A DNA stretch of 64,000 nt. It comes from an uncultured virus (IMG/VR IMGVR_UViG_2706795104_000001) (Duplodnaviria > Heunggongvirae > Uroviricota > Caudoviricetes > Herelleviridae). Numbering within the stretch: the first letter of the stretch is position 1; each line of letters starts with the position of its first letter. The translations under genes were made by a program, and so were the position numbers. The stretch is from positions 88,779 to 152,778 of the IMG/VR virus record IMGVR_UViG_2706795104_000001; one strand, written 5' to 3'. Shown piece after piece: positions 1 through 64,000 of this stretch. Under the pieces are notes generated by a model, which made no database searches, was not told where the DNA came from, and saw nothing but the letters and a program-made list of their open reading frames with translations.

Positions 1-8
1 CACAGAAA

Positions 9-2348
9 ATGGCAGAGGTACAAATTATTAACCGAGGTAATTTTATTGAGTTTTACGATCCGAAAAAGGTAGAGAACTATCTTCGTAGGTACACTCCTGA
101 GGGAGTAAACGTAAATAGTATCGTAGGAAGTGTAACAGAGTTCGTAGAGTTAGAGGAGAACGTTACAAGTCTTAAAATCCAACAAGAACTCTACTCTATT
201 ACAGAAGGTTTAATCTCCGTACGTGAGTCGTATTGGCAAGACGTAGCAGGATGTATTAAAGCAGATATCCTACGTAAAGAGGTATACAACAACCGTGGCT
301 TTGAAACTGGTTTAAAACGAGTTCTAGAGTTAGGTTACGAAGGAGAACAGTATGCAGACTTCTTCAAGAAATACTCTGACGAAGAGATTGCAGAGTTAGA
401 AAAACATATTAACGAAGACAATGATTACTTCGTAAACCATGTAGGTGTACATATTGCTTATGACCGTTACACAACTTCAGTTCCAGTTAAGAAAGAACAG
501 AACGGTAAAGAAATCACTGTAGGCGTTAAGAAGATTGAAACACTTCAAGAACGTTACATGATTGTCTCAATGTTCCTACATCAAAACGAAACAAAGGATC
601 GTATTGCAAAAGTTATCAGAGGTTATAATCGTACAGGTGCTACAGACTTCACTCCTGCAACTCCGACATTCATGAATAGCGGCCGACCGAACGGTAACTT
701 ATCATCTTGTTTCGTAGGTATGACAGACGACTCATTAGACGATATCTACCGTGAAGCAGACCAATTTGCGAAGGTTTCTAAAAACGCAGGTGGTTACGGA
801 TTATACTTCGGTAAAGTTCGTTCATTAGGTTCTAGTATTCGTAAGAAGCCAGGTCTAAGTTCAGGTGCAGTACCATTCATGAAACTATTTGATGTAACGG
901 CAGGTACAGTAGACCAGCAGTCAAAACGTCCAGGAGCAGTTACAATCACATTAGATGTGTGGCACCGTGACACTAGTTCATTCTTAAAAACACCTTTAGA
1001 TAACACAGTACTAGAGAAGCAAATGCATAAAATCTTCTTAGCAGTATCTCTCCCTGATTTATTCTTCCGTAAGTTACAGAAGAACGAACAGTGGTACCAA
1101 TTCGATCCGAAAGAAGTACAAGACATCATGGGATGGGGTTTAGAAGACTGCTATGATGAGAGAAAAGATGGTGGAACTTTCTCAGAACGTTATGAGCAAT
1201 GTGTACAAGCATACAAAGCAGGTCACTTACAGTTAGTAACAATTACAAACCCACTTACGATCCTAGCGGAAATTAACAAAACACGTATTGAAAAAGGACA
1301 TCCGTTCTTATTCTTCCGTGATGCAGTTAACCGTGATAATGCGAATGGTGGTATGATTTACTGCTCTAACTTATGTACGGAAATTGCAATCCCAATGTCA
1401 ACTCCTGCAATCGTTACAGAGAAGATTAAGAAAGACGGAGAAGACATCATGGTTCAATATACACGACCAGGTGACATCCCAACTTGTAACTTATCTTCTA
1501 CCAACCTTAGCAAAGTAGCGAAGGTGCGTATCGCAGGTGGAGATTGGAGAGCATACTTAGCAGAACTTATTCCAGTTCAGTACCGTATGTTAGCTAACGT
1601 AGTATTACTAAACGAGCAAGACGAAATGCCACAAACGAAAATCAGTTCTCTTCGTAAGCGTGAAGTAGGATTAGGTACTATGGGTCTAGCTCATGCACTA
1701 GCAATCTCTCACATTGCTATCGACAGTGAAAAAGCTCTTGAATGGCAAAATGAAGTATTCGAAGAAATTGCTTACCAAGTAATTAAAGCAAGTATGGAAC
1801 TAGCGAAAGAAACTGGTGACATCGCTCCTCACTTCCCTAAAACAAAGTGGGCAGATGGTAGCTATATCGAATACAAGTTTAAAGCACACAGTGAAGATAA
1901 AGAACGTTGGGAAGCTCTTAAACAAGACATCATTAAATATGGGCTGTATTCTACAATCCATATGGCTACGGCACCAACTGAAACTATCTCTTACATTGCG
2001 AATACAACGGCAGGTAATGATCCTATCTACGGTAAAGAGTATACGTTAGAGAAAGCAGGAATCAAAACGAACATGGTAGCTCCTGGAATCGGTATGGACA
2101 ACATCTTCTACTACAAAGATGCGTTCATCATCAAGAAGGACATGTTCCTAAAAGGCGTAGGTATTCGTCAACGTTGGATCGACCAATCTATCTCAACTAA
2201 CTTATACTACATCAAGGACAACCTACAAGCATTCGACATGATTCAAGATTATATCACTGCTTGGAAAGAGGGAGCTAAAACAATCTACTACCATCGTTCA
2301 CAAACAACGAAAGCTTACGAGCTTGCTTGTGAGTCATGCGCTGGTTAA
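9..2348 (+). CDS. nrdA: Ribonucleotide reductase class I large (alpha) subunit
   Basis: TPATPTFMN, LSSCF, SNLCTEI, TCNLSS, APTETIS and C-terminal CESC redox pair; class Ia vs Ib not resolved. Confidence 0.95.
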   Translation: MAEVQIINRGNFIEFYDPKKVENYLRRYTPEGVNVNSIVGSVTEFVELEENVTSLKIQQELYSITEGLISVRESYWQDVAGCIKADILRKEVYNNRGFETGLKRVLELGYEGEQYADFFKKYSDEEIAELEKHINEDNDYFVNHVGVHIAYDRYTTSVPVKKEQNGKEITVGVKKIETLQERYMIVSMFLHQNETKDRIAKVIRGYNRTGATDFTPATPTFMNSGRPNGNLSSCFVGMTDDSLDDIYREADQFAKVSKNAGGYGLYFGKVRSLGSSIRKKPGLSSGAVPFMKLFDVTAGTVDQQSKRPGAVTITLDVWHRDTSSFLKTPLDNTVLEKQMHKIFLAVSLPDLFFRKLQKNEQWYQFDPKEVQDIMGWGLEDCYDERKDGGTFSERYEQCVQAYKAGHLQLVTITNPLTILAEINKTRIEKGHPFLFFRDAVNRDNANGGMIYCSNLCTEIAIPMSTPAIVTEKIKKDGEDIMVQYTRPGDIPTCNLSSTNLSKVAKVRIAGGDWRAYLAELIPVQYRMLANVVLLNEQDEMPQTKISSLRKREVGLGTMGLAHALAISHIAIDSEKALEWQNEVFEEIAYQVIKASMELAKETGDIAPHFPKTKWADGSYIEYKFKAHSEDKERWEALKQDIIKYGLYSTIHMATAPTETISYIANTTAGNDPIYGKEYTLEKAGIKTNMVAPGIGMDNIFYYKDAFIIKKDMFLKGVGIRQRWIDQSISTNLYYIKDNLQAFDMIQDYITAWKEGAKTIYYHRSQTTKAYELACESCAG

Positions 2349-2362
2349 TAAGAAATACACTG

Positions 2363-2391
2363 TACAGACTTGCTTCTATAGTAAGTCTGTA
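2363..2391 (+). other. Intergenic hairpin between RNR genes
   Basis: TACAGACTTGC-ttctata-GTAAGTCTGTA inverted repeat. Confidence 0.5.
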
Positions 2392-2433
2392 TTATACTAT
2401 AACTGTGACTATACATATAAAGGAGTTAGAACC

Positions 2434-3564
2434 ATGAAAGCAGAAAATAGAACGAAAATTAAATTACTACAACCGAAGAAGAGTATGTTGTACCCTAGTA
2501 AAATACTAGCAAATGACGGAGTTAATAGTCTGAACTGGAATGATATTCGTTTCCCTCAGTTCCACACGTTCTACGATAAACTGTTAGCTAATTTTTGGCG
2601 TGCAGAATCAGTTAAAATGAGCAAGGATGACCTTGACTATAAATCAGCACCCGAGAAAATTCGTAAAGCATATAACTTAGGATTAGGTAACTTAACTGCA
2701 ATTGATGTTGTTCAGACACGTATGGCAGCTATTCTATCGGCCGCTATTACCGATCCTTCGATTAGTGCATGTTATGCCGTAGCATCACAACAAGAAGCAG
2801 TACATACACAGTCGTATTCGTACGCATTACTGGACAAGTTAGACAAAGCAGAACAGAACCGTATCCTGCGTGAAGCCGTAGCAGACCCTGTAGCGCAAGA
2901 ACGTAATAGCTTAGTAGTAGAAGTCCTAGAAGAGATGGAAGACGCTTATAAGCTTTATGTGTTCAACGAAATGACTGCTCATGAGTTCTCTAAATACCTA
3001 GCACGAGGACTAATTGCAATGTCAGTATTAGAAGGAGTAAACTTCTATTCTACATTTATGATGTTCTACTACATCCAACACCGTTATAGTATCCTAGATG
3101 GTACTGTAAGTATCATTCGTTACATCCATAAAGATGAGTTCCAACATACTTACCTGAATGGTCATACACACCGTGCTCTATTAACGGATTACAAAATGAC
3201 AGAAGAGGAAGAAGCAGAACACATCGAGTGGGCTACTAACTTTATCAAGGAGAACGTAAAGCGTGAGATTGCTTACGGATTGGATTTATTCACTACAATC
3301 AACGTACGTCCTACAGAGATAGAAACATATATTACTTGGTTAGGTAATGTACGTGCTCAATCTCTAGGTCTACCATTACCGTTCCCTGATGAGAAGTTCG
3401 CTGCTAACGAGAACCCGATCCCTTGGATGAAAGCATTTGACGATAGCCGTTTAGACTCAGGACAGAAGCAAGACTTCTTCGAGAAGACCGTAACGCAATA
3501 CGAACAGGCAAGTGCAACCAATACAGAAATGAACGTAACAGATATCAGCAAGCTACAGTTCTAA
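2434..3564 (+). CDS. nrdB: Ribonucleotide reductase class I small (beta) subunit
   Basis: FW, EAVH..SY radical Tyr, LEG..FY, DEFQH metal ligands, DFFE tail; start moved to ATG 2434 after AAGGAG. Confidence 0.93.
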   Translation: MKAENRTKIKLLQPKKSMLYPSKILANDGVNSLNWNDIRFPQFHTFYDKLLANFWRAESVKMSKDDLDYKSAPEKIRKAYNLGLGNLTAIDVVQTRMAAILSAAITDPSISACYAVASQQEAVHTQSYSYALLDKLDKAEQNRILREAVADPVAQERNSLVVEVLEEMEDAYKLYVFNEMTAHEFSKYLARGLIAMSVLEGVNFYSTFMMFYYIQHRYSILDGTVSIIRYIHKDEFQHTYLNGHTHRALLTDYKMTEEEEAEHIEWATNFIKENVKREIAYGLDLFTTINVRPTEIETYITWLGNVRAQSLGLPLPFPDEKFAANENPIPWMKAFDDSRLDSGQKQDFFEKTVTQYEQASATNTEMNVTDISKLQF

Positions 3565-3590
3565 GAGAGGAAATTTCCTCTCTTTTTTTT
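3564..3590 (+). terminator. Rho-independent terminator
   Basis: AGAGAGGAAA-TTTCCTCTCT followed by T-run. Confidence 0.85.
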
Positions 3591-3601
3591 TATTTTTATT
3601 G

Positions 3602-3631
3602 TTGACTATTGGACAACTCACATGTTATAGT
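3602..3631 (+). promoter_or_regulatory. sigmaA-type early promoter
   Basis: TTGACT-N18-TATAGT with TG extension. Confidence 0.75.
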
Positions 3632-3664
3632 AATTATAGAAGTTAAGAAAAGGAGTTGTTACAA

Positions 3665-3907
3665 ATGAAAGTATTAACGAAAGAGCGTTACGGTAACTTT
3701 GAAGTGTTCACAGAAAATTTTAGTATGGAAGTGTCCATACACATTGAGACAGGTATAGTGAACAAAGTAGAAATCAGTGAATCGGCTTTGTTCAACCAAG
3801 CAGTAACGATCCAAGAACTAGATTCATTTGTTGGTAAGGCAAGAGCAGAGTACCGCAAGTTTATGGGTAAGAAATACGTAGATAAGTTTACTATAGGAGG
3901 AGAATAA
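3665..3907 (+). CDS. Hypothetical protein
   Basis: ORF with AGGAG RBS. Confidence 0.7.
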   Translation: MKVLTKERYGNFEVFTENFSMEVSIHIETGIVNKVEISESALFNQAVTIQELDSFVGKARAEYRKFMGKKYVDKFTIGGE

Positions 3908-3908
3908 T

Positions 3909-4226
3909 ATGAAAATGCCTTGGGAATGTGAAGATTGTGGTCATAAAGAATTAGCAAGTCCGTTTATGACATTCGTGTTATGTCCTGAATGTGATTCTAT
4001 AAACTTCTTCCACGGTTCGATAATCGAGGAAGAGGAAGAAGAAGTGGACGAGCATGTAACTGTCTTCGAGGATCAATACGGAGAGAAGATTACAGTTGTA
4101 AACGAGATAGATGACGAGGGTGACATTAACTTGTTACCTTCCGATAGAAACTTATTTTTTAGTAAAGAAGAAGCTATTGAACTAGCAAAACATATTTTAA
4201 GAATTTGTGGGGAGGATTCGGAATGA
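3909..4226 (+). CDS. Hypothetical Zn-ribbon protein
   Basis: CEDC and CPEC motifs, acidic linker; GGAGG RBS. Confidence 0.7.
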   Translation: MKMPWECEDCGHKELASPFMTFVLCPECDSINFFHGSIIEEEEEEVDEHVTVFEDQYGEKITVVNEIDDEGDINLLPSDRNLFFSKEEAIELAKHILRICGEDSE

Positions 4227-4372
4227 AACTGAAGCATTTAGTACTCGATTACATTAATACGATTAAAAATCGAGACTGCCACCATTACGTTTCATACTCG
4301 TATCATGAACTGGATAAGAAAGCTCGTGAAATTGAAGAAAAAATCATGGAAAAATTAGAGGAGGAAGAGTAA
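4223..4372 (+). CDS. Small hypothetical protein (49 aa, not in ORF track)
   Basis: GGAGG RBS, ATGA overlap, fills the gap exactly (MKLKHLVLDY...). Confidence 0.65.
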   Translation: MKLKHLVLDYINTIKNRDCHHYVSYSYHELDKKAREIEEKIMEKLEEEE

Positions 4373-4373
4373 A

Positions 4374-5135
4374 ATGAAAACAGTAGATTTAAGCGTAACA
4401 GGTATGAGTTGGATGGAAGAGAGAACAATCTTATTAACACCGTATGGTAGCCGTTTATACGGAACGGACACAGAGAACTCGGATTGGGATTTCAAAGGAG
4501 TTTGTATCCCACCAAAAGAGTACTTCTTAGGACTAGAGACATTTAATGAGTATAACAACACTGGTGGTAAAACATTCAAGAACACGAAGGACGATGTTGA
4601 CATCAATATCATTCATGTAAGTAAGTTCGTAAAAGATGCTATGCACGGAGTACCGAATAACATCGAAGTATTATTTGCTAGAGAGCAAGACTATATCATC
4701 TTGACTGAACTTGGACAAGTCCTACGTGATAACCGACACCTGTTCCTATCAAAACAAATCATCACGAAGTTTGGAGGGTACACACGATCCTTAACAAACA
4801 AGCTGAAGAATGGTGCAGGTCGTCAAGAGTTAGTCGAAGAGTTTGGTTATGATACAAAGAACTTTATGCAAGGTGTACGACTACAGTTGTCTGCAATCGA
4901 AATCCTAGAAACAGGTGATTACAGTACATACCGTCCTGAGCGTGACTTCTTACTAGGATGTCGAAACGGGGAATACACTCGTGAGCAAGCACTAGCATTA
5001 GTAGAATCATATGATGAGAGGTTACAAGTAGCGCACGAGAATTCGAAGCTGCCTGAGAAACCTGACTATAACAAAATCAACGGTATGTTAATGGCTATCA
5101 ATGAAGACGCATTGAAGTTTGGTATCCACTCATGA
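4374..5135 (+). CDS. Pol-beta superfamily nucleotidyltransferase (YcgL/RlaP-like)
   Basis: GSRLYGT...SDWDFKGV signature. Confidence 0.85.
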   Translation: MKTVDLSVTGMSWMEERTILLTPYGSRLYGTDTENSDWDFKGVCIPPKEYFLGLETFNEYNNTGGKTFKNTKDDVDINIIHVSKFVKDAMHGVPNNIEVLFAREQDYIILTELGQVLRDNRHLFLSKQIITKFGGYTRSLTNKLKNGAGRQELVEEFGYDTKNFMQGVRLQLSAIEILETGDYSTYRPERDFLLGCRNGEYTREQALALVESYDERLQVAHENSKLPEKPDYNKINGMLMAINEDALKFGIHS

Positions 5136-5374
5136 GCGTAATGTACGTGTGGGACATACTGTATAAGCAAGGTGAGAAGGTAAAGTCTGTTACATTAAAT
5201 GGGATCAATCCTATTAAAGTAGTAGAGACCCTACAACGTATCCAGTACGATAAGAGTAAGAGGATAGTAGTTTACTGCGTGGATGCAGTAGGACACATCA
5301 ATAAATCGACTGGTGAGATTGTAACACTACCGTTAATGTTCGAAGGTAAGAAAGCAAAATATAGTACTAAGTAG
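5132..5374 (+). CDS. Hypothetical protein
   Basis: ORF coupled to upstream gene (ATGA). Confidence 0.6.
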   Translation: MSVMYVWDILYKQGEKVKSVTLNGINPIKVVETLQRIQYDKSKRIVVYCVDAVGHINKSTGEIVTLPLMFEGKKAKYSTK

Positions 5375-5402
5375 AGCAGGTTTCCACAACCTGTTCTTTT
5401 TT
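5373..5402 (+). terminator. Rho-independent terminator
   Basis: AGAGCAGGTT/AACCTGTTCT stem plus T-run. Confidence 0.7.
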
Positions 5403-5524
5403 CTGTTTATGGTATAATGAAGGTAACGGTATACCATTGCTTGTGAAGTCTGAAAATTCAGAATTGGAGAGATAAAAATGGGACATAGAAAATGGCAAGA
5501 AGAAATTGGACGAGGTGAAATCTA

Positions 5525-6283
5525 ATGGCTAGAAAGAAATCATTAAATATTTTTAATACAGATAGAGCATATAATATTAACTTAACTACAGTACAAGAGG
5601 AAGGTAGTTTTATTAAAGTTACACGACTAAACGAAAAAGAGATTGAACGAGAGATGGACAAGTTAAAAGAAGAGTCTACCCGATTCAGTCTACGTAACGA
5701 TAAAAAGTATCTGCTATTCAAAGAGCGATATTCGAATGACACACTATATGAGAAGGTTATTAATCACGGTGGTTACATTAAGTATTACAGTGACGGTAGA
5801 GTCCCGATCCCTGTTATCAATCAATTATCCAGTGTACCTCAATCAGAAGTTATTTACATGTGTAAGAAGGATCATAAAATTGACGATGTATTGAATGTAC
5901 AATTAGCATCTATGGCAACGAGTGTCGTAATTGATGTACCAATTGTACTTCCCGATATTAACATTTACGATTACTTATTCTCACTGTATCCTTTGCGATA
6001 CCATGTTGATAAAGTTAGGCTTTCGTTCCCTCCTTTACGAGAGGATGAGATACAGGATCGACATAAAGAGTATTACGCATTCTACAACGGTATGTATCAT
6101 CTCAAATCAGAGTATAAATACAAATGCTTCTGCTACCTACAGGAACCCTTATCTACGTGGAAAATGAATATATGGGTTGTATGTGATTCGAAGAAAGATA
6201 GAAAGATGGTAGAGGATTTAGTACTAAAAGACAACAAACGTTTTAGACGTATGGAGAATCCTTTCGTAACGGAGGGAAATTAA
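5525..6283 (+). CDS. Hypothetical protein
   Basis: 252 aa ORF with GAGGTG RBS. Confidence 0.75.
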   Translation: MARKKSLNIFNTDRAYNINLTTVQEEGSFIKVTRLNEKEIEREMDKLKEESTRFSLRNDKKYLLFKERYSNDTLYEKVINHGGYIKYYSDGRVPIPVINQLSSVPQSEVIYMCKKDHKIDDVLNVQLASMATSVVIDVPIVLPDINIYDYLFSLYPLRYHVDKVRLSFPPLREDEIQDRHKEYYAFYNGMYHLKSEYKYKCFCYLQEPLSTWKMNIWVVCDSKKDRKMVEDLVLKDNKRFRRMENPFVTEGN

Positions 6284-6284
6284 G

Positions 6285-6584
6285 ATGGTTGTGAATAGAA
6301 AAGAGATTGCAAGACGTGCGGCCCACATCGGTAACTACGACATTGGTGGGACGGAAGAACTAACAAAGATAATCGAAGACGTGATTGTTAACGCTCTAGC
6401 AAATGGAGAGAGTGTGAAGTTCGGTAAAGTATGTAAATGGGAGATCGAGGAAGTACCTAAGAAGAAAGCATATGACGGTCTAAATAAAAAGTATTTTACT
6501 AGACCAGCGAAACGCATACCGAAATACAAACCGTTAAAACGGATTACGGACATCGAGCTACCAGTACAAAAGAAAGAGGAGTAA
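6285..6584 (+). CDS. HU/IHF-like DNA-binding protein (TF1-like)
   Basis: NRKEIA, L..GESVKF, PAKRIPKYKP: HU-fold pattern. Confidence 0.85.
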   Translation: MVVNRKEIARRAAHIGNYDIGGTEELTKIIEDVIVNALANGESVKFGKVCKWEIEEVPKKKAYDGLNKKYFTRPAKRIPKYKPLKRITDIELPVQKKEE

Positions 6585-6602
6585 CGATCCTCTTTTTTCT
6601 TT
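6573..6602 (+). terminator. Rho-independent terminator
   Basis: AAGAGGA/TCCTCTT stem plus T-run. Confidence 0.7.
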
Positions 6603-6613
6603 GTAATTTATTG

Positions 6614-6642
6614 TTGACTTATAGACAAAGTTACAGTAATAT
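6614..6642 (+). promoter_or_regulatory. sigmaA-type early promoter of the methyltransferase cluster
   Basis: TTGACT-N17-TAATAT. Confidence 0.75.
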
Positions 6643-6685
6643 TATCTACAGATACAGAATACACTATTAAGTTGAGGAGGTAATC

Positions 6686-7708
6686 ATGGACGAGCTAAGA
6701 GTAGTAGAACTGTTTGCAGGATACGGTAGCCAATCAATGGCACTGAAACGAGCAAACATCAATTATAAAACTGTAGCGATTGCAGAGATTGATAAGGACG
6801 CATTAATCTCTTATGAAGCAATCCACGGCAAACCAAACAACCTAGGAGACATCACACAGGTAAAAGGAGAGGACGTTCCTGACCATGACTTCCTGACATA
6901 CTCATTCCCTTGTACAGACATTTCTGTATCAGGTGCAATGAAAGGTCTATTGGAAGGTTCGGGTACAAGCTCTAGTACGTTATGGGATGTAAAGAGAGTA
7001 ATAGAAACGAAGAAACCTAGATTCCTAATGATGGAAAATGTAGACAACCTTGTTATCAAATTCATGGACGATTACTTAATGTGGTTAGGATTCTTGAAGT
7101 ATCAAGGATACACAACAACATGGAGAGTCATTGACGCATCTCCTTACGTACCACAAAGACGTAAGCGTGTTATAGCAATCTCTCAGTTAGGAAAACAAGG
7201 ATTCGTATTCCCTGAAGACCCTACAGAGCGTACATACGACCTGATAGATGTACTAGAAGAGTTTGACGATGCAGAAGCATTAGAGAGCTTTAAAGACCCT
7301 ACAGTGCGAAGCTATACAGTAGACCCAGTTACATATTATAACCCAAACTCAGATTACTATAAACTGCAACCTGAGAATAGTAGAGCGTCATTTATCGGGT
7401 ACATAGGAAACCAACCGAAACAGGCTACAAGAGTATATGAACCTATTACGGCTTCAACACTGACTGCTAATGGTGGCGGCCAAGGTGGAAAGACAGGTCT
7501 GTATCATCTAGGTACACATATCCGAAACCTCAGTCCATTAGAAGCGTGGCGCATCATGGGTGTGAGTGACGAGGACTTTTACAAAGCAAAAGCGACAGGT
7601 ATCAAGAAGACCCAACTACTACGTCAAGCAGGTAACTCTATTGTAGTTGATATCATGGTACCGATATTTGAAAAGCTCTTTAAAGATTATATGAAGGAGA
7701 CAAACTAA
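6686..7708 (+). CDS. DNA (cytosine-5)-methyltransferase 1
   Basis: Motifs I FAGYG, IV FPC, VI ENV, VIII QRRKR, X QAGNS. Confidence 0.93.
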   Translation: MDELRVVELFAGYGSQSMALKRANINYKTVAIAEIDKDALISYEAIHGKPNNLGDITQVKGEDVPDHDFLTYSFPCTDISVSGAMKGLLEGSGTSSSTLWDVKRVIETKKPRFLMMENVDNLVIKFMDDYLMWLGFLKYQGYTTTWRVIDASPYVPQRRKRVIAISQLGKQGFVFPEDPTERTYDLIDVLEEFDDAEALESFKDPTVRSYTVDPVTYYNPNSDYYKLQPENSRASFIGYIGNQPKQATRVYEPITASTLTANGGGQGGKTGLYHLGTHIRNLSPLEAWRIMGVSDEDFYKAKATGIKKTQLLRQAGNSIVVDIMVPIFEKLFKDYMKETN

Positions 7709-7709
7709 T

Positions 7710-8375
7710 ATGACAAAAAAGAAACTAAAGGTATTAGAACTTTTTGCAGGAACCAGGTCAGTAGGTAAGGCATTCGAAGCACAAGGACATGAGGTATATA
7801 GTGTTGAGTGGGATCAAAAGCACCCAGGAATCCATTGGTACGCAGACATTTCTAAAATCACTGCACAAGAGATTATTGAACGATTCGGAAAACCTGATAT
7901 CATTTGGGCTAGTCCTGATTGTACAAGCTACTCAGTAGCAGGTATCTCGCATCACCGTAGAAAAGACGATGACGGTAACTTACGTCCTATTAGTGAGTAT
8001 GCCCAATTCTGCGACACTACAAACCAACACGTAGTAGATTTAATTCGTGAACTTCAACCGAAGTATTACTTCATTGAGAATCCTCGTGGTGGAATGAGAA
8101 AGATGAACTTCATGCAGGATGACGCTCTACCGAATGGTGGTAAACGTCATACAGTTACATATTGCCAGTATGGTGACACTCGAATGAAACCGACTGATTT
8201 ATGGACTAACCACCCTGATCCGAAATTTAAAGCTCCATGTAAAAACGGTGCTCCTTGCCACGTAGCAGCACCTCGTGGAAGCGCAACAGGTACGCAAGGT
8301 ATAAAAGGGTCTGTAGACCGTTCACGCATCCCTGAGGAGCTATGCAACCACGTAGCGAAGATTTCTGAGGAGTAA
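7710..8375 (+). CDS. Short C5-type DNA methyltransferase 2
   Basis: LELFAG, DIIWASPDC, IENP; no long target-recognition region. Confidence 0.75.
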   Translation: MTKKKLKVLELFAGTRSVGKAFEAQGHEVYSVEWDQKHPGIHWYADISKITAQEIIERFGKPDIIWASPDCTSYSVAGISHHRRKDDDGNLRPISEYAQFCDTTNQHVVDLIRELQPKYYFIENPRGGMRKMNFMQDDALPNGGKRHTVTYCQYGDTRMKPTDLWTNHPDPKFKAPCKNGAPCHVAAPRGSATGTQGIKGSVDRSRIPEELCNHVAKISEE

Positions 8376-8420
8376 GCAATAGGGCACCGTAATGGTGCCT
8401 TTATTTATTGGAGGTAATCT

Positions 8421-9404
8421 ATGACAAAACTAAAACTAGTAAGTTTATTTAGTGGTATCGGGGCATTCGAGAAAGCGTTAGAAATACTAGGGGTTGACTA
8501 CGAGTTAGTAGCGTTCTCCGAAATAGACACGTATGCAATCCAATCCTATTGTGCGATACACAATATATTTTCCACCAAGAACTTAGGAGACATCAAGAAA
8601 GTAGATTATAGTAGTGTCCCTGACTTCGACCTAATGACGTACGGATTCCCGTGTCAGGATATATCGTCAGGAGGTAGGGAAGCAGGACTAGCAGAAGGTA
8701 GTAACACTCGTTCTAGTACGTTATGGGACGCTATGAATCTAGCCAACACAAAGAAACCAAAGTATATGATTGCAGAGAACGTGAAGAATCTACTCAGTCC
8801 GAAATTCAAGAACGACTTTGACAAATGGATGAAACGTTTAGACCAGATGGGGTACAACACATACTACTCAGTTATCAACGCTAAAGATTTTGTACCACAG
8901 AATCGGGAGAGAGTATTCGTAGTGAGTATTCGAAAAGATGTAGATAAAGGGGACTTCACATTCCCTACAGACTATGTATCCCTTACAAGATTACACAATA
9001 TCATGGAAACAGATATACTGACTAAATATTATTTACGTGATGAGATTCAGCAGCGACTAGACTTCGATGCAGATGGTTGGGTTAGTCCCGAGAACACGAA
9101 TGAAATTTTACGGATCGGTCAAGTATCTAGTAAAAAGAGTCAAGCAGGAACTGTGTACCACTCGGACGGAATATTCCCTACAGTATGTGCAGGTACTCAC
9201 GGGTACGCAATGGGTTACGTATTCGAAACTTCTACAAAACTAGCAAGGAGAATAACACCATTAGAAGCGTGGAAACTAATGGGGTTCTCGGAAGAGGATT
9301 ACCAAAAGGTTAGAGATATAATGAGTGATACGCAACTGTATAAGCAAGCAGGAAATTCTATCGTAGTCGATGTTGCAGTAGCATTACTACGTCAACTATT
9401 CTAG
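8421..9404 (+). CDS. DNA (cytosine-5)-methyltransferase 3
   Basis: FSGIG, GFPCQ, ENV, QNRER, YKQAGNS; paralog of MTase 1 with a different variable region. Confidence 0.93.
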   Translation: MTKLKLVSLFSGIGAFEKALEILGVDYELVAFSEIDTYAIQSYCAIHNIFSTKNLGDIKKVDYSSVPDFDLMTYGFPCQDISSGGREAGLAEGSNTRSSTLWDAMNLANTKKPKYMIAENVKNLLSPKFKNDFDKWMKRLDQMGYNTYYSVINAKDFVPQNRERVFVVSIRKDVDKGDFTFPTDYVSLTRLHNIMETDILTKYYLRDEIQQRLDFDADGWVSPENTNEILRIGQVSSKKSQAGTVYHSDGIFPTVCAGTHGYAMGYVFETSTKLARRITPLEAWKLMGFSEEDYQKVRDIMSDTQLYKQAGNSIVVDVAVALLRQLF

Positions 9405-9425
9405 AGGGAGCAATCCCTCTTTTTT
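9403..9425 (+). terminator. Rho-independent terminator
   Basis: AGAGGGA-gcaa-TCCCTCT plus T-run. Confidence 0.85.
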
Positions 9426-9440
9426 GTGTCTATTATATTG

Positions 9441-9469
9441 TTGACTTATAGTATATGATATAGTAAGAT
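9441..9469 (+). promoter_or_regulatory. sigmaA-type promoter
   Basis: TTGACT-N17-TAAGAT. Confidence 0.7.
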
Positions 9470-9502
9470 TAGAGAAGATTATATGAAGGAGGAGGGGAAA
9501 AT

Positions 9503-9658
9503 ATGCCTAAGTTTTTACTGCTTTTATTTTGCGCATTACTTTTTGCAGGAGGGACAGACGACTGGATTAAGGGTAACACACCGTCAGCCGTGTTCTTCTT
9601 TATTGTAGGTGCAGGAGTATCCTACCACTTGTTCTTCCGATTCCTAGATGAACAATAA
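9503..9658 (+). CDS. Small membrane protein (51 aa, not in ORF track)
   Basis: GGAGGAGGGG RBS; two hydrophobic segments (MPKFLLLLFCALLFAG...). Confidence 0.65.
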   Translation: MPKFLLLLFCALLFAGGTDDWIKGNTPSAVFFFIVGAGVSYHLFFRFLDEQ

Positions 9659-9677
9659 TAAATAAGGAGGACGTAAC

Positions 9678-12600
9678 TTGAAAGCATTATTTCTACAAGA
9701 ATTTGTAAGAGAGAGTCATATGCAACGACAGAATGACGGATCGTTTAAGAACATCTTCTTCCAAACCAACGGAGGAAAGTTATTAAAGAAACTGATCCAC
9801 GAAGGGCTAGAGTTAACGAAGAACGACTACTACATAGATTACGCATTCTTCAAAGTACCTGATGTTATTACTCGTGATAATCGAGATAGAGCCATTAAGT
9901 ACAAGCCACCAACTGCAAAAGAATCGAAACCTGAATACGAGAAACTGTACCAACGTATCGTACAGGACAAGCCTGACATCATTATCCCTTCGGGTAAACT
10001 CGGATGTAAGGCTTTACTTAATATAGCTGAGATTTCTAAGCTACGTGGAGTGCCACAGCAAGTTACAATCACTGCTAATGTGGACATGTTCGATGAGAGT
10101 GCAGTTGTGGAAGGTGTAGATAACTCAGGTTGGGTTACAGAAACATACACACATACATGTTGGGTTATGCCAATCTACTCTATGGAGTATATGCTCGTTA
10201 ATCCAAAGATTCAGAACTTAGTAGAAGCAGACTTCGGTACACTGAAGAAGTATGTGGAGCAAGGTGACAACGCATTTATTGCAAAAGATGTAAAGTATGA
10301 AGACGTTACGACTATTGAACGTGTTCGAGAAATATTCACAAAGATAGTAAAAGAATCACCCGTTGTAGCATGGGATTTAGAGACCAACACGTTACAGGCT
10401 GAGAAACAAGGTTCTAAGCCACTAGTAATCTCACTTTCTTGGAAAGAGGGAACAGGTGTAACCATTCCACTAGAGCATAAGGACTGGACATGGCTCCCTG
10501 GACACTTAGCCGAGATTTACAACTACATAAAAGAGTTTGTTGCCGATCCGAAAATTATTAAAGTCGGACACAACATCAAGTTCGATATCAGGTTCCTACG
10601 TCTGTCCAAAGGATTTACAGAGTTCAATAACCACCGTGATACAAAAACAATGTATTACTTACTTGTAAACCAAGACGTAAAAGGTACCTTACGATTATCT
10701 GATTTAACGTTCGAATTTACCGATATGGGTGGATATGATAGAGCGTTAGAAGACTTCAAGAAGGATTACAAGGAGAACTACAAGAAACAAGAGAAAGAAC
10801 GTATCGCAGCTTTAAAAGCAGAATGGAAAGAGAAATGTGCAAAAGAAAGAGCAGACGTACAACAACAAGTTAAGAGTGCAAAAGGTGAAATACGCACACT
10901 CAAGAAGCAATCTCCTACACCTGAAATTCTCACTAGAATAGAGAGACTGCAAGAGGTCGCACAACGTAAATATGTGAAACCTCCGATGCCCGATTTTGGG
11001 ACCGCAGGAGCACCAGTCAATCCTGTAGACGGATCGGACTTCTGCTATGAATGGATTCCATTATTCGAAATGCTTTCTCCGTACGCTAGTGGTGACGTAG
11101 ACGTGTGTTTACGCATTTACAACCAACTAGACCAAAGATGTAAGCAGAAAGGCTTAGAGCACATTAGAGAGCTTTATACGAATCATTATCCACAACTATC
11201 TGCAACACTTGCTAAAATTGAAGCAACAGGTATCAAACTAAACATCCCATATGTAAAAGCACTAGCCGAAGCATACCAAAAAGAAGAGGATCGTTTAGTA
11301 AGTATTATTCGTAAGTTCCCTGAAGTAAAGCAAATGGAGGACGAACATCGCCAGCTTTACCAAATGGGGTTAAACGAACTTATGAAGCCTGTAGCTGAAA
11401 GGGACAAGAAGATAGCGGCCTTACGTGACAAGTACAAGGACAAGCTAGAGTTTAATGCGAACTCACCTGATGATAAGAAGGAAGTCATGTACAAGATTAC
11501 AGGTATTCGACTACCGTTCGATAAAGAGCGACTAGTTGACTCTGTATTCGAGAAGGGACTAAAAGAGGAAGAGATTGAATGGTTCCACTATAAAACGAAT
11601 ACAGCAAACATGGAGTATATCGCTAAGGAGTATCCTGAGTACAAAGAGTTAATGGAGCATTTAATCCATCACTCACTTGTTAAAACACGGAAACAAAGTT
11701 TCACGTACAAGTTCCTAGGTATGGTAGACGCAGACGACATTCTACACGGTACGTTCAACCCTGAGGGTACAGAGACATCTCGTCTATCTTCAAAAGACCC
11801 GAACTGTCAGAACTTCCCTCGTAAGACGGAAGATGTAACTCGTTTCGACTACCAACATCCTATTAAACGAATGTTCATAAGTAGATTCCCTAACGGAGCA
11901 CTACTGCAACTCGATTACTCTTCTCTAGAATCTCGTATCATGGCATTAATTGCATACGATGAAGAGATGATTGATGCATTCTTAACAGGTAAAGATGTAC
12001 ATACGCACACTGCTTCACTAGTATTCAAGAAACCTGAAGAAGAAGTAACAGGTGACGAACGTACAAACGCTAAACGAGTAACATTCGGACTTGCGTACGG
12101 GGAAGCACCATTCTCATTCGCACCTAAGTACAACATGACAGTAAAAGAAGCAGAGAAACTGTTCGATGACTACTTCAAGAACAAACCGAAGATTAAAACG
12201 TACATTGATGAAACGAAAGAGAAAGCTAGACAGACAGGATTCATCTCTTGTATGCAAGGTTTCACTCGTAACTTACGAGACGTGTATTCACAAGATAAAC
12301 AAAAACGTAATGGTGCATTACGTCAGTCTGTAAACACACAAGTACAGGGATCAGGTGCATACTTAACGAATAACTCTTTAATCTACATCAACAACATTAT
12401 CGAGAAACAGGGATTACGTTCTCGTATTGTTCTAACTGTACACGATAGTATTGTAATAGATTGCCCACCTGAAGAAATTCATATGATGGCTCACATCGGT
12501 AAAACGGTAATGGAAAACTTACCGATCCCTTGGTTATTCATTGAGTGGAAAGGTGAAACAATCCGATTCCCTATTACTGCCGATGTAGAGATTGGTACAA

Positions 12601-12794
12601 CTTACAATGATATGGTTAACTACGATAAGGAGGAACTGAACACATTCCAAAAAGTAGAGAACTACTGTAAGTACCATATGGACTTAAAGAGCGTAAAGCA
12701 TTACAAGGAGTCAGGTGTCATTACAGACGAGAAAGCAAAAGAGTTAAAAGCCATGATTGAATCTAAGAAACACGAGTATCAAATGGCTATATAA
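9678..12794 (+). CDS. polA: DNA polymerase family A with N-terminal UDG-like region and 3'-5' exonuclease
   Basis: WDLET, GHNIKFD, YASGD exonuclease motifs; TSRLSS..PN.QN, DYSSLESR, R..AK...FG..YG, NTQVQG, VHDS. Confidence 0.95.
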   Translation: MKALFLQEFVRESHMQRQNDGSFKNIFFQTNGGKLLKKLIHEGLELTKNDYYIDYAFFKVPDVITRDNRDRAIKYKPPTAKESKPEYEKLYQRIVQDKPDIIIPSGKLGCKALLNIAEISKLRGVPQQVTITANVDMFDESAVVEGVDNSGWVTETYTHTCWVMPIYSMEYMLVNPKIQNLVEADFGTLKKYVEQGDNAFIAKDVKYEDVTTIERVREIFTKIVKESPVVAWDLETNTLQAEKQGSKPLVISLSWKEGTGVTIPLEHKDWTWLPGHLAEIYNYIKEFVADPKIIKVGHNIKFDIRFLRLSKGFTEFNNHRDTKTMYYLLVNQDVKGTLRLSDLTFEFTDMGGYDRALEDFKKDYKENYKKQEKERIAALKAEWKEKCAKERADVQQQVKSAKGEIRTLKKQSPTPEILTRIERLQEVAQRKYVKPPMPDFGTAGAPVNPVDGSDFCYEWIPLFEMLSPYASGDVDVCLRIYNQLDQRCKQKGLEHIRELYTNHYPQLSATLAKIEATGIKLNIPYVKALAEAYQKEEDRLVSIIRKFPEVKQMEDEHRQLYQMGLNELMKPVAERDKKIAALRDKYKDKLEFNANSPDDKKEVMYKITGIRLPFDKERLVDSVFEKGLKEEEIEWFHYKTNTANMEYIAKEYPEYKELMEHLIHHSLVKTRKQSFTYKFLGMVDADDILHGTFNPEGTETSRLSSKDPNCQNFPRKTEDVTRFDYQHPIKRMFISRFPNGALLQLDYSSLESRIMALIAYDEEMIDAFLTGKDVHTHTASLVFKKPEEEVTGDERTNAKRVTFGLAYGEAPFSFAPKYNMTVKEAEKLFDDYFKNKPKIKTYIDETKEKARQTGFISCMQGFTRNLRDVYSQDKQKRNGALRQSVNTQVQGSGAYLTNNSLIYINNIIEKQGLRSRIVLTVHDSIVIDCPPEEIHMMAHIGKTVMENLPIPWLFIEWKGETIRFPITADVEIGTTYNDMVNYDKEELNTFQKVENYCKYHMDLKSVKHYKESGVITDEKAKELKAMIESKKHEYQMAI

Positions 12795-12810
12795 TTTCTG
12801 TAACTTTTCG

Positions 12811-12839
12811 TTGACACACAGAATAGGATAGTGTAATAT
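12811..12839 (+). promoter_or_regulatory. sigmaA-type promoter
   Basis: TTGACA-N17-TAATAT. Confidence 0.7.
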
Positions 12840-12898
12840 ACTAAGAGAAGAGACAAGCAGTTTCTTCTCTTTAGTTTAAAGGATAGAGGTGAGAGTAT

Positions 12899-13438
12899 GT
12901 GCTAGATATTAAAGTGGACAGCATAGATTTTCAGGAGCTTAGAATCATTGATGAAAACGGAGAGTACGTGATGTACGACATGAGAGAAGAGTTAAAGGTG
13001 AATGAAGCCAACCTTCTTCAAGAAATGTTACATCAACCTTCGAAGTACATCTATTGGTCTTCTATTCTTGAAAAAATAAAATTCTTCCAAGAGAAGACAG
13101 AAATGCAGTTAGAGCTTGTTGTTGCAAAGTTTGATTCTGAAGCAAGAGAGGAAATCAAGAAGAACGGGGACAAGCCTACAAAGGACAGCGTAGATGCTTA
13201 CATAAAACAAAAAGAAGAATACGTAAGTGCAAGAGAGCAATGTCACTACTACGAATACATTGCAGGAAGACTTGCACGGATCGTAAAAGCATTCGAACAA
13301 CGTAAAGATATGTTACAGTCTTATGGTAAGCAAATTGCTGAAGACAAAACATATGGAGCAGGAGCAGGTTCTCGTATAGAGCAGACACCATTCCCTGCAC
13401 CAACACAACAAACGCAATATTGGGGAGGTCATCAATAA
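12899..13438 (+). CDS. Helical protein, possible UvsY-like recombination mediator
   Basis: Coiled coil with KPTKDSVDAYI and KAFEQR..ML; lies between pol and SSB/RecA. Confidence 0.55.
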   Translation: MLDIKVDSIDFQELRIIDENGEYVMYDMREELKVNEANLLQEMLHQPSKYIYWSSILEKIKFFQEKTEMQLELVVAKFDSEAREEIKKNGDKPTKDSVDAYIKQKEEYVSAREQCHYYEYIAGRLARIVKAFEQRKDMLQSYGKQIAEDKTYGAGAGSRIEQTPFPAPTQQTQYWGGHQ

Positions 13439-13773
13439 TGTTAGAAGGAGTTAAAAAAGCTTTCTTCGGTACAGAAGGTGTTGTAGAACCTGGTTACGTA
13501 GAAGTTAATCCGATTGACGATGCAGTAGCTGCTAAACTAGGTTTTAAAGTAGCAGAAGGTCAATACAAGGACGTACAGATTAACTTGGAAACAGGAGAAG
13601 TATTTTTACTTGAAGAAGTAATCGTAGATACACCACCTGAGTTCTCCAAGGATCGTTTCTTAGTAAACATGATGGCAGACTTCGCTAACGCAAATAACGT
13701 AGTCCTTCCGAAGTGGACTGCCGAGCCGTTAAAAATTGCAAAAGCTATTGCAGATTGGGAACCACAAAATTAA
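13438..13773 (+). CDS. Hypothetical protein
   Basis: GGGAGG RBS, TAATG coupling. Confidence 0.7.
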   Translation: MLEGVKKAFFGTEGVVEPGYVEVNPIDDAVAAKLGFKVAEGQYKDVQINLETGEVFLLEEVIVDTPPEFSKDRFLVNMMADFANANNVVLPKWTAEPLKIAKAIADWEPQN

Positions 13774-13878
13774 AAAAAATAGTCTCTAACTCATAAAAAG
13801 TTATAGACATATGATATAATATATGTTAGACTGTTTATAGAGTTAAATATTAAGAGAAAACTAGGAGGAATTAATAGT

Positions 13879-15171
13879 ATGTCATTTGCTGATATCATTA
13901 ACAACGAACAAAAGGTTTTAGAGCAAAATAGTGGTAACGACCGAGTGGAGTACCCGCAAACGAAACAGAAGCGTCTATTCTTCGAGAAAGACCAACGTGA
14001 GTTAATCATCCAAGTATTACCGACTGCTGATTTATTCGGGCAGTTCTTCGTTCCGATCCGTAAAATCTTCTTATCTGCTAAAAGCTCTAGCGGTAAAGAC
14101 GTTAACTCTAACTTCACGTTAGACGCAGACGCTAACCCAGGTTCTTTACTAGAACAGAAGATTACAGAGTGGGCAGGATTAGGAATGATTCCTAACGGTT
14201 ATGGTGGACAAGCATCACCAAGACGTACATATTTAGTTAACGTTGTTCGTATCGTACAAGACCCAACTTCTAAACAGTGGGTACAAGAGCGTGACGCAAA
14301 CGGACAATTAGTAACACGAGTGTTTGAAATGCCACAATCTGCATTCTCTAACTACATCGAGAAGTTAAAGAATCCGTTGTTAAATACTTCAGGATCAGAC
14401 TTATCGTTCATGGATATTAACCGTCCAAACCCAATTCAAATCACGAAGCCTGAGAAGAACAGTAACTCTAAAGAGTACAAAGTGGATGTATATAGTAGCA
14501 TCGTTTTACCTCCATTAGGTCAAGGTTGGGAACAAACATTAGAAGACCTACAGTTACAAGCTACGCCAACGGAACGCTTAGTAAACGGTGATAAATGGGT
14601 ACAAGCTTTCATTGATATGAAGGAAGGTCGTAAGCCGAACCAAGGTAGTGCAGGAGCACAGCCAACGGCACCACAACCTACATCTAATCCATTTGGAACC
14701 TTTCCTGGACAAACAGTAGGGGCACCACAACAACCAATGGGACAACCTGTAGGACAAACGGCTCCAATGCCTACGTATCAACCACAAGGGCAGCCAGTAC
14801 CGATGCCAACGTATCAACCACAAGGGCAACCTGCACCAATGCCAGCATACACAGCACCTGCACCACAACCTGTAGCACCTGCACAACCAAACATTGTGAT
14901 GCCTACAGGCATGGAACAAGGCGCAGGGGCAGTAGAACCTGATCCATTCGATATCGGTGTACAAACTGACTTATCTCAGAACGGTGGAGTTGCACCACAA
15001 CCTACTCAACAAGTAGCGCCAACGGCTCCAACAACACCTGCACCAACATATACAGCACCTGCAACACCTGCACCAACTGGTGAGCCAACAATTCCTGCTC
15101 CTAGTCATGCAACAGGTGGATTACCTAACATCGAAGACCTGTTGTTAAAAACTGAGTTAAACGCTCAGTAA
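13879..15171 (+). CDS. Putative ssDNA-binding protein with Pro/Gln-rich tail
   Basis: Position before recA typical of SPO1-like phages; low-complexity C-terminus. Confidence 0.6.
   Translation: MSFADIINNEQKVLEQNSGNDRVEYPQTKQKRLFFEKDQRELIIQVLPTADLFGQFFVPIRKIFLSAKSSSGKDVNSNFTLDADANPGSLLEQKITEWAGLGMIPNGYGGQASPRRTYLVNVVRIVQDPTSKQWVQERDANGQLVTRVFEMPQSAFSNYIEKLKNPLLNTSGSDLSFMDINRPNPIQITKPEKNSNSKEYKVDVYSSIVLPPLGQGWEQTLEDLQLQATPTERLVNGDKWVQAFIDMKEGRKPNQGSAGAQPTAPQPTSNPFGTFPGQTVGAPQQPMGQPVGQTAPMPTYQPQGQPVPMPTYQPQGQPAPMPAYTAPAPQPVAPAQPNIVMPTGMEQGAGAVEPDPFDIGVQTDLSQNGGVAPQPTQQVAPTAPTTPAPTYTAPATPAPTGEPTIPAPSHATGGLPNIEDLLLKTELNAQ
14765..14843 (+). repeat. 36-bp coding tandem repeat (PMPTYQPQGQPV/A, about 2 copies)
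   Basis: ACGTATCAACCACAAGGGCA repeated at 36-nt spacing. Confidence 0.8.
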
Positions 15172-15262
15172 TAAAAGAATAGTAGTATCAAAGTTACCTA
15201 GCCATTCTGTGGCTAGGTTGACTTAGGTTATATAATCATTATTGACTAGGGGGCAACAATAA

Positions 15263-15643
15263 ATGGAAGAAGTTAAAATGACAAAAGAAATGGTAAAAGT
15301 TGAACATGATTTATTAACAGAACGAGTTACAAAGGTATACCGTGAAAAGGAATCAAGTTTCCACGCACCACACTTATTCACTGTAACATCTGCTGAAGAC
15401 GACAAAACATTAGCAGTTATCCACTTCCAAGAGGGCGCATTAAACGTTGCAGGAGTCAACGGAGTAATGAATGAAGACTTACTAGTTATGATCCTAACTC
15501 GACTACAAGGTTTCCAAAACAGTGAGTTTGCTTGCAAAGAGAATGCAATGGCAATCACCAAGATTGAAGAAGCGTTACTATGGTTACGTAAACGTACAAT
15601 GGGACGAGAAAAACGTGGTGTACTAGGAACACATACGAAGTAG
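15263..15643 (+). CDS. tad1: Tad1-family anti-Thoeris signal-sponge protein
   Basis: APH.F, FQEG....GVNGVMNEDL, RL..FQ.S.FAC.ENA.AITK.EEALLWL.KRT..RE.RGV.GTH match my recollection of Tad1. Confidence 0.85.
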   Translation: MEEVKMTKEMVKVEHDLLTERVTKVYREKESSFHAPHLFTVTSAEDDKTLAVIHFQEGALNVAGVNGVMNEDLLVMILTRLQGFQNSEFACKENAMAITKIEEALLWLRKRTMGREKRGVLGTHTK

Positions 15644-15705
15644 TTACAGTCTTCAATACATAATGATTATAGAACTACATATACATATTAGGAGGAAATA
15701 TACAT

Positions 15706-16929
15706 ATGGCAAAAGCAAAATCAAAAGGTAAACAAGCAACTACAGGCATTGATTTAGATTTATCGGCTTTAAATCTAAGTGGCGGTCTAGTGTTGCTACG
15801 AGATTCCGATTATGCGAAGGTCTTCGATAGACTTCCTTTATTCTTACCGAAAATTGATAAAATCTTTGGTGGCGGCCTACCATTCGGACGAATGATTGAG
15901 GTTGCAGGGGTACCGTCAGGTGGTAAGTCAACATTCACTCACCACGTAATGCGTGTAGCAACTGCTCTAGGTTGCATTTGCGTACTGATTGACGTAGAGG
16001 GTACATCGGATAACGAACGTCTAACTGCTTTAGGGATCGACACAAGTAAAGTATTAGTGAAGCAGCCCGATCCTGATAAAGGTACTGCACTAACAGTTGA
16101 AGAAGTTGGACAAACAGTAGAAGAGACGTTAAAACTATTCGGAGAGAAATATCCTCATGTACCTGTAGTGTATGTATGGGACTCTGTAGGTTCTACACCT
16201 TCCCAAGTAGAGTTAGAGAAAGACTTTGGTGAGCAGAACGTAGGAGCTAGAGCTAAAGCTATTACACAGTTCGTAACAAAGGTTACACCAATGGTATCTC
16301 AATCTAAATCTTTATTCATTGGTATCAACCAAGTGAGGGACGATATTGGTGGGAATCCAATGTTCAAAACATACAAAGTACCAGGTGGTAAAGCATGGGA
16401 GCACGCTGCTACACTTCGTATCGAGATTAAGAACCGAGGGGCTATCAACAAGGGTTCAGGCGTTAATAAAGAACGTTTAGGTCATACAATGGGTGTTAAA
16501 ACTCAGAAGTCAAAAGTATCTCGTCCGTTCCAAGAAGCTACAGGATCGTTATTAGCAGATACAGGTATCGACTACGAATACAACTTAGTTACAATGGGAG
16601 ACGAAGCAGGAATAATCGGTAAACCAAGTAACCAAAGTTATGAGTACGTAGACCAATTCGGAACTGTATACAAACAAAACCGAGCAAGCTTCATTGAATG
16701 GTTACGAACTCCTGAAGCACAACCAGTACGACAAGAGATTCTAAACAAGTTGATTCAGATTGAGTTCCCTGATGGGTACACGGCACTGAAGAACGAAACA
16801 TTAGATATCTCAGGTTGGATTGACCAAGTAGTTCCAGTGATATCTCCTGAATTTTCGCAATCTTCCGATAATTCAGATAATATCGAGGACTTACTATCGA
16901 AAGAAGCAGAAGACATTCTAAAAGGTTAG
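15706..16929 (+). CDS. recA: RecA/UvsX-like recombinase
   Basis: GGGLPFGRMIE, Walker A GVPSGGKST, WDSV, INQVR, PGGKA. Confidence 0.93.
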   Translation: MAKAKSKGKQATTGIDLDLSALNLSGGLVLLRDSDYAKVFDRLPLFLPKIDKIFGGGLPFGRMIEVAGVPSGGKSTFTHHVMRVATALGCICVLIDVEGTSDNERLTALGIDTSKVLVKQPDPDKGTALTVEEVGQTVEETLKLFGEKYPHVPVVYVWDSVGSTPSQVELEKDFGEQNVGARAKAITQFVTKVTPMVSQSKSLFIGINQVRDDIGGNPMFKTYKVPGGKAWEHAATLRIEIKNRGAINKGSGVNKERLGHTMGVKTQKSKVSRPFQEATGSLLADTGIDYEYNLVTMGDEAGIIGKPSNQSYEYVDQFGTVYKQNRASFIEWLRTPEAQPVRQEILNKLIQIEFPDGYTALKNETLDISGWIDQVVPVISPEFSQSSDNSDNIEDLLSKEAEDILKG

Positions 16930-16973
16930 GGGGTTTAATCCCTCTAACCATATTATTATAAGGAGGGTTCATC

Positions 16974-17324
16974 TTGTATAAGGACACATATGGAGATGTT
17001 GTAGCAAACACACTACAATGCTACAGGGAGAGAACACAAAGTAACGATACTGTATCACCGACACCGTACAAGGACATCAAGGCTATGTTAATCAAGACAA
17101 TGGAAGAAGGTAAGCGTGTATTACTGGACATTAAAGACTCTTACAATACACAAACTGTAGTTGTACTATTTGAAAAAGTGTACGACCGCTGGGCAATGGG
17201 GACCGCAGTTTGTTATTATGAAGGGGAAGAAGTGAAAGTACCGTACACAATCCATTACTCTGATATCCTTTGCAAGCACATTAACATTAAGGTGATTGTG
17301 GAGGGAGAGAATCCTTTTGCCTAG
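16974..17324 (+). CDS. Hypothetical protein
   Basis: AGGAGG RBS, TTG start. Confidence 0.7.
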   Translation: MYKDTYGDVVANTLQCYRERTQSNDTVSPTPYKDIKAMLIKTMEEGKRVLLDIKDSYNTQTVVVLFEKVYDRWAMGTAVCYYEGEEVKVPYTIHYSDILCKHINIKVIVEGENPFA

Positions 17325-17955
17325 AAACGTAGAGAAAGAGCAAGAGCAAATTTGGAACGGTAATCGGTTTATGGTTAGTACAGAAGAAACGACAGGGGTA
17401 TTTATACGAGACGTAGATAAATTGTTCCATCAATACAGAAACTTACGCATGAGCATCTATAACCAATACAAGGGTTACTTATCTTCCGATCCTGTTACAC
17501 AAGATGAACTACGAAGCTATATTGATGAACAATTTATACGCCTTGTTAAGGAGTACGATATAGGCTCAGATGTTGACTTCCCTGGGTACATTAAGATTAA
17601 GTTACACTCACGAGTGAAGAACTCATTCATCAAGTCAGTATTCCGAGACAAGCAACGTGTATTCGTCACAAGAAACTCATTTGACGTGTCTAACCTCATC
17701 GAGCAGAACCCTTGTAACGATGAGGAGCTAGACTACTATGCGACACTTGAATACGCTATTGGGGGCTTTAAGCTCACTCAAATGGAGAAAGAAGTATTGT
17801 TCTACTTACTACAAGAACTAACAGACCCTCAGATTGAGAGAGCAATAAAAGATGACCACCCGAGAGAGCGTATCAGTTCCGCTACGATCCGAGAAACCAT
17901 TAAGGATATGAGTGAACTTCTAAGAACAAAGTTACTTGAATCGTTAGAAAACTAA
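17317..17955 (+). CDS. Phage RNA polymerase sigma factor
   Basis: Region-2-like DELRSYIDEQFIRLVKEYD...DFPGYI; position after recA; TTG start after GGAG. Confidence 0.7.
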   Translation: MPRNVEKEQEQIWNGNRFMVSTEETTGVFIRDVDKLFHQYRNLRMSIYNQYKGYLSSDPVTQDELRSYIDEQFIRLVKEYDIGSDVDFPGYIKIKLHSRVKNSFIKSVFRDKQRVFVTRNSFDVSNLIEQNPCNDEELDYYATLEYAIGGFKLTQMEKEVLFYLLQELTDPQIERAIKDDHPRERISSATIRETIKDMSELLRTKLLESLEN

Positions 17956-18005
17956 GTGTTTTTGTATATTAATAGGAGAAACTATTAAGTGAAAGGATGA
18001 TTTTA

Positions 18006-18358
18006 ATGGCTGACATTAAAATGGATAAAGACGGCATCACAGTACAAGGTGAAGAAGTACAAGAAGTTCATCAATCCGGTATTTCGTGCCTGTAGAAGTG
18101 CCACCAGTGGAGCCAATGATGATTGTTCGTTTACTTGTGTTCGTACTTGCATTAGTAAACGCAATTGGTGCAATGTTCGGTTACGACTTGAATCTATCAG
18201 TGGATCAGCAAAATGTGTATGACATTGTGTCTGCATTGTTCTTACTGGGGTCAGGATTCCACGTAGCATGGAAGAACAACAACATCTCGAAGACCTCTCG
18301 TGTGAAAGCGCATGTCGGAGAGCAAGTAACAATTGATACGAAAGGGGAACAGAAATAA
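18006..18358 (+). CDS. SPP1-type holin (apparent frameshift near 18075-18085)
   Basis: IVRLLVFVLALVN..YDIVS..WKNN pattern; the RBS-linked ATG at 18006 is out of frame with the body. Confidence 0.7.
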
Positions 18359-18834
18359 TGGCTAAATTAGCAGATGTACTAAAGCAAGCAACAGTAACTT
18401 TAAAAGTAGGTGACTACTTAGCAGCGTTCACTCGTCCTGAAGGTTATGTTCCTTCTATTAAAGGAACAACTTCACTTCACACAGGAAAATACCTATTCAA
18501 AATCGTAGGTGTTGGAACGGCAGAACAAGACGGGTCGTACAAGAAAATGAACATCGTTCCTGTAGTACATACAGCAGACAACAAAGGATACGAAGACAAG
18601 TTAAAAAGTCCAATCGTAATCGTGGAACCGTTAAAAGTGACACACGCAACTGGCCGCAATGACAATGAGTACAAGGATGTTTACCACGGTAACTCATTCC
18701 ACACTCACACTGTGAAAGCAGGAGAAGAAGGACGTTCAGCGTTACTTGCATTCCTTGAGTTCACGAAAACTGAATATTCATTAACTGTGAATGACTTCAT
18801 GGTTGGTGGAGAAGAACTAATCGCAGGTAAGTAA
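18358..18834 (+). CDS. Hypothetical protein
   Basis: AAGGGG RBS, TAATG coupling. Confidence 0.75.
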   Translation: MAKLADVLKQATVTLKVGDYLAAFTRPEGYVPSIKGTTSLHTGKYLFKIVGVGTAEQDGSYKKMNIVPVVHTADNKGYEDKLKSPIVIVEPLKVTHATGRNDNEYKDVYHGNSFHTHTVKAGEEGRSALLAFLEFTKTEYSLTVNDFMVGGEELIAGK

Positions 18835-18835
18835 G

Positions 18836-18863
18836 GAGAGCAGAGAATGCTCTCTTTTTTTTT
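18836..18863 (+). terminator. Rho-independent terminator
   Basis: GAGAGCA/TGCTCTC plus T-run. Confidence 0.8.
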
Positions 18864-18897
18864 ATGTAGAAAAATACTAAATTATGCTAGTTTTTTG

Positions 18898-18926
18898 TTG
18901 ACTACTATGAAACATAATGCTAGAAT
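18898..18926 (+). promoter_or_regulatory. sigmaA-type promoter
   Basis: TTGACT-N17-TAGAAT with TG extension. Confidence 0.75.
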
Positions 18927-18980
18927 GATAGTACAGTTGTTATACACTGTACATTTTTATAAGATACAAGGAGGGATTGC

Positions 18981-19940
18981 ATGTTCAAAGACCAAGATGA
19001 AGACGAACCCTTACGGTTGAGATTGTTCGTGCCACCGACATTCGAAGGTGTAACTAGTGTAGCAGTTATAGAGGAGATTTTACAATGGAATATAGCCCTC
19101 GAAACTGTATTCACAAACACACTGGATTTCAGGGAACATGAAAAATTTAAAGACGCAGACATGATACTTGTGTTAGGATTAGCGTACCGAGGGTACACGC
19201 TGCCGACCGAGTTCTTCATTAACGCAGACGTGCCGTTTGTGGATTTCGTTCATATCAGTACATACGGAAATGCAATTGAAGGTAAACATATCATATCGTT
19301 CGTAGACGAACACACCGATCCAATTAAAGTGTTGTACAACATACTGACAAATATGTCAAGTTCCTTAAATTTATCAAAGTACGTTAAACTTACCGATAAA
19401 GCGATGTATATGGTAGAAGCAGTGAATGCGTACCGTACATGGACATGGGAAGGTAATAACACCACACGTATGTTACTAGCGCTATACCACGCTAGTTATA
19501 AGCGTCTTCCTAAGCTCCTACACAGGCTCCCCTTACAAGAGGTAGTAAAAGCCCACGCACCTGTTATTAAAGGTCAGTTAGAGAAGCTAGAGGACTATAT
19601 AGAGAGAAAGAGCCAAATGGTTCAATCACGTCAAGTGGTAATTGACGGACAAGAGTGCATACTGAAACTGGTATACGCTGAAGAATACATAAATGAGTTA
19701 GCGAACGATATCCTTCACCAAGAAGACACAACGGTACCTGTTATCGTATGTGTAGGGAGAACCACAAAATCAAATGACATATTTTCTGTACGAACAAAAG
19801 GGATACATGCAGGACGTGTGGCAGAAGTGATTAATGGTGGTGGAGGTAAGGAGAACGTAGCTACATTCTTCGCCCCAGTCGGGTGTGCAACACTTATGGC
19901 TAATGCGACCGTAACCAATATTCATAATGGTTCGTTGTAG
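18981..19940 (+). CDS. Degenerate DHH/DHHA1-like protein
   Basis: C-terminal FSVRT...VAE..NGGGGKENVA resembles DHHA1; catalytic DHH not seen. Confidence 0.5.
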   Translation: MFKDQDEDEPLRLRLFVPPTFEGVTSVAVIEEILQWNIALETVFTNTLDFREHEKFKDADMILVLGLAYRGYTLPTEFFINADVPFVDFVHISTYGNAIEGKHIISFVDEHTDPIKVLYNILTNMSSSLNLSKYVKLTDKAMYMVEAVNAYRTWTWEGNNTTRMLLALYHASYKRLPKLLHRLPLQEVVKAHAPVIKGQLEKLEDYIERKSQMVQSRQVVIDGQECILKLVYAEEYINELANDILHQEDTTVPVIVCVGRTTKSNDIFSVRTKGIHAGRVAEVINGGGGKENVATFFAPVGCATLMANATVTNIHNGSL

Positions 19941-19991
19941 ATATCATCACTTAATAGTGTGATATAATAAAATTCGGAGGGGATTTTTTAC

Positions 19992-20246
19992 ATGATTAAA
20001 GCAAAGGCATTTGAAAAATGGATGGGTACGAGTGGTTATGTCTCCGATCCTGAGTTTGCGGCAGTTACTAATTTACTTAGTAGTCTACCAGTTATGGAGG
20101 AGAAGCATTACGGAGGATTAATCTTTGCTTCCGTGAAAACTGTTTATGCAACAGCAGACGAACAGTACCTACAGCTCATCTACCAAGTACGAACACCGAA
20201 AACACCAAAAGGAATGCAATACACTTACTACTTTGGAGAAGCCTAA
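19992..20246 (+). CDS. Hypothetical protein
   Basis: GGAGG RBS. Confidence 0.7.
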   Translation: MIKAKAFEKWMGTSGYVSDPEFAAVTNLLSSLPVMEEKHYGGLIFASVKTVYATADEQYLQLIYQVRTPKTPKGMQYTYYFGEA

Positions 20247-20268
20247 TAATTACATGGAGTGAGTAATT

Positions 20269-21576
20269 TTGGCTAAAGAAAAATTAACGAAACATGAGCA
20301 ATCATCAATTAAAGAAGAGACAGGCGCATACGTAGTAGTCATGGGTTACTTAAAACGAGAACGTGGACAAGTAGCCCCGTCTGTTTTCAACAAGATTATT
20401 GTGGAGCTTGGATATAATAAAGTAAAGAAACAAGATTTAATTATAGTAGCAGAGAAGATTGAAAGTAGCGATATCTTATCAAGTCTGTATAAGAAAGCGT
20501 ACTTAGGTGAGATTACAATTGATGATATCCCTCACGCTTACGAAGAGGAGACGCAAGTGAAAGAGGAGAACATTTTCTCCTATGTAACGAACTACTTAAT
20601 GGACAAAGAAGATAATACTGCTAAACTAAGAGAATACAGAAAATTACAAAAAGATGGAACTCTTATGGCTCTACTAATGAAAGACTTGAAGAAGCATTTA
20701 GTAGAGGAACTAAAAGGTCTACCTCGTGCGAAGTACTTAACGTCAGAACCGTACAAACCTAAAAAAGGGGACAAGCATTTAATTCTAGCTTTCTCAGATT
20801 GGCATATCGGATTCGTAAGTTTCGACATGCATACAGGTAATCACAACTTCGAACGACTTAAAATGTCTGTAAACGAGATTGTAGCGTACACACGTCAAAT
20901 CGTACAGGAGAGAAACATTAAACATGTATATGTGATGTTCTTAGGAGATTTAGTTGAGAACTTCTCAATGCGTTCTACACAGTCATTTGATTTAGAGTTT
21001 ACATTTGCAGACCAAATCGCAAAAGGTACACGCATGTTTGTAGATGTATTGGCTAACCTATCTAAGTTCGTTCCTGTAACGTTCTCTATGGTAGCAGGGA
21101 ACCATGACCGATTCGAGTCTGATAAGAAGACTGCTATCTTTAATAACTCTGTAGCGTACACTGTATTAGACACATTAATCATGCTTAAAGAGCAGCTAGG
21201 TCAGTTACCGAACGTGGGGATCGTAGATAACCGTAAGGACGTTTACCGATTCGATGTAGAAGTAGCTGGGCAACATATCGTAGGTGTACACGGAGACCAC
21301 TTACCAAAGAGTAGTGAGAAGATTCCTGCGTACATGAAGAAGGGTGAGCAAGTAGATATTCTGTTCTCAGGTCACTTGCACTCTCTATGGATTAATCAAG
21401 AGAGCTACACACGATTACATATCCAAGTGAGTTCTCCAATTGGAGAAAACTCATACTCTCGTCAAGGTAACTATCCGACAACAACACCATCACAACAAAT
21501 TGTTATTTTGACTGAAGGTTCTAAAATACCTGAACTGATCCCGTTGTGGTTAGGTACAGACGGAAAGTTACTATAG
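20269..21576 (+). CDS. Calcineurin-like metallophosphoesterase
   Basis: SDWH, LGD, GNHD, HGD, GHLH motifs. Confidence 0.88.
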   Translation: MAKEKLTKHEQSSIKEETGAYVVVMGYLKRERGQVAPSVFNKIIVELGYNKVKKQDLIIVAEKIESSDILSSLYKKAYLGEITIDDIPHAYEEETQVKEENIFSYVTNYLMDKEDNTAKLREYRKLQKDGTLMALLMKDLKKHLVEELKGLPRAKYLTSEPYKPKKGDKHLILAFSDWHIGFVSFDMHTGNHNFERLKMSVNEIVAYTRQIVQERNIKHVYVMFLGDLVENFSMRSTQSFDLEFTFADQIAKGTRMFVDVLANLSKFVPVTFSMVAGNHDRFESDKKTAIFNNSVAYTVLDTLIMLKEQLGQLPNVGIVDNRKDVYRFDVEVAGQHIVGVHGDHLPKSSEKIPAYMKKGEQVDILFSGHLHSLWINQESYTRLHIQVSSPIGENSYSRQGNYPTTTPSQQIVILTEGSKIPELIPLWLGTDGKLL

Positions 21577-21589
21577 GGAGGAAAAGAAA

Positions 21590-21973
21590 ATGACTGCATA
21601 TGATATTGTATTAGTTACTCTGTATATGGTAGTTGTCGTAACATTCGTTACGAATAACATTCAGTTGTATAAAGAGTCTGCTAGACTAAAAGAGATGGGA
21701 CAAACCCCTCTCACAGGCCGCAACTTATCCGTAGTGATTGTGGCATTCATTTCCGAGATGTTAACCGTGGCAGGAATTATGTGGTGCTTCCAAGCACTAG
21801 ATACTCCTGTAAACCCTTGGACTGTAGCGTGTATGTTCATTGTAGGTTATTTAATCCGTAACATTGGTGCGTATGTCTCTGCTTGGGTGCTATGGACTAT
21901 ATTCGTACGGATCGACAAGGGGAAAATGAAACACGAAGTAGAGAAAGAGATTACTAGTGGAAAGGCTCTGTAA
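21590..21973 (+). CDS. Membrane protein
   Basis: About 3 hydrophobic helices; GGAGG RBS. Confidence 0.75.
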   Translation: MTAYDIVLVTLYMVVVVTFVTNNIQLYKESARLKEMGQTPLTGRNLSVVIVAFISEMLTVAGIMWCFQALDTPVNPWTVACMFIVGYLIRNIGAYVSAWVLWTIFVRIDKGKMKHEVEKEITSGKAL

Positions 21974-22012
21974 TAGAGTCTTTCTTTTTTTTATTTTTTT
22001 TTATAAATGTTG

Positions 22013-22042
22013 TTGACTTTAGGAAAACATGTATGGTAAATT
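22013..22042 (+). promoter_or_regulatory. sigmaA-type early promoter (after terminator 21962-21990)
   Basis: TTGACT-N18-TAAATT with TG extension. Confidence 0.75.
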
Positions 22043-22084
22043 AAGTACAAGAGATAACGAACAACATATCGAGGAGGAAACGAA

Positions 22085-22285
22085 ATGATTAAAATAAAAT
22101 TATTCACAAGTAAATCAGGTAAGGAACTATTTGATATGAAGGAGACCTTTTATGCGTGGGGTAATGAGAGTAGTGTCGCACCAATCCCTTTCACAGTTTG
22201 CAAGGAACATACAGAGGACATGGGAGATAATCTTATCCACGTTAAAGATATAAGTAGTGTAAAATTTGGAGGTGTTACGAAATGA
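22085..22285 (+). CDS. Hypothetical early protein
   Basis: GAGGAGG RBS. Confidence 0.7.
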   Translation: MIKIKLFTSKSGKELFDMKETFYAWGNESSVAPIPFTVCKEHTEDMGDNLIHVKDISSVKFGGVTK

Positions 22286-22566
22286 TAGATAGTTTCGATT
22301 CAATCAAAGTAGGAGATTTACTTAAATGGGATATGATATGGGGAGTAACTGAGTACTTAGGTCGAGAGGAAGACGGTACAGTCCTATTAAAGAACATAGC
22401 AGGTGAAACAATGGAGTTCCGACCTGAGGGTTTTCTAAGCTACGCAACAATCATAACAGACGGATATATAAAGCAAGAGTACTGGGAGAGAAGAAAAGGA
22501 CTTGAAAAAATGTTAGCAAAGGAGAGAGGAGAACGTGAGAACGCAAAGGCGCAGAGAACTAGCTAA
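22282..22566 (+). CDS. Hypothetical protein
   Basis: GGAGGTG RBS, ATGA coupling. Confidence 0.7.
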   Translation: MIDSFDSIKVGDLLKWDMIWGVTEYLGREEDGTVLLKNIAGETMEFRPEGFLSYATIITDGYIKQEYWERRKGLEKMLAKERGERENAKAQRTS

Positions 22567-22750
22567 GGCCGCAGGGTTCAAGTTAAAGCGTAGAAAGAAT
22601 GAGTACATTATAAAGTCTAACTTATCAGTAGATGTCACTACTACTTTCGGGGACACACAAGGAGAGAGAGATGATGCAGTGTTATACTTAATTTATATAA
22701 TGCGTAGATGGAGCAAAAATAAAAACTTACGAAATAAGGGAGTTGTTTAG
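22535..22750 (+). CDS. Hypothetical basic protein
   Basis: GAGGAG RBS, GTG start. Confidence 0.55.
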   Translation: MRTQRRRELAKAAGFKLKRRKNEYIIKSNLSVDVTTTFGDTQGERDDAVLYLIYIMRRWSKNKNLRNKGVV

Positions 22751-22752
22751 TA

Positions 22753-22935
22753 ATGAAACGATGGATATATGAAGTAACGTATACAATGAAAACTTGCCCA
22801 ATGCTAACGCTTAGGCTAGATGACCTGTACGAAGACAGGGACGAAGCAGAGGAAGAAGCAGAAAACTTAAAGCTAGAGTTAACAGGAGAGTACGCAGTGA
22901 TTGACGTACGACCTAGAAAGCTGGTGCTACGATGA
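22753..22935 (+). CDS. Hypothetical protein
   Basis: GGGAG RBS. Confidence 0.65.
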   Translation: MKRWIYEVTYTMKTCPMLTLRLDDLYEDRDEAEEEAENLKLELTGEYAVIDVRPRKLVLR

Positions 22936-23120
22936 TGCATTTCCAAGTAACAGGTACAAAGTATATGGTATTCGAAAAATTAACACACTACTATGACGAC
23001 AACGATTCAGCGTTTGTTATGGCTTTTGACTATGAGAAGGACGCTAACGATTATGTAGCAGCTCATCCTCAACATAGCTATTACGTAGTAAAAGAGCACA
23101 CATACAAAATTAATAAATAA
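22932..23120 (+). CDS. Hypothetical protein
   Basis: ATGA coupling. Confidence 0.6.
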   Translation: MMHFQVTGTKYMVFEKLTHYYDDNDSAFVMAFDYEKDANDYVAAHPQHSYYVVKEHTYKINK

Positions 23121-23125
23121 GGGAG

Positions 23126-23641
23126 ATGTTTATAATGAAATTAGATTACGGATCAGGAAGACAACCAAAGGCAGGATTCAAGTCATCGGACTTTATTGGT
23201 ACACCGTGTTACGATTACTATATCAAGGATTACAAAGTATTAGACCTAGCAGATAATACGTGCGATGTGATTCATTGCCGTAACGTGATTCACCACATTC
23301 CAAAGGAAGACTTACCGATCCTGTTCGGAGAGTTCAAACGTTTATTAAAGCCAGGTGGACAGTTAATCATCTCAGAGCCACGAGAAGAGTTCCATAAGCA
23401 GAATTTGATTCTAGACCTTATTTGGTACCGTTGGGTGAACTACGATACAAACATCATGATTCCTTACGAGTATGTAAACTACAAAGAGTATCTAACAGAC
23501 TTTACGCTGCTTGATACAGTGAATGAGTATAACAACGAGATTCTTACATACGTAGTAAATAAGCCAGTACAAAAAATTACACGTAGAACAGGAGTGTTAG
23601 TATGGTCATCGAACTCAAAACGATCTCTTATTACGAACTAG
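23126..23641 (+). CDS. SAM-dependent methyltransferase (class I, type 11-like)
   Basis: LDYGSG, D.I....VIHHI, RLLKPGG motifs. Confidence 0.8.
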   Translation: MFIMKLDYGSGRQPKAGFKSSDFIGTPCYDYYIKDYKVLDLADNTCDVIHCRNVIHHIPKEDLPILFGEFKRLLKPGGQLIISEPREEFHKQNLILDLIWYRWVNYDTNIMIPYEYVNYKEYLTDFTLLDTVNEYNNEILTYVVNKPVQKITRRTGVLVWSSNSKRSLITN

Positions 23642-23871
23642 ACGATATCATGAAAGAAATGGAAGCAAGGGGGTTTATGTCTAAGCGTAAGTTTTGGCAA
23701 GATTACGCAACTGAATTTGGTGTTAACCGAGGTGCGATAGCGTGGTTTGGTTTCGACTACTACGAGTACACAGATAAAGCAGAGACGTATGAGGTATACT
23801 TTGCAGAAGTTAAACGTATGTTAGGATTACCTGAGAAGACTGACGGTATTATGGTTAAAACAGACTGGTAA
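23602..23871 (+). CDS. Hypothetical protein
   Basis: AGGAG RBS. Confidence 0.65.
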   Translation: MVIELKTISYYELDDIMKEMEARGFMSKRKFWQDYATEFGVNRGAIAWFGFDYYEYTDKAETYEVYFAEVKRMLGLPEKTDGIMVKTDW

Positions 23872-23889
23872 ACAAATAGGAGGGTCAAT

Positions 23890-24099
23890 GTGGAAGAACT
23901 AATCAAAAAACAAATTGAAATAGAAAATAAAATAGAAGTACTTCACGATGAGTCAGACAAGATCGGGGAGGAAATCTGCGCCACGTTTGAGAGGTTAAGT
24001 AGGAAGGAAAAGATAGAATGCTACCACCTGCTACCGACAACATCTACAAAATACAAAGTATTTTGTAGATTTATCGAACCATTACTTGATGAAGAATAG
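23890..24099 (+). CDS. Hypothetical protein
   Basis: GGAGG RBS, GTG start. Confidence 0.65.
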   Translation: MEELIKKQIEIENKIEVLHDESDKIGEEICATFERLSRKEKIECYHLLPTTSTKYKVFCRFIEPLLDEE

Positions 24100-24110
24100 G
24101 AGGGGTTGTA

Positions 24111-24296
24111 ATGGGGTGGAGAGCAGAGTACAGAGATAAAGCACAGGCGGCCTACGGGGGTTACTGCCAAAAGGCTAGGTCGCTAGGGTGCGATCCTATA
24201 CCGTATTATAGATTCACAGATTTATATGAAACATTAAGTGTAAAAGATATTGTAAAACAATTACATGGAGGGATTACTAGTGGAAAAGAAAGATGA
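24111..24296 (+). CDS. Hypothetical protein
   Basis: GGAGGGG RBS. Confidence 0.65.
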   Translation: MGWRAEYRDKAQAAYGGYCQKARSLGCDPIPYYRFTDLYETLSVKDIVKQLHGGITSGKER

Positions 24297-24426
24297 GGTA
24301 CTAAGAGATTGTTTTGAAAAGATATTAATATTTATCAGTGAAAAGAACCCGAACGATCCTACAGTAAAGAACATCAAGACACAGATTAGAAGAGGTATGT
24401 GGGTAATAGAAAATAGAGAAAATTAA
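24280..24426 (+). CDS. Small hypothetical protein (48 aa, not in ORF track)
   Basis: GGAGG RBS, GTG start (MEKKDEVLRDCF...). Confidence 0.6.
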   Translation: MEKKDEVLRDCFEKILIFISEKNPNDPTVKNIKTQIRRGMWVIENREN

Positions 24427-24440
24427 TTTTTATAAAGTTG

Positions 24441-24469
24441 TTGACTTATAGAAAACAACATGGTAAATT
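24441..24469 (+). promoter_or_regulatory. sigmaA-type early promoter
   Basis: TTGACT-N17-TAAATT with TG extension. Confidence 0.8.
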
Positions 24470-24513
24470 AGATTCATAAGATATTAAACAAATTATCAAA
24501 GGAGATGTTAATT

Positions 24514-24996
24514 ATGAAAACAACAGCAACATTAAATACGGATCAGTTACAAGTGGTATGGGAGCAGCTAGACGGAGCGTGTGAAGCCGTAGAACGTTTA
24601 CAAGAGAATGGTATTAGTACAGGATCGGTAGACTTCTCTTCACTGGTATCACTGAAGAACGAAGTGGAAGAGTTAATCCAAGCACAAGGTAAGAAACTTT
24701 CATTTAAGGATATCGTAGAAACAAATAAAATCCCATTCAACTTAGAAGCAGTAAAGCGTGAGTTGAATGATGTAATAGATGGACGGTTCATGGTGCGACA
24801 GTATAAAGGGTACAGAATGCTAGATAAGCAAGGAATTTCCACCTATTATGTTTACTTCGACAATCCGTCACCTAAAAACAAAGACGGTATAACGGTAACA
24901 TTAGAAGCACTTGGTCTAGAGCCAACGAAAATGCGTATCACTAGTGGGTCGTACGGATATATAATCGCATTTAAAGTGAAAGAGGAGGGCAAGTAA
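24514..24996 (+). CDS. Hypothetical protein
   Basis: AAGGAG RBS. Confidence 0.7.
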   Translation: MKTTATLNTDQLQVVWEQLDGACEAVERLQENGISTGSVDFSSLVSLKNEVEELIQAQGKKLSFKDIVETNKIPFNLEAVKRELNDVIDGRFMVRQYKGYRMLDKQGISTYYVYFDNPSPKNKDGITVTLEALGLEPTKMRITSGSYGYIIAFKVKEEGK

Positions 24997-24997
24997 C

Positions 24998-25210
24998 ATG
25001 GCGAAGGTTGTAAAGTTAGATAACGGTCAGTTTCAAGCAACACTTAGTCAGGAGGAGCTAACTACTATAGCTCTCCTCCTAGGCTATAATAATGATAGTA
25101 TAGTATTGGATTGTGCAGATGACTGGGAGATTCCTAGCGAGGTACTTTGCGTAGGAGATGACGCAACAAACCTGTATCAAGAATTTTGGAGCAAAGTAGA
25201 ACATAAATAA
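24998..25210 (+). CDS. Hypothetical protein
   Basis: GGAGG RBS. Confidence 0.65.
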   Translation: MAKVVKLDNGQFQATLSQEELTTIALLLGYNNDSIVLDCADDWEIPSEVLCVGDDATNLYQEFWSKVEHK

Positions 25211-25225
25211 GAGGGGGGAAATTAA

Positions 25226-25570
25226 ATGATTTCAACAGGTAGAATTTCAGTAGCACAGTCTATACTAAACTTAGTTCTTGCAAGAGAGGAAGTACACCAT
25301 ATAGACGGTCACGTAGATACATTCTGTAACGGTAGAGAGCAGGGTTTTACACTCTGCTTCTTCCAAGGAAGTGTACGAGCTATCTCATTTAGTGAGCACC
25401 GTAATACGGACTGTATCGTAGTATATCATAGTTCAGAGCACGAGTCAGGTGGTGTATTTGGTTACTCGGATCAGTTTTGGGACAGTAGAAGGTTGTTTGA
25501 TTACGGAGATTATGTAGGAGCAGTGAACTACATTCTTGAACTAATGGTGGGTGAGCCTAAGGAGGATTAA
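25226..25570 (+). CDS. Hypothetical protein
   Basis: GAGGGG RBS. Confidence 0.7.
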   Translation: MISTGRISVAQSILNLVLAREEVHHIDGHVDTFCNGREQGFTLCFFQGSVRAISFSEHRNTDCIVVYHSSEHESGGVFGYSDQFWDSRRLFDYGDYVGAVNYILELMVGEPKED

Positions 25571-25571
25571 T

Positions 25572-25865
25572 ATGGGTGATTTAGCAGATGATGCCGTAGA
25601 GTGGGCAATGAGAGAATACTACGAGGAAAGGGAAGCATTTATAGAGGAGAAGTACGCTTGGACAGACCGAGCTACACACCTCCTCTCTACTAAGAACGAT
25701 AAACAAGTAGTAGAGGAGGTTGAAAAAGTACTGAAGCGTGGCACCTACGATCCGAAGTACTTAGATAACCAACTATCTATGATAGCTTACTACTACGTAC
25801 ACGGTAGATTAACAGAAAAACAGAAGTGGGCAATGTGTTTGTTCGCTACAGAATATGAATTATAG
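25572..25865 (+). CDS. Hypothetical protein
   Basis: GGAGG RBS before ATG 25572. Confidence 0.7.
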   Translation: MGDLADDAVEWAMREYYEEREAFIEEKYAWTDRATHLLSTKNDKQVVEEVEKVLKRGTYDPKYLDNQLSMIAYYYVHGRLTEKQKWAMCLFATEYEL

Positions 25866-25876
25866 GAGGAAGCGCA

Positions 25877-26329
25877 ATGAAAATTAATGAATTATACGCA
25901 ATGGAACCGAAGAAAGTTACTCGTGAATTAGGCGGCTTATCAGGATTCCGCTTTGACCATATCCCTGAGTTAACTAATCAGTTCTATGTAGACAGTTACT
26001 GGGGACTAGAGGAGAAGAACGAGAAGGTTGAAATTAAGTACTACATGGATCACTGTTTCGATGGTAGACGTGTGTGGGTGTTAGCTTCAGTATGGTATGA
26101 AGGTAAGCCAGTTATGGTCATTCAAAACGCTGGTCGTGGAGGTGACGACCACTATGCACGATATGTTACAGATAAGGACGCATATGATAGCATGGTTTCA
26201 TATATTGTAAGTTTACTAGAAACAGACTTCAAGATTGAGAAAGACCTGTATGACGCAGACGAAGATATTAAAGATATCACACATTTCTACGGTCACGATT
26301 TATATACAGTAGATAAAGTTAGATGGTAA
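25877..26329 (+). CDS. Hypothetical protein
   Basis: GGAGG RBS. Confidence 0.75.
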   Translation: MKINELYAMEPKKVTRELGGLSGFRFDHIPELTNQFYVDSYWGLEEKNEKVEIKYYMDHCFDGRRVWVLASVWYEGKPVMVIQNAGRGGDDHYARYVTDKDAYDSMVSYIVSLLETDFKIEKDLYDADEDIKDITHFYGHDLYTVDKVRW

Positions 26330-26339
26330 AAAAAAATTG

Positions 26340-26368
26340 TTGACTTAAAGACAACAGCATGGTAAATT
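26340..26368 (+). promoter_or_regulatory. sigmaA-type early promoter
   Basis: TTGACT-N17-TAAATT with TG extension. Confidence 0.8.
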
Positions 26369-26410
26369 AAGTACATAAGATAATTACTAACATATCAGGA
26401 GGAATTGAAA

Positions 26411-27145
26411 ATGGATAAATTCGGGAACCGCATGAAAGGTTATGAAAATGCTTATAGAACAAAGTTACCACAGAGAATGCCAGTAATCGTACGTATTGAT
26501 GGTAAGGCATTCCACACTTATACAAAAGGTATGAACCGACCATTCGATTCAACATTAGCATACACAATGTGGGAAACTTGCCAGTACTTAGCGAAGAACG
26601 TTATGGGTTGTAAACTAGCATACACGCAATCTGACGAAATTAGTCTATTAATCACAAACTATGAAAAGCTAACAACTCAATCATGGTTCGATAACAACTT
26701 ACAGAAGATCGTTTCAGTGGCCGCATCGCTCGCTACAGCGAAGTTTAACGAAGTTATGAGGGAATCATACCCTAAGAAGGAACTAGCTCTATTTGACGCT
26801 AGAGCGTGGGTCTTACCACAAGATGAGGTAAATAACTACTTCTTATGGAGACAACAGGACGCTACAAAGAATAGTATCTCAATGGTAGCACAAGCAAACT
26901 TCCCACACAAAGCTCTGCAAGGTCTAAACGGTAAGCAGCTACAAGATAAGTTAATGCTAGAGAAGGACATTAATTGGAACGACTTACCTGTATGGCAGAA
27001 ACGAGGAGTGTGCATCGTAAAAGAGTTCTACACAAAAAACGGAGCTTTACGATCCCGTTGGGCAGTAGATGAGAACACACCAGTATTTTCGCAAGACACA
27101 GGTTACATTAACGGTTTAGTATACCCAGTGAAGGAGGATAAATAA
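26411..27145 (+). CDS. tRNA(His) guanylyltransferase Thg1-like (3'-5' polymerase)
   Basis: RMKGYE, VRIDGKAFH, YTQSDEISL, FDAR, YFLWRQ.D..KN motifs. Confidence 0.92.
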   Translation: MDKFGNRMKGYENAYRTKLPQRMPVIVRIDGKAFHTYTKGMNRPFDSTLAYTMWETCQYLAKNVMGCKLAYTQSDEISLLITNYEKLTTQSWFDNNLQKIVSVAASLATAKFNEVMRESYPKKELALFDARAWVLPQDEVNNYFLWRQQDATKNSISMVAQANFPHKALQGLNGKQLQDKLMLEKDINWNDLPVWQKRGVCIVKEFYTKNGALRSRWAVDENTPVFSQDTGYINGLVYPVKEDK

Positions 27146-27146
27146 G

Positions 27147-27533
27147 ATGGAATCAACAAAATTGTTCTCATTCGTTTACTATAAGGGAACTACAGTAGTA
27201 AGTGCGAAGTCAGGGTGCTATAAAGACTCAACAGAAGCAGTAACAAAAGCACAGCAAGAGTTACCATTGTATAACGCAGATGTTGTAGAGATTCATAGCT
27301 ACAACTACAACGCAGGAATATTCTCGAAGTATATCAGTATCACTTCGAAACGAAATGATATCAAGTGGAAAGATACGTTCAACGCTAGAAACATTTTAGG
27401 TAAAGATTTCTACGAATGTCAAAATATTGCTAAGAGTGTAGGTTATAAGTATCTTCTATTCAATGGACAAGTATATAGTGTAACTGGGTCAATTAATAAC
27501 GAACTTTGCGAAGAGAAAGACTTAATCGTCTAA
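27147..27533 (+). CDS. Hypothetical protein
   Basis: AAGGAGG RBS. Confidence 0.7.
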   Translation: MESTKLFSFVYYKGTTVVSAKSGCYKDSTEAVTKAQQELPLYNADVVEIHSYNYNAGIFSKYISITSKRNDIKWKDTFNARNILGKDFYECQNIAKSVGYKYLLFNGQVYSVTGSINNELCEEKDLIV

Positions 27534-27546
27534 GGAGGGACAAGCT

Positions 27547-27825
27547 ATGAACCTATATCGACAAATTACAGCCGAAGAGTTAAGAGATGAGATTAACATA
27601 ATGTATAATCGTGCCTTGATACGAGAAGAGAAAGACCGAGAAGTCGTACTACATGCTGTTAAAATGATGAGTCGTAGAGAAGCGAAGCAAGCAATCCGAA
27701 TGTACTTCCACGATTCTAGAGACTGTTCTGAGTTCTATAACAGAATAAAGAAACTATACTTCGCTCTAGAATGGGTTCAATCAGGTACACCAGTTTACAC
27801 AGACTACATAAGAGAGGATGATTAA
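27547..27825 (+). CDS. Hypothetical protein
   Basis: AAGGAGG RBS. Confidence 0.7.
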   Translation: MNLYRQITAEELRDEINIMYNRALIREEKDREVVLHAVKMMSRREAKQAIRMYFHDSRDCSEFYNRIKKLYFALEWVQSGTPVYTDYIREDD

Positions 27826-28390
27826 GATGGCACTGTATATTATCCTAACTTTAATCGGTCTTTACATAGGCAGAGGGATTGTAACTGCAAACCGAGACAT
27901 TGTAGACGTTAAAAAGCAGCTAACCTTATATCAGGAAGGTAGATTTAAAGAAGTAGATGACGAAGCGTGGGAAGCAGTAAAAGATATCAATAAAATTGCA
28001 GATGTGACAGGTAATAAGTTTACTTTTGGATTCATGTATGTGTTCCTTGTACTTGTATCCCCGTTCGCAGAAATGAAGTACTATTTAAGTCCTACGGGAT
28101 TAAAAGAGATTTACGCTGATTACAAAATGTACAAGCTAAAGAAGAAACTACGAAAGTATAAAAATGGCACACTAGTAGAAATTACAAACCCACAAGAGAA
28201 GGATTACGAGTGGGATTACGAAGGTGAGTGGGAGAAACACAAAGGTTGGCTAGGTAAGATTGTAGATTACTTCCCTCCTTCTGAGGAGCATGGAGAACGT
28301 GAAGCATATGAGATTAAGTTTGAGGGAGTTGAAGACACCTTCGAATACGAGCCTGATGAGTTTACTATCACTAATAAAGGAGGAAATTAA
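27818..28390 (+). CDS. Membrane protein
   Basis: Two hydrophobic segments. Confidence 0.7.
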   Translation: MIKMALYIILTLIGLYIGRGIVTANRDIVDVKKQLTLYQEGRFKEVDDEAWEAVKDINKIADVTGNKFTFGFMYVFLVLVSPFAEMKYYLSPTGLKEIYADYKMYKLKKKLRKYKNGTLVEITNPQEKDYEWDYEGEWEKHKGWLGKIVDYFPPSEEHGEREAYEIKFEGVEDTFEYEPDEFTITNKGGN

Positions 28391-28391
28391 A

Positions 28392-28739
28392 ATGAGTTGG
28401 AAGACAAGATTGAATGGACAAGGTATAATAATTAATGGACAAGTTGACGCTTACTTGAAAGGTGAGGGATTCTACGAATCTACAATGAGTCCGAGATTCT
28501 TCAATGACTTCTCATTCTCAGACCGTATTCAGTATCCTGACGCACCGTGTTTGCGATTAGACACTGACGATCCTGATAACAAAGAATACACAATGCGTAT
28601 CTTCGTATCAGCGCACGAACTTTACATGGAAGTGCAGAATAGTTGGCGTAGCCTAGATAGGTCATGGTATGTACCTGCCCCTGACGGTGTGGACATTGAG
28701 AACATTGACGAATTGCTAGACGAATTAATTGGAGCATAG
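28392..28739 (+). CDS. Hypothetical protein
   Basis: AAGGAGG RBS before ATG 28392. Confidence 0.7.
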   Translation: MSWKTRLNGQGIIINGQVDAYLKGEGFYESTMSPRFFNDFSFSDRIQYPDAPCLRLDTDDPDNKEYTMRIFVSAHELYMEVQNSWRSLDRSWYVPAPDGVDIENIDELLDELIGA

Positions 28740-28750
28740 GAGGAATCATC

Positions 28751-28963
28751 ATGCACAAAAGTAAACTAAATATCTCGAACACATTGCGGTCCGAGATTAA
28801 ACAGCAAGAAACTACAACACGAAAATTAGCGTCTGAGGTTGGTCTACACCAGCCCCAAGTAAGTAAGGTCTTAACAGGTACCAACTACCAAATCGACACG
28901 CTCATCAAAGTTCTAGACGGGTTAGGATTAGAGATACAACTAACTAAGAAGGGTGGAAAATAA
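28751..28963 (+). CDS. XRE/Cro-family HTH protein
   Basis: TRKLASEVGLHQPQVSKVLTG..YQIDTLIKVLDGLG. Confidence 0.85.
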   Translation: MHKSKLNISNTLRSEIKQQETTTRKLASEVGLHQPQVSKVLTGTNYQIDTLIKVLDGLGLEIQLTKKGGK

Positions 28964-28964
28964 A

Positions 28965-29363
28965 ATGAAAAAGAAATTAATTGCAGGTTTAATGTCTATT
29001 ATGGCAATAACAGGTTTAGCAGGTTGTAGTACAGAAGCAGATGTAGTTTCAGAGAATTTATCTAAATCAGCAGATTCATTTGAAGTGCAACGGAGAATTG
29101 TTTTCTTAAATGGTATCACTGACAAGTATCTTCTTTCGATTGAGGGGTTATGTTCATTTGACGCTTCCGATTCAAAGAAGGTTAGTGTTACTTGTAAGGT
29201 CGGGGAGGGTAAATATAAAAAACACTCTCTAGGATTAAGTGATAATGTAACATTCTTCTCAGAACAAACAGATGCTAAATACGAAGATGCGTACCACTAC
29301 AAAGTACTATTCAGACCTGAAGAAATCATTCCTGATATTAAGTTACAGACAAGCAACAAATAA
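28965..29363 (+). CDS. Lipoprotein
   Basis: MKKK-hydrophobic-LAGC lipobox. Confidence 0.8.
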   Translation: MKKKLIAGLMSIMAITGLAGCSTEADVVSENLSKSADSFEVQRRIVFLNGITDKYLLSIEGLCSFDASDSKKVSVTCKVGEGKYKKHSLGLSDNVTFFSEQTDAKYEDAYHYKVLFRPEEIIPDIKLQTSNK

Positions 29364-29387
29364 ACTACTGAAAGAGGAGGAATTAAG

Positions 29388-29684
29388 ATGAGTGGAGGAA
29401 GTTTCAACTACTTATGCTACAAACAAACATACGAACTATTTGACGAGGAGAACTTAACCGAACTAGAGAACATGGCAACTAGTTTGATTGAGTTAGGTCA
29501 TAAAGATGCGGCCCAAGAATTACTAAACATGAAATATACGATCGAGCAGTCTTTGGTACGTGTAGGGACTATGAAAGGTAGATTACGTGATGTTATGCAC
29601 GCAGTCGAATGGTATGTAAGTGGTGATAGGGGCAAGGAAGCAGTTGCAGAAGCCGTAAAAGAGTACAGAGGTGAAAATTTATAA
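29388..29684 (+). CDS. Hypothetical protein (MSGGSFNY-type phage protein)
   Basis: GAGGAGG RBS. Confidence 0.7.
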   Translation: MSGGSFNYLCYKQTYELFDEENLTELENMATSLIELGHKDAAQELLNMKYTIEQSLVRVGTMKGRLRDVMHAVEWYVSGDRGKEAVAEAVKEYRGENL

Positions 29685-29756
29685 ATTTAGATAGTTACAG
29701 ATGATACTTTATATTGTATAATAGAGGAGGAATATAAGTTAGAGAGGGGTTACAGT

Positions 29757-30320
29757 ATGAATCCATTTGAGAATGAGGATTTAATTAAGATTTCAGCAAG
29801 TGATTTAACGTACCACAGACGGGGAGTTCTCTACGTAGAGAAACGTCCCTACTACATAGTAGAGTTGATTAAGGAGCCAAACACTGCGTTATATGCAGTT
29901 GTGTATGCGGTCCAACCAGGTACAGAAAGCAATCCGAAGAAACGAGCTACACCCATTGTCAACAACGCAAACCGATTTAGTGGGGAAACAAGATTAGGTC
30001 AGATTGCAAACATGATGTTCCCTGTAAAGAAGACGACAGGGTGGAAGGAGAATCCACCACTATTCGTATCACCTGTACTTAGCGGCCGAGTGGCTACACT
30101 TACAGGAGTGAACGAAGACGGATTCTTCGAACGTACACCTGATAGATGGACTTCTGTAGGGGGCACGAAGAAGTTAGAGCACGGTCAACCAACAGGAGTG
30201 TTTATTGGGTTATCTACGGTGAAGTGGGATGAGATTACACATATCCCAGTAGACTCACTTGTACAAGCTATGATCCGTAATAAACAGACGAGTGACTTCT
30301 TCGACTTATCAGGAAAATAA
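29757..30320 (+). CDS. Hypothetical protein
   Basis: GAGGGG RBS; TATAAT at 29717. Confidence 0.75.
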   Translation: MNPFENEDLIKISASDLTYHRRGVLYVEKRPYYIVELIKEPNTALYAVVYAVQPGTESNPKKRATPIVNNANRFSGETRLGQIANMMFPVKKTTGWKENPPLFVSPVLSGRVATLTGVNEDGFFERTPDRWTSVGGTKKLEHGQPTGVFIGLSTVKWDEITHIPVDSLVQAMIRNKQTSDFFDLSGK

Positions 30321-30342
30321 TAGTTTACTAGGAGGGTAATGT

Positions 30343-30486
30343 ATGCCGTATGTAATCGTAACTGAGTACTGCCCACATTGTAAGAGTGAGCAGGATATCA
30401 AACATAGTTTTGTCGTGACATGTCTTAACTGTAGAAATGTACTTAGAGACATGTGGGATGATGAGGAGGACGATGACAATGAATAG
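30343..30486 (+). CDS. Small Zn-ribbon protein (47 aa, not in ORF track)
   Basis: GGAGG RBS; CPHC and CLNC, acidic tail. Confidence 0.65.
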   Translation: MPYVIVTEYCPHCKSEQDIKHSFVVTCLNCRNVLRDMWDDEEDDDNE

Positions 30487-30937
30487 AGAGCAGCAATTAG
30501 AATTAGAAATTCTACAGAAGCAAGCAGAATTACGTAAACTACAAAAGGAGAAAGAGGATAGAAAGAAACCGATTCCTTTTGATCCTGAAGGTACATGGAG
30601 GGTAACAACCGAAGGTGACTGCGAAGGACGTAGCACTAGACACTTAGGTATATACGAAGGTCATGTACTAGATGTGGTGCGTCAGTTAGCAGGACAAGTC
30701 TACTACCAATTGACGTTAGAGCGTGTACAACCTCAGAGAGCTACAAAGCTCACTAAAGGAGCAAGACGATCCGTACAGTTCCATGTTAGCGCAGGAGACA
30801 GAGAAGAACAGGAAAAGTTACCTTCAGGTGATAGTAACGCACAGTTCAGAGCATTAGCGCAACATCTGAGAGACGGAGAGTCACTTAAAGAAGGTAACTA
30901 CTACAATGCAGTAGAATTAACTTGGGAGGTAAAATAA
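30479..30937 (+). CDS. Hypothetical protein
   Basis: GAGGAGG RBS; W.VTTEGDCEGRS..LG motif. Confidence 0.75.
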   Translation: MNREQQLELEILQKQAELRKLQKEKEDRKKPIPFDPEGTWRVTTEGDCEGRSTRHLGIYEGHVLDVVRQLAGQVYYQLTLERVQPQRATKLTKGARRSVQFHVSAGDREEQEKLPSGDSNAQFRALAQHLRDGESLKEGNYYNAVELTWEVK

Positions 30938-30938
30938 T

Positions 30939-31289
30939 ATGAATAAAACAATAGACTTTATGCTTAAATGGTTCTTACCAATTTGTATCATGATTATCCT
31001 CTTCTCGGGAGCAGGTCAGATAGTGTACGGTTCCGTGACTGTAGGTCTAATTCAGGTATTCACAGGGTTCTATGTCGCAACTATGATTACACCTATGAAA
31101 ATGGAACGAATGGTTAAGCGTTACGCTATTTGGTTGGGGATCTTAACTGTAGGGATGATTATTAGTCTTATCGTTCTCCTATTCATAGGAAACTACTTTG
31201 GAGCGTTCAGTACTGTGTTAGTCACTGGTGCAGGTATGTATAACATTTACATTCTATACTTCAAACAGGGTAAGGAGGATCAGGAATGA
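30939..31289 (+). CDS. Membrane protein (about 4 TM)
   Basis: Hydrophobic throughout. Confidence 0.75.
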   Translation: MNKTIDFMLKWFLPICIMIILFSGAGQIVYGSVTVGLIQVFTGFYVATMITPMKMERMVKRYAIWLGILTVGMIISLIVLLFIGNYFGAFSTVLVTGAGMYNIYILYFKQGKEDQE

Positions 31290-31588
31290 TTATACACAAA
31301 CAGGAAGTAAAAGAAACCATCAAGGTGTTCCACAACAGTCGTAAAGAGATGTGGGAGAACCTAGAGAAGTTAAAGTTAGAAGGTTGGTCAGGAAATACTC
31401 GTGTAAGTGCTGTAGGTTTGGTTTTAATTCGACAAGAACTAGGTCACTCGGATATTGAGTGGTTAAACGAGAGGTACCCTGATTTAGTTATTCATGAGCC
31501 TGAAGCAGGTAGCTACATATACACACAACCCTATGTGTTCTACACGGAACACGAGAAAATTATCAAGGAGGAATATAAAAATGAATAG
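31286..31588 (+). CDS. Hypothetical protein
   Basis: AAGGAGG RBS. Confidence 0.7.
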   Translation: MIIHKQEVKETIKVFHNSRKEMWENLEKLKLEGWSGNTRVSAVGLVLIRQELGHSDIEWLNERYPDLVIHEPEAGSYIYTQPYVFYTEHEKIIKEEYKNE

Positions 31589-31796
31589 TTCAGACAAATT
31601 TTCAGGTATTTTCCAAATAATTGCTACTTTGTTGTTAGGGTGTACAATCGTATTTAATTTATCCACAGGAGCACCTGTTTTCGGTTGGGTGTACGTTGTC
31701 TTTGTACTCAGTTTCATTTGGATGCTACTAGGTAATCCAATGTTCACAGAGAGGTTCCCATACTTTAAAAACTTATTGAAACGTAAGGGGGAATAA
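31581..31796 (+). CDS. Small membrane protein
   Basis: AAGGAGG RBS before ATG 31581; 2 TM. Confidence 0.7.
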   Translation: MNSSDKFSGIFQIIATLLLGCTIVFNLSTGAPVFGWVYVVFVLSFIWMLLGNPMFTERFPYFKNLLKRKGE

Positions 31797-31798
31797 AC

Positions 31799-32551
31799 TT
31801 GGGGAAATGGAAAGATAGAATTTGGTTCCATAAGTCTAAGGAGACGACAGGTCTTCGTTGCTGGCTACACTGGGGAGACGCAGTGTGGCACTATGAGGGC
31901 TACACCTTTAAGAACGCAAACAAACTAGGATTCAGTATAGATGTAGGAGGAGACGAGAACGACCTCTCCTTCTCTCTAGGTATTAAAGGACTGTTTACAT
32001 TCTATTTCGGTGTAGATGGACTATTACCTCGTAAGTGGAAATACAAACACTTACCTGTCACACGTAACTACGGGATTAGTGCATTTGACGAGTACATAAG
32101 CATTGAGTTCCACCGAGACGACTATGGACACGAAGAAGGTTGGAGAGGTTTCCACAAGATGATTAACTGGAAGAATGTAATCTTCGGTAAAGACAAGTAT
32201 ACAGAGGAAGAGATACACACGATGCGTGGGTACGTTAGAATGCCTGAAGGTGACTATGCGGCCACGATCCGAGCTTACAACGCTACATGGACTCGTAAAC
32301 GCTTTGTAGCTCCTGTAACCATTACCCGTTACGAAATCACACCTGACATTCCTATTCCTGAGCCAGGTAAAGGAGAGAACGGATGGGATCAGGAGGATGA
32401 CGCTACGTTCTGTACAACAATCCGAGCAGATAGTGTATCCGATGCACTGTTCCGTATGGCACAAAGTATCATGCGTACACGAGAGAGAAGAGAAGGTAAG
32501 AACTGGGCTCCTGAAGCAGGTTTCTCGGACAAGCTGAACCAACCATTGTAA
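31799..32551 (+). CDS. Hypothetical protein
   Basis: 250 aa ORF with TTG start; terminator-like hairpin at 32552-32586. Confidence 0.75.
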   Translation: MGKWKDRIWFHKSKETTGLRCWLHWGDAVWHYEGYTFKNANKLGFSIDVGGDENDLSFSLGIKGLFTFYFGVDGLLPRKWKYKHLPVTRNYGISAFDEYISIEFHRDDYGHEEGWRGFHKMINWKNVIFGKDKYTEEEIHTMRGYVRMPEGDYAATIRAYNATWTRKRFVAPVTITRYEITPDIPIPEPGKGENGWDQEDDATFCTTIRADSVSDALFRMAQSIMRTRERREGKNWAPEAGFSDKLNQPL

Positions 32552-32605
32552 AAAGAGGAGAATGCTATAACAGGCATTCTCTTTTCGTTAGAGAGGGGAT
32601 ACATA

Positions 32606-33322
32606 ATGAAACGATTTTATGAACAAGATATAAAAGACCTGATTCTAGAGAAGCAACATCTATTCGTATCAAATACAGACGCATCTACAGTCGTGTTTGA
32701 AAAAGGGATCGTAATTGGTTCTACGATTGCAGACTGCTTGATATTCTCACGAGAGAAAGGTATTATAGGAATTGAAATTAAAACAGAAAGAGATTCAACA
32801 CGTAGATTAAATAATCAGTTAAAGAATTACAGTCTTGTGTGTGATTGGGTTTACGTTATGTGCCACGATAACCACGTAGAGAAGGTTGAAGACATATTAG
32901 CTAAGAACGGACATCATCACGTAGGCATCTTAGCATATACGGAGTTTAGGGGGGTAGCTATCCTAGGGGAATACAGAACTCCTAAGCGATCCCCTTATAA
33001 GAAAGTAAACGTAGCATATCAGATGCTATGGAAGGAAGAGATTAACAATATTCTCGGAAGTTTCAAACGACAGGTAAGTACACTGGAAGAGTTTGGGATG
33101 AAAGTGGATACAGTAGACAGTAGGTCAGGAGGATTAAACGGTCTCTATGTGCAGTCTAATGCTTCTAAGAAGTACTTGAAGAAGTCAGATATGATTAACA
33201 TGATTATAGGTAGACTTGGGGAGACACAGGCAAATACACTGCTTTGTAACATCTTTATAGCAGGTAAAATGCACCCCGATAAACAATTGTCCTTCCACCA
33301 CTTCAAAAGAAAAGATATATGA
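32606..33322 (+). CDS. Sce7726-like PD-(D/E)XK-fold protein
   Basis: IAD....GIEIKTERDS..RL..QL..Y. Confidence 0.7.
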   Translation: MKRFYEQDIKDLILEKQHLFVSNTDASTVVFEKGIVIGSTIADCLIFSREKGIIGIEIKTERDSTRRLNNQLKNYSLVCDWVYVMCHDNHVEKVEDILAKNGHHHVGILAYTEFRGVAILGEYRTPKRSPYKKVNVAYQMLWKEEINNILGSFKRQVSTLEEFGMKVDTVDSRSGGLNGLYVQSNASKKYLKKSDMINMIIGRLGETQANTLLCNIFIAGKMHPDKQLSFHHFKRKDI

Positions 33323-33360
33323 TACAATAGAGAGGAGAATAAACGTAAAGGGGAATTGTT

Positions 33361-34131
33361 ATGGCAAAGAAAATTGAAGCGGTAGAACGAGTAGGTACAG
33401 TAGGGGTAAATAGTCACGGGTCACGGATGGTAGTAGTATGGTACGAGAACAGTAAGAAAGTTATCGTACAGTTTGAGCAAGGTAACGTTGTACAAACTAG
33501 TTGGCAGCTGTTCATCAAAGGATCAGTAAAGAATCCGTACGACAAAACACTTCTTGGTGTAGGATACATGGGGTTAGGTCGCTATAGCTCTAAGACGGAG
33601 GATGGAGAAGATAACCCCATCTACTACACTTGGCTTCGTATGATGAGACGTTGTTACGATGAGAATACACACAAAAGACAACCTGCGTATATTAACTGTA
33701 TAGTTGATCCTGATTGGCACAACTTCCAAAACTTTGCAAAGTGGTACGAGGAAAACTATTATGAGGTTGACGGAGAGACTATGTGCCTTGACAAAGATAT
33801 ACGTATTAAAGGTAATAAAGTATACTCACCTGATACATGTATCTTTGCTCCGACTCTCATTAATAACCTGTTTATAACAAACGATAGTAGAAGAGGGGAG
33901 CTACCTGTAGGAGTCGTATACGATAAGAAACACGACAAATACATAGCGCAATATAGGACTCCTCAAGGTAAACATTGGATAGGAAGATTCAAAACGGCAG
34001 AAGAAGCTTTCCTTGCTTATAAAGAGTTTAAGGAAGTTTATATAAAGAAGGTTGCAGAGGAATATAAGGGTAAAATACCACATACACTCTATAATATAAT
34101 GATGACGTACAAGATAGAGATGACTGACTAA
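33361..34131 (+). CDS. Putative HNH-type homing endonuclease with AP2-like C-terminus
   Basis: W..M..RCY, WHNFQNF..W, LDKDI...NKVYSPDTC, GRF.TAEEAF.AY. Confidence 0.75.
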   Translation: MAKKIEAVERVGTVGVNSHGSRMVVVWYENSKKVIVQFEQGNVVQTSWQLFIKGSVKNPYDKTLLGVGYMGLGRYSSKTEDGEDNPIYYTWLRMMRRCYDENTHKRQPAYINCIVDPDWHNFQNFAKWYEENYYEVDGETMCLDKDIRIKGNKVYSPDTCIFAPTLINNLFITNDSRRGELPVGVVYDKKHDKYIAQYRTPQGKHWIGRFKTAEEAFLAYKEFKEVYIKKVAEEYKGKIPHTLYNIMMTYKIEMTD

Positions 34132-34171
34132 CTTTCCATCATTTTAAGAAAAAGTAAGAAAAAAGTGGAAA

Positions 34172-34310
34172 TAGACTTCTAAAAGTATGTATGATATCAT
34201 AAAGATAGGAGTATACTATAACTACAAAGTTATCGGATATACTCCTTTCCTCCTTACATCGGAGGTTGGAGTAGAGACAGGAGACAACTAAAATTAAGGA
34301 GGAATTTACA
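34172..34310 (+). promoter_or_regulatory. Promoter plus structured 5' leader with anti-SD
   Basis: TAGACT-N17-TATCAT (TG extension); TTCCTCCTTA (34247-56) complementary to RBS TAAGGAGGAA (34295-304); alternative hairpins. Confidence 0.6.
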
Positions 34311-34862
34311 ATGACAGTTAAACAGTTGAGCTTAGTAAAATACGCAGGTGAATATTTTTGCACACTAGCAGACTATACGTTAACAAGAAGTACAGAGGGT
34401 TACTCAGATAGCGCATCGGTAAAATCAGCAGTTAGAACATTCGTAGTGAAATCAGATGCAACAAAATATATCTCTTTTAGAGGAGAAGCGCAATTAAAGA
34501 ATATTATCCAAGAGAATAAAGATAACCCTCACTTCCATGAGGACGACTTCCAAGGAACTAGAATGGGTATCATCGCTTGGGATATGTTAGAACCTTTAAA
34601 TAACCGTTTCAAAGAGAATAAAGAATACAAGAAAGCATTTGCTCAGTTCATGAAAGAAGCTAATGAATATATAAAAGGACAACAAAGTAAAGAATCTTCA
34701 GATACTAATGAATCTAATGACCCTACGGAGAGTCGTGCTATAGTAATACGTACATTACGATCCGAGTTGAATAGAGTTGATAAAGAGATAGAAGTTCGTC
34801 AAGTGAATAGAGAGAAACTACTTCAGGCTATTAACGCATTGGAGAGTTTAGAAGTCGAATAA
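34311..34862 (+). CDS. Hypothetical protein with C-terminal coiled coil
   Basis: Strong RBS; 183 aa. Confidence 0.75.
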   Translation: MTVKQLSLVKYAGEYFCTLADYTLTRSTEGYSDSASVKSAVRTFVVKSDATKYISFRGEAQLKNIIQENKDNPHFHEDDFQGTRMGIIAWDMLEPLNNRFKENKEYKKAFAQFMKEANEYIKGQQSKESSDTNESNDPTESRAIVIRTLRSELNRVDKEIEVRQVNREKLLQAINALESLEVE

Positions 34863-34957
34863 AAGTAAAAGATTATGGTATAATTAAATAGTTACAGAAT
34901 AGGGTTGCATTTTATGGTGCAACCCTTTATTATATTATTTATAGAGGGAGTTACAGT

Positions 34958-35494
34958 ATGAGAGAGAAAAAAGGACAACCGAATGCGGTCCAACGAAGTA
35001 TGTCACGAGGACTGGGAGCACGAGGTGATGGAACCAAGAATATTAATGACAACGGGAAAGATGCCTATAAGCGCTCTAGACAGAGTACAAAGGGACAATA
35101 TAGAGTTGGGTTCACAGAACTGTTCGAACGGGTTACAGAGCGTGATATAAGCCTTAAACATACATATGCAAAAGATTTACTCTCTAACTACCTGAAAGTG
35201 CCTGTAGATATGATTACGTTAAAGGTAAAGAGGAAGCCACAGCAGACTCTAACCTCAGTAGATGAGGTATTCTACGTTAAAGTAGGATCGGATATCTACG
35301 GTAAAGTATCTATACGGGTGCAACGTGTATTACGAGGTAACATGCTTATATTCGTCTTTCAGGAGAAAAAGGCCGCAATGAAACCACCTACTAAGTCTTA
35401 CAGTAGGAAGACTGGGTTTAAAAAGAAAACATCCAGTCAAATTAGTCAGACCAAACGAAAATCTTACCATTCACGACAAGGAGGAACAAATTAA
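34958..35494 (+). CDS. Basic hypothetical protein
   Basis: K/R-rich termini. Confidence 0.7.
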   Translation: MREKKGQPNAVQRSMSRGLGARGDGTKNINDNGKDAYKRSRQSTKGQYRVGFTELFERVTERDISLKHTYAKDLLSNYLKVPVDMITLKVKRKPQQTLTSVDEVFYVKVGSDIYGKVSIRVQRVLRGNMLIFVFQEKKAAMKPPTKSYSRKTGFKKKTSSQISQTKRKSYHSRQGGTN

Positions 35495-36348
35495 TGCGAT
35501 TACCAAATGTAAAATCAAAAAAAGGTTCATTAGAAATGTTACAAGGTATGTTAAAGGACAAACGAAAACAAGTATACGGTGTATTCTACACAAACGATTT
35601 CTTCAGCCAACGTTACGTAGCTCGTAACCACGTATTAGCAGACGAGGTTAACATTGAAGAGAAGACAGTTAAACTAAAGATTGCTACACGAGTAGAGCAC
35701 GCAGGTTTATGGGAGCTAGAGAATACGTTAGACACATTAGTTCGTTACGAAGCAGGAGATATCCCAGGATACGATTACACAGAAGAGAACGCTACGATCC
35801 CTACAGTTCCTGAACCAATCTCTGTAACGAAACACCTATACAGTATCGACTTAGTTCTAATTATGAAGGAGCCATCAATCACATACCAATCGTTTAGTAT
35901 TGCAGGAGTTAAGTTCTTAATGATTAACATTCTGCATGTGATAGAAGACGATGGTGACGAGTTCGAACAGAAAGTATCGCTACTATTCAGTGAAGCAGGT
36001 AAGCTAAGTGTATTCTCTCACTTATATAATAAAGAGTTAACACCTGAAGACATCCATATGTTGTTGCATCTAATCATGGATAAGAATATTACAGGAAAAG
36101 AAATTTTAGCCGTACGTATCCAACATAAGTCAGGGACAAAGAGTGTACTCGTTCCTGCTGATGAGTTAATCAGTACTTGGATAGCTGCTAAGGATTCATA
36201 TGTTTTCAGTGCAGGGTTAAGCTATATTGACATCCCTTACGATAGCATCAACACATACACATTTACAATGCAACCGAACACCATTGCAGGTCATCAATTA
36301 GAGCTAGAGAACGAAGAACATACGTTACATATTCTAATGGAGAACTAG
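35494..36348 (+). CDS. Hypothetical protein
   Basis: AAGGAGG RBS, TAATG coupling. Confidence 0.75.
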   Translation: MRLPNVKSKKGSLEMLQGMLKDKRKQVYGVFYTNDFFSQRYVARNHVLADEVNIEEKTVKLKIATRVEHAGLWELENTLDTLVRYEAGDIPGYDYTEENATIPTVPEPISVTKHLYSIDLVLIMKEPSITYQSFSIAGVKFLMINILHVIEDDGDEFEQKVSLLFSEAGKLSVFSHLYNKELTPEDIHMLLHLIMDKNITGKEILAVRIQHKSGTKSVLVPADELISTWIAAKDSYVFSAGLSYIDIPYDSINTYTFTMQPNTIAGHQLELENEEHTLHILMEN

Positions 36349-36349
36349 T

Positions 36350-36598
36350 ATGATAACATTAACTGTCACTGTATCGGTAATCGTATACGTATTAGAGTCT
36401 CTATTCTGCGCTTGGACACTAACCCTCCCTCTACTAACCTGGTCAGGATCAGAGGTTGAAAAAGGGTTACCTAAAGGTAAAGCCCTAAAATGGGGCTTCC
36501 TTGGTGCCCTAATAGGAAACATAAGTATCCTTGCTCTTGTGGGAATCGTAAACCTTCTATTCGATTTAGGAGATTGGATGATTAATAACTTACCGTAA
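36350..36598 (+). CDS. Membrane protein
   Basis: 2 TM; terminator AAACTAGGA/TCCTAGTTT follows. Confidence 0.65.
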   Translation: MITLTVTVSVIVYVLESLFCAWTLTLPLLTWSGSEVEKGLPKGKALKWGFLGALIGNISILALVGIVNLLFDLGDWMINNLP

Positions 36599-36930
36599 AC
36601 TAGGATTAATTTCCTAGTTTTTCTTTATATTCACGATCCTACAGAGCCATTTTAAGTAGAAAAAAGTACACTACATAGTGCCGTTAATTTTTAGGTTCTA
36701 AACTGGTTTTTCGGTACCAATCGTGAACAGCCTGATTTCATACAAGATATTCCACATTCGTAAACGTTAAAAAACCATACTACGTTGTGTAACTTTTAAA
36801 CAATTTACGAAAAAGTTTAAAATTTACTGTATGATTTACTATATTATACGTAGACGTTGATACAGAAGGTTTTAGAGGACAATTTCCTCTATTTACGATG
36901 TGAATATATTTGAAAGGGTTGGGATTTAAA

Positions 36931-37653
36931 ATGGCAGGAAACGATAAAAAGAAATTAGGATCAAGCAGTGTATTGGTGCAGTTGTATAAGAATAAAAAGT
37001 TATGCACGAAAGTAGACAACATGTTAGACGAAGGACTAACGTACGACTACATTATAGAGTTCTGTAAGGATAATGATTTCAGTATTTCAAAAGCTTCACT
37101 AACGAACTATAAAAAGAAACGTGAAGAAGCAATTGAAAAAGGAGTACCGTTACTTCAGTTACTGGACAAGCGTGCAAAGGATAACGTTACATACATTTCA
37201 GATAAGCAAGTAAACGAGTTTTGGAAGTCACCTGAGGACGGATCGGAAGAATCTATGTCAATGGCTTCCGTTACAGATATGACAAAAGTAGGTACAATCT
37301 TTAACGATTTAGAACTACTGGATGAGATTATCAAGAAAGGTGCAAAAGGGTTACAGGCATTTGACGTAGTGGATACACCGTTGGCGATGAAAGCTATCGA
37401 ATTGAAAGCGAAGATTACAAACAACCAATTAAGCGGTCTATCTATTGCAGGTCTACGTGAGATTAAATTACGTCAAACTGCAAAAGAAACTGCTATGATG
37501 CAGGTTATCATGGCATACGTACCTGAAGACCAACACGATAAGTTATTTGAAGACTTAGACCTTGCAGAGAAAGAGTTCTACGAGAACTTAGACCTTACTG
37601 AAGAAGACAAACGTATCTCAAAAGCTATCTCAGCCGCAGGACTTGGTGATTGA
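36931..37653 (+). CDS. Conserved-looking hypothetical protein (N-terminal HTH-like region)
   Basis: Long ORF; start could be TTG 36910 or ATG 36931. Confidence 0.7.
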   Translation: MAGNDKKKLGSSSVLVQLYKNKKLCTKVDNMLDEGLTYDYIIEFCKDNDFSISKASLTNYKKKREEAIEKGVPLLQLLDKRAKDNVTYISDKQVNEFWKSPEDGSEESMSMASVTDMTKVGTIFNDLELLDEIIKKGAKGLQAFDVVDTPLAMKAIELKAKITNNQLSGLSIAGLREIKLRQTAKETAMMQVIMAYVPEDQHDKLFEDLDLAEKEFYENLDLTEEDKRISKAISAAGLGD

Positions 37654-37731
37654 GGAAGACAACTGAATAAGTGAGAATTAACGGAGGGTTCTGCTATATT
37701 ACTTGTAACAATAGAAAAGGAGAGTAATAAT

Positions 37732-38874
37732 ATGCAGACCCTTCATTTAGATGATAAGAAACGATACGCAAAGGAACGAGGATATACATTACTAGCTGAA
37801 GAGAACTTTAATAGGAATACTACGGTTATAGTGAGAAAGGATAGTAATGGTTACGAGTACACAGTTCATTGGAGCAGCTTCCGTGCAGGTGCCGAGCCTG
37901 TACGAACTACGTTTGAAACTAAATGCAAGCAAGCTAAGGAACGAGGATACACACTACTTGAGACAGAGAACTTCGGTATAAATGAAAAAGTAAAGCTTCA
38001 GAACGATGACACTGAAGAGGTATACGAAGTTAAGTTTACTGACTTCTTACACAAAGGATACAGAGAGAAATCACAGACTGTAATATCTAAAGGAGAAGCA
38101 GTTATCAAGGCGTACCTTGAGACCAACATAAAAGAAGGATTCAGGTTCCGTTATCAACATCGTGTAGACCTAGATAACAAGAAATTATACTACGACTTCA
38201 GTATACTGGATCGTAGCGACAATGTTATAGGGTTCATTGAGTATAATGGAGAGCAACATTACAATCCGAATAGTTTTGGTGGCTCTACCTTTGCTTTCAC
38301 TCAAGAATCTGATAAACTAAAGGAGACATACGCAGAAGAACAAGGTGTACCGTTACTGGTTATCCCTTATAGTAAGTCTACACAGATGTCGATAGCTAAA
38401 GAAGTCCAAAGAGCGTTCTCAGAGTGCGTATTAGACGAGATACAGAGTTTCACACCTAAACGTATCGACCGTAGCCACTCTACGCTAGAGGACAAGCAAG
38501 AACTTGTTAAACAGAAAGGCTACAGACTTCACGATTCAATTAAAGAGAACTTCACTACAATGGATAAAGTTACCCTTGTCAGTATTGAAACAGGAGCCGA
38601 GTGGAAGGTTAAATGGTTTGACTTCCTTAACGGTGCAGTACCGAGAGCAGAAGAACACAAGAGAAGAACAAAAGGATCGTTAGAAGAGAAACAAAAGATT
38701 GCAGACTACTTAGGTTATGAACTACTTGAGACAGATAACTTCTCTGTCAAAAAGAAAGTTCAATTAAAGGACAAAGAGACAGGAGAGGTTAGAATGTTAA
38801 AATGGGAACCACTAAAAACGAAATACACTAGATTGCAGAAGAAAGCGTTAGAGTCTGCTGGTTTAGGAATATAA
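37732..38874 (+). CDS. Putative free-standing homing endonuclease (Vsr/DUF559-like PD-(D/E)XK core with four ~55-aa repeats)
   Basis: SKGE..I, YDF, IEYNGEQHY, D..K..YA..IPY core; repeats of A.E.GY.LL...NF. Confidence 0.75.
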   Translation: MQTLHLDDKKRYAKERGYTLLAEENFNRNTTVIVRKDSNGYEYTVHWSSFRAGAEPVRTTFETKCKQAKERGYTLLETENFGINEKVKLQNDDTEEVYEVKFTDFLHKGYREKSQTVISKGEAVIKAYLETNIKEGFRFRYQHRVDLDNKKLYYDFSILDRSDNVIGFIEYNGEQHYNPNSFGGSTFAFTQESDKLKETYAEEQGVPLLVIPYSKSTQMSIAKEVQRAFSECVLDEIQSFTPKRIDRSHSTLEDKQELVKQKGYRLHDSIKENFTTMDKVTLVSIETGAEWKVKWFDFLNGAVPRAEEHKRRTKGSLEEKQKIADYLGYELLETDNFSVKKKVQLKDKETGEVRMLKWEPLKTKYTRLQKKALESAGLGI

Positions 38875-38888
38875 GGAGGGAATAACCA

Positions 38889-39368
38889 ATGAGTGAAGCA
38901 GTTGATATTACACAATACGAGAAGATTGAGTACGTAATGTACACGACACTAAAGGATAAGCTAGAAGCACTTCTGAGGGGAGAGGTGCTTCTTGTTAAAA
39001 ACTTCGAGCGCAGAATGAATCTTGATGTACTGATTCGGGTAGTAGACAAACGATTCACTGTATCGCAGATGACGTACGATATTATAGAAGACCCGAGCAA
39101 TGCACGATACTGGGTTACATTTAACGTAGGGATTAACGACTTATCATTGTTCTCTGTATTCAAGTTCGATGATAAAGTATTCAGTTACAAGAACAAGTTC
39201 CGAGTGGATGACCGAGTAGACTACATAAGTAAGTCGGGTACAAAGGATGCGGCCATTGTAGAAGAGGTGTATGTCTCCAAGACCGATCCTGAAGTGTTTC
39301 TATATAAGTTATCCAGGGAAGACGAGTTATATGAAGAGAAGGATTTAATAGCCGTGAAGTCTATGTAA
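38889..39368 (+). CDS. Hypothetical protein
   Basis: AAGGAGG RBS. Confidence 0.75.
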   Translation: MSEAVDITQYEKIEYVMYTTLKDKLEALLRGEVLLVKNFERRMNLDVLIRVVDKRFTVSQMTYDIIEDPSNARYWVTFNVGINDLSLFSVFKFDDKVFSYKNKFRVDDRVDYISKSGTKDAAIVEEVYVSKTDPEVFLYKLSREDELYEEKDLIAVKSM

Positions 39369-39400
39369 TACAGAGTCTAAAAAACTCTGTATTTTTTTTT
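39367..39400 (+). terminator. Rho-independent terminator
   Basis: AATACAGAGT/ACTCTGTATT plus T-run. Confidence 0.8.
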
Positions 39401-39411
39401 TGTTTATTTTG

Positions 39412-39441
39412 TTGACAGTAGGACAACCTATATGATATTCT
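39412..39441 (+). promoter_or_regulatory. sigmaA-type promoter
   Basis: TTGACA-N18-TATTCT with TG extension. Confidence 0.7.
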
Positions 39442-39486
39442 TTGGTTACAGAAGTTATTACAGTTTTTTAAGGAGGAAAGAAAGTC

Positions 39487-40095
39487 ATGAGTAAAGTTGA
39501 AAAGCTAGACATCACGAACGACTTTAATGAAGAGGACAATCTCTTCCAACCAAGCGTACATACGGTAAGTGAGCAAGAAGAGAAGATTGCCAAGGACTAT
39601 CAAAACGGTCTAGGAATTAAAGACCTAACTGATAAGTACGATGTCGCAGTCGGCACAGTCTACAATGCTTTACGTAGACAGAAAGTTACACTTCGCAAAG
39701 GAATGTACAACTCCCGAGCAGGTAATCGTTTGATTACAATGACAACTTTAGAGAAAGATAGTTTAGTAGAAGATTACTTATCAGGGATGACAATGAAAGC
39801 AATCTACACGAAACACCGTATCAATAAGCACGGTTGCTACACGATCCTAGATGAACGTAATATCGCAAGACGAGGTAGTTCAAACTTCGTACCAACTAAG
39901 ACGATTTCAGTTGAAGAAGCTGATAAACAACTAAGTATGATTCTAGATTCGTTAGATGAGGGCAAGGAAAAAGACAAAGTAACAAGTGTGGAAGCTAAAA
40001 TCGAAGGGGAAACTCTTCAGGTTCGTGTCTTCACAACCGTTAAACAACCAATTACTCAGGTTGTAACTACTATTGAATATGAGGAGGAAAATTAA
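39487..40095 (+). CDS. Tandem HTH DNA-binding protein
   Basis: Two repeats DY..G.....L..KY.V..GTVY..L. Confidence 0.7.
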   Translation: MSKVEKLDITNDFNEEDNLFQPSVHTVSEQEEKIAKDYQNGLGIKDLTDKYDVAVGTVYNALRRQKVTLRKGMYNSRAGNRLITMTTLEKDSLVEDYLSGMTMKAIYTKHRINKHGCYTILDERNIARRGSSNFVPTKTISVEEADKQLSMILDSLDEGKEKDKVTSVEAKIEGETLQVRVFTTVKQPITQVVTTIEYEEEN

Positions 40096-40096
40096 T

Positions 40097-40723
40097 ATGC
40101 CAAGTTCATACACGCAAGGAATTGTTGCTGGAAGAGAACGTACAGGTAAAGAGTATCTAATTCGTTATGCGAAAGGTTTAGCAGCTTTAAATCACATGGG
40201 TAGCAAGCCGATGGAAGCTTATCCTGAGTTCCAAAAGCTTGATGTGCAACGTTACCAGGATAACATTAAACATTTAGAGGATGAGCTGTTTGAGGTTACT
40301 CATTTAGGTGAGTGGGGTTTAAACGCTAGATGGAAAGAAGCTAATCTTGATGAGCAATACAAGTTTAACAAGCAAGCTAGAGAGGACGTAGACCTGCGTA
40401 ACCGATACGATAAAGTTATCAAAGAAGTTGAAGCGTGGGAACCGACTACGGATCGTTTAAAGCAAATGAAAGAAGATGCGATAGAGCACTTGAAGTACGT
40501 TCGTGAGTACGACTGCCGACCTGTGAATTGGAGAGAGACAGAGAGCAACCTGTATAAGCCAATCCATTACGCTACACCTGAAGACTGGCAGAAAGCTACA
40601 ATCGAATCATTAAAGAAACAAATAGCATTCAACAAAGAACAGTTGGCAGAGGAGATTAAACGTACACACGCTAACAATCTATTTATCTCTGATTTAATCT
40701 CTTCCTTGGAGGGAACGCAATAA
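40097..40723 (+). CDS. Hypothetical helical protein
   Basis: GAGGAGG RBS before ATG 40097. Confidence 0.75.
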   Translation: MPSSYTQGIVAGRERTGKEYLIRYAKGLAALNHMGSKPMEAYPEFQKLDVQRYQDNIKHLEDELFEVTHLGEWGLNARWKEANLDEQYKFNKQAREDVDLRNRYDKVIKEVEAWEPTTDRLKQMKEDAIEHLKYVREYDCRPVNWRETESNLYKPIHYATPEDWQKATIESLKKQIAFNKEQLAEEIKRTHANNLFISDLISSLEGTQ

Positions 40724-41043
40724 TGAAAGTAGTCGATCCGATGAAAGTTGCATTTGTTCTCGATTATCTACATAGAGGTGGAGAACTACGCATGGACGGT
40801 TCAACGTTCGTATGGTTACATAATGAGAAGGTAGGAGAGTCCGAAACCCACGAATACTTCATTGATGGGTTAGCTCGTAAGATGACGAAGACAAACTTAT
40901 CTACAGGTGAAGAGACTCCTCACTACATGGGATGCAAAGATATGACCTTACCTTACTTCTTCAGTATATTAGATGAAATCGAACCTACTGTGTACACGGA
41001 AATGTTAGTTAATCTACAACAAATGAGGGAGGGAAAACGATGA
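40723..41043 (+). CDS. Hypothetical protein
   Basis: GGAGG RBS, TAATG coupling. Confidence 0.7.
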   Translation: MKVVDPMKVAFVLDYLHRGGELRMDGSTFVWLHNEKVGESETHEYFIDGLARKMTKTNLSTGEETPHYMGCKDMTLPYFFSILDEIEPTVYTEMLVNLQQMREGKR

Positions 41044-41285
41044 ATCTAAAGAAAAAGAAGGAGAGTAAAAGTAACGTGAAAGACACGATATACTACTCAA
41101 TGGCTGGTTTAGTGTTGTTGCTACTTGCGGCCATTGTAGCACTACTGTTTGCTTGCATACCGATGGGAATTGTGTGGTTCGTTCTTGTAGGCATATTGCA
41201 GTACTCGATACCTGTTAGATTGATTTACTGGGTCGTATACGGATTCACACTAATATTTGTCATTATAATGGCATTAGAAGACTAG
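41040..41285 (+). CDS. Membrane protein
   Basis: Hydrophobic; similar layout to the next gene. Confidence 0.7.
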   Translation: MNLKKKKESKSNVKDTIYYSMAGLVLLLLAAIVALLFACIPMGIVWFVLVGILQYSIPVRLIYWVVYGFTLIFVIIMALED

Positions 41286-41296
41286 GAGGGAAAAGA

Positions 41297-41509
41297 ATGA
41301 AAGGTATGGCAGCTTTTGTTGGTATGGTAATTGGATTGGCGCTTGTTGGATTGGTGGCATTGTTCTACTCGTTAATTCCTGCAACAATGATTTGGGCTAT
41401 CGCAACGCAAGCATTTAGTTTTGACACAACGTTTAAAGGGATTTACTGGGCTACGTTCTTCGTAATGTTCCTGTTACTCCTGTTTAAAGGAATCACAAAA
41501 GGAAAATAA
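41297..41509 (+). CDS. Membrane protein
   Basis: Hydrophobic; GGAGG RBS. Confidence 0.7.
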   Translation: MKGMAAFVGMVIGLALVGLVALFYSLIPATMIWAIATQAFSFDTTFKGIYWATFFVMFLLLLFKGITKGK

Positions 41510-41591
41510 AAGGTATAAACGGGTATGTTAGAGGATATAATGACTGTAACATACCCTATAAAATAGAAACAAAAAATTTTTTAAATAGTTG

Positions 41592-41620
41592 TTGACTATG
41601 AGAAAACAACATGATAAGAT
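41592..41620 (+). promoter_or_regulatory. sigmaA-type early promoter
   Basis: TTGACT-N17-TAAGAT with TG extension. Confidence 0.8.
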
Positions 41621-41662
41621 TAAGACAGTTAAAACAAACCAATTAATTAGGAGGAAACAAAA

Positions 41663-42370
41663 ATGACAAAAGTACAAGTAAAACACAACACTACTGGTGA
41701 GGTTGCAGTAATCGTTGAAGATTCAAAAGGGATCGTAACAGTAACAAAGAATGGTCAAAATGTAACATTAGCAAACCAAACGGCAAAGTCAGTTGAAGCA
41801 CAATTCAATCAAGCAGGTTGGGTGACACAAACTCCTGAGACAGAGTTATTCGAAGCTTCACACAAACAAGTGATTCAAGTAGAAGACGTAACATTAGTAA
41901 CAGAAGTAAATAAAGCAGGTGGAACAAACGTTGTAGAAGTAACAGAAGAAGAAAATGCAGATGATTTAATCCCTGCTAAAATTAAAAAGGACTTAGACGA
42001 GTTCCTTCGCTTACATGCAGAAGCTGCCAAGTTAAAAACACAAATGGATAAACTGAAAAAGGGTGTACGTGAGTACATGGACAAAAACGACCTTACAGAG
42101 GTTAAAGGATCAAACGGTAAGAAAGTAGTCCTACAAGAGGGAATGAAGTCGAACTCATCTTCAGTGTACACAGACTACAACTTCAATGATGTAGCAGCGG
42201 CCCTAAACGATAACGACTTACTGAAAGAAGTAACAGAAGTACGTATCAATGGTGACAAGTTAAAAGGTCTTCTAGGTCTAGGTAAACTTCCTAACGAGAA
42301 GGTTAAAGAAATTCAAGAGCTTAAAATCGCGATCCCAGGTACACCGAAATTCGTAGTAAAAAATAACTAA
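41663..42370 (+). CDS. Hypothetical protein (central coiled coil)
   Basis: GGAGG RBS; hairpin AGGGGC/GCCCCT downstream. Confidence 0.8.
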   Translation: MTKVQVKHNTTGEVAVIVEDSKGIVTVTKNGQNVTLANQTAKSVEAQFNQAGWVTQTPETELFEASHKQVIQVEDVTLVTEVNKAGGTNVVEVTEEENADDLIPAKIKKDLDEFLRLHAEAAKLKTQMDKLKKGVREYMDKNDLTEVKGSNGKKVVLQEGMKSNSSSVYTDYNFNDVAAALNDNDLLKEVTEVRINGDKLKGLLGLGKLPNEKVKEIQELKIAIPGTPKFVVKNN

Positions 42371-42416
42371 ATACATAGGGGCTTCGTGCCCCTTACCTTT
42401 AAAGGAGGAAACGAAA

Positions 42417-42626
42417 ATGAAATTGGACGGAATGATCTCAGTTTGGGTAGATATAGAAAATTACAACGTGTATCGGCTTGGGGGAAAAGCAGTTTCTTGG
42501 GAAGCACGTGGTGTAAAAGAACGAATTAATTTGGTTGTGCCGATAAATCATGTAGACGGTATATACGACAACGGTAAAGAGGGTTACGAAATTGACATCA
42601 TTGATAGTTCTATAGGTATTAAATAA
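42417..42626 (+). CDS. Hypothetical protein
   Basis: AAGGAGG RBS. Confidence 0.7.
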   Translation: MKLDGMISVWVDIENYNVYRLGGKAVSWEARGVKERINLVVPINHVDGIYDNGKEGYEIDIIDSSIGIK

Positions 42627-42874
42627 TGGACGAGAAGAAAGAAGTAATAGTCGGTAGATGCGCTTCACTAGGTTGGTCAGACTTACATTTAGATGACGTA
42701 ATACTCGTTGTGTGGGACTCAGCAGAAGCGTTAAAACCTGTACAACAAAGTTTCTCAATGGAATCAATGATACAGTATACAACGGTAGAAATGGAAGAAA
42801 TTAAAGAAAAAGCAGAAAAGAGAGCGCAGGATCAGTTTAAAAAGATGTTATCAAAACCAAGACGAAAACGATAA
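42626..42874 (+). CDS. Hypothetical protein
   Basis: TAATG coupling. Confidence 0.6.
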   Translation: MDEKKEVIVGRCASLGWSDLHLDDVILVVWDSAEALKPVQQSFSMESMIQYTTVEMEEIKEKAEKRAQDQFKKMLSKPRRKR

Positions 42875-42887
42875 GGGGCTGGTACTA

Positions 42888-43199
42888 TTGAAACAACCTA
42901 GCTACAAAGAAGTGAAGAACCACATTCACAATACGTTAGGACTTACAAAAGAAGACATACAGTACATGATTCAACAAACAGTTAATAAGGAACTGTCAAT
43001 ACTTCTACGATCTGAAGAACTACATCACAGAATACAAGGTCACATTGAGACTAAGGTTAACGATGTGTTAGGTCGAGGTTACTCGAAACGAGAGCAGTTA
43101 GTAGAGAAAGTCGAGGACACGGTCAGACGTGAAATAGCTTCAAGATTAACAGGTCTGTTAGAAATCAGTATCCAAGTAAAAGTAAAAGAGGAGGAATAA
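42888..43199 (+). CDS. Hypothetical protein
   Basis: AAGGGG RBS, TTG start. Confidence 0.65.
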   Translation: MKQPSYKEVKNHIHNTLGLTKEDIQYMIQQTVNKELSILLRSEELHHRIQGHIETKVNDVLGRGYSKREQLVEKVEDTVRREIASRLTGLLEISIQVKVKEEE

Positions 43200-43201
43200 T
43201 T

Positions 43202-43783
43202 ATGAATATGAACAAATTATTAGGATTCGGTAAAACTTATGGAGTAGGTGACGAGAAGTTAGGAAATAAAGTAGAATTTACAGGGATTGACGTTACAGAT
43301 TCTTCAGATTATATTAGTGTAATGGTTAGTGACATGGACGAACGAGCGATAGTAAAGGAAGTTATTGATAGCTACGTAGCAACTAATATCCGTTCCATGT
43401 GGCTTCACCGAGTGGACACTACATTATTAAACGAGATGTCGGAGATGGCTAAGTCCCACAAGTATATGGAGATTCGTTTCGACTTCTACGATAATGAAGA
43501 CGATCCTTCCTTCTGTACAAAAACAGCGTTTGAAGGAGTTGGGTATGGTTGGCTCGGAGTTGTAAACCAATTCAATTACGAAGCAGGTATCAGTATACTG
43601 CGTGGGGAGGTAGCTAAGTTTATTGACTCTACAAAGAAAGACCTAGATAATGGTGTAACAATATTCGCAGTTGTTACTGAGTACGGTGATAACGTTATGT
43701 ATCATTTCATCGGTCGTCCCCGATTGAACGCAGACGTAATGTTTACATTCTCAGATAAGAAGATTCGTGACTACGGTAATTAA
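43202..43783 (+). CDS. Hypothetical protein
   Basis: GAGGAGG RBS. Confidence 0.75.
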   Translation: MNMNKLLGFGKTYGVGDEKLGNKVEFTGIDVTDSSDYISVMVSDMDERAIVKEVIDSYVATNIRSMWLHRVDTTLLNEMSEMAKSHKYMEIRFDFYDNEDDPSFCTKTAFEGVGYGWLGVVNQFNYEAGISILRGEVAKFIDSTKKDLDNGVTIFAVVTEYGDNVMYHFIGRPRLNADVMFTFSDKKIRDYGN

Positions 43784-43789
43784 AAAGGG

Positions 43790-44209
43790 GTGAGTGAAGT
43801 GGCAGAGAGCTGGCTTACATGTGGTGGGGATCAGCAATGGATGTCTGAAGCAGAGTATATGTACATGAACGAAGACATTACGATTGAGCCTTTCGAAGAC
43901 GAGGACTTAGAGGAGCAGGATAGAGTAAAGCGTGACAATGCAAGTAAGCTAATCAGGAAGTTAGCTTTGTACGGTAGACGTATGAAAAATAGTGGTGTGG
44001 TTGTACTAGACATATTATGTCTCGATGAGTTAGTAGTTCTTGCCGATAGTGCCGCAGAAGAAGGTACGTACAATAGGAAGTATATTCGTTCAGCTTTTGA
44101 TGTTGTCCACGGTAAAGCACATTACCTGTCACTTCAGAAGAAACGTTTAGTATTAATGGGGTTTATCAGACCTTATGTAGATATTAAAGTATTAACATTT
44201 TCGGAATGA
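43790..44209 (+). CDS. Hypothetical protein
   Basis: ORF fills the gap; start may be GTG 43799. Confidence 0.65.
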   Translation: MSEVAESWLTCGGDQQWMSEAEYMYMNEDITIEPFEDEDLEEQDRVKRDNASKLIRKLALYGRRMKNSGVVVLDILCLDELVVLADSAAEEGTYNRKYIRSAFDVVHGKAHYLSLQKKRLVLMGFIRPYVDIKVLTFSE

Positions 44210-44221
44210 GGAGGAATAACA

Positions 44222-44716
44222 ATGGAGAAGCTTAAAGAAGGACAACTAACACCTTATAAAGACAAACACGGTAGAATCATCGCAATAGGTGAAAGAGTCG
44301 AGTTAGAGGGTTGTGAGTTCGATGTAATCCAAAACGATTTTACAAATGAAATTGTAATTGACGGTGATACAGGTCAAACGGAGCTACGTATGGTGGCGCA
44401 CATGTGCGAAGTTATATTTTACTCCGAACTAGGTAAGCAAACTTTGCTTAACGAGAAAATAGATATCGTTTTAAGTAACAAATATAAGGACGCAGATGAC
44501 GTTCTAAGGAACATTTGGGAGCTGAAGAACAAATTCGTAGCTAAATGCGGTTTTAGATTAATGCCAAACACAGTATACTTAGGGGAGAACCTAGTTACAT
44601 TACTAAATGACAACCACCCGTTTACTGATCGTGTAGTAGATGTATTCGGTATGAGTATCGTAGAAGTACTAGACACTGACCATGTATCACTAGGTCTTAC
44701 GTTGGAAAAGCACTAG
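44222..44716 (+). CDS. Hypothetical protein (YopX-like N-terminus)
   Basis: GQLT.YKDKHG..I..GE.V resembles the YopX motif. Confidence 0.6.
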   Translation: MEKLKEGQLTPYKDKHGRIIAIGERVELEGCEFDVIQNDFTNEIVIDGDTGQTELRMVAHMCEVIFYSELGKQTLLNEKIDIVLSNKYKDADDVLRNIWELKNKFVAKCGFRLMPNTVYLGENLVTLLNDNHPFTDRVVDVFGMSIVEVLDTDHVSLGLTLEKH

Positions 44717-44740
44717 AGCGCACAGACGCTCTTTTTTTTT
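44715..44740 (+). terminator. Rho-independent terminator
   Basis: AGAGCG/CGCTCT plus T-run. Confidence 0.8.
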
Positions 44741-44808
44741 ATACCTACATCGTCCGATCCGTAACCTATATGATACGCTGTAACTTATAAAAAAATTACA
44801 AAATAGTG

Positions 44809-44838
44809 TAGACAACCACTAGAATCCTATGCTACACT
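44809..44838 (+). promoter_or_regulatory. sigmaA-type promoter for the sigma-factor operon
   Basis: TAGACA-N18-TACACT with TG extension. Confidence 0.6.
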
Positions 44839-44883
44839 GATTACAGATAAGTTATCTAGAATAACTCAGGGAGTGGTAGTAGC

Positions 44884-45654
44884 ATGAATAAGAAAAGGGC
44901 AGGTAGCACTTACACCTTCGCCAAAAAGGTACTCACAAAGGAAGAAACATATGAACTAATTGAGAGGTCACAAGCAGGAGAGGAGGAAGCAACAGAATCA
45001 TTAGTCGAACACAACGCTCGACTTGTCACTTATGTAGTAAGACGAAAGAACAATCCGTATCACGAATATGACGACCTGTTTCAATTAGGAATGATTGGAT
45101 TAATAACTGCTATAGCGAAGTTCGATACTTCAAAAGGACTACAGTTTTCCACTTATGCGGTCCGATGGATTGACGCAGAGATTGGCAACTACTTGAAGAA
45201 CAGAACTTCTATCTTAAAGGTTCCGAGGGAGATCGGTGCAATCGTTAATAAAATCCTTGCAGTTAAGTTGAAGAACGAGGAACCAGCTATTATAATGGAG
45301 AAGCTAAAGTTAGATGCAAGTCAGTTAGATAACGTCACGATTGCTTTAGAGATTATACACAATGAAGTCATTAGTTTGGACAAGCAGACAGGAGAAGAGA
45401 AAGATGACTCACTATCTTCAATTGTTGGACAAGATGTTAACCAAGACTGGTTCTCAGGTTTAGCATTTTACGATATTATTAGATTCCTAGACGATAAGGA
45501 ACAATCCGTACTTACATTAAAGTACGTTCACGACATGTCCAGTAATAAGATTGCAACATTGTTCGGTACATACGCAAATAAGATATCTCGATTAGAGAAA
45601 GTGGCTTTAGACAAACTACGAGAGCGTTACACATACGAGGAGTTGATAAATTAA
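44884..45654 (+). CDS. SigF/SigG/SigB-like sigma factor 1
   Basis: LVEHNARLV, DDLFQLGMIGL..AI.KFD, FSTYAV.WI.AEI, LKVPR, ISLD, ISRLEK.AL. Confidence 0.9.
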   Translation: MNKKRAGSTYTFAKKVLTKEETYELIERSQAGEEEATESLVEHNARLVTYVVRRKNNPYHEYDDLFQLGMIGLITAIAKFDTSKGLQFSTYAVRWIDAEIGNYLKNRTSILKVPREIGAIVNKILAVKLKNEEPAIIMEKLKLDASQLDNVTIALEIIHNEVISLDKQTGEEKDDSLSSIVGQDVNQDWFSGLAFYDIIRFLDDKEQSVLTLKYVHDMSSNKIATLFGTYANKISRLEKVALDKLRERYTYEELIN

Positions 45655-45663
45655 AAATAGGGA

Positions 45664-46425
45664 GTGGGAGAAATGATATTATGGAAGGTAAGAGGTATTG
45701 AACTAACTCGGGAAGAAACAATCGAACTTGTGAAAGAAGCTAGAGCAGGATCAGAGGAAGCAAAAGAGAAAATTATACTTGGTTATAAAGGTATGGTGTA
45801 TACATTGGCTAAACGGTTCAGCAGAAGCAAACAACACGAGTTCGAAGACATGTTTCAAGAAGGGTTGACTATCTTATTAGAAGTAGTGGACAAGTTCGAT
45901 ATCGACTCAGGTTACGCATTCAGTACGTACGCTTATCCATTTGTCTTCGGCAAGATGAACAACGTTCGCAAACGGTACAATCCTATCAAAATATCAGCAC
46001 ATATTACCGATATTATTTCGAGGATTAGAAAGTATAAGCTAACGGATAGAAGTGAGAAGGAAATATACGAGTTCCTTAATAAAGAGTATGAATTAAAATG
46101 GGTTCGAGCTGCACTTGAGTACATGCGTAGAGGTAAGGTTCTAAGCCTTGAGAAGACTTTTGCCGAGGATGAGGAGAGTGACTGGGCCGCAACATTGAAG
46201 GAGGTGGTGTCCAAGGACGCTAACGGTGATTGGGAGTTGATGATGGACATTAAAGGATGTGTACCGAGTCTAACATCTTATGAGCAGTATGCGTTCTGTG
46301 AGCACATTCTAAAGGATAGAATGCAGTCAGATATCGCAGAGGAGTTAGGAGTAAAACCACAGACAGTATCCAAGCATGTTAATAAAGCATGTAGAAAAAT
46401 TAAATTAGAACTAGGAGGAGTTTAA
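45664..46425 (+). CDS. SigF/SigG/SigB-like sigma factor 2
   Basis: EDMFQEG, DKFD, FSTYAYP...G, LSLE, Q.DIAEELGV.PQTVS. Confidence 0.88.
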   Translation: MGEMILWKVRGIELTREETIELVKEARAGSEEAKEKIILGYKGMVYTLAKRFSRSKQHEFEDMFQEGLTILLEVVDKFDIDSGYAFSTYAYPFVFGKMNNVRKRYNPIKISAHITDIISRIRKYKLTDRSEKEIYEFLNKEYELKWVRAALEYMRRGKVLSLEKTFAEDEESDWAATLKEVVSKDANGDWELMMDIKGCVPSLTSYEQYAFCEHILKDRMQSDIAEELGVKPQTVSKHVNKACRKIKLELGGV

Positions 46426-46426
46426 T

Positions 46427-46918
46427 ATGTCAACAACTTATGAAACATTTGAAAGCAAAAAGCAAGCAGCTATTAAATTATTACAGGAGACAACACTCAC
46501 TCTACGAGAGATTGGGGAACGTACTGGTCTTTCAGCAGGTACAGTAGGATCGTGGTCGAAGGAACATCGTCCTGCACATATTTCTAAACGAAATCAACGT
46601 TTAGGGTCACTAAAAGGCGCAGAGACTACTCGGAAGATACTAGCAGGTAGACCTAGAGGTAAAAAAGTTAATGTGGTTCTTCCGAATATCGGAGACTTTA
46701 AGGAAGATGACGAGTCTACAAATGTGGTTATGTCAGTCGATACAGAGACGAGCATAAGCAACGATCCGTTCGACTTCCATTTCAGTATCAATGCGTCCGA
46801 AGCTAATATAGATAAAGAGGAAGCCGTATCCCGACTACGTAGCGCACTAGAAATCCTAGAAGGTCTTCCATCGTCAAAAGTATCGCTAAACTTATCAATT
46901 AATAAAGGGGAAAAGTAA
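46427..46918 (+). CDS. HTH-domain protein
   Basis: TLREIGERTGLSAGTVGSW. Confidence 0.75.
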   Translation: MSTTYETFESKKQAAIKLLQETTLTLREIGERTGLSAGTVGSWSKEHRPAHISKRNQRLGSLKGAETTRKILAGRPRGKKVNVVLPNIGDFKEDDESTNVVMSVDTETSISNDPFDFHFSINASEANIDKEEAVSRLRSALEILEGLPSSKVSLNLSINKGEK

Positions 46919-46919
46919 C

Positions 46920-47180
46920 ATGGAAAACAAAACACCGAATTACCTTGTATGGGATGTTGAAGAAGTATCAAGTGTGTGCAGTCCCGAGGAGATGCAGATG
47001 CTTAACAACGTCATCGACAAAGTGCTACAAGCAAGGTTACAAAGGGGACAATCTAATAACGTACAGTACTTAGTAATCCCTAGCTTTAAGCCGTACTACC
47101 GTCCAATCTCAGAGATGTTAGGACTTATACAAGCTTCTAACAACCAAGGATATATGAAAGGATACAATGATGCAAACTAA
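46920..47180 (+). CDS. Hypothetical protein
   Basis: AAGGGG RBS. Confidence 0.7.
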   Translation: MENKTPNYLVWDVEEVSSVCSPEEMQMLNNVIDKVLQARLQRGQSNNVQYLVIPSFKPYYRPISEMLGLIQASNNQGYMKGYNDAN

Positions 47181-47211
47181 CTTCCGATATTTTTTCGGAA
47201 GTTTTTTTTTT
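47179..47211 (+). terminator. Rho-independent terminator
   Basis: AACTTCCGA/TCGGAAGTT plus T-run. Confidence 0.85.
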
Positions 47212-47216
47212 CGTAC

Positions 47217-47272
47217 AGGCAACTTTCTCCACGTTTACCCATATCATTTAACTAAGTAATACAAAATAACAC
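47217..47272 (+). promoter_or_regulatory. Putative sigmaK-like or phage-sigma promoter plus operator repeats
   Basis: AGGCAAC-N16-CATATCAT then GTAATACAAA-ATAACAC; same layout at 53509-53578. Confidence 0.55.
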
Positions 47273-47306
47273 TTCCTCACACAGAGGAAAACAGGAGGTA
47301 ATACTT

Positions 47307-48404
47307 TTGATTACAAATAAAACAATCCGTTTGAACCCACAACCTGATAGTCTTTCGGTAGCTGCTTTAGATGATGGTTTCGGTGATATCAAATATGACT
47401 ACAACGGTTCACCATTATTAATCCCATCATTCGTAATTCCTTACAAACCAAAACCAAAGGATGACTTCTCCACTGGAAGTAAGTTAGAGTACATCGCATG
47501 TGAAGTAGACGGTAGAAGATACGTAGTCGGTGATTACGCAATTAAAATGGGAACAAATGTTGACTGGATCGGTGGAGAAAATAAGCACCTGGATAAACGG
47601 TTCCCGATAATGTTTAAGACCGCACTAGCTAGGATGGCACGAGGGGTGCAGGAGAGAGTATATACACTCATGATGAACCTTCCTATTAAAAACGATACGG
47701 CAGAGCGCAGAAAGGCTCTAACCAACCTTGTACGAAATACACATGAAATATCCATATCTTACGATGGTGTGGAGTTCATGCCAAAGATAATCACAGTAGA
47801 AGATGTAGTTATCAAGAAGCAACCTTTTGGATCGTTATGCGATGTCATGCTAAACAATGACGGAGAAATCATCGACCACGATGTAGCAAAAGGATTCGTA
47901 GTTCTAGTTGATGTAGGAGCAAGAACACTAAATATTCTGACAGTTGATGGATTAGAGGAACAACCTGAACTGACTACACATACAAACAACGGAATGTTTC
48001 AAGCGTATACGGCAGTTAGTCAGTATCTAGAATCGTCTCACGGAATTATGGTTCCTGATGGAAAGCTTCCTATGATAATGAAATCTAAGGAAATACGAAA
48101 CATGGATATTACAGACCTAGTGAATCAGGCATACGAGAACCACGCCAACACGATCCTAAACGTACTTGATAAACTTTTAATCGACTCATATGGGTTTGTA
48201 ACTACAGTGATATTTACTGGTGGTGGCGCAGAGCTAATGAAACCACACCTGGAAGAGAAATACAGAGGTACTAACATTCGTACACTGTTCCTAGATAGAT
48301 ATGCAAACGCAAGAGGACTTCGCAAGTACGGTATACGTTCTGCAAAGAAGCAACAAAAGAAAGGGATTAACATTCACGTAGGGGGTAACTCTTATAACGG
48401 ATAG
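47307..48404 (+). CDS. parM: ParM/StbA-family actin-like ATPase
   Basis: DDGFGDIK, QPFG, VDVGART, FTGGGA, ANARG actin-fold motifs. Confidence 0.9.
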   Translation: MITNKTIRLNPQPDSLSVAALDDGFGDIKYDYNGSPLLIPSFVIPYKPKPKDDFSTGSKLEYIACEVDGRRYVVGDYAIKMGTNVDWIGGENKHLDKRFPIMFKTALARMARGVQERVYTLMMNLPIKNDTAERRKALTNLVRNTHEISISYDGVEFMPKIITVEDVVIKKQPFGSLCDVMLNNDGEIIDHDVAKGFVVLVDVGARTLNILTVDGLEEQPELTTHTNNGMFQAYTAVSQYLESSHGIMVPDGKLPMIMKSKEIRNMDITDLVNQAYENHANTILNVLDKLLIDSYGFVTTVIFTGGGAELMKPHLEEKYRGTNIRTLFLDRYANARGLRKYGIRSAKKQQKKGINIHVGGNSYNG

Positions 48405-48417
48405 GGAGGAGGTTTGA

Positions 48418-48741
48418 GTGAGACAGTCATTATATCTTAGGGAGAGATTAGATGCCGATATCTTAGATGTAGTAGAACCGTTAATGAAGCACGCAAGCTT
48501 TGCACACGTAATACGAGAACTGATCCGAGATGGTATAAAGTACAGAGCGATGCAGAAGAGTGGAGCTATGTATGAGAAAGTAACACAAAGTAATCCAGTA
48601 TCGAAACCTTATAAACCAAAGGCTTCAGGAGTGAAGTATGAGAATATACCACAAAGTAATACAAAACCATTAATGAATGTGCAAATTAAGAAAAAGGAAC
48701 TATCAAAACAGGAAATCGAGAACAAATTAGATGCATTCTAA
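48418..48741 (+). CDS. Ribbon-helix-helix ParR-like adaptor
   Basis: RQSLYL..D.DIL...VIRELIRDGI directly after parM; GGGAGGAGG RBS. Confidence 0.7.
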   Translation: MRQSLYLRERLDADILDVVEPLMKHASFAHVIRELIRDGIKYRAMQKSGAMYEKVTQSNPVSKPYKPKASGVKYENIPQSNTKPLMNVQIKKKELSKQEIENKLDAF

Positions 48742-48748
48742 ATCCATC

Positions 48749-48851
48749 TTACCCGTATTACCTAATTACCCAATTACCCACGGGTAAGACGTAATTACCC
48801 ACTAATTACCCACATTTATGAGTATGTTATTTCCGAGGGTAATTAGGGTAA
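48749..48851. repeat. (AA)TTACCC direct and inverted repeat array, candidate centromere or origin
   Basis: About 6 direct copies (48749-48811) and 3 inverted GGGTAA copies (48782, 48837, 48846). Confidence 0.8.
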
Positions 48852-48904
48852 AATCAGTCGTATCAAGGGTTTTACACGGGTCACACGAAATTCATCTTTC
48901 CCAG

Positions 48905-49066
48905 TCAATCAATAACACGAAAATCATGCAATACAGTAAGGATTGTGTAAAGTTGCTCCATGTTAATATCAATTTTCTTCTTCTCCTTAATTTCTTGAAG
49001 AACTAGATGGTCAATAAATTTCATTTGCTTTTCGTAACGATACTCACTATCTGTACTGAACCACAT
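48905..49066 (-). CDS. Small antisense-strand protein (53 aa, not in ORF track)
   Basis: AAAGGAGG RBS 9 nt before ATG; MWFSTDSEYRYEKQMKFIDHLVLQEIKEKKKIDINMEQLYTILTVLHDFRVID. Confidence 0.7.
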   Translation of the reverse strand: MWFSTDSEYRYEKQMKFIDHLVLQEIKEKKKIDINMEQLYTILTVLHDFRVID

Positions 49067-49151
49067 TCTTCGCTTCCTCCTTTATAGTTGAATCATTAAG
49101 TTACCTGTAGTATTGCCAAATAAAAAATAAATATACATGGAGGTTTTAAAA

Positions 49152-49337
49152 ATGGGTATTTTGACAACTGGTGTTTCAATCGTGGTTATGTGCTCGGCAG
49201 GTATTGCAGTCTCTACTGTATTTAAATGGTTACACAATTACGAGTTCAATATCGGTAAACCGAATAACGGATCGCGGTCGGGCGGAAATGACCGTATTAG
49301 CAGTTTGAATGACCGAGTTAAACCAGGCAACCGTTAA
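49152..49337 (+). CDS. Small single-TM protein
   Basis: GGAGG RBS; N-terminal hydrophobic helix. Confidence 0.7.
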   Translation: MGILTTGVSIVVMCSAGIAVSTVFKWLHNYEFNIGKPNNGSRSGGNDRISSLNDRVKPGNR

Positions 49338-49369
49338 TAATAGAAGGTAACTATAAAGGAGGAAGTAAA

Positions 49370-49903
49370 ATGATAAACGTAAACTTAGGTGCTAAAAATT
49401 TGGATAGTCAAGTGGAATATGTACCATTTAAGAAGGTAGCAACTATTACTGAGGAGCCAAGTTTTTTAGTCGAAAACGTAGTGAGGGAGGTGACGGAAGC
49501 AACAGAAGGTCGCAAAGTAAAGAAGGTACGCAAATTGAAGAAACTGGTAAAGGTTTCACTGTCCGTATTGGCAGCAAGCATCAACATCGCTCCGAGAGCA
49601 ATGGCATCGGGAGTAACTGGGGGAACACCACTTCTATCTCCGCTAACACCTGCGGTCGTAATGGAATGGGGACTACAACTAGCGTTCATAGCAGTAGCGG
49701 CAGGGGTTGCAGTAGCAATGGTTACACTTACAACAGCAGGGGTATACAGAATGCTCAGAAAGAAACAGGAAGCCGATGCATGGAGCCAAGACATTCTAAA
49801 GGGACTAACGCAAGTACTCATAAGCGTACCAAGCATTTACCTTCTTTACTACTTGGCGAAGTTACTCTTCCAAAACTTAAACTTCTTAAAACTAGCCTTA
49901 TAA
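49370..49903 (+). CDS. Membrane protein with signal-like segment and VirB2/TrbC pilin-like helix pair
   Basis: KKLVKVSLSVLAASINIAPRAMA, then TM-RKKQEADAWSQDILKG-TM; family call is pattern-based. Confidence 0.55.
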   Translation: MINVNLGAKNLDSQVEYVPFKKVATITEEPSFLVENVVREVTEATEGRKVKKVRKLKKLVKVSLSVLAASINIAPRAMASGVTGGTPLLSPLTPAVVMEWGLQLAFIAVAAGVAVAMVTLTTAGVYRMLRKKQEADAWSQDILKGLTQVLISVPSIYLLYYLAKLLFQNLNFLKLAL

Positions 49904-51057
49904 AATGTGCAAAGGTTGCAGTCATTCCTCTAGCTACAGTTTCTACATTCTTCTTGACTTCCGTAACTGACAGAACATATGCGGCCGTAACTGATATGGG
50001 TACCGATCCGAACTCTTTCTTCTCAGGAAGTAAGGGTAACATGTTCCAAGGTGTAACAAACTTCTTTACAGGTAAAGTGCAGGAGACATTGATTCCTGAT
50101 CCGATACAAGAGATTATTAATTGGTTCGGTGAATTTATAAAACTGATTAAGGAACTACCTGTAAATGTAGGTCATATGTCGGCAGACCTTATGGCTTGGG
50201 TATACGAACTATGCGGGGATTTAATCTTGAAGACACCACTGTGGTTATTCAGTAACGAATGGTTCACGAATATGACTTTACTATTTAGCTCAGTGGCATT
50301 AGGTGCAGTTGCAGTCCTAACAGTTATCGAAGCAATCAAACGAATGTTCACAGGAGTAAAAGATGGAAGACGACCAATGGTAAAAGCACCGATGGAATTT
50401 AAAACAATCATTAAAAGATGGGCAGTCGTAGCAGGACTAACAACAATCGTTCCATTCCTATTCCAAAAAACATTCCAACTTCTGAATTATATATCCGATA
50501 TACTCATAGGTATGAACGGTAAGACAATGACAACAACTGCTCTATCGGAAACATTCGGTACACTGGATATTATAGCTCTCCTAGCATTCGATGCAGTACT
50601 GATTGGTACAGTAATCCCTGTACTGTGGCAGAACGGACGTAGATTTTTCGACCTACTGGTTTTGGGGATCACTGCTCCATTAGCACTAGGTGCTTGGGTA
50701 TTCGATTCGAAACGTCACCTATTCGACCAATGGTGGAAGAACGTAAAACATCTATCACTTGTTCAAGTATATCACTCTCTATTCCTACTTGTATTAGGTT
50801 GGTTCATATTCGGTATCCCTACACCTGTAGACTTCACAGGTACAGTCATCAAGTTATTAGTTGTAATCGGTGGGTTTGCTCGTATGCAGAATCCTCCGAG
50901 ACTGATAGCGCAACATTTAGATAGTGGTGGAGGACTCGATGAGATTACGAAGAAACCACTTAGAGGAACAAGACAGAAAATTCTGAGTAACTTTGCTTTC
51001 TCTAAGAGTGCAGTTATGAGTCCGATTAATTTACTGAAAAAGATTAAAAAGAAATAG
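49780..51057 (+). CDS. Polytopic membrane protein, VirB6/TrbL-like
   Basis: At least 6 TM; RRFFDLLVLGITAPLALGAW...FDQWW....LVQ resembles TrbL/VirB6; start uncertain. Confidence 0.6.
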   Translation: MEPRHSKGTNASTHKRTKHLPSLLLGEVTLPKLKLLKTSLIKCAKVAVIPLATVSTFFLTSVTDRTYAAVTDMGTDPNSFFSGSKGNMFQGVTNFFTGKVQETLIPDPIQEIINWFGEFIKLIKELPVNVGHMSADLMAWVYELCGDLILKTPLWLFSNEWFTNMTLLFSSVALGAVAVLTVIEAIKRMFTGVKDGRRPMVKAPMEFKTIIKRWAVVAGLTTIVPFLFQKTFQLLNYISDILIGMNGKTMTTTALSETFGTLDIIALLAFDAVLIGTVIPVLWQNGRRFFDLLVLGITAPLALGAWVFDSKRHLFDQWWKNVKHLSLVQVYHSLFLLVLGWFIFGIPTPVDFTGTVIKLLVVIGGFARMQNPPRLIAQHLDSGGGLDEITKKPLRGTRQKILSNFAFSKSAVMSPINLLKKIKKK

Positions 51058-51068
51058 GAGGAACTACC

Positions 51069-51185
51069 ATGAGTATGACAACGGCAATTATCATTTTGAA
51101 TACGACTATGCTATTGACAAACGCTACGGTGAATGCGATTCAGAGTATTTTATTATACAAGGAGTTGAAGAGACGTGTGGACTAA
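51069..51185 (+). CDS. Small hydrophobic protein (38 aa, not in ORF track)
   Basis: GGAGG RBS; MSMTTAIIILNTTMLLTNATVNAIQSILLYKELKRRVD. Confidence 0.6.
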   Translation: MSMTTAIIILNTTMLLTNATVNAIQSILLYKELKRRVD

Positions 51186-53496
51186 AACGAAGGGAGCGAA
51201 GAACATATCTAACTATTTCTCCATTGTAGAGGATATCGGTAAAGCATTTGAACAGATTATGAATGCAGATACAGAAGGTATATTCGGTCTAGAACTTCAA
51301 TTGTATCCAGGAGGGAGAAGTCTTGTTCTAGTCTCTCCTCCTAGTCTTCGGATCGGAAACGGAATTAGTCCTCGTCAGACGCTCGTAGAGGGCAATACAG
51401 ACGACTTATCCTATTATGAGGGTTATTTACTCGAACCTAACTTCCTTCCACTGTACGGGGCTTATAAAGGTGCCTTGCTGAATGAACTTACTTCTATAGA
51501 ATTGAAAGGAGGTGAAATCATTGAATTGCAGTGGCTGCTCCGTAGACGGTACGACAATTGGAGACCGAATGCAGTAGCAAGATATAGCAGTTATTTAGAA
51601 GGTAATGACTATCCGTTGCAGTCTAATCTCGGCAGAGGTCTCCAAACGAAAATTCTGAAAACTCTAAACAAGATAGCTTCCTTCGAAACCAAGAGACCAT
51701 ATATCCAAGAAGTAGAAAATAAAATTGTAGACGAAGCATACCAATTCCAGTTACGATTGGTCGTCCGTTCTAAGGAGCCTAAGAGCCTTGTACAGAGCTT
51801 GGATAACGTCCTAAGCAAATACGACTCGTATAATGCTCTCCGACTTTATAAACGAAAGGAGCGTGGGATAAAGCAGGAATACACGGATCGTATCATGACA
51901 GGAGATACGGACACACAAATATTAAGTAGGACAGAGCTTGTATCCTTATTCGGTGGGACCGCAATAGAAGTTACACCAGTACAACCAGCCGTAACCGAGA
52001 AACAGTTAACGGACTATAAAGTGACCGAGGTTAAGACCGATGGAATAATAGCTCTACTGCCACAGTATGATAGGGAGAAGGTTGAAGCAGACGAAGGATT
52101 AATCACGAAACTGGCTGAAGCAATGAAACGAGTTGGGTTAATTAGTCAAGCACGTCTAACAAATAGTTCTATCACTTCAGGTATCAGGCTCACGGTTATC
52201 CAATGTGATATACCGAAACAAAAGACATTGAGCCACATTGTAGGTAAAGCAGTCGATATACAGGCCGCACTTGGAGTTGTATCTTTAAGCGTTGAACAAG
52301 GGAGCACGGCAGACACAGTACGATTCACGATCCCAAACGAAGTTCCTTCTATAATAGGATTACGAGAACTACTCGAAGATGCACGGTTCCATGAGTATGC
52401 TCAGGACGCAGTACTACCTTTCATTGTAGGAGTGAATGAAATAGACGAACCGATATATCTGTCACTCGGGAAGCTTGTACATTTGATGATTGCAGGGACT
52501 ACGGGTTCAGGTAAATCGGTATTCGTAAATACACTTATTATTTCACTACTGGCTACGTACCCACCTGATTTACTTCGCTTCTATATGATTGATCCGAAAC
52601 TGGTAGAGCTTAGTCACTACAAAGACTTACCACACGTAGAACACGTTGTTACAGACATGAGGAAAGCAGCGACCATGCTCAGTAAACTGGTACAGGAGAT
52701 GGAACGGAGATACGCTATGTTCAGCGAGAACGGGGTAAAAGGTATCAAAGTGTATAACGAGAAAGTAGAAAAGAAAATGCCGTATATCGTCTGTGTAGTG
52801 GATGAGTATGCAGATTTACGGGACACAAACCCTGAAGTTGAGGAATTTATTGTTAGGTTAGGACAAAAAGCGAGAGCTGCTGGGATACATCTAGTCATCG
52901 CTACACAGAGACCAAGTGCAAATATTATCAGTGGTCGAGTAAAAGCGGTCATACCGAGTGCAATAAGCTTCAACCTTAACTCTAATACAGACTATAAAAC
53001 CGTATTCGGGAAAGGGATCGGAAATACGAAATTATTAGGACGTGGGGATGGGATCATGAGGATAGAAGGTTGGGAGAAGGAGTTCCAACGCTTTCAGAGT
53101 TCCATTGTAAGCCCCGTAGAGTCCCGTGAGGAGCAAGTATACAAGGACATAATAGATTACTTCTCCAATACGAAAAGCGTCCCATTAGACGTTCAGAACC
53201 CTATTATAGAAGGAGTTGTATTTGACGGAGATATAGAACTTGAAGAAGGGGATATAGAACTGGACTACGATATCATCACAGAAGAGGACTTATTAGAGAA
53301 GTTAAAAGGCGTTATAGCACGTACGAGAGAAACAAGAGTTGCAGAGCTACGCAAGTTAATGAAGATTAAAATGAATGTACTATCTGAACTCATGAATAAG
53401 TTAGTAGAAGAAGGTTGGTTAGTGAAGCACCCGTCTAGGGCTAAAGGTTATGAAATATCCATAGATGAGTTGACATTGGCTCGATACAAAAAATAA
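51175..53496 (+). CDS. FtsK/SpoIIIE-family DNA translocase
   Basis: HLMIAGTTGSGKS, MIDPK.VEL, EMERRY, VVDEYADL, RAAGIHLVIATQRP, LLGRGD; C-terminal winged-helix-like region; no N-terminal TM. Confidence 0.93.
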   Translation: MWTKTKGAKNISNYFSIVEDIGKAFEQIMNADTEGIFGLELQLYPGGRSLVLVSPPSLRIGNGISPRQTLVEGNTDDLSYYEGYLLEPNFLPLYGAYKGALLNELTSIELKGGEIIELQWLLRRRYDNWRPNAVARYSSYLEGNDYPLQSNLGRGLQTKILKTLNKIASFETKRPYIQEVENKIVDEAYQFQLRLVVRSKEPKSLVQSLDNVLSKYDSYNALRLYKRKERGIKQEYTDRIMTGDTDTQILSRTELVSLFGGTAIEVTPVQPAVTEKQLTDYKVTEVKTDGIIALLPQYDREKVEADEGLITKLAEAMKRVGLISQARLTNSSITSGIRLTVIQCDIPKQKTLSHIVGKAVDIQAALGVVSLSVEQGSTADTVRFTIPNEVPSIIGLRELLEDARFHEYAQDAVLPFIVGVNEIDEPIYLSLGKLVHLMIAGTTGSGKSVFVNTLIISLLATYPPDLLRFYMIDPKLVELSHYKDLPHVEHVVTDMRKAATMLSKLVQEMERRYAMFSENGVKGIKVYNEKVEKKMPYIVCVVDEYADLRDTNPEVEEFIVRLGQKARAAGIHLVIATQRPSANIISGRVKAVIPSAISFNLNSNTDYKTVFGKGIGNTKLLGRGDGIMRIEGWEKEFQRFQSSIVSPVESREEQVYKDIIDYFSNTKSVPLDVQNPIIEGVVFDGDIELEEGDIELDYDIITEEDLLEKLKGVIARTRETRVAELRKLMKIKMNVLSELMNKLVEEGWLVKHPSRAKGYEISIDELTLARYKK

Positions 53497-53508
53497 ATGT
53501 TGGCTAAA

Positions 53509-53578
53509 AGGAAACAATTTAGTTCTAACCTCATACAATGAGCCATAGACTATAACATGTAACACAAAGTAATACAAA
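53509..53578 (+). promoter_or_regulatory. Putative sigmaK-like or phage-sigma promoter plus operator repeats
   Basis: AGGAAAC-N16-CATACAAT then GTAACACAAA-GTAATACAAA. Confidence 0.55.
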
Positions 53579-53601
53579 ACAAAAATCGGGAGGAATTACT
53601 T

Positions 53602-54286
53602 ATGAAAAACACAACTAAAAAAATCGCAATTGGTGGAGCAGTAGTAGCATCATTATTAGTAGGAGCACTTGGTGGAGCAGCAGGAGCAAGTTCATACTTA
53701 AATGACAATACAGTGGATTTAGTATCATTTTAAACAGTGGAGTAACGAGCTTACGGATAAAGTAGTTAAGAAGAATGGTACAATTAAAGACTTACAGGCT
53801 TCTGTAGCTAACCTTGAGAAAGCAAACAAAGAGTTACAGGATTCAAATACACAAAAGGATGCTCAGATTGAGAAGTTGAATGCAGAAGTTACTGCTTTTA
53901 CAGAACAGGTTAAAGTCCTTCAACAAGATATCGCTAATAAGAATATGACAATTGATAAGTTGACTGCTTGTATTGCAGAACTAGAGGGCAAAGTAAAAGG
54001 ACTACAGGATAAAGTAGATGGTCTTGAGAAGAGTAATGCAGAGAAGCAAGCAATTATTGATAACTTGACTGCAACATTAAAAGCTACAGAGCAACAACTT
54101 AAAAATACACAGGTTATCTTAGCACAAACGAAAAAGGAACTTGATGCTGCTAATCAAGCAGGAAAAGATAAGGATGCAAAAATTGCTAACTTAGAAGCTA
54201 AATTGAAAGAATACAGTGATGAAATTAATACATTGAAACCACTTCAAAAATCACAGGATCAGAAAATCAAGGACTCAGAAAAATAA
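53602..54286 (+). CDS. Membrane-anchored long coiled-coil protein interrupted by a +1 frameshift at TTT-TAA (53728-53733)
   Basis: GGGAGG RBS; MKNTTKKIAIGGAVVASLLVGALGG; the +1 frame is open from 53732 into ORF 53876..54286. Confidence 0.7.
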
Positions 54287-54292
54287 CATGTC

Positions 54293-54320
54293 AGGGGAAT
54301 CCATTACGGGTTCCCTTTTT
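54293..54320 (+). terminator. Rho-independent terminator
   Basis: GGGAATCC/GGGTTCCC plus T-run. Confidence 0.8.
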
Positions 54321-54502
54321 GCTTGTCATATTTTAAACCCTTGATACATAAGGGATACTTGAACATTTATTTAACTTTTTGTCCTATTTAAATTATAAGT
54401 GGTCTGTATTTATAATTATTATATTTATTATTAATAATAGTAATGTAGTTATAATAGTATTTAATTAAGATAGACGATCCGAAAAAACTTTTAAAATAGT
54501 TG

Positions 54503-54531
54503 TTGACTTATAGAAAACCACGTTATATACT
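54503..54531 (+). promoter_or_regulatory. sigmaA-type early promoter
   Basis: TTGACT-N17-TATACT. Confidence 0.8.
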
Positions 54532-54578
54532 AAGGTCAGAAAGTTAAACAAGCCAAACGAAATACAGGAGGAGACGTA

Positions 54579-54863
54579 ATGGGTAACGTTAAACTGATGT
54601 TAGATGGTAAAGTAATTGCTGAAGCCACAAGTATTAGTACCGAGGTTACAAAAGGTATGGAAGAAAGTAGAACTGAAAACGGAGGAGAGGGAATTACTTG
54701 GGTGGAAGCCTGTGAGTTCATCTCCAAATACCTCAAAGAAGCTCATCAAATAGAAATGACAGGAGAGCAAGTGTTTAACGCTTCTCCGACTGGGGAACTG
54801 TTCCACGTATTCTACTTATACAACCAAGCAAAAGCGTATTACGCTTGGAAGGATAAGCAGTAA
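54579..54863 (+). CDS. Hypothetical protein
   Basis: AGGAGG RBS. Confidence 0.7.
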   Translation: MGNVKLMLDGKVIAEATSISTEVTKGMEESRTENGGEGITWVEACEFISKYLKEAHQIEMTGEQVFNASPTGELFHVFYLYNQAKAYYAWKDKQ

Positions 54864-54948
54864 TGAAGGTATTAATCATCGTAGCAATAGTGTTAGTAGC
54901 TTCTTGGATCGTAACGGATATTACAGAACATTAAAAGGAGGTGCAGTG

Positions 54949-55071
54949 GTGAACGTCAGAGTATTCTTCAAACAAGGCGGTTACACAGAAGTACTTGTTC
55001 ACAGTCTTAGTGAACTAGAGAGCAAGTACGGGTACGGTTTAGGTCAGATTTCAAGATTAGAAGTTTTATAA
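54949..55071 (+). CDS. Small hypothetical protein (about 40 aa)
   Basis: AAGGAGGTG RBS, GTG start. Confidence 0.55.
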   Translation: MNVRVFFKQGGYTEVLVHSLSELESKYGYGLGQISRLEVL

Positions 55072-55089
55072 AAAAAAATTAAAAAGTTA

Positions 55090-55118
55090 TTGACTGTTAG
55101 ACAACAACGTAGTAAACT
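55090..55118 (+). promoter_or_regulatory. sigmaA-type promoter
   Basis: TTGACT-N17-TAAACT; a second TTGATT-N17-TACAAT lies at 55175-55203. Confidence 0.65.
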
Positions 55119-55235
55119 AAGGTTAAGAAATACAGAGAACAAGCACTATAACTTAGTAAAAAATAAAATTAGCATTGATTTCCAGTTAACTCCTTGATAC
55201 AATAGTTGTAATCAACTAAGAAAGGGGAGTTAACA

Positions 55236-55412
55236 ATGAATGCGAGTAAGATATTGCTAGGATGTGTAGTAACGATTGTCTTGTTCCTACTCTTCATGTT
55301 CATCATCATGTTCGTACCTTGGGCTTTCCCACTAATCATCATCGGTGGTATCGTCTTTGGAACTATGGCAGGATGGCATTACGGAGGTAGAAATAGAGAC
55401 AACGATAACTGA
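55236..55412 (+). CDS. Small membrane protein (58 aa)
   Basis: AAGGGGAG RBS; very hydrophobic. Confidence 0.65.
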   Translation: MNASKILLGCVVTIVLFLLFMFIIMFVPWAFPLIIIGGIVFGTMAGWHYGGRNRDNDN

Positions 55413-55428
55413 AGGGAGGTGAAACCTT

Positions 55429-55503
55429 ATGGTAAACCAAAACGTTGAGAACGGAGTTTACGAGATTACTAAGTTGTTAGCTGACGCTAAAGCAGGTAAG
55501 TAA
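55429..55503 (+). CDS. 24-aa peptide
   Basis: GGGAGGTGA RBS; MVNQNVENGVYEITKLLADAKAGK. Confidence 0.55.
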   Translation: MVNQNVENGVYEITKLLADAKAGK

Positions 55504-55715
55504 TGATTACGGATCGTAGGAAGGAGGTGGTACATGTGGAAAAATACATAAATTTACCTGGTGATGAACCAATGAAAACTCCATTCGAGTATGCAGTAGG
55601 TGAGGTTATCCGAGTGAATAATAACAGGCCGCATAAGTGTTACAAGAAGGAAGTGAAGGACGGGAAGCTATTCCAGTACTTCAAAGAAGGACGAGTAGTT
55701 GTAGTATGGGATTAA
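55503..55715 (+). CDS. Hypothetical protein
   Basis: Start may be GTG 55536 after AAGGAGGTG. Confidence 0.6.
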   Translation: MITDRRKEVVHVEKYINLPGDEPMKTPFEYAVGEVIRVNNNRPHKCYKKEVKDGKLFQYFKEGRVVVVWD

Positions 55716-55726
55716 AGAAATAAAGG

Positions 55727-55912
55727 GTGATAGAGATGTTGGCAACGGAGAAGATACAGAAAGCAAAGGAGTATTTAGAGCAAGCCGAACAATGTATCAA
55801 AGAAGATAACAAACGATTGGCAGTAGGTAACTTGGATCATGTGAAAGATAATGTGTTTGGGGCTATCTATCTACTAATTGCGGAAGTAATCGAGGAGGAG
55901 GGAGATTACTAG
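55727..55912 (+). CDS. Hypothetical protein
   Basis: ORF within operon. Confidence 0.6.
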   Translation: MIEMLATEKIQKAKEYLEQAEQCIKEDNKRLAVGNLDHVKDNVFGAIYLLIAEVIEEEGDY

Positions 55913-56310
55913 TGGAAAAGTACACCTTCGGGTTTAAAGAAAATTGGCGTGACTTCCTAGACTTAGCAGAACGCACTGTGTCTAAGGACTACTGGTGGGG
56001 AGACCTATACTTCCTGTATCACGAGGATGACGGGGAAGATGCTTATGTATTCACGAGTACTGATGAGATTGACGACTGGTTAGAGAAGACGTTTTGGGAC
56101 GGGTGCCACTATGAGTCCAGTGATATAGAGACATCTATGGATGAGTTCAAGATATGGAAGTTAGTGTCCGAATCAGATGTAAAGAAGTTCACGTCCCTTT
56201 ATAAGGGTGCAAAAAGGACAAGCTTAGTAGTTGACGGTGAGACGTACTATAGAACACCTGTATCAATATGCGTAGAGCAAACAATACTTGTATCAACGAG
56301 TAGTTACTAA
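55912..56310 (+). CDS. Hypothetical protein
   Basis: GGAGG RBS, GTG start. Confidence 0.7.
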   Translation: MEKYTFGFKENWRDFLDLAERTVSKDYWWGDLYFLYHEDDGEDAYVFTSTDEIDDWLEKTFWDGCHYESSDIETSMDEFKIWKLVSESDVKKFTSLYKGAKRTSLVVDGETYYRTPVSICVEQTILVSTSSY

Positions 56311-56348
56311 TAAAAAAAAACTACAACATACCAAAGGGAGAGATTATA

Positions 56349-58385
56349 ATGGAATTCAAACAATTTAAGAAAGACCTAAAAGCAAACTTTAAGGAAATGG
56401 TAAAAGATACAGACCACTTATATGAGGTAGAAGTGGACAAGGATGTAATGTGGGACTTGTACCTAGATAGTCATACTGAAGGGACTAACGAAGTATTCCG
56501 TGAGCGCAGACAAGCTGATTGCAGTGCTTGTAAACAGTTTATCCGAAATATGGGGAACTTAGTCGTTATCAAGAATAACAAGGTTACTACTATTTGGGAT
56601 TTAGAAACGAACAGTGCGTACCAACCAGTAGCAGATGCTCTAGCAAAATTCATTAAGAGTCACGAAGTAACAGATGTATGGGTAAACAAGTTTAGTAAGA
56701 TTGGTGTTGATAGCAACCTAGAGGATTACCAAGGACAAGTCCTAACTTGGCAACACCTTAACGTAGATATCCCTGCTAAATTTGTTACTCGTAGCAGCAA
56801 CTCAGAAGCTGAAATCCGTGGCGGTCTACGAGATACACGAAATGTGTTCTTACGATCTCTAATTGAAATCTCTGAAGAAAGCTTAATGACTGTATTAGAA
56901 CTTATCCAATCAAATACATTGTACAAAGGTGCAGAGTGGAAAGCAGTATTAACTCAGTTCCTTGCACACAAACGAGCATTCCTTAACTTACAAACAGTTT
57001 CAGAAAGACAGAACTACGCTTGGGAGCAGTCAGTGAAAATCGGTGGTGCGATGGGTCGTATCCGTAACCACAGTATCGGTACTTTGCTTGTTAATATCAG
57101 TGAAGGGATGGAGTTAGACCGAGCAGTTAAAGCGTATGAAGTGATTGTAGCACCAGCTAACTACAAACGTCCTAAAGCAATCTTTACGAAGAAGATGGTT
57201 GAAGAAGCTGAAAAAATGAGCTTAGAGATGGGCTTCCAAGATTCATTCGGTAGACGATTCGCAACGCTAGATGACATCACTGTAAATAACATCTTATTCT
57301 CTAACAAGGATGCGGCTAAACGAATCGCAGGAGCAGGTATTTTTGCAGAAGCATTGAATGCAGTGACAGTTAACCCTAAACAATTCACACGAGTTGAGGA
57401 AATCTCAATTGAGAACTTCATTAACAATGTACTACCAACGGCAAGAGAACTTGAAGTATATCTAGAAAACAAACAGTCTAGCAACATGGTATCTCTGATT
57501 GCACCTGAGAATAAAGATGCTAAAACAATGTTCAAGTGGAATAACGGATTTAGCTGGGCTTACACAGGTAACATCACTGATAGCTCTATGAAAGAGAATG
57601 TAAAGCGTGCAGGAGGTAAGGTCAATGGTGTGTTAAGATTCTCGATCCAATGGAACGATGATGAGTTTGACGGTAATGACTTAGATGCTCACTGTATCGA
57701 ACCAGGTGGCAACTTAATCTACTACGGAGAAAAGTTTAACAGACGTACTGGCGGCCGATTAGACGTGGATATCATCCATCCTAGCCGTAATGTACCTGCC
57801 GTAGAGAACATCACATGGGGTGATAAGCGCAACATGGACGAAGGGACTTACAAATTCCTTGTGCATAACTTTAACAACCGTGGTGGTAAGTCAGGATTCA
57901 GAGCTGAAATTGAGTTTGATGGACAAGTATTCTCATTCGACTACACGAAAGCATTACGAAATAATGAGAAAGTTGTTGTGGCAGAAGTATACTTTGACGG
58001 TACTAACTTCACAATCAAAGAGCTATTACCATCTAGTGTGTCAACTAAAGACGTATGGGGCTTAAAAACAAACCAATTCGTTCCTGTATCTACAGTGATG
58101 TTCTCTCCTAACTATTGGGACGAGCAGCAAGGAATCGGGCACCGTCATTACTTCTTCATGCTGAAAGATTGCGTGAACCCTGAGCAACCAAACGGTTTCT
58201 ACAATGAGTTCCTTAAAGAGGAGTTGATGCAACACAAACGAGTATTCGAGTACCTTGGAAGCCGTACGGCAGTAAAAGATGTAGAGGATCAGTTATCAGG
58301 TTTAGGTTTCTCATCCACGAAGAGAGCAGAATTAGTAGTTAAAGTTAAGGGTCTAACAGAAAGAGTAGTAAAAGTAAAATTCTAA
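56349..58385 (+). CDS. Large hypothetical protein with YfaP/TerD-like DLD.H...LDVD...VENI domain
   Basis: N-terminal CSAC; W....NDLDAH, LDVD, AVENITW. Confidence 0.7.
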   Translation: MEFKQFKKDLKANFKEMVKDTDHLYEVEVDKDVMWDLYLDSHTEGTNEVFRERRQADCSACKQFIRNMGNLVVIKNNKVTTIWDLETNSAYQPVADALAKFIKSHEVTDVWVNKFSKIGVDSNLEDYQGQVLTWQHLNVDIPAKFVTRSSNSEAEIRGGLRDTRNVFLRSLIEISEESLMTVLELIQSNTLYKGAEWKAVLTQFLAHKRAFLNLQTVSERQNYAWEQSVKIGGAMGRIRNHSIGTLLVNISEGMELDRAVKAYEVIVAPANYKRPKAIFTKKMVEEAEKMSLEMGFQDSFGRRFATLDDITVNNILFSNKDAAKRIAGAGIFAEALNAVTVNPKQFTRVEEISIENFINNVLPTARELEVYLENKQSSNMVSLIAPENKDAKTMFKWNNGFSWAYTGNITDSSMKENVKRAGGKVNGVLRFSIQWNDDEFDGNDLDAHCIEPGGNLIYYGEKFNRRTGGRLDVDIIHPSRNVPAVENITWGDKRNMDEGTYKFLVHNFNNRGGKSGFRAEIEFDGQVFSFDYTKALRNNEKVVVAEVYFDGTNFTIKELLPSSVSTKDVWGLKTNQFVPVSTVMFSPNYWDEQQGIGHRHYFFMLKDCVNPEQPNGFYNEFLKEELMQHKRVFEYLGSRTAVKDVEDQLSGLGFSSTKRAELVVKVKGLTERVVKVKF

Positions 58386-58423
58386 TAAAAAAAAAACTAA
58401 TAAAAGAGGAGTAGTGAATTATT

Positions 58424-58819
58424 ATGACAAAATCAATCGAAAAATTATTTGAGGTAGCTACACGTACAAAACTTCGTTTCCCATACCGTGGTATGGTTTC
58501 AGTAGAGGACTTATGGGACTTAACACCAACTCAGTTAGATTCAGTGTTCAAGACACTGAACGCTCAGTTGAAAGCAGTGTCAGAAGAGAGCTTACTTAAA
58601 GTGAAAACACCTGCTGATAAAGTAGTTGAAGTACAAATCGAAATCGTAAAATACATTGTGTCTGTGAAAGTAGCAGAGCAAGAAGCTAGATTACAAGCAC
58701 AAGCATTAAAAGAGCAAAAACAAAAGTTAATGTCAGTCCTAGCTACTAAAGAGGACGAAGAGTTACAAGGTAAATCTGCTGAAGAAATCCGAGCTATGAT
58801 CGCAGAGTTAGATAAGTAA
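58424..58819 (+). CDS. Coiled-coil hypothetical protein
   Basis: LFE.ATR.KLRF..RG..SVEDLWDL. Confidence 0.75.
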   Translation: MTKSIEKLFEVATRTKLRFPYRGMVSVEDLWDLTPTQLDSVFKTLNAQLKAVSEESLLKVKTPADKVVEVQIEIVKYIVSVKVAEQEARLQAQALKEQKQKLMSVLATKEDEELQGKSAEEIRAMIAELDK

Positions 58820-58896
58820 TAGGTGTAGGGGGTAACTCCCCTTCACTCTACTAAAATAAAAAAAAAATAAACTTACATAAAAGGGGATAATTAATT

Positions 58897-59976
58897 ATGA
58901 AAATCGTAAACTTTGGAAGCACATTTAAAATCTACGGAGACGACTTAAAAACATTTGACCAATTACCTGCTGCTACATATAAGGTAGATTTCCACCCAAT
59001 GCAAGGTTTCTCCTTAGAGAAGATTGACAACTTCGAATCTAAGGAACAAAAGATTTACGGAAGCCACCAAGACAAGATTGATAAGGTGTTACGATCCTAC
59101 GGCAAGTTTGAACGCAGTCTAGGTATCATTCTAAGCGGCCACAAAGGTATGGGTAAATCAATGTTCGTTCAATTAATTGCAGAAGCAGTAGTAGCTAAAG
59201 GTATTCCTGTAATCATGGTTACGAAAGCATATCCAGGGATCGCAGACTTCATTGAAGAGATTGACCAAGAAGCGTTAGTAGTGTTCGATGAGTTTGAGAA
59301 GATGTTCAACCCACGTAACGATAAAGCAGAAACACAGGACAACCTGTTAGGTCTATTCGATGGTACGTCTCAGAAGAAGCGTATGTACGCTATCACAGTT
59401 AACGACTTATACAAAGTGAATGAGTTCATGTTAAGTCGTCCTGGTCGATTCCACTACCACATTCGTTTCGACTACCCAACGGCTACGGAAATCGAAATCT
59501 ACTTAAAAGATAAGATTGATCCTAAATACTACGGACAAATTAAACAGGTTGTTAGTTTCGCAAACCGTGTGAAACTGAACTACGATTCATTACGTGCCAT
59601 CGCATTCGAATTAAATGAAGGGTATCCGTTCCGTGCTGCTATCGGTGACTTAAACATCTTAGCAACTGATTCACAACGTTACGATGTAAAAGTTACACTA
59701 GGTAACGGTAAAGTATTCGACTTAAAACGTAAAGAAATCAACTTATTCAGTGAAGAGGTTCGTCTAGACGGATACATGGGGGGAGGAGACTACTTCTCAT
59801 TATCATTCAACCCTGAGAACATCGAAGAAGATTTAGACAAAATGACAGTGGACGGAGACTACGTGAAAACGGAGACTACTGACCAAGACGGAGACCCAGC
59901 AGAACCAGTTGAGATCGTATCTCTTGTTATTACAAAGGTACAAGAAACTGGTGTTAACTACAAGTTAGCGCACTAA
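58897..59976 (+). CDS. AAA+ ATPase
   Basis: GHKGMGKS Walker A, VVFDEFEK Walker B, RPGRF arginine finger. Confidence 0.9.
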   Translation: MKIVNFGSTFKIYGDDLKTFDQLPAATYKVDFHPMQGFSLEKIDNFESKEQKIYGSHQDKIDKVLRSYGKFERSLGIILSGHKGMGKSMFVQLIAEAVVAKGIPVIMVTKAYPGIADFIEEIDQEALVVFDEFEKMFNPRNDKAETQDNLLGLFDGTSQKKRMYAITVNDLYKVNEFMLSRPGRFHYHIRFDYPTATEIEIYLKDKIDPKYYGQIKQVVSFANRVKLNYDSLRAIAFELNEGYPFRAAIGDLNILATDSQRYDVKVTLGNGKVFDLKRKEINLFSEEVRLDGYMGGGDYFSLSFNPENIEEDLDKMTVDGDYVKTETTDQDGDPAEPVEIVSLVITKVQETGVNYKLAH

Positions 59977-59989
59977 GGCGGGACAAGCT

Positions 59990-60199
59990 ATGAAAGTTAT
60001 TAAACTAAGTGACGGTAACTTTGTGCAGGAGATTAACATAGCAGGACATATCATTATATGTCCTCTCTCCTACCAAGCTAAAAAGTTTACTAAAGATTCT
60101 GAATTAAAACCGTATACAGACTTTTTGGATAAGTCTTACAGTCCATTCATCTATAAGGTTGTGAACTTCAAATATAGTACAGAGGAGATAGAGAAATGA
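59990..60199 (+). CDS. Hypothetical protein
   Basis: ORF within operon. Confidence 0.6.
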   Translation: MKVIKLSDGNFVQEINIAGHIIICPLSYQAKKFTKDSELKPYTDFLDKSYSPFIYKVVNFKYSTEEIEK

Positions 60200-60369
60200 A
60201 ACAACATTTAACTGCTACATTTATTTTTGATCCACTCGATGTTATAGACTTCAACAAGGTTAACAGTAAAGTTGAGGAGTTGAAAGCGTCAGGTTACACA
60301 GAAAAAGTTCGTAATATGAATAAAGAAGGACAAGTCGTAATCAAGCTAGAACATGAGGAGGAGCTGTAA
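60196..60369 (+). CDS. Small hypothetical protein (57 aa, not in ORF track)
   Basis: GAGGAG RBS; ATGA and TAATG couplings on both sides. Confidence 0.65.
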   Translation: MKQHLTATFIFDPLDVIDFNKVNSKVEELKASGYTEKVRNMNKEGQVVIKLEHEEEL

Positions 60370-61454
60370 TGACAGTTTACGAACATAGAGACGTAGCATA
60401 TAACTTTGACGAAGTAATGAAAGATATGCAGAAGTTAAAGGAGCATACGTTACGTCATGTTAAAAAGACTGAAGAGATGGTAGGCATTCAACCTAAACAA
60501 TCTCTGAAGACATTACATATTCACGGAGTAGAAGTTAAACGTACAACTGGTACAGGTTACTACGATAAGAGTTTGTACGTCTCTATCACCCTACCAAAAG
60601 CTGCTTATGAAGCTATCGAAGACAAAACGATTATCTCGGGATTCCTTTTCACAGAGACATATAACAAACTCCACATCAAGTTAAAGATTATCGAGTCCAA
60701 CAAGGATCGTTTAGAGGAGTTCAAGAAAGCTATTCACGCAATCGGTTCACTAGACCTGATTGCACACCTAGAGAACATCGAAATTGCACGACAAAACTCT
60801 CAACTAGTAACGAACATCTTCAACCTGTTAGAGCGTGCAGGTGTTAGTACAAGTTATTATGGATACAAAACGAAGCGGTCCAGTAAACAGTCACAACAAT
60901 ACTATAACTTCCCTTCTGAGATTCGTGGACAGATTGCTACTAGTTATAGAGAGGACACGTTAGAGGTTCGTAAGCAAGAATTACTGAAACAAGTGGACAA
61001 CATTTGGAATCAGGAAATGAAAAAGGTTGAGGATGAGCGTAAGGAGAAAGAGAGAGCTGAGAAAGAGAAGCAAGAGAACCGTACACTGGCTCTACTACTA
61101 GCTAAGTATGACTTAGATATTTCTCAGGATTGGGATGACCTGTTAGATACTATCATCGAGAAGAATAAGTATCTATACCTTGCTCACCGTCTAGAGCAGA
61201 ATCGAGGAGATTGGAACGATGGTTGCTCTTACGCTGAATCAGGGTTAGATAACTTCACGATTGAAACTGAAGAGGACAAGAAAATCCATGAGGATATCTA
61301 CTACTATATCAGTACATGGGATCAGCATATGGATGGTCGAGTATTCCGTGACTGTGAGTACGACTATGGAACTATCTTTGGTATAGCAGCTGAGAAAGAT
61401 AGTGACCTGTTTACAGACTATGAAACTGTAAAAGAAAAGGTAGACCGCTGGTAA
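60369..61454 (+). CDS. Hypothetical protein
   Basis: 361 aa; GAGGAGG RBS. Confidence 0.8.
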   Translation: MTVYEHRDVAYNFDEVMKDMQKLKEHTLRHVKKTEEMVGIQPKQSLKTLHIHGVEVKRTTGTGYYDKSLYVSITLPKAAYEAIEDKTIISGFLFTETYNKLHIKLKIIESNKDRLEEFKKAIHAIGSLDLIAHLENIEIARQNSQLVTNIFNLLERAGVSTSYYGYKTKRSSKQSQQYYNFPSEIRGQIATSYREDTLEVRKQELLKQVDNIWNQEMKKVEDERKEKERAEKEKQENRTLALLLAKYDLDISQDWDDLLDTIIEKNKYLYLAHRLEQNRGDWNDGCSYAESGLDNFTIETEEDKKIHEDIYYYISTWDQHMDGRVFRDCEYDYGTIFGIAAEKDSDLFTDYETVKEKVDRW

Positions 61455-61555
61455 GAGAGGATGGTATAATTAGGTGAGTGGTTATTAGAGTTATTTGGCG
61501 CAATACTAGACTTAGTAGGGGCTATCGTCTCTAACGATGAGGAGGAGGAAAAATA

Positions 61556-61885
61556 ATGAAAATAGTTGATGAGAAGGTTTACGAGGATTGGAAAGCGAAG
61601 AATACAGACGGTTATGGTGCAGGTATCTTCCGATATGCGGAGAAGTGGGCTAACTTAATGGAGGAAGAGATTACAAAAGGTTCTAGAATTAGAGACGTAG
61701 CTCAGAAGCTGTCACACGATGCAGATACAGAAGGTATTACAGGGTTCATGTATGGGGCTGCCGTTAGTATTCTCTCACAATGTTGGGTTCACGGAGAAGA
61801 GTTGAAGAAGTGGCACAACAAAGAGTACGACTATGAGGGTGAAGGAGTAGCTAACCCTGCACTAGTTACGATTACAAAGAAGTAG
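61556..61885 (+). CDS. Hypothetical protein
   Basis: GGAGG RBS. Confidence 0.75.
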   Translation: MKIVDEKVYEDWKAKNTDGYGAGIFRYAEKWANLMEEEITKGSRIRDVAQKLSHDADTEGITGFMYGAAVSILSQCWVHGEELKKWHNKEYDYEGEGVANPALVTITKK

Positions 61886-61897
61886 AGGAGGATTGCA

Positions 61898-62665
61898 ATG
61901 TTCAATTTCATCGGTTGTGGTAGTGCATTCAACACAGAATTAGGTAATAACAGTGCTTACATCAAGGAGGACGGCATTCTATTCATGATTGACTGCGGTA
62001 GTGCCAACTTCGATAGAATCAGACGTAGCGGCCTGTTAGAGGGCGTAGAAGACATTGTAGTATTGATGACCCATACACACCCTGACCACGTAGGATCGTT
62101 AGGAGATTTAATCTTCTACAGCTACTATTGTATGGGGCAGATGAAAGTACCTCAGTTAACTGTATACGCACCATATGACATGAAGATTAGTAAAGTACTA
62201 AAGGGTATGGGAGTTGAACGAGAGTGCTACAGACTTATTCAGTTCGATAACTCTAACGAGTACCCACCTGGATTCCATAAAGACGGGTTCCATATCAAGT
62301 TCCAAGTAGTACCTAACCGTCATGTACCTGAGTTACTGTGTTACGGTTACTTGATTACATATAAAGATAAAACTATCTATTATAGTGGAGACTCTAACAA
62401 CATTTCACCGTTCATCCTACGTATGCTAGAAGACGGAGAGATTGACTACTTCTATCAGGATACTTGTCAAGCAGACTACGAAGGTAATGTCCATCTATCA
62501 CTGAAGAAGCTAAGTGAGTTGGTGTGGTCTAACCGTGATAAAGTATACTGTATGCATTTAGACGAAGGATTCAACCGAGAGCAAGCAGAAGAGTTAGGGT
62601 TCAATGTTGTACAACCTTCTATCGTAGTTCCTGAAGGTAAAGTTACTATTGTTGAGATTATATAA
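61898..62665 (+). CDS. Metallo-beta-lactamase-fold phosphodiesterase, Apyc1-like (anti-Pycsar)
   Basis: G.GSAF...NNSA, IDCG, THTHPDH, H, YSGD, VH.SL, MH pattern as recalled for Apyc1. Confidence 0.75.
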   Translation: MFNFIGCGSAFNTELGNNSAYIKEDGILFMIDCGSANFDRIRRSGLLEGVEDIVVLMTHTHPDHVGSLGDLIFYSYYCMGQMKVPQLTVYAPYDMKISKVLKGMGVERECYRLIQFDNSNEYPPGFHKDGFHIKFQVVPNRHVPELLCYGYLITYKDKTIYYSGDSNNISPFILRMLEDGEIDYFYQDTCQADYEGNVHLSLKKLSELVWSNRDKVYCMHLDEGFNREQAEELGFNVVQPSIVVPEGKVTIVEII

Positions 62666-62695
62666 TAACTATATGACAAGGGGAGAAGAAATAGA

Positions 62696-63889
62696 ATGAA
62701 AAGTTCACTATTTGTACCTGATAAAATTAACGTGGGGTATCAAGAGCGTGGTGGTACGTATACAGGTAAGTTAGCATACGTAATCTACTTCGACCAAAAA
62801 GGTAAGCTTCGTAAAGAAGTGTCCTGGAATAGCTGGCGGGACCAAAAGATTGATAACCTTATTACAGATAACGTACCAACTTCAGGATTCGTACTGAATA
62901 AGAAAGCAGGAGACTATAAGTACGATTGGAACCATCGTCAAGCTTATGCTCGTGTATACGATCCTCGTGGGTTTGAGTTCGAGATTACTATTGACAACCT
63001 GTTATACATACTAGAATGTTGCGACATGTTCAAAGGGAAAGGGATCGACGGTGAGTTAGTATATGCTTGGGAAGGTAAAGACCTTGTACTACTACCTGTA
63101 AACTCTCCTGACTATAAAGAAATCATGGAGTATAACAAAATACTGAAAGAGAACAAGACTATTAAAGGTAAAGACCTGAAATTAGGGTATAAGTACCTAG
63201 ACAAAGATGGTAGAGAGTGGGTCTACTTAGGACGCTTCCATAAGTACGATGGTTATACAGGTGAGAAGAAGAAAAACAAATTCTACTTCTTTGCAAAATA
63301 CCATAAATACTCTTGGAAGTCCGAAGGTGAATGGAGCATTGATACTGTGTCTTCTCTAGGGCAAAAGTTCATTACAGAGTCTCCTGACGGTTGCGTAGAG
63401 AACTATGCGGAGTTAGTAGAAATGTTGGAGCGTGACCGAGAATACTCTCCCATCGACCTTTCGAAAGATGAATATGTGCCGCTAACATTCGAAGAGTTCT
63501 TACAGGACTTAAAAGACAAGGAGAAAACCTACGATCCGTTGTCAGGTTGGTTCTATAGTGAAGTTCTACAAAGGAAATTAAAGCACACTGAAGGTTACTA
63601 CAGTTACTATTACCGAAATGATAATGTTAAAGTAGTACCTAGTAAAGTTAAGCAACTAAAAGAAGGAGCTTCTCGATGGTCTAACGACTATGAGTGGGTT
63701 CAGGAGTACAACAACGAAGAAGAGAAGCGACCGATATTTGCAATAACGAACGGGGAGCACCCACATAGCTATTACACTGATTACAAAGAATACTTTAAAG
63801 GTACGTTAGAGGAAGTATTTGAATACTTAAAACCTGCCACTAGACATGTATATCTAGCGAACGGGAAGTTATACAGAAAAGACCGATAA
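62696..63889 (+). CDS. Hypothetical protein
   Basis: 397 aa; TYTGKLAYVIY, DPRGFEFEI motifs. Confidence 0.8.
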   Translation: MKSSLFVPDKINVGYQERGGTYTGKLAYVIYFDQKGKLRKEVSWNSWRDQKIDNLITDNVPTSGFVLNKKAGDYKYDWNHRQAYARVYDPRGFEFEITIDNLLYILECCDMFKGKGIDGELVYAWEGKDLVLLPVNSPDYKEIMEYNKILKENKTIKGKDLKLGYKYLDKDGREWVYLGRFHKYDGYTGEKKKNKFYFFAKYHKYSWKSEGEWSIDTVSSLGQKFITESPDGCVENYAELVEMLERDREYSPIDLSKDEYVPLTFEEFLQDLKDKEKTYDPLSGWFYSEVLQRKLKHTEGYYSYYYRNDNVKVVPSKVKQLKEGASRWSNDYEWVQEYNNEEEKRPIFAITNGEHPHSYYTDYKEYFKGTLEEVFEYLKPATRHVYLANGKLYRKDR

Positions 63890-63913
63890 AACATATAAAA
63901 GGAGAGAAATAAA

Positions 63914-64000
63914 ATGGCAAAAGATATCGTAAGCGTAAATGATGAGAAGGTATTAGCATTAAAGAAATTGGTAGATGAAAAGAAAGAGAAGTTAGCAGGT
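63914..64000 (+). CDS. Partial CDS (runs off the window)
   Basis: AAGGAG RBS, ATG 63914, no stop before the end. Confidence 0.6.
   Translation, partial: MAKDIVSVNDEKVLALKKLVDEKKEKLAG

What the first reader, a model, noticed from the sequence alone, without database searches (positions are those of the whole stretch)
56..63540. GATC occurs almost only as YGATCC (mostly CGATCC), over-represented and spaced about every 0.5 kb
Seen (manual tally, may miss a few): about 131 GATC sites. About 78 are CGATCC/GGATCG and about 40 are TGATCC/GGATCA. I found no GGATCC, AGATCT or TGATCA and only one GGATCT. About 8 of the 12 other exceptions are CGATCT/AGATCG, one C-to-T change away from CGATCC. At roughly 38% GC, base composition predicts about 16 CGATCC/GGATCG, and A/T-flanked GATC should dominate. 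The motif appears even in AT-rich intergenic DNA (6585, 36634, 44755, 54475). Several of the longest gaps contain a near-variant site (e.g. 29539, 56823). Inference: this goes beyond restriction avoidance and looks like a positively maintained, non-polar mark, reminiscent of cyanobacterial HIP1. Candidates are a methylation target of one of the phage MTases that shields GATC or marks self DNA, or a binding site for a genome-organising protein.
Basis: partly seen in the sequence, partly recalled or inferred. Interest (0 to 1): 0.8.

Follow-up and report, generated by a model that had tools for sequence, protein, structure and literature searches.

The report
Evenly spaced licensed GATC hexamer array
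In this Bacillus cereus phage the short DNA words GATC and GGCC, which sister phages have purged completely, survive only inside two lopsided six-letter words that are kept in excess, and one of them is spread evenly along the genome like a deliberate mark.

Summary
The window has 131 GATC: 78 CGATCC, 40 TGATCC, no GGATCC/AGATCT/TGATCA. The window is the right 64 kb of a 152.8-kb Caeruleovirus genome (Herelleviridae), and the pattern holds across that genome and in 9 of 9 Caeruleovirus genomes examined.

Against synonymous-codon shuffles, CGATCC is 181 vs 60±6, TGATCC is neutral, and other GATC is 28 vs 372.

YGATCC sites are non-polar, far more evenly spaced than chance (CV 0.63-0.77), better conserved than other hexamers, and show signs of compensatory turnover.

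New context:
- Four of five sister-genus phages tested, all lacking the C5-methyltransferase homologues, carry 0-1 GATC; all five carry 0 GGCC.
- In Caeruleovirus all 537 GGCC are GCGGCC, also enriched.
- 47 of 62 CGCG sit as CGCGATCC.

Best reading: two genus-specific C5-methyltransferases license these asymmetric hexamers against host restriction, and YGATCC is additionally selected as an evenly spaced mark. Methylation and the mark's use are inferred, not shown. I found no prior description.

The parts
56..63537 (.). Array of 118 YGATCC sites (78 CGATCC/GGATCG, 40 TGATCC/GGATCA). 58 are on the + strand and 60 on the - strand. Mean spacing is 542 b.
   Evidence: Searches give the list of sites, the flanks and the spacing test.
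6686..7708 (+). MT1: a 340-aa C5-cytosine DNA methyltransferase present in every Caeruleovirus genome examined. It is a candidate writer of one of the two licensed hexamers.
   Evidence: Pfam PF00145 matches full length with E 2.3e-50. The nearest solved relatives are M.HhaI and a 395-403-aa CpG-type methylase. It is 85-99% identical in relatives. tblastn finds no hit in 5 sister-genus genomes.
7710..8375 (+). MT2: a 221-aa short C5-methyltransferase-like protein, present in every Caeruleovirus genome examined. It is a second candidate writer.
   Evidence: Pfam PF00145 matches the N-terminal half only, E 3.3e-8. PHROG 757 'DNA methyltransferase' matches with E 5e-53. It is 78-98% identical in relatives and absent from 5 sister-genus genomes.
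8421..9404 (+). MT3: a 327-aa C5-cytosine methyltransferase that varies among genus members. The motif pattern does not depend on it.
   Evidence: Pfam PF00145 E 6.2e-66. It is absent from Bc431v3, which has the full pattern, and only 49% identical in BM15. No k-mer difference tracks it.
679..62033 (.). 25 GCGGCC/GGCCGC sites. These are all 25 GGCC sites of the window. GCGGCC is the second licensed and enriched asymmetric hexamer.
   Evidence: One search covers the window. Searches cover the genome: 59 of 59 GGCC are GCGGCC, and 59 sites compare with 10.7 in shuffles.
42328..42335 (+). CGCGATCC: one of the only two CGCG in the window. It overlaps the CpG of a CGATCC site.
49269..49276 (-). GGATCGCG (CGCGATCC on the - strand): the other CGCG of the window. 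It again overlaps the motif.

Best explanation
The window belongs to a virulent Bacillus cereus-group myophage of the genus Caeruleovirus. Its hosts punish GATC and GGCC so hard that sister genera have removed GGCC entirely and, in four of five tested, virtually every GATC.

Caeruleoviruses carry two genus-specific C5-cytosine methyltransferases, MT1 and MT2. I propose that these enzymes recognise two asymmetric hexamers, YGATCC (5'-GGATCR-3' on the other strand) and GCGGCC. I propose that each places a 5-methylcytosine inside the embedded GATC or GGCC. For the first motif this is most likely the C of GATC on the GGATCR strand. For the second it is most likely the inner C of GGCC on the GGCCGC strand. 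That 'licenses' these contexts against the host endonucleases, while every other context stays forbidden.

On top of this licence, the sites are positively maintained. CGATCC and GCGGCC are kept at 3-5 times the codon-aware expectation. YGATCC sites (CGATCC, with TGATCC as an accepted variant) are held as an orientation-independent array. The chance of meeting the next site rises with distance from the last one, up to about 0.6-1 kb. This is what selection for 'at least one mark per roughly 0.5-1 kb, extra marks useless or costly' would give.

Shown: the statistics, the genus-specificity, the co-occurrence with MT1/MT2, the conservation, and the overlap footprint. Inferred: the methylation itself, the enzyme-motif assignment, the protective effect, and the use of the evenly spaced mark.

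My best guess for the use is a GATC-specific strand or self signal read over about 1 kb, such as methyl- or nick-directed repair or recombination on replicating phage DNA. It is probably not a general 5mC effect.
For: 1. Enrichment and avoidance under codon-preserving shuffles.
- CGATCC 181 vs 60.4 +/- 5.9; other GATC 28 vs 372.
- Among all hexamers only GCGGCC (59 vs 10.7, z 19) and CGATCC (z 17) stand out; the next is z 9.
- The motif occurs in all reading frames and both orientations relative to genes.
- Encoded residues are no more diverged from sister genera than other codons.

2. The taboo and its exceptions.
- 5 genomes from 4 other B. cereus-group genera, all without a tblastn hit to MT1-3, were tested.
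- Four of them have GATC 0, 0, 0 and 1 (about 555 expected). All five have GGCC 0 (about 204-246 expected).
- In 9 of 9 Caeruleovirus genomes GATC is 87-93% YGATCC, and 537 of 537 GGCC are GCGGCC.

3. MT1 and MT2 are present in all Caeruleovirus records listed. They are among the few genus-specific genes of 100 aa or more.

4. Overlap footprint, 9 genomes pooled.
- CGCG has 4-11 sites per genome (about 240 expected).
- It occurs as CGCGATCC in 47 of 62 cases; by the both-strand count that is 48 observed vs 67 expected given the motif, so it is not avoided there.
- CCGG overlapping the 3' CC is 0 vs 67, and ATCGAT overlapping is 8 vs 154.
- For GCGGCC, overlapping GGNCC and CGGCCG are at expectation (126 and 129 vs 107).
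- CGCG and CCGG overlaps are 2 vs 107 and 0 vs 21.

5. Spacing.
- CV is 0.63-0.77 in 9 of 9 genomes (z -3.8 to -6.4). Six control hexamers have CV 0.84-1.34.
- The hazard rises from 0.3-0.6 per kb below 100 b to about 2.5-3.5 per kb at 0.6-1.25 kb.
- TGATCC sites avoid CGATCC sites (p 0.001-0.018).
- There is no strand polarity: runs z 1.5, and per-strand CV 0.80 vs 0.86 +/- 0.07 for random thinning.

6. Conservation.
- CGATCC is kept in 147 of 168 aligned sites vs BM15 (all hexamers 74.8%), 110 of 167 vs Bc431v3 (51.4%) and 119 of 170 vs PK16 (48.0%).
- The lineage-specific share is 122 of 1107 (11%) vs 16-28% for 9 control sets.
- Lost sites lie nearer to newly gained ones: median 861 b vs 1860 b for random positions and 2162 b for retained sites.
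Against: - No modification data exist. I found no read data that could show methylation or nicks (only assembled contigs, small shares).
- Neither methyltransferase could be tied to a motif. Distant homologues in two other phages show different k-mer patterns, and no genus member lacks MT1 or MT2.
- An asymmetric site and a single enzyme give methylation on one strand only. Whether that suffices to block the host enzymes is assumed.
- ATCGAT overlapping the same CpG is not licensed. This needs a special plea: that enzyme is insensitive to hemimethylation, or the methylase dislikes T at -1.
- The compensation signal is partly explained by uneven divergence. 8 of 9 control motif sets also show lost sites nearer to gained sites (ratio 0.60-0.85; one control at 1.0; YGATCC 0.46).
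- GCGGCC is enriched but only weakly regular (CV 0.81-0.86, p 0.05-0.12). It is not more conserved than average vs the closest relative (44 of 56).
- No reader of the mark was found. Pfam Vsr and MutS gave no hit, and MutH gave only a sub-threshold hit with an internal stop.
- Host restriction specificities were not tested.
Confidence: 0.55

Rival explanations
1. Licence plus a neutral ratchet. The hexamers are methyltransferase targets and merely tolerated. Their excess and even spacing are a by-product of a methyl-directed repair bias of the kind Elhai proposed for cyanobacterial HIP sequences. New sites are fixed preferentially where no marked site lies within about 1 kb, until the density saturates. 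No function of the array is needed.
For: - Elhai's model predicts saturation near one site per about 1000 nt and no gain close to an existing site (PMC4390886, section 3.4, read).
- That matches the density here (one per 0.53-0.61 kb) and the hazard curve.
- Both candidate methylase motifs are enriched.
- No dedicated reader gene was found.
Against: - The phage has no Pfam Vsr or MutS match, and only a sub-threshold MutH match.
- One-step neighbours that a T:G repair bias should drain are at expectation: CAATCC 1.07, CGATTC 1.08.
- A generic 5mC-directed ratchet predicts that GCGGCC and YGATCC sites repel each other, and they do not. In this genome 19 GCGGCC lie within 100 b of a YGATCC vs 19.5 expected, and the same holds in 4 of 4 genomes.
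- Sites are conserved above background. Xu et al. used the same argument for selection on HIP1 (PMC5861425, abstract).
Confidence: 0.17
2. Programmed nick sites. Because the motifs are asymmetric, only one strand is methylated. Host GATC- and GGCC-specific endonucleases then cannot cut the duplex but nick the unmethylated strand. The phage thereby carries an evenly spaced set of strand-specific nick sites, used for nick-directed repair, recombination or strand-displacement synthesis.
For: - The footprint suggests modification on one strand only. CGCG over the CpG is licensed, while CCGG over the 3' CC is not.
- The fully symmetric double motif GCGGCCGC is absent: 0 vs 21 expected in 9 genomes.
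- Spacing is specific to GATC-type sites.
- Recalled, not checked here: Sau3AI and HaeIII are classic examples of enzymes that nick the unmodified strand of hemimethylated sites.
Against: - There is no evidence of nicks, and no raw reads are available.
- It depends on the host carrying the enzymes.
- Repulsion reaching several hundred bases and independent of relative orientation is not what opposed or tandem nicks alone would predict.
- Two methyltransferases could equally methylate both strands.
Confidence: 0.1
3. Protein-binding array. YGATCC, perhaps the 8-mer with its flanks, is the site of a phage genome-organising or protective DNA-binding protein. The protein occludes GATC, and methylation is irrelevant.
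For: - The spacing is even and orientation-independent.
- Flanking positions -1 and +6 are biased and more conserved than neighbours: 0.93-0.95 vs about 0.88.
- An HU/IHF-like gene sits directly upstream of the methyltransferases.
Against: - The HU-like gene does not appear in the genus-specific list. Short stretches of it match other Bacillus phages at the DNA level, and record notes liken it to genes of Enterococcus and Listeria phages.
- The genus-specific genes of 100 aa or more gave no DNA-binding family, apart from a sigma-like protein.
- Occlusion would have to be complete at entry into the cell.
- It does not explain the parallel GCGGCC rule or the CGCG footprint as simply as base modification does.
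Confidence: 0.08
4. No positive maintenance. The pattern is only what is left after several independent avoidances: RGATCY, TGATCA, CGATCG and other six-letter palindromes.
For: - Many six-letter palindromes are absent: ATCGAT 0, CTTAAG 0, AGATCT 0, GGATCC 0, TGATCA 0.
- Phage BCP78 shows such a residue pattern. GATC is present but AGATCC, AGATCT, GGATCC and TGATCA are not among its listed contexts.
Against: - The non-palindromic contexts AGATCA (6 vs about 78), CGATCA (3 vs 58) and CGATCT (16 vs 71) are also purged.
- Four of five sister-genus genomes tested have 0-1 GATC in any context.
- Avoidance cannot raise CGATCC to three times expectation, space it evenly, or conserve it.
Confidence: 0.02

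Closest known systems
HIP1 (GCGATCGC) and alternate HIPs of cyanobacteria
   Same: - A short GATC-containing word is far above codon-aware expectation.
- It is found in all reading frames and conserved between genomes.
- It is linked to resident orphan cytosine methyltransferases.
- Its density is of the order of one per 0.5-1 kb.
- Its function is unresolved.
Sources: PMC4390886 abstract and section 3.4; PMC5861425 abstract.
   Different: - The host here is a virulent phage, not a cellular chromosome.
- The word is an asymmetric hexamer, not a palindromic octamer.
- The excess is about 3-fold, not 15-300-fold.
- It sits inside an otherwise near-total GATC taboo.
- The regularity is short-range (below 1 kb even spacing) rather than a 10-90 kb periodicity.
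Restriction-site avoidance in phages (for example GATC-free staphylococcal Herelleviridae; recalled) as surveyed by Rusinov et al. 2018 (PMC6286503; search listing and start of abstract only)
   Same: - GATC, GGCC, CCGG, CGCG and many six-letter palindromes are depleted or absent.
- Four of five sister-genus phages tested show the textbook form with 0-1 GATC, and all five have no GGCC.
   Different: Avoidance removes sites.
Self-protecting phage C5-methyltransferases of Bacillus phages (SPbeta, phi3T, SPR and rho11s type; recalled from memory)
   Same: Phage-encoded PF00145 enzymes presumably shield the phage from host GGCC-type restriction.
   Different: - Those enzymes methylate the whole palindromic target (GGCC, GCNGC and others), so every context is protected.
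- Here only one asymmetric six-letter context is exempt and the rest of the genome still avoids the core.
- The specificities of MT1 and MT2 are unknown.
Dcm/Vsr very-short-patch repair and the CCWGG excess of E. coli (recalled)
   Same: A cytosine-methylase target is raised above expectation.
   Different: - No Vsr homologue was found.
- There is no depletion of the T-containing one-step neighbours outside the GATC taboo.
- VSP repair does not give even spacing.
Dam GATC / MutH strand signal of E. coli (recalled; summarised in PMC4390886 section 3.4)
   Same: - The signal is orientation-independent and contains GATC.
- Its useful range is about 1 kb, which would favour coverage without clustering.
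   Different: - The methylation is adenine, not cytosine, and the site is palindromic.
- No MutH or MutS is encoded by the phage.
- Bacillus mismatch repair is not known to be methyl-directed (recalled).

Membership tests
Restriction-site avoidance | The word is depleted relative to a codon-aware expectation. | tested here: met
   All GATC 298 vs 504 +/- 16. GATC outside YGATCC 28 vs 372 +/- 14.
Restriction-site avoidance | The same word is depleted in unrelated or related phages that share the hosts. | tested here: met
   GATC is 0, 0, 0 and 1 in 4 of 5 sister-genus genomes, and GGCC is 0 in 5 of 5. BCP78 keeps 328 GATC.
Restriction-site avoidance | The hosts encode endonucleases of that specificity. 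| not tested
   I could not obtain a B. cereus-group genome handle.
HIP-like iterated motif | Strong over-representation that codon usage does not explain. | tested here: met
   CGATCC 181 vs 60 (z 17-20) and GCGGCC 59 vs 10.7 (z 19). The magnitude is about 3-5.5 fold, much less than HIP1.
HIP-like iterated motif | Palindromic GC-rich word. | tested here: not met
   Both words are asymmetric. The palindromic relatives GGATCC and CGATCG are absent or nearly so, and GCGGCCGC is 0 vs 21 expected.
HIP-like iterated motif | Sites conserved between genomes beyond background. | tested here: met
   CGATCC 87.5% vs 74.8%, 65.9% vs 51.4% and 70.0% vs 48.0%.
HIP-like iterated motif | A methyltransferase specific for the word or its core is present. 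| tested here: inconclusive
   MT1 and MT2 co-occur with the pattern in 9 of 9 genomes and are absent from 5 of 5 sister-genus genomes. Their specificities are unknown.
Phage self-protecting C5-methyltransferase system | A full-length PF00145 enzyme is encoded by the phage. | tested here: met
   MT1 matches profile positions 2-324 of 324 with E 2.3e-50. MT3 matches 2-322. MT2 matches only the N-terminal 113 positions.
Phage self-protecting C5-methyltransferase system | 5-methylcytosine is present at the surviving sites on virion DNA. | not testable with these tools
   Only indirect evidence exists: the CGCG overlap footprint. The Bc431v3 paper reports poor or no cutting by several enzymes, as 'data not shown' (PMC3601020, passage seen).
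Vsr-type biased repair | A Vsr endonuclease gene is present. | tested here: not met
   PF03852 gives no match at E <= 1 in the 152.8-kb genome.
Vsr-type biased repair | The C-to-T neighbours of the target are depleted. | tested here: not met
   CAATCC 1.07, CGATTC 1.08 and TGATCC 1.36 of zero-order expectation. CGATCT 0.24 is confounded by the GATC taboo.
Polar guide sequences (Chi, KOPS/SRS type) | Strand or orientation bias along the genome. | tested here: not met
   135 + and 135 - sites in the genome. Runs test z 1.5. Gap lengths are alike for all four orientation pairs.

The most novel reading that the evidence does not exclude
The phage methylates only one strand of two asymmetric hexamers on purpose. 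This converts the host's own GATC- and GGCC-specific restriction endonucleases from killers into strand-specific nickases. The evenly spaced YGATCC array is then a programmed set of nick or strand signals, roughly one per 0.5 kb, that the phage uses for repair, recombination or replication of its DNA. It would be a virus turning a host defence enzyme into part of its own DNA metabolism.
Probability: 0.1. Interest if true: 0.92.

Novelty: new variant of a known kind. Interest (0 to 1): 0.8.

Why it matters
- It would be the first HIP-like, evenly spaced, methylase-linked DNA word in a virus. Phages can be recoded, their methylases deleted and fitness measured within days. That makes the long-open question 'what are such iterated methylation words for?' directly testable.
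- The 'overlap footprint' records which other forbidden words survive only where they overlap the motif. It is a purely computational way to guess a methylase's target, and even the modified base, and it could be applied to other phages.
- Practically, Caeruleoviruses are proposed for biocontrol of B. cereus. Their host range may hinge on these two enzymes.

Tried and rejected
1. Assigning motifs to enzymes by homologues.
- A 42.5-kb phage record has an MT2 homologue (62% identical) and phage BMBphi has an MT1 homologue (40%). Both show ordinary or different GATC/GGCC contexts, so this was uninformative.
- The large protein search for MT1 gave only unnamed or generically named homologues.
- PDB relatives (M.HhaI, a CpG-type methylase) do not fix the specificity. 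MT2 has no PDB hit.

2. Variable enzymes. No k-mer difference among four genomes tracks the presence of MT3 or the extra 420-aa methylase.

3. Looking for a reader.
- Genus-specific ORFs gave no nuclease or DNA-binding family except a sigma-like protein and Tad4.
- The Atlas search of the 361-aa genus-specific protein gave nothing.
- Single-sequence structure models of that protein and of MT2 were too poor to use (pLDDT 40.5 and 38.6), so no fold search was run.

4. Mutation spectrum as a methylation tracer.
- Transitions at the CpG of the motif are the commonest losses: G2>A 19, C1>T 15.
- CpG C>T is also raised genome-wide (4.6% vs 3.1%), so this is not diagnostic.

5. Read data. Only assembled contigs with shares of 0.20 or less were offered. 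They cannot show ends, nicks or modification.

6. Host check. Host restriction genes were therefore not examined.

7. Dam-type methylase as the reason BCP78 tolerates GATC. PF02086 found nothing in BCP78 or the four other sister genomes.

9. Literature. Searches for CGATCC + bacteriophage + Bacillus, Bc431v3 + methylase (27), GATC + B. cereus + phage + restriction + avoidance (28), Bc431v3 (55), Thurquoise (68), Caeruleovirus (69), Bastillevirinae + GATC (109) and a general motif query (110) found no description of this pattern. Supplementary files were not consulted.

Full report
**What the window is.** The 64-kb window is bases 88,779-152,778 of a 152,778-b virus record. Its closest named relatives are Bacillus phages BM15/Hobo (about 92-95% identity), Bc431v3, JBP901, PK16 and Deep Blue. 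All are Caeruleovirus, Bastillevirinae, Herelleviridae, infecting the B. cereus group. Three tandem C5-cytosine methyltransferase genes lie at window 6686-7708 (MT1, 340 aa), 7710-8375 (MT2, 221 aa) and 8421-9404 (MT3, 327 aa). They sit just after an HU/IHF-like gene and before the DNA polymerase gene.

**The observation.**
- 131 GATC in total: 78 CGATCC/GGATCG, 40 TGATCC/GGATCA, 8 CGATCT/AGATCG, 2 TGATCG, 1 CGATCG, 1 GGATCT and 1 TGATCT.
- No GGATCC, AGATCT or TGATCA.
- The four 'intergenic' sites exist and lie outside my ORF calls. 29539 is CGATCG. 56823 is not a GATC, and the variant there is CGATCT at 56853.

In the whole genome there are 298 GATC: 181 CGATCC, 89 TGATCC, 16 CGATCT and 12 others. 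CGATCC is the most over-represented hexamer against base composition (181 vs 43).

**More than chance.** I called 219 crude ORFs (90% of the genome) and shuffled synonymous codons within each gene 300 times.
- CGATCC 181 vs 60.4 +/- 5.9 (maximum 76).
- TGATCC 89 vs 71.1 +/- 7.5.
- CGATCT 16 vs 70.6.
- GATC in all other contexts 28 vs 372 +/- 14.

So there are three classes: enriched (CGATCC), tolerated (TGATCC) and purged (the rest).

The motif lies in every frame and both orientations relative to genes. The residues it encodes are no more diverged from sister-genus orthologues than other residues, for example 0.566 vs 0.561 identity to phage Riley. The signal is therefore at the DNA level and made mostly by synonymous choice. 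255 of 270 sites are in ORFs (244 expected), so it is not a promoter or terminator element.

**A second word obeys the same rule.** I ranked all hexamers against 200 shuffles. Two outliers appear: GCGGCC (59 vs 10.7, z 19) and CGATCC (z 17). The third is at z 9. Every GGCC in the genome is GCGGCC: 59 of 59 here and 25 of 25 in the window.

**The comparative frame.** I fetched eight more Caeruleovirus genomes (seven whole, 140 kb of BMBsp2) and five genomes of other B. cereus-group genera.

In 9 of 9 Caeruleovirus genomes:

| Word | Count per genome |
|---|---|
| CGATCC | 174-207 |
| TGATCC | 75-101 |
| Other GATC | 20-42 |
| GGCC that is GCGGCC | 537 of 537 pooled |

In the five sister-genus genomes:
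- Anthony (Bastillevirus), Riley and vB_BcgM (Bequatrovirus) and BPS10C (Wphvirus) have 0, 0, 1 and 0 GATC (about 555 expected).
- Those four have 0 GGCC (about 210 expected).
- BCP78 (Tsarbombavirus) has 328 GATC in ordinary contexts but 0 GGCC.
- None of the five has a tblastn match to MT1-3.

MT1 and MT2 are present in all Caeruleovirus records seen. MT3 and a further 420-aa methylase come and go without changing the pattern. GATC and GGCC are thus under extreme counter-selection in this host range. Only the genus that owns MT1 and MT2 keeps them, each in one asymmetric hexamer.

**A footprint of base modification.** 47 of the 62 CGCG in nine genomes read CGCGATCC, including 5 of 5 in this genome and both in the window.

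Overlapping words, 9 genomes pooled:

| Motif | Overlapping word | Observed | Expected | Reading |
|---|---|---|---|---|
| CGATCC | CGCG over the CpG (CGCGATCC) | 48 | 67 | not avoided |
| CGATCC | CCGG over the 3' CC | 0 | 67 | avoided |
| TGATCC | CCGG over the 3' CC | 0 | 32 | avoided |
| CGATCC | ATCGAT over the 5' side | 8 | 154 | avoided |
| GCGGCC | GGNCC | 126 | 107 | at expectation |
| GCGGCC | CGGCCG | 129 | 107 | at expectation |
| GCGGCC | CGCG over the 5' GCG | 2 | 107 | avoided |
| GCGGCC | CCGG over the 3' CC | 0 | 21 | avoided |
| GCGGCC | GCGGCCGC (double motif) | 0 | 21 | avoided |

The simplest reading is a modified cytosine at the CpG of CGATCC. The modified base must also lie inside GATC and must also exist in TGATCC. 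It is therefore most likely the C of 5'-GGAT**C**R-3'. In GCGGCC it is most likely the inner C of GGCC on the GGCCGC strand. This is inference from sequence statistics. It rests on recalled sensitivities of Sau3AI-, HaeIII- and BstUI-type enzymes to 5mC. The unlicensed ATCGAT overlap does not fit neatly.

**Even spacing.**
- In the window the 118 sites have CV 0.640 against 0.991 +/- 0.090, and none of 10,000 random placements was as regular.
- Genome-wide the CV is 0.63-0.77 in nine genomes, z -3.8 to -6.4. Six control hexamers of similar abundance give 0.84-1.34.
- Gaps under 100 b are 9-15 per genome against 38-50 expected.
- The rate of meeting the next site climbs steadily, from 0.3-0.6 per kb just after a site to about 2.5-3.5 per kb at 0.6-1.25 kb. 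Both close pairs and long gaps are therefore short of expectation.
- TGATCC sites keep their distance from CGATCC sites: median 318-386 b vs 237-258 b, p 0.001-0.018. They belong to the same system.
- GCGGCC sites do not avoid YGATCC sites: in this genome 19 lie within 100 b vs 19.5 expected, and the same holds in 4 of 4 genomes. The interaction is specific to the GATC-type word, not to methylation in general.
- Orientation plays no part. There are 135 + and 135 - sites, the runs test gives z 1.5, and all four orientation pairs have similar gaps. Per-strand CV is 0.80, within the 0.86 +/- 0.07 of random thinning.

**Conservation and turnover.**
- CGATCC is retained at 147 of 168 aligned positions in BM15 (all hexamers 74.8%), 110 of 167 in Bc431v3 (51.4%) and 119 of 170 in PK16 (48.0%).
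- TGATCC is slightly above background.
- CGATCT, the C-to-T product that re-enters the taboo, is unstable: 5 of 12 and 5 of 13 retained.
- Across four genomes, 11% of YGATCC sites are lineage-specific, against 16-28% for nine control sets.
- Positions where a site was lost lie closer to lineage-specific sites (median 861 b, 26% within 300 b) than random positions (1860 b, 12%) or retained sites (2162 b, 6%).
- Controls show a weaker form of the same effect, with a lost/random ratio of 0.60-1.0 vs 0.46. Part of it is therefore rate heterogeneity.
- Positions -1 (A or C; G and T rare) and +6 (A rare) are biased and more conserved than their neighbours. The effective word may be eight letters.

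**What does not explain it.**
- A Vsr-type repair bias is unlikely. There is no Vsr, and the non-GATC one-step neighbours are at expectation.
- The phage encodes no recognisable MutS or MutH.
- Residual multi-palindrome avoidance fails, because non-palindromic contexts are also purged and because of the excess.
- Elhai's methyl-directed ratchet (PMC4390886, section 3.4) predicts the density and the lack of close pairs. It remains the main neutral rival. The missing cross-repulsion with GCGGCC and the conservation argue against its generic form.

**Verdict.** It is genus-wide, and it is one half of a two-word (arguably three-word) system tied to two genus-specific cytosine methyltransferases. 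Protection by methylation is well supported but indirect. Positive maintenance and even spacing of YGATCC are shown statistically, but its use is unknown. I found no description of it in eight literature searches. The Bc431v3 paper only notes two C5 methylases of unknown impact and odd restriction digests.

Noticed in passing
window 61556-61885 (+): A 109-aa protein matches Pfam Tad4, a type I Thoeris inhibitor, with E 8.9e-43. It is genus-specific and sits next to a 361-aa genus-specific protein of unknown function at 60369-61454.
   Followed up: partly
whole genome, and 9 Caeruleovirus genomes: The symmetric double motif GCGGCCGC (a NotI site) is absent, 0 vs about 21 expected, although GCGGCCG occurs 129 times. 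This is unexplained. It may mean that sites methylated on both strands are disfavoured.
   Followed up: no
whole genome: ATCGAT (0 vs about 50) and CTTAAG (0 vs about 50) are absent in Caeruleovirus. They are at normal frequency in the five sister-genus genomes (63-93 and 41-49). CCGG and CGCG are also purged here, but not in Bequatrovirus. Each genus has its own list of forbidden words.
   Followed up: partly
whole genome: Several asymmetric words are almost absent against codon shuffles: ACCAGA 1 vs 70, CCAGAA 1 vs 59, ACGACG 0 vs 54, GAGGCA 1 vs 55 and CTCCAG 0 vs 45. This suggests avoidance of non-palindromic (Type IIS, III or BREX-like) targets.
   Followed up: no
L054-L061 (phage BCP78): BCP78 keeps 328 GATC, but AGATCC, AGATCT, GGATCC and TGATCA are not among its listed contexts. 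It has 0 GGCC, CCGG and CGCG. It has no C5-methylase homologue and no D12-class Dam. How it tolerates GATC is unexplained.
   Followed up: partly
window 6573-6598: The CGATCC at 6585 lies in a short inverted repeat (GAGGA...TCCTC) followed by a T run, just after the HU-like gene. It looks like an intrinsic terminator whose stem includes part of the motif (read from the sequence).
   Followed up: no
window 9678-12794 (+): The family A DNA polymerase carries a weak N-terminal match to the uracil-DNA glycosylase superfamily (PF03167, E 1.5e-4, below the curated cut-off).
   Followed up: no
window 3909-4226 (+): A genus-specific 105-aa protein has a weak PHROG match to a Lar-like restriction alleviation protein (E 1e-5).
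   Followed up: no
L007-L015 (phage BM15): BM15 has 8 AGATCC/GGATCT sites against 0-2 in the three other genomes compared. Its MT3 is only 49% identical to the one here. This may be a different licence in the making.
   Followed up: no

Follow-up and report, generated by a model that had tools for sequence, protein, structure and literature searches.

What joins the two ends of a phage module of actin-like DNA-segregation genes, where two promoters of the same unusual type are each followed by short paired boxes, and which proteins read the promoters and the boxes? The phage carrying the window (the whole stretch of DNA analyzed, 64,000 nucleotides) is a Caeruleovirus-type Bacillus myophage of ~153 kb, described as lytic. 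The relevant features are:

47217..47247, + strand: promoter P1, AGGCAAC-N16-CATATCAT (pattern match)
47256..47272, + strand: box pair O1, GTAATAC-AAA-ATAACAC, covering roughly +1 to +17 relative to P1
47298-47304, + strand: extra GTAATAC box, after the Shine-Dalgarno sequence and before the TTG start of the actin-like gene
47307..48404, + strand: actin-like segregation ATPase of ParM/Alp type (Pfam ALP_N 1.2e-17, MreB-like_C 1.5e-29, Alp7A_like_C 1e-5)
48418..48741, + strand: 107-aa adaptor candidate (AF2 prediction, phrog_3536 match)
48580..48596, + strand: box pair O2, GTAACAC-AAA-GTAATCC, in the adaptor gene, encoding VTQSNP
48646..48662, + strand: box pair O3, ATACCAC-AAA-GTAATAC, in the adaptor gene, encoding IPQSNT
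53509..53539, + strand: promoter P2, AGGAAAC-N16-CATACAAT (pattern match)
53559..53575, + strand: box pair O4, GTAACAC-AAA-GTAATAC, covering roughly +12 to +29 relative to P2
53602..54286, + strand: P2-driven gene, product with signal peptide and coiled coil (phrog_4876; relatives have 227 aa)
54293-54317, + strand: terminator after the P2-driven gene

Our best explanation, which we hold with about as much doubt as belief, combines promoters read by a phage sigma factor with operator/centromere boxes bound by the adaptor; P1 and P2 would then be genuine promoters of non-sigmaA type, forming a class of their own in this phage. The pattern AGGNAAC-N16-CATANNAT has 2 matches in the whole 152,778-base genome, which are P1 and P2, and allowing ≤1 mismatch still returned only these two in the window (shuffle mean 0.36; 2 reached in 5/100). 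Each is preceded by a terminator or a stop codon and has a ribosome-binding site downstream, and both differ from the genome's other two upstream motif classes, TTGTTGAC (16 upstream regions) and TATATTA (13). A first-pass annotation had placed both promoters, the repeats that follow them and the in-gene pairs (48580-48599 and 48646-48665) at coordinates that proved exact. It had also seen no TTGACA-type promoter at either site, in agreement with our sigma70 scan, which called 24 sites within 44000-56000 and none on the + strand at 47181-47306 or 53497-53601.

By alignment, P1 is conserved across Bastillevirinae, well beyond this phage. Among 33 distinct regions upstream of the actin-like gene, NGDCAWN-N15/16-SWTANNNT fits 25, from several genera, with a spacer that is variable in sequence and held at 15-16 in length, and a GTAWYAC box is present in 31. 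By the same comparison, P2 is confined to Caeruleovirus, where its 105-nt intergenic region has 84% invariant columns versus 53% in the last 300 nt of ftsK (11 sequences). P2 and its boxes are absent from Tsarbombavirus and Goe8. As the Tsarbombavirus stretch after ftsK is both disrupted at the promoter (an insertion of ~13 nt between the -35 and -10 equivalents) and without boxes, boxes and promoter travel together. Of the proposal that one regulon links both ends, the shared promoter and box motifs stand, but P2 drives a single gene, which is frameshifted here (an extra T in a T-run at ~53727; relatives are without one letter at 53728). A regulon spanning the module is not supported; the membrane-protein/FtsK operon lying between P1 and P2 has neither motif.

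The GTAAYACAAA sequence, previously taken as a tandem 10-mer, has 5 matches in the whole genome, all on the + strand and all inside the module (47256-53578; mean 0.79 in shuffles of the window, 5 reached in 1/100). These repeats exist and are clustered as described, but their unit is better read as pairs of 7-bp palindromic GTAWYAC boxes, 10 bp centre to centre: 47256-47272 reads GTAATACAAA followed by ATAACAC, and 53559-53578 reads GTAACACAAAGTAATACAAA. The pattern RTAHYAC-N3-RTAHYMC, itself built from the O1-O4 sites, has 4 matches, exactly O1-O4 (shuffle mean 0.23; 4 reached in 0/100), and the strict pair GTAWYAC-N3-GTAWYAC occurs in the genome at O4 only. Lone GTAWYAC boxes occur widely (135 genome-wide versus 98 +/- 11 in mononucleotide shuffles) and are not special; the special feature is pairing and clustering. 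Within O1, the first box (GTAWTAC) follows P1 in 11/11 Caeruleovirus sequences, and the second unit, ATAACAC, is weak and poorly conserved. Exclusivity of the 10-mer to the module declines outside Caeruleovirus (GTAWYACAAA in module/total per genome: Bc431v3 4/4, Deep Blue 5/6, JBP901 5/8, Emiliahah 3/5, Goe8 1/5).

Candidate binder of the boxes

The motor is an Alp/ParM-type protein. It scores 87 bits against the NCBIfam ParM model, under the cut-off of 417, and has homologues in 163 phage records, 158 of them from Bacillus phages. The adaptor candidate matches phrog_3536, of unknown function, and is predicted to start with a strand-helix-helix domain (1-48), to continue through a disordered linker in which V/I-x-Q-S-N is repeated twice and to finish in a C-terminal helix that terminates in LDxF. 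An AF2 model from a 42-sequence alignment has residues 1-12 extended and helices at 13-22, 28-48 and 97-106, with pLDDT of 87-95 over the first 50 residues. It had been called a ParR-like ribbon-helix-helix (RHH) protein. The predicted topology of the N-domain is indeed RHH-like, and 5 of the 6 Foldseek matches listed are RHH proteins (CdbA, NikR, CopG), at E-values of only 1.8-9.8; however, sequence and structure searches found no significant RHH match, and by sequence the adaptor could be related to none of ParR, Alp7R and AlfB, so membership of the superfamily is only suggested. Among 42 family members, R2 and Y6 hardly vary, and most of the rows shown have S or T at position 4, a constancy that matches the invariance of the box and marks these as candidate reading residues.

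In our best reading, the boxes are predicted operator/centromere sites of this adaptor. P1 would yield a bicistronic mRNA for the motor and the adaptor, and P2 an mRNA for one secreted coiled-coil protein. Dimers of the RHH-like N-domain would bind the GTAWYAC pairs side by side and block polymerase at +1 to +30, giving autorepression of P1 and co-repression of P2. O2 and O3 would be bound in like manner, and O1, O2 and O3 together would serve as the centromere, a handle gripped by the actin-like filament via the adaptor's C-terminal helix. We infer all three elements, namely the identity of the box-binding protein, the repression and the centromere function.

It is unlikely, though worth keeping in view, that the boxes are real but serve something other than the adaptor: another phage DNA-binding protein, such as the product of a region-4-like HTH ORF at 46427-46918, or an mRNA element in the 5' leaders and coding region, with the centromere placed elsewhere. 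A second repeat array, of TTACCC type, lies immediately 3' of the adaptor gene (48749-48853) and is a rival centromere; a short-repeat array occupies this place in every lineage (TTACCC, TTTCCC/ATTCCC, GTTTCCC or ATACCC by lineage). An RNA-level role is possible, since all four pairs are on the sense strand within transcripts, and the orientation of the AAA spacer is constant; the missing RHH match fits this alternative as well. On the other hand, the boxes form palindromes in which the central base is free to flip, GTAATAC and GTATTAC swapping between different phages, as expected of double-stranded DNA read by a symmetric dimer indifferent to the central base pair. No stable fold was predicted for the P2 leader (z = 0.06), and no Rfam match was found. 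The adaptor's N-terminal strand, MRQSLYLRE, is identical in Caeruleovirus and Tsarbombavirus and GTAWYAC is constant, whereas the downstream arrays differ. In known type II partition loci, moreover, the centromere overlaps the operon's promoter.

Candidate readers of P1 and P2

P1 lies directly behind an operon of sigma-factor genes:

44809..44838, + strand: sigmaA-like promoter with extended -10, TAGACA-18-TACACT (consensus scan, 9/12 matches, TG before the second hexamer)
44884..46425, + strand: two adjacent sigma-70-family genes, 44884-45654 and 45664-46425 (Pfam Sigma70_r2)
46427-46918, + strand: the region-4-like HTH ORF (phrog_8794, 'sigma factor')
46920-47180, + strand: 86-aa ORF, last of the sigma operon (operon end, 46427..47180)
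47179..47212, + strand: intrinsic terminator (9-bp stem and T-run) closing the sigma operon just before P1

The two sigma genes give the only Sigma70_r2 matches in the whole genome (E = 1.2e-16 and 2.2e-10), and their best NCBIfam matches are SigF/SigG models (132 and 85 bits; cut-offs 311 and 234). The pair encodes SigB/F/G-like factors that have diverged and that are our candidates for reading P1 and P2. The terminator is invariant in 11/11 Caeruleovirus sequences and has an annotated counterpart in Bc431v3. The predicted sigmaA-like promoter ahead of the operon gives the proposed cascade its setting. Annotations of Tsarbombavirus show the second sigma gene as a single long ORF of ~570 aa.

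We favor reading of P1 and P2 by a non-sigmaA holoenzyme, most likely with one or both of these phage sigmas, a view for which belief and doubt are roughly balanced. A SigB/F/G-like sigma gene lies a few kb upstream in 17/18 genomes carrying the module; SIOphi keeps P1 and a box, yet no sigma gene was detected in its record, which is labelled partial. Promoters of this kind number only two in the genome, which is few for a dedicated sigma and counts against this view. Diverged phage sporulation-like sigmas had little effect on host sporulation genes in the available part of one study (PMC9429907).

The first-pass annotation had instead assigned both promoters to the host mother-cell factors sigmaE and/or sigmaK. 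As readers these hold a minor share of our confidence, and the full scheme, with the module on only in sporulating cells and under ParR-like repression, is unlikely. The -10 half of the claim held up: both elements fit the published sigmaK consensus CATANNNTD at 9/9 positions, and that of P2 also fits KCATANANTN of sigmaE (PMC9562818, PMC3416734). The -35 half did not. P2 offers AACA, which fits MWCM, at 15-nt spacing, but at the consensus 16-nt spacing both promoters miss the invariant C (CAAC, AAAC), and TYATATTT of sigmaE is unmatched. The -35 conserved across genera, (GTAC)AGRCAW, fits no sporulation sigma, and its 'AC' becomes AAT or ATA in Goe8, L042, L044 and L036-L043; AC plus CATA---T in any case holds little information. 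The module does sit with sporulation-flavored genes (SpoIIIE/FtsK-like, SigF/G-like), and SPO1 ParM has been discussed in relation to spore entrapment (PMC12991052), but the phage carries its own sigmas directly upstream, and those of relatives, by annotation, resemble forespore rather than mother-cell sigmas. We regard the sporulation reading of the module as weak.

Less probable again is that sigmaA reads P1 and P2 from a good -10 with no usable -35 and depends there on a phage activator bound to AGRCAW, in the manner of T4 middle promoters. The last six -10 bases (TATCAT, TACAAT) match TATAAT at 5/6, TAnnnT is held in all P1 variants, and GTACAGRCAW, which is conserved, might be bound by an activator. 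However, CA (mostly CCA) precedes TAnnnT in 12/13 lineage variants compared, which sigmaA does not need and which is typical of CATA-type sporulation-family -10 elements; the TG extension is absent at P1 and P2, and no activator candidate has been found so far. Some other reader altogether is very unlikely.

In-gene boxes at the codon level

O2 and O3 belong to a 30-bp coding duplication (YEKVTQSNP / YENIPQSNT), and the in-gene boxes encode a conserved V-x-Q-S-N motif with frozen synonymous sites. CCA CAA AGT AAT ACA AAA, in the O3 region, is unchanged in 12/15 aligned genes, and minority codons make up 8/154 in the motif versus 215/997 elsewhere (15 adaptor genes, kinship not corrected). Q-S-N is written CAA AGT AAT in lineages with proteins only 37-50% identical, and this spelling is kept in about nine diverged lineages; codon usage gives it a probability of 0.065 per instance, AAT being the minority Asn codon (0.37). 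Judged from these codons, the in-gene boxes are under selection at the nucleic-acid level, because radical N-to-I changes (AAT to ATT in L024, L025 and L035) leave the palindrome intact as GTAWTAC. As V-x-Q-S-N is also conserved at the protein level across the adaptor family, the protein sequence accounts for part of the conservation inside the gene; variability is lower throughout the linker DNA (~48570-48680) than in that of the N-domain. That the in-gene copies are a by-product of this duplicated motif and codon bias, with only the promoter-proximal boxes functional, is improbable: the motif is held in members 29-50% identical, and CAA, AGT and ACA rank with the more frequent codons, but the lineage-wide codon choice and the N-to-I replacements speak against it, and the positions ahead of Q change (T, P, L, I) yet GTA..AC stays.

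Comparison with known systems

AlpC and AlpA are the actin-like protein and DNA-binding adaptor of the Corynebacterium glutamicum prophage CGP3. There, too, the actin-like protein is phage-borne, and the adaptor binds upstream of its own operon and ties viral DNA to filaments; the protein family and host phylum differ, the element is a prophage, and to our knowledge neither in-gene sites nor dedicated sigma genes accompany it. The omega repressor (pSM19035) and MetJ are RHH proteins on arrays of short 7-8 bp boxes, read by adjacent, cooperatively binding dimers, and omega by itself combines repression with centromere binding. Here the boxes have another sequence and spacing, and the phage adaptor is linked to RHH proteins only by predicted topology.

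Among Bacillus phages, the SPO1 middle-promoter consensus is AGGAGA. The phage promoters resemble Bacillus sigmaK/sigmaE promoters in the -10, CATANNNT(D), in spacer length (15-16) and in an A/C-rich -35 (PMC9562818, PMC3416734), but their -35 is AGRCAW rather than MWCM or TYATATTT, and the phage encodes its own SigF/G-like sigmas. Phage sporulation-like sigmas include bcp25,26 of Bcp1 and g168/g169 of Eldridge (PMC2716549, PMC9429907), and SPO1 gp28 adjoins the ParM gene 27.9 (PMC12991052); these homologous genes share the genomic neighborhood of an actin-like gene. The diverged members among them are not known to have promoter targets; the studies examined host effects and, in those parts, assign no phage promoter to these sigmas (PMC2716549, PMC9429907, PMC12991052).

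As a whole, the module reads as a variant type II partition locus, in which actin-like DNA-segregation genes of a Bacillus phage stand behind an unusual promoter and paired boxes. Known type II (actin-like) loci are ParM/ParR/parC of R1 and pSK41, Alp7A/Alp7R/alp7C of pLS20 and AlfA/AlfB/parN of pLS32. Like them, the phage locus has an actin-like ATPase gene with a small adaptor gene immediately 3' of it and, where its own operon's promoter lies, short repeats spaced by roughly one turn of the helix, with autorepression and a centromere role as the expected outcome; the adaptor probably contacts the motor through a tail or helix at its C-terminus. Unlike them, the phage locus sits on a ~153-kb myophage rather than a plasmid, its promoter is not of sigmaA type and its adaptor family shows no sequence relation to theirs that our searches could detect; no more than one or two box pairs stand at the promoter, with further pairs within the adaptor coding sequence and one pair 5 kb off at a second promoter.

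Gene order and the two promoters

The window forms the right-hand part of one 152,778-base virus record, and the 7 kb surrounding the finding match 25 records of Bacillus phages as well as one that is listed under a different host. Hobo and BM15 come closest, with 96.4% identity at 100% query coverage, followed by Bc431v3 (91%) and by JBP901, Deep Blue, BCP8-2 and others (~87%). The fetched relatives' records carry the taxonomy Herelleviridae, Bastillevirinae, Caeruleovirus, except CM1, which has none. The segregation gene block studied here (the module) is laid out behind a sigma operon as follows.

Features of the module and its surroundings
44884-45654 and 45664-46425, two sigma-70-family genes
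46427-46918, ORF with a region-4-like HTH
between that ORF and the terminator, 86-aa ORF
47179-47203 plus T-run, strong terminator
47217-47247, P1, putative promoter of the actin-like gene
47307-48404, actin-like ParM/Alp gene
48418-48741, gene for the 107-aa candidate adaptor
3' of the adaptor gene, TTACCC-type repeat array, then a small minus-strand ORF
between the minus-strand ORF and the FtsK/SpoIIIE-like gene, three or four membrane-protein genes
51175-53496, FtsK/SpoIIIE-like gene
53509-53539, P2, putative promoter of the coiled-coil gene
ending at the terminator 54293-54317, signal-peptide/coiled-coil protein gene

Pfam found no FtsK gamma domain in the FtsK-like protein. The P2 gene (phrog_4876, window 53602-54286) is split at ~53727, where a TTTT run has gained a T; it is intact, at 227 aa, in Hobo and Bc431v3, and relatives' contigs lack the extra T, which could reflect either a sequencing error in the homopolymer or a genuine frameshift. 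The second sigma gene of Tsarbombavirus is annotated as one ~570-aa ORF (4812-6524 in comparison locus L017, 831-2540 in L018), possibly a fused form; its window counterpart is a 253-aa sigma followed by a 163-aa region-4-like ORF.

The first-pass annotation, whose coordinates all proved correct, had described P1 and P2 as a shared non-sigmaA promoter linking both ends of the module; the observation is confirmed as a real feature. The pattern AGGNAAC-N15-17-CATANNAT has two matches in the whole genome, the P1 and P2 sites. With one mismatch allowed the window still holds two, both exact, and shuffles average 0.36 (at least two in 5/100). A sigma-70 consensus scan of 44000-56000 called 24 sites, fewer than the shuffle expectation of 32.2, and left the + strand of both intergenic regions empty; a TTGACA-type promoter had already been noted as lacking at both places. 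As this pattern, like that of the 10-mers described below, was written from the sites themselves, clustering, position and conservation are the stronger arguments. The 11 Caeruleovirus sequences retain the terminator, CGTACAGGCAA and CCCATAT, and the 16 bases between the two blocks vary at constant length. The P1 layout recurs in Tsarbombavirus (TGGCAAC-N16-CATATCAT), in Goe8 (AGACAAT-N15-CATATACT) and in further loci, fetched via an adaptor protein search using an 8-sequence alignment (AGACATA-N16-CATAAAGT, AGGCAAT-N15-CATAAGAT and others). Altogether, 25 of the 33 distinct upstream regions (41 loci) fit NGDCAWN-N15/16-SWTANNNT; three of the eight misses (Deep Blue, Eldridge and locus L044) have GTGCAA(G/T), and the other five (L029 and L032-L035) are arranged otherwise. 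Two conserved blocks at a fixed distance, directly after a terminator and 50-90 nt before the ribosome-binding site, constitute a promoter signature.

Judged from the alignments, P2 resembles P1 but is a Caeruleovirus addition. Its 105-nt intergenic region has 84% invariant columns among the 11 Caeruleovirus sequences, which equals well-conserved coding sequence (83% for the first 300 nt of parM) and exceeds the end of ftsK (53%); in the Tsarbombavirus equivalent an insertion of ~13 nt separates the two blocks further and the boxes are missing, and the Goe8 region at this place is unrelated. Under a weight matrix derived from 11 P1-family instances, P1 reaches 32.4 but P2 no more than 14.8; by this matrix the genome has no third P1-type promoter, the next match after P1 being a coding site (15.1). 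P2 would drive one gene and not the FtsK operon. A literature search, which did not extend to the Bc431v3 supplementary promoter table, returned no paper mapping P1, P2 or the boxes, and the GenBank features of the fetched Bc431v3 stretch mark no promoter at P1 or P2. The initiation regions of the P1 and P2 genes are also alike (AGGAGGTAATACTTTTG at 47293-47309 and GGGAGGAATTACTTATG at 53587-53604), the former with one more GTAATAC box, placed after the Shine-Dalgarno sequence and ahead of the TTG start.

Twenty listed RNA runs hold part of the stretch; in all four that were examined it is present as contigs. Two soil metatranscriptome runs from different studies contain the same 10,734-letter contig of a ~93%-like phage (window 46916-53742), at word depths of 163 and 92, which spans terminators and intergenic regions, and ~18 further runs show the same 0.15-0.17 word share. 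As it crosses terminators, the contig more likely reflects DNA carried over into the RNA libraries, or a common source, than a transcript.

Candidate sigma factors for P1 and P2

The first-pass annotation had compared P1 and P2 with sigmaE and sigmaK promoters and had read the module as a sporulation-activated regulon repressed by the ParR-like protein. The published consensus sequences are MWCM-16-CATANNNTD for sigmaK (PMC9562818), and TYATATTT/KCATANANTN for sigmaE, GNATA/CAWAMTA for sigmaG and GTATA/GGNAANAMTR for sigmaF (PMC3416734). The -10 elements of P1 (CATATCATT) and P2 (CATACAATG) both fit the sigmaK CATANNNTD at 9/9 positions; that of P2 also fits the sigmaE KCATANANTN, P1 having no A at position 7. 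At 16 nt, the -35 bases are CAAC (P1) and AAAC (P2), both missing the invariant C of the sigmaK MWCM, and P2 alone fits MWCM at 15 nt (AACA). The -35 of P1 and P2 thus fits none of the four consensus sequences. What the genera share at the -35 is a block (GTAC)AGRCAW, the last bases of which drift (AAC, AAT, ATA).

The two phage sigmas are the only region-2 matches in the genome. They belong to the SigB/F/G group, at 132 and 85 bits against SigF/SigG equivalog cut-offs of 311-457, and the sigma matches TIGR02980 only below cut-off in 13/13 related genomes. A sigma of this group lies a few kb upstream of the module in 17 of the 18 genomes that have it; the exception, SIOphi, keeps P1 and the box, and its record is labelled a partial genome. 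According to PMC9429907, diverged phage sigmas of the SigF/G-like kind hardly affect host sporulation genes; PMC2716549 describes bcp25,26 of the close relative Bcp1, homologous to the phage sigma genes, as blocking sporulation, and Bcp1 as forming lysogen-like derivatives. The -35 mismatch, the sigma genes' regular presence beside the module and this slight effect on host sporulation genes favour the phage sigmas, and on these sequence and literature grounds we regard the chance that one or both read P1 and P2 as about even. Two readings rank lower: host sigmaK or sigmaE, which the -10 match supports, seems unlikely, and sigmaA with an activator, which would be served by a -10 that also reads TAnnnT, less likely still. 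The usual consensus sequences of sigmaH, sigmaB, sigmaD and ECF sigmas (AAC/CGT) do not fit, and the AAC of an ECF-like reading is lost in other genera. P1, whose conservation does extend to other genera, is a concrete candidate target for the phage SigF/G-like sigmas, which are widespread in Bacillus phages and to which the portions of the literature consulted assign no phage promoter.

Plain k-mer enrichment separated three upstream motif classes in the genome, TTGTTGAC, TATATTA and P1/P2, for which a bipartite k-mer enumeration (90 upstream regions) lacked the sensitivity. The first, TTGTTGAC(T), is an extended -35 with a sigmaA-like -10 in 16 upstream regions and had already been described for Bc431v3 (PMC3601020). 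The second, (C)TATATTA, has no obvious -35, occurs in 13 upstream regions and may represent late promoters; the same paper reports an SPO1 gp34-like late sigma in Bc431v3. The SPO1 middle-promoter consensus was not found in PMC13401047.

Box pairs, adaptor and repeat array

Each promoter had been noted to be followed by tandem GTAAYACAAA-like 10-mers, and the genome scan proposed at that time confirmed their confinement: there are five matches, all on the + strand and all within 47256-53578 (0.79 expected in window shuffles; at least five in 1/100). Between phages, GTAATAC and GTATTAC interchange at one position, and GTGTTAC stands where other phages have GTAACAC, an alternation that identifies the two strands of one 7-bp palindrome, GTA-W-YAC. 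On this comparison, the 10-mers are pairs of 7-bp boxes, 10 bp centre to centre and joined by AAA.

Box pairs
47256-47272, O1, after P1, GTAATAC-AAA-ATAACAC
48580-48596, O2, inside the adaptor gene
48646-48662, O3, inside the adaptor gene
53559-53575, O4, after P2, GTAACAC-AAA-GTAATAC

A loose box-pair pattern has four matches in the window, namely O1-O4 (shuffles 0.23; at least four in 0/100); since single boxes are common (135 in the genome), only pairs are informative. At least one box is found in 31 of the 33 distinct regions upstream of the actin gene, always 3' of the -10 where a promoter is recognisable. O1 begins at about +1 of P1 (to ~+17) and O4 lies at ~+12 to +29 of P2, which by position makes both putative operators. 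The share of GTAWYACAAA matches that fall within the module declines among relatives (Bc431v3 4/4, Deep Blue 5/6, JBP901 5/8, Emiliahah 3/5, Goe8 1/5), so exclusivity is a Caeruleovirus feature.

The adaptor gene starts 14 nt beyond the end of the motor gene, and all relatives share this synteny. The motor is an actin-like ATPase (Pfam ALP_N 1.2e-17, MreB-like_C 1.5e-29, Alp7A_like_C 1e-5), and its 87 bits with the NCBIfam ParM equivalog, below the cut-off of 417, mark it as an Alp-type relative and not R1 ParM itself. The adaptor has no Pfam or NCBIfam match, and its PHROG carries no functional assignment; a profile run against 1.84 billion representatives gave 45 relatives at E <=0.001. AlphaFold (AF2), given a 42-sequence alignment, predicts residues 1-12 as extended and 13-22 and 28-48 as helices (pLDDT 87-95), followed by a disordered linker and a C-terminal helix (97-106); a model from 7 sequences had a helical N-terminus at low confidence. 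The N-domain (~45 residues, beta-alpha-alpha) is accordingly predicted to have ribbon-helix-helix topology. The earlier description of the adaptor as such a protein is supported at this level, but not by significant sequence or structure similarity to known members: a PDB sequence-profile search yielded only chance Bcl-xL matches (E 0.19 or worse), and the best ESM Atlas score, 0.81, is under the meaningful level.

For the boxes inside the adaptor gene, a main alternative is that they are purely coding. O2 encodes VTQSNP and O3 IPQSNT, both within a 30-bp duplication, and V/I-x-Q-S-N is conserved family-wide (42 members, 28-73% identity to the query), so protein constraint explains part of their conservation, though not all. 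Minority codons number 8/154 in the motif against 215/997 elsewhere (15 aligned genes, in a count that ignores relatedness); in the same genes, variability is also slightly lower over the entire linker DNA than over the N-domain. Lineages whose proteins are just 37-50% identical spell Q-S-N as CAA AGT AAT, which by this genome's codon usage has a probability of 0.065 per instance, AAT being the minority Asn codon. The residue before Q varies freely (T, P, L, I) while GTA..AC persists. Furthermore, in three loci (L024, L025 and L035) Asn is replaced by Ile (AAT to ATT), a radical change for the protein that yet flips only the palindrome's neutral centre. We conclude from these alignments that selection acts on the nucleic acid at O2 and O3.

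Another main alternative gives the boxes to another binder or to a role at the RNA level, with the TTACCC array as the real centromere. An Rfam search of 46800-54400 gave no match with E values up to 1, and the folding of the P2 leader is not better than that of shuffled sequence (z 0.06 and 0.58); in the P1 leader there is a single hairpin (47272-47290, z -3.5), which is not retained in all relatives. As to the binder, family members share the adaptor's putative DNA-reading strand, R-x-(S/T)-(L/V)-Y-(L/I), and its form MRQSLYLRE is identical in the window's Caeruleovirus subgroup and Tsarbombavirus. This constancy matches that of the GTAWYAC box and contrasts with the lineage-variable array.

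The array (48749-48853, directly 3' of the adaptor gene) comprises CTTACCCG, four copies of TAATTACCCA on the + strand and an inverted GGGTAATTAGGGTAA; TAATTACCC is confined to it (4/4 genome copies, both strands). Caeruleovirus has TTACCC as the unit, Tsarbombavirus TTTCCC/ATTCCC, Goe8 GTTTCCC and Eldridge ATACCC. The array offers an alternative candidate for the centromere, or may be a loading site for the FtsK-like translocase. In three phages, HNH endonuclease genes directly after the adaptor gene occupy the array's place.

HNH inserts
3264-4139 of L003 (JBP901), opposite strand
3263-4138 of L009 (BCP8-2), opposite strand
4419-4934 of L018 (0524phi7-1), opposite strand

Proposed circuit and comparison with known systems

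We infer the following circuit. A sigmaA-like promoter (44809-44838) would transcribe the sigma operon as far as the terminator, and the new holoenzyme, carrying a phage sigma, would fire P1 and P2. As adaptor accumulated, it is predicted to bind the box pairs as adjacent dimers and to shut both promoters; bound at the O1 region and the in-gene pairs, it would form a complex, with centromere function, that the actin-like filament moves. Taken as one statement, that phage sigmas read a private promoter class (AGRCAW-N15/16-CATAnnnT), that the adaptor's boxes lie in its own coding sequence and that the whole is a self-contained Bastillevirinae segregation regulon, this reading is less likely than not. 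If true, the only phage targets of the class would be the motor/adaptor operon and, in Caeruleovirus, the secreted coiled-coil gene; the conserved QSN protein motif would largely be the shadow of a DNA site; and a nominally lytic phage would be able to place its genome, or hold on to it, as a partitioned episome, for instance in carrier states or during spore entry. With its actin-like motor, adaptor, membrane proteins and FtsK/SpoIIIE-like translocase, the module is the obvious candidate machinery for the carrier ('lysogen-like') states reported for Bcp1 and for the trapping of virus inside spores. Boxes within the gene would give a clear example of coding sequence constrained mainly by its own product's DNA-binding site. 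The main value is that one can now directly test which promoters phage SigF/G-like sigmas recognise and what the segregation module does.

The type II partition loci of R1, pSK41, pLS20 and pLS32 combine a motor, an adaptor and phased repeats at an autoregulated promoter, and AlpAC of prophage CGP3 is a phage actin system. The module is like the type II loci in its motor, candidate adaptor and phased repeats at the promoter, which here too would be autoregulated, and it also resembles AlpAC. It differs in four respects: its carrier is a myophage described as lytic, its promoter is not sigmaA-type, the adaptor gene itself contains putative adaptor sites, and the same putative operator recurs at another promoter some distance away.

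Follow-up and report, generated by a model that had tools for sequence, protein, structure and literature searches.

A terminator-bounded block in a lytic Bacillus phage that pairs ParMRC-like partition genes with a putative minimised conjugation core

The 152,778-b (152.8-kb) record studied here is that of a large, lytic, Caeruleovirus-like Bacillus phage (Herelleviridae, Bastillevirinae); Herelleviridae records are linear dsDNA. The window, which is the whole stretch of 64,000 nucleotides that was analysed, contains a block made up of two adjoining cassettes, partition and translocon. In the record it spans about 136-143 kb, and in the 165-kb genome of phage Hobo 132-139 kb. For comparison 38 loci were examined, and after removal of one spurious match there remained 37, many of them near-duplicates, with a homolog of the polytopic protein. 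The features are:

47179..47203, + strand: left-boundary terminator-like hairpin, a 9-bp stem then a T-run, ending the upstream sigma-factor operon
47307..48404, + strand: ParM/ALP actin-like ATPase, 365 aa (PF21522, PF17989, phrog_691)
48418..48741, + strand: candidate ParR-like adaptor, 107 aa (phrog_3536, 4e-46)
48755..48850, no strand assigned: centromere-like array of TAATTACCC units, 4 exact plus degenerate copies
48905..49066, - strand: conserved 53-aa ORF between the cassettes, with tblastn matches in most loci
49137..49337, + strand: p66, single-pass membrane protein, DUF7394 (PF24126, 43.6 bits, over the cut-off; phrog_3796)
49370..49903, + strand: p177, of VirB2/TrbC-pilin-like architecture (phrog_3528, 6e-80)
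49780..51057, + strand: predicted polytopic VirB6/TrbL-like membrane protein (phrog_3750, 2e-175)
51069..51185, + strand: 38-aa transmembrane peptide, read from the sequence, with an LNTTMLLTNA.V core conserved in the alignment
51175..53496, + strand: soluble FtsK/SpoIIIE-type ATPase, 773 aa (PF01580, 185 bits)
53602..54286, + strand: signal- or TM-anchored coiled-coil protein, both pieces of which match phrog_4876
54293..54317, + strand: right-boundary terminator-like hairpin, a 10-bp stem then a T-run

An earlier sequence-only reading of this DNA described a terminator-bounded block in a phage with no integrase in the window, no relaxase and no VirB4. The two hairpins bear out the boundaries, and the annotation of phage Bc431v3 places terminators at both corresponding sites. 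The integrase families PF00589 and PF00239 have no match in the whole record, and neither the relaxase PF03432 nor the VirB4 families PF03135 and PF12846 were found in the genome, the search for such transfer components covering these three families. Two sporulation-type (SigF/SigG-like) sigma genes lie directly upstream of the block (44884-46425); they do not adjoin it in more distant phages. In the Bc431v3 record, bcp25/26 of phage Bcp1 are listed as the nearest relatives of that phage's sigma-factor pair. The 53-aa ORF corresponds to orf103 of Bc431v3, where the depositors note a SigG-like promoter.

The actin-like ATPase was recognised correctly from the sequence; its Pfam matches are over the cut-off (PF21522, 103.5 bits; PF17989, 65 bits), it matches phrog_691, 'partition protein', at 1e-108, and among PDB sequences it matches Ta0583 (1.2e-11) and ParM of pSK41 (3js6, 2e-10). 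The adaptor gene follows directly in 34 of the 37 loci. In its product an N-terminal strand-helix-helix pattern is followed by a variable linker and then by an acidic C-terminal tail, KKEVSxEEIExRLDxF, and both ends, including the tail, are conserved in the alignment. This protein had been called RHH; the sequence pattern is indeed RHH-like, but the Pfam search gave no match and the PDB profile search only chance hits. The repeat array is real. Direct copies of TAATTACCC are at 48763, 48792 and 48803; the copies at 48755 and 48771 are degenerate, and the one at 48837 is inverted. All 4 exact copies in the 152.8 kb fall in the array, compared with 0.66 expected per window, and 4 copies were reached in 0 of 100 shuffles. 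Comparable arrays with other motifs start within about 100 b of the adaptor stop in 18 of 35 sequences; the motif differs among lineages while the position is retained. The sequence evidence supports the view that actin, adaptor and repeats would behave as a ParMRC cassette with a lineage-variable repeat motif. In such a cassette the adaptor N-terminus would bind the repeats and the conserved acidic tail would bind the actin.

Three small membrane proteins, one of them pilin-like, had been proposed, and all three are present as p66, p177 and the 38-aa peptide. p66 has one hydropathy peak, at residues 7-25, and was detected in 26 of the 37 loci. p177 occurs in all 37; in the alignment a cytoplasmic N-segment is followed by a K-rich stretch, then by a signal-like helix that closes with a conserved, signal-peptidase-like P-x-A-x-A site, and by two hydrophobic helices. 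None of 19 p177 members matched the T4SS_pilin or TrbC Pfam families; the homolog in the jumbo phage 0305phi8-36 alone gave T4SS_pilin (E 9.7e-4, under the cut-off), and the pilin leads from the atlas were all under 0.9. On this architecture and these leads p177 may be, tentatively, a member of the pilin family. The stop codon of the 38-aa peptide, detected in 24 of the 37 loci, overlaps the FtsK start codon. Relative to FtsK it stands, by analogy only, as virB3 does to virB4 in the operon order virB3-virB4.

The polytopic protein probably starts at ATG 49780, inside p177, its conserved core beginning near 49954; 19 of 19 loci have an NTG start about -123 relative to the p177 stop (-120 in one). 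A Foldseek search with the predicted model (pLDDT 70) placed TrwI/VirB6 at the top (E 0.022). The alignment to TrwI/VirB6 (VIA) covers 241 of 261 residues at rmsd 5.5 and Z 11.0, a value that, for an all-helical model, the tool's own note places within the range where helical bundles can match by arrangement alone; the next-best matches were at 6.5-6.9, and VirB6 was the only chain with Z at or above 8 among 48,161 representative chains. Pfam gave the window's polytopic protein no match of its own, and TrbL_4 was reached by one of the 37 family members (1.3e-4). TrbL-family matches were found on 9 of its 29 distant profile hits, 2 of them over the cut-off. The model and the distant relatives together support a VirB6-like protein, in agreement with the TrbL/VirB6 label it first received.

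The ATPase has a VirB4-NTD-like domain (residues ~11-270) joined by a linker to an FtsK alpha/beta motor (~332-627); beyond an acidic linker lies a C-terminus resembling a winged helix, to which only faint wHTH matches were obtained. As first read, it is an FtsK motor without a TM domain of its own; a borderline hydropathy peak at 355-373 falls in a stretch aligned with soluble FtsK and is not a credible TM segment. The motor is far nearer to true FtsK (E. coli, 2ius, 4e-59; P. aeruginosa, 6e-55) than to EccC (about 1e-24 to 1e-31) or the 6o1w coupling protein (3e-18). FtsK_gamma was not detected by Pfam in the C-terminus, and the genome contains no KOPS-like polar 8-mer. The predicted model of the N-terminal 260 residues (pLDDT 78) aligned with TrwK/VirB4 residues 37-405 at Z 12.9 and rmsd 3.3 over 214 positions. 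An independent structure search again gave the VirB4 NTD first (Z 12.5), followed by an ESX-3 complex chain (Z 8.1, 136 aligned); over the two comparisons the next hits stood at 8.1 and about 6. All 81 homologs of the N-domain carry PF01580. The model supports a VirB4-type N-terminal docking domain, which lay beyond what could be seen from the letters. The anatomy first proposed holds for the most part, and its tie to type IV secretion is firmer than that reading could know.

The membrane-anchored coiled coil, which has a signal or anchor, is encoded by a gene that 5 of 5 inspected close relatives carry whole (227 aa) and that is frameshifted in the studied record. A 1-b insertion, an extra T in the T-run 53728-53731 that is found in this record only and is missing from contigs of related phages, splits it into pieces matching positions 1-42 and 91-226 of the 226 in phrog_4876; comparison with Bc431v3 agrees with the split. 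Of the 37 loci, only 14 yielded it.

In all 37 loci p177 lies just upstream and FtsK just downstream of the polytopic gene, with the order retained, and in 34 ParM and the adaptor precede the translocon. The unrelated phage 0305phi8-36 has the same gene order with a Replic_Relax-like gene adjoining. The translocon core also occurs without ParM on two megaplasmids of the B. cereus group, pBMB26 and pBFI_1, and in an Aquibacillus chromosome, where a tyrosine recombinase gene follows FtsK. Among records of the module, 157 of 159 phages are named for Bacillus and 10 of 12 plasmids are from Bacillus. The proposal that the genes form one system fares well in the 34 loci and in 0305phi8-36, and less well on the two megaplasmids. 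The literature also counts against it: a ParM gene has been reported for SPO1 (PMC12991052), and the FtsK pham for Bastille-like phages alone (PMC4528723). According to the latter source, SPO1-like and Twort-like relatives lack the module and replicate well (PMC4528723). The membrane proteins had also been proposed to serve the soluble FtsK, and the structural half of that proposal stands: the genes form one conserved unit, with a VirB6-like protein and a VirB4-type N-domain predicted. The single genes are annotated, as had been expected, and no paper was found that interprets the block as a machine akin to those of conjugation. Publications tie FtsK and ParM to sporulation; the label 'sporulation-related' (PMC3601020; PMC4528723) is based on the homology of the motor to SpoIIIE/FtsK.

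From these folds, homologies and this synteny we infer two cooperating cassettes, a ParMRC-like partition cassette and a minimised inner-membrane T4SS/conjugation core, which would move or keep the phage genome in non-lytic situations; confidence in this reading is evenly balanced. The second cassette would comprise the VirB6-like protein, the protein of VirB2-pilin architecture, a pair of single-pass peptides (one of them coupled in translation to the ATPase) and the ATPase itself, putatively a soluble enzyme of hexameric type joining a VirB4-type docking domain, an FtsK dsDNA motor and a winged-helix-like C-terminus; some lineages would add the secreted or anchored coiled coil. The N-domain would seat the FtsK ring on the VirB6-like channel, the motor would pump linear double-stranded phage DNA through the cytoplasmic or septal membrane without a relaxase, and actin filaments would bring the repeat-tagged genome to the translocation site. 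The most likely use would be non-lytic, the genome being moved to or kept in a neighbour, a sister cell or the forespore. The earlier reading had likewise put forward forespore loading, passage to daughter or neighbouring cells and a carrier state as candidate roles. A virulent Bacillus myophage would share the block with further large extrachromosomal elements found in spore-forming Bacillaceae, and the block suggests that these phages can push their own DNA across a membrane.

A partition cassette beside a transfer machine has precedent, since ParM and ParR of R1 are reported to bind the coupling protein TraD and the VirB4-like TraC and to enhance transfer (PMC4949242). Bcp1, from a study whose myoviruses have genomes of ~140 kb, is reported to form stable, curable carriers (PMC2716549). 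Related phage sigma factors are reported to block, not promote, sporulation (PMC2716549; PMC9429907), which weakens the forespore version of the model. Also counted against the two-cassette reading are the reported virospores of SPO1 (PMC12991052), although the FtsK pham is reported from Bastille-like phages alone (PMC4528723), the separation of the cassettes elsewhere, the missing FtsK_gamma and KOPS-like 8-mer, and the Pfam results for the polytopic protein, p177, PF03432 and the VirB4 families.

The same parts might instead make a membrane-tethered DNA handler that moves no DNA across the membrane, its ring and actin organising, untangling or clearing replicating phage DNA, for example so that it stays clear of septa as they close, concatemers are resolved, or the factories for replication and packaging are positioned. 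FtsK natively clears septa of DNA, the motor here is a genuine dsDNA translocase of the FtsK type, and the recombinase gene in Aquibacillus recalls FtsK-Xer. Phage and prophage actins, such as AlpC of prophage CGP3 in Corynebacterium, are reported to support viral DNA replication. Genes for replication and nucleotide metabolism are reported to surround the block (PMC4528723). This reading is nevertheless rather unlikely, as a mere anchor leaves the VirB6-like channel protein, the pilin architecture of p177 and the secreted coiled coil unexplained, the N-domain copies a T4SS docking domain and not a septum-targeting one, and the module is accessory, relatives replicating well without it (PMC4528723). 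A type VII/IV-like machine exporting the coiled coil or other phage proteins would fit the coiled-coil gene directly downstream, the FtsK-family ATPases that drive type VII secretion (the motor is matched by EccC and YukB chains, at 5e-31 to 2e-21) and the ESX-3 chain as second-best fold of the N-domain. It is very improbable: the motor is much nearer to DNA-pumping FtsK and has a single ATPase domain where EccC and EssC have two or three, the VirB4 and VirB6 matches are clearly above the ESX match, and the coiled coil carries a signal or anchor of its own and is absent from most loci.

Interference with the host is another use to be weighed. Acting at the asymmetric septum with the SigF/SigG-like sigma factors, the block could disturb SpoIIIE translocation or the forespore and keep the host vegetative and productive. 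The sigma genes directly upstream and the confinement of the module to phages and plasmids of spore-forming Bacillaceae agree with this, the homologous Bcp1 sigma factors are reported to block sporulation alone (PMC2716549), and Schwartz et al. judged their own data nearer to sporulation disruption than to entrapment (PMC9429907). A full conserved ATPase with intact motor and DNA-binding-type C-terminus exceeds what interference needs, the same module is found on megaplasmids inherited through spores, and in more distant phages the sigma genes lie elsewhere; we consider this improbable. A device that completes import of the phage's own long genome or blocks DNA injection by superinfecting phages has a similarly small probability. 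Every component except the ATPase is a membrane protein, and T4SS-like machines built solely from VirB2, VirB4 and VirB6 homologs can import DNA, as in Ced, with ComB also mentioned (PMC11868833). The block does not, however, lie at a genome end, in this record or in Hobo, and an exclusion device would need neither a ParMRC neighbour nor a dsDNA motor. Since the module is reported as accessory in Herelleviridae (PMC4528723), it cannot be required for genome entry in general.

With SpoIIIE/FtsK the phage ATPase shares a homologous alpha/beta motor (PF01580; 2ius). It differs in having a VirB4-NTD-like domain in place of the N-terminal membrane domain, in the lack of a Pfam FtsK_gamma match, and in being always accompanied by its own set of membrane proteins. 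The first cassette resembles type II ParMRC partition (R1, pSK41) in the succession of an actin-like ATPase gene, a small adaptor gene and a short-repeat array. In R1 the repeats lie upstream of parM, whereas those of the phage lie downstream of the adaptor gene. The phage replicon, moreover, is a virulent phage with no integrase family found, and the RHH fold of its adaptor, DNA binding and filaments are putative.

Two proteins of the block best match two subunits of the R388 Trw system, a VirB/VirD4 T4SS seen by cryo-EM, namely TrwI/VirB6 and the TrwK/VirB4 NTD, and the order of small peptide and ATPase recalls virB3-virB4. The ATPase domain of the phage protein is FtsK-type with no match to VirB4 ATPase families, PF03432 is likewise unmatched, and none of the window's own proteins reaches a Pfam T4SS family. 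Ced of Sulfolobales (CedA, CedA1/A2, CedB/CedD) is reported to have only homologs of VirB2, VirB4 and VirB6 and to import DNA; it has a VirB6-like polytopic protein and two-helix membrane proteins, one VirB2-like, without a relaxase, and its ATPase combines a VirB4-NTD fold with a member of the FtsK-HerA superfamily from outside the VirB4 clade (PMC11868833). All three kinds of part recur in the phage block. Ced is described as archaeal, chromosomal and UV-induced, its ATPase being of the HerA clade and often having its own TM helices, whereas that of the phage is FtsK-clade and soluble, with a C-terminus resembling a winged helix. Linear dsDNA is reported to be moved without a nickase by FtsK-type motors, soluble or membrane-bound, and a few integral membrane proteins in pELF2 of E. 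faecium (TraC/TraD/TraG) and in Streptomyces plasmids (TraB), a 'first end' transfer having been proposed (PMC13492992). The VirB4 and VirB6 roles in pELF2 are described as analogies with no detectable homology, and they involve two separate ATPases. The phage, in contrast, appears to combine a VirB4-type N-domain and an FtsK motor in one polypeptide, its putative channel protein is a detectable TrbL/VirB6 relative, and the carrier is a virulent phage rather than a plasmid.

The virus record comprises 152,778 b, with an estimated completeness of 96%, and the window is its right-hand 64 kb. The block at 47217-54320 shares 96% identity with Bacillus phages Hobo and BM15 and 92% with vB_BceM_Bc431v3, and 15 further records of the same group match it at 87-89% identity. 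The Bc431v3 record is classified as Herelleviridae, Bastillevirinae, Caeruleovirus, and the phage is described as lytic in an excerpt of its report (PMC3601020). Terminator-like hairpins lie on both sides of the block, and neither a tyrosine nor a serine recombinase was matched in the whole virus record, in agreement with the sequence-only reading of a terminator-bounded block in a phage with no integrase in the window. A PHROG family was assigned to every gene. Because the block is bounded, conserved and made up of genes in PHROG families, it is a piece of a known phage group and not a chance run of open reading frames. MN364664.1, deposited as 'Xanthomonas phage Xoo-sp15', shares 88% identity with these Bacillus phages across the whole block, which makes its host label doubtful.

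Features of the block and its upstream flank (window coordinates)
44884-45654 and 45664-46425: two SigF/SigG-type sigma factor genes, directly upstream of the block
46427-46918: third protein, with a sigma region-4-like HTH (phrog_8794), upstream of the block
47179-47203: terminator-like hairpin, left bound of the block
47307-48404: predicted ParM/ALP actin
48418-48741: 107-aa candidate adaptor
48755-48850: repeat cluster, putative centromere
49137-49337: p66, small membrane protein
49370-49903: p177, small membrane protein
49780-51057: polytopic membrane protein
51069-51185: 38-aa transmembrane (TM) peptide
51175-53496: FtsK-family ATPase
53602-54286: anchored coiled-coil protein, reading frame split
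54293-54317: terminator-like hairpin, right bound of the block

The two sigma factor genes, the gene for the third protein and a small phrog_5992 gene (region 44884-47180) form a terminator-bounded operon of their own, separate from the block. According to a report on phage Bcp1, homologs of these sigma genes prevent the host from sporulating (PMC2716549, in part). HNH homing-endonuclease genes have been inserted at varying intergenic points of the block in JBP901, BCP8-2, CM1, PK16, 0524phi7-1 and Atlee. Some of these phages carry the insertion 3' of the adaptor gene, and Atlee has one between the polytopic and peptide genes; the block's own gene order is unaltered.

The 773-aa ATPase matches PF01580 (FtsK_SpoIIIE) at 185 bits, against a cut-off of 24. 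Its motor, approximately residues 332-627, is matched by true FtsK (2ius) at 4e-59 over query residues 354-627, and more weakly by EccC/YukB (5e-31 to 2e-21) and the 6o1w coupling protein (3e-18). A hydropathy scan of residues 1-330 found no TM segment, and hence no N-terminal integral membrane domain, which bears out the earlier description of an FtsK/SpoIIIE motor lacking a TM domain of its own. This N-terminal region is predicted to fold as a soluble alpha/beta domain, of which the first ~260 residues are modeled with confidence (pLDDT mostly 80-95). Model residues 11-270 align with residues 37-405 of TrwK/VirB4, a subunit of the R388 type IV secretion system (T4SS), at Z 12.9 and an rmsd of 3.3 Å over 214 residues. 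In a search independent of Foldseek, VirB4 was again the top match (Z 12.5), followed by an ESX-3 chain (8.1) and unrelated oxidases at ~6 (6.2). As modeled, the N-domain has the VirB4 NTD fold, the one that docks onto the membrane complex. All 81 of the longer proteins found with an N-domain profile carry PF01580, so the fusion of this domain to an FtsK motor is a family trait; a precomputed PF12846 label is also present on 6 of the 81. Since the ATPase matches PF01580, and the VirB4-clade families CagE_TrbE_VirB (PF03135) and AAA_10 (PF12846) have no match in the genome, the protein is not classed as a VirB4. PF03432, the one relaxase family searched, was likewise unmatched in the genome, and for these three families the earlier claim that neither a relaxase nor a VirB4 is present stands.

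At the C-terminus of the ATPase there are only faint winged-helix matches (MarR_2 at 0.024, HTH_27 at 0.1), and FtsK_gamma was not found there in a Pfam scan. A search of the 152.8-kb genome for KOPS/SRS-like polar 8-mers gave only purine-rich words near the Markov expectation, and no strongly over-represented skewed 8-mer.

The polytopic protein precedes the ATPase in a layout that runs from a conserved opposite-strand 53-aa ORF through p66, p177 and the polytopic gene to the 38-aa TM peptide and the ATPase. The window protein itself matched no Pfam family up to E 10. Among members of its family, TrbL_4 was matched at 1.3e-4 in 1 of 37 and TrbL at 0.12 in 2 of 37. A profile of the 37 homologs retrieved 157 cluster representatives among 1.84 billion (E <= 0.001), and when the 29 most distant hits were scanned, nine had TrbL, TrbL_4 or TrbL_5 matches, in two cases exceeding the curated cut-off. 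The AlphaFold model (pLDDT 70) has as its best match TrwI/VirB6 of the R388 T4SS (Foldseek E 0.022). With VIA-align the model and this chain (7o3v_F) gave Z 11.0 and an rmsd of 5.5 Å with 241 of 261 residues aligned, the next matches scoring 6.9 and 6.5; when 48,161 representative chains were searched independently, VirB6 alone reached Z >= 8. The model is all-helical, and since helical models may reach such Z values by arrangement alone, the claim relies on both the fold and the transitive sequence link. The two combined suggest that the polytopic protein is VirB6-like. The TrbL/VirB6 likeness that had been proposed is thus upheld by the top fold match and by distant relatives, but not by any Pfam match of the protein's own. 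In the GenBank record of phage Atlee a homolog is annotated as 'conjugal transfer protein TrbL'. Two proteins of the block, this one and the ATPase, thus have as their best matches two subunits of one solved machine, both matches coming from predicted models. A reading of the block as a type VII secretion unit was rejected, as the motor is far closer to FtsK than to EccC/YukB, and VirB4 and VirB6 outrank the ESX match.

The polytopic gene probably starts inside p177. Its frame stays open for >400 b within p177, and an NTG codon lies ~123 b (120 b in one locus) 5' of the p177 stop in all 19 loci compared. In the window this start, at 49780, is preceded by AGGAAG; downstream of it come a basic stretch, which is conserved, and a signal peptide that no other start codon there could include. 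Synonymous-site conservation, as a signal of dual coding in the overlap (49780-49903), was not raised (0.431 vs. 0.462 before the overlap), so that the assignment draws only on conservation of the NTG and of the signal peptide and on the open frame.

Three small membrane proteins had been noted, and three are found: p66, a DUF7394 protein with one TM segment; p177; and the 38-aa TM peptide, which ends on a stop overlapping the start codon of the ATPase. Alignment and hydropathy show that p177 has a long leader and a P-x-A-x-A site, conserved near residue 79, followed by two hydrophobic helices joined by a basic loop, RMxRKxxEAxxW. In architecture, p177 is built like a VirB2/TrbC pilin, and to that extent the description of one small protein as pilin-like is retained; membership in a pilin family is not supported. 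Neither T4SS_pilin nor TrbC was matched by any of 19 family members at E <= 1, and a profile search of 5.8 billion proteins returned 21 family members, none of them Pfam-labeled. The homolog in phage 0305phi8-36 matched T4SS_pilin at 9.7e-4 and 19.6 bits, below the 26.6 cut-off, and protein language-model leads for p177 scored 0.82-0.84, under the tool's mark of 0.9.

The coiled-coil protein has an N-terminal hydrophobic anchor or signal, and its homolog is annotated as secreted in the 0524phi7-1 record. Its anchoring and coiled coil agree with the first description, but in this record the gene is split by an extra T, a run of four T at 53728-53731 in place of the three in relatives. All five close relatives compared have an intact 227-aa ORF, and the extra T is absent from contigs of related phages; it is either a homopolymer assembly error or a private pseudogene. 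As it was detected in only 14 of the 37 related loci, the coiled coil is not a core part of the block.

The first cassette begins with a 365-aa protein that matches PF17989 at 65 bits (cut-off 26.3), PF21522 at 103.5 bits (cut-off 27.8) and phrog_691 at 1e-108, its nearest solved relatives being Ta0583 and pSK41 ParM (3js6, 2e-10). Judged by these matches it is an ALP/ParM actin, as had been predicted. The adaptor gene lies directly 3' of the actin ATPase gene in 34 of 37 loci. Across 16 homologs of the 107-aa candidate adaptor, an N-terminal R-x-[ST]-[LV]-Y strand and two helices are retained, connected by a variable linker to an acidic tail, KKEVSxEEIExRLDxF. This layout is what would be expected of a ParR-type adaptor. 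For the proposed ribbon-helix-helix (RHH) domain a strand-helix-helix sequence pattern is seen, but no Pfam family was matched up to E 10, and a PDB profile search gave chance matches only (E >= 0.13). One GenBank record names a homolog 'VapB-antitoxin', a depositor's label only.

Fourteen bases past the adaptor stop begins a cluster of TAATTACCC repeats (48755-48850), with three exact units in direct orientation, two degenerate ones and a single inverted copy. There are four exact copies, all in the cluster and none elsewhere in the genome, where 0.66 would be expected per window, and the repeat array of the earlier reading is thus confirmed. Short iterated repeats adjoining the operon, which are characteristic of ParMRC systems, are provided by this cluster, a putative centromere. 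In 18 of 35 related sequences an 8-mer repeated at least three times begins within ~100 b of the adaptor stop, and the motif varies by lineage (TAATTACCC, TAATTCCC, AAATTCCC, TCTTTCCC, TGTTTCCC, TATTCCCG). We infer from the constant position and changing motif the pattern of a centromere co-evolving with its binding protein.

The co-conservation of these genes was assessed by tblastn of 13 window proteins against 38 loci, one of which was a spurious pattern hit, while many of the remaining 37 are near-duplicates.

Conservation of block genes among the 37 related loci holding a polytopic homolog
p177 immediately 5' and FtsK immediately 3' of the polytopic gene: 37/37
actin and adaptor upstream: 34/37
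p66: 26/37
38-aa peptide: 24/37

A public phage collection contains 159 records with the polytopic protein and 163 with the actin, nearly all of them named Bacillus. The unrelated jumbo phage 0305phi8-36 (115935-128687) has, in the order seen here, the actin (gp207), a p107-like protein resembling the adaptor (gp206), a p177-like protein (gp204), the polytopic protein (gp203), a 39-aa peptide (gp202) and an 802-aa protein (gp201). The gp201 N-domain matches the N-domain profile with an hhalign probability of 94.5%; its C-terminal half has no match in Pfam or PDB, and the N-domain alone is detectably common to gp201 and the window ATPase. The adjacent gp200 resembles Replic_Relax nickases (E 6e-5), at 23.6 bits, below the 25.3 cut-off. 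Both cassettes are also found on a chromosomal contig of Aquibacillus saliphilus (100598-121539), separated by an M23 peptidase and a repressor, with a tyrosine recombinase right after the FtsK gene and PhoH and phrog_8308 nearby. This copy is perhaps a relative of these 'virulent' phages that has integrated or decayed.

Among plasmids, megablast with the block gave no match, and relatives were found by protein-level search only, which placed the polytopic protein in twelve plasmid records. Two were inspected, pBMB26 (B. thuringiensis finitimus) and pBFI_1 (B. cereus 03BB108). On both, an HTH_3 regulator is followed by a small protein, a p177-like protein, the polytopic protein, the peptide and FtsK in the same order, with neither actin nor adaptor within 9 kb of this translocon core. 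The core is thus a self-contained module, and the synteny looked for across Bacillus phages and plasmids extends to its gene order but, on the two plasmids, not to the actin cassette. Actin cassette and core are frequently paired, and the arrangement recurs in two phage lineages, though it is not obligatory. Both of these B. cereus-group megaplasmids are typed as 'non-mobilizable', yet pBFI_1 is MPF_T by MOB-suite.

Sequence related to the block is also present in soil metatranscriptomes. Eighteen libraries from different studies each contained ~17% of the block's sampled words, and in three that were compared with 47217-54320 there were 2-20-kb contigs of a relative ~92-93% identical. The same runs hold contigs of up to 234 kb, and contigs in RNA libraries do not show transcription; they resemble carry-over of phage or bacterial DNA, or a shared contaminant, more than they do transcripts.

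Some of these genes have been remarked upon before. In excerpts of reports from 2013 and 2015, the FtsK/SpoIIIE gene, a 'segregation protein' and two sigma factors are called sporulation-related (PMC3601020; PMC4528723), a reading repeated in reviews (PMC4113786), and ParM is mentioned in connection with entrapment in part of a further article (PMC12991052). Single genes are thus already annotated, and the earlier statement that they had not been described as one system agrees with the open-access literature, in which no such description was found. Among the matches listed from open-access text and bioRxiv, no paper reads the block as a T4SS-like machine; none was found in either source that joins Bacillus phages with VirB6, and for phage-encoded FtsK with conjugation the open-access literature gave reviews only. 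The VirB4-type N-domain on an FtsK motor appears to be a new observation, as does the distribution over Herelleviridae, a jumbo phage and megaplasmids. On the models and homologies we rate the block as a candidate minimal FtsK-driven, T4SS-like DNA mover in an unexpected carrier.

The folds, homologies, gene order, repeat array and motor without a membrane domain are direct results of the analysis, and a mechanism may be proposed around them. The VirB4-type N-domain would dock a hexameric FtsK motor beneath the VirB6-like channel, with the small peptides as connectors. The motor would then pump linear double-stranded phage DNA, without nicking, through the cytoplasmic or septal membrane, to which the actin cassette would bring the repeat-tagged genome.

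Where such DNA might go can be weighed from the biology of relatives. Bcp1, a myovirus (the myoviruses of that study have genomes of ~140 kb), gave stable, curable carriers according to part of its report (PMC2716549), and its sigma-factor genes are listed in the Bc431v3 record as the closest relatives of the pair in that phage. These carriers and the presence of the module on megaplasmids are evidence for a non-lytic role. Evidence against delivery into the forespore comes from the sporulation-blocking sigma factors and from SPO1, which forms virospores although the FtsK pham is reported, in excerpts of the sources, in Bastille-like phages only (PMC12991052; PMC4528723). The full proposal is that virulent Bastillevirinae phages, along with 0305phi8-36 and certain megaplasmids of the B. 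cereus group, possess a working conjugation-derived pump that has no relaxase and moves a whole linear dsDNA genome across a membrane, with the actin cassette delivering the genome to the pore, so that a 'strictly lytic' phage could spread from cell to cell, or from mother cell to forespore, without virions. Taken as a whole, we think this rather unlikely.

The entry of virulent phage genomes into spores ('virospores') and carrier persistence are questions that are decades old and actively studied in Bacillus, as the partial texts of two articles indicate (PMC12991052; PMC9429907). The block supplies named, deletable candidates, namely a predicted docking domain, channel protein, motor and centromere, and because the same block is present in B. 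subtilis-infecting relatives, the question is directly testable there; homologs occur in Goe3-like, SBSphiJ-like and phiNIT1-like phages. It also bears on biocontrol with broad-host-range B. cereus phages, which are assumed to be 'strictly virulent' (PMC4528723, in part).

There is precedent for each proposed step in known systems, as described in portions of the articles cited. Ced imports DNA with homologs of VirB2, VirB4 and VirB6 only, and in it the VirB4-NTD fold is carried on a non-VirB4 ATPase (PMC11868833). For pELF2 and Streptomyces plasmids, transfer of linear dsDNA has been proposed to occur via FtsK-type motors and a few membrane proteins (PMC13492992). In the case of R1, transfer is enhanced by ParM and ParR, which interact with both the coupling protein and the VirB4-like ATPase (PMC4949242). 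Should the block prove to be a functional translocon, an FtsK motor would have recruited a VirB4-type docking domain, the boundary between phage and conjugative element would be blurred, and the small set of minimal T4SS-like DNA movers, which includes Ced and FtsK-type conjugation, would gain a member that is both bacterial and viral.
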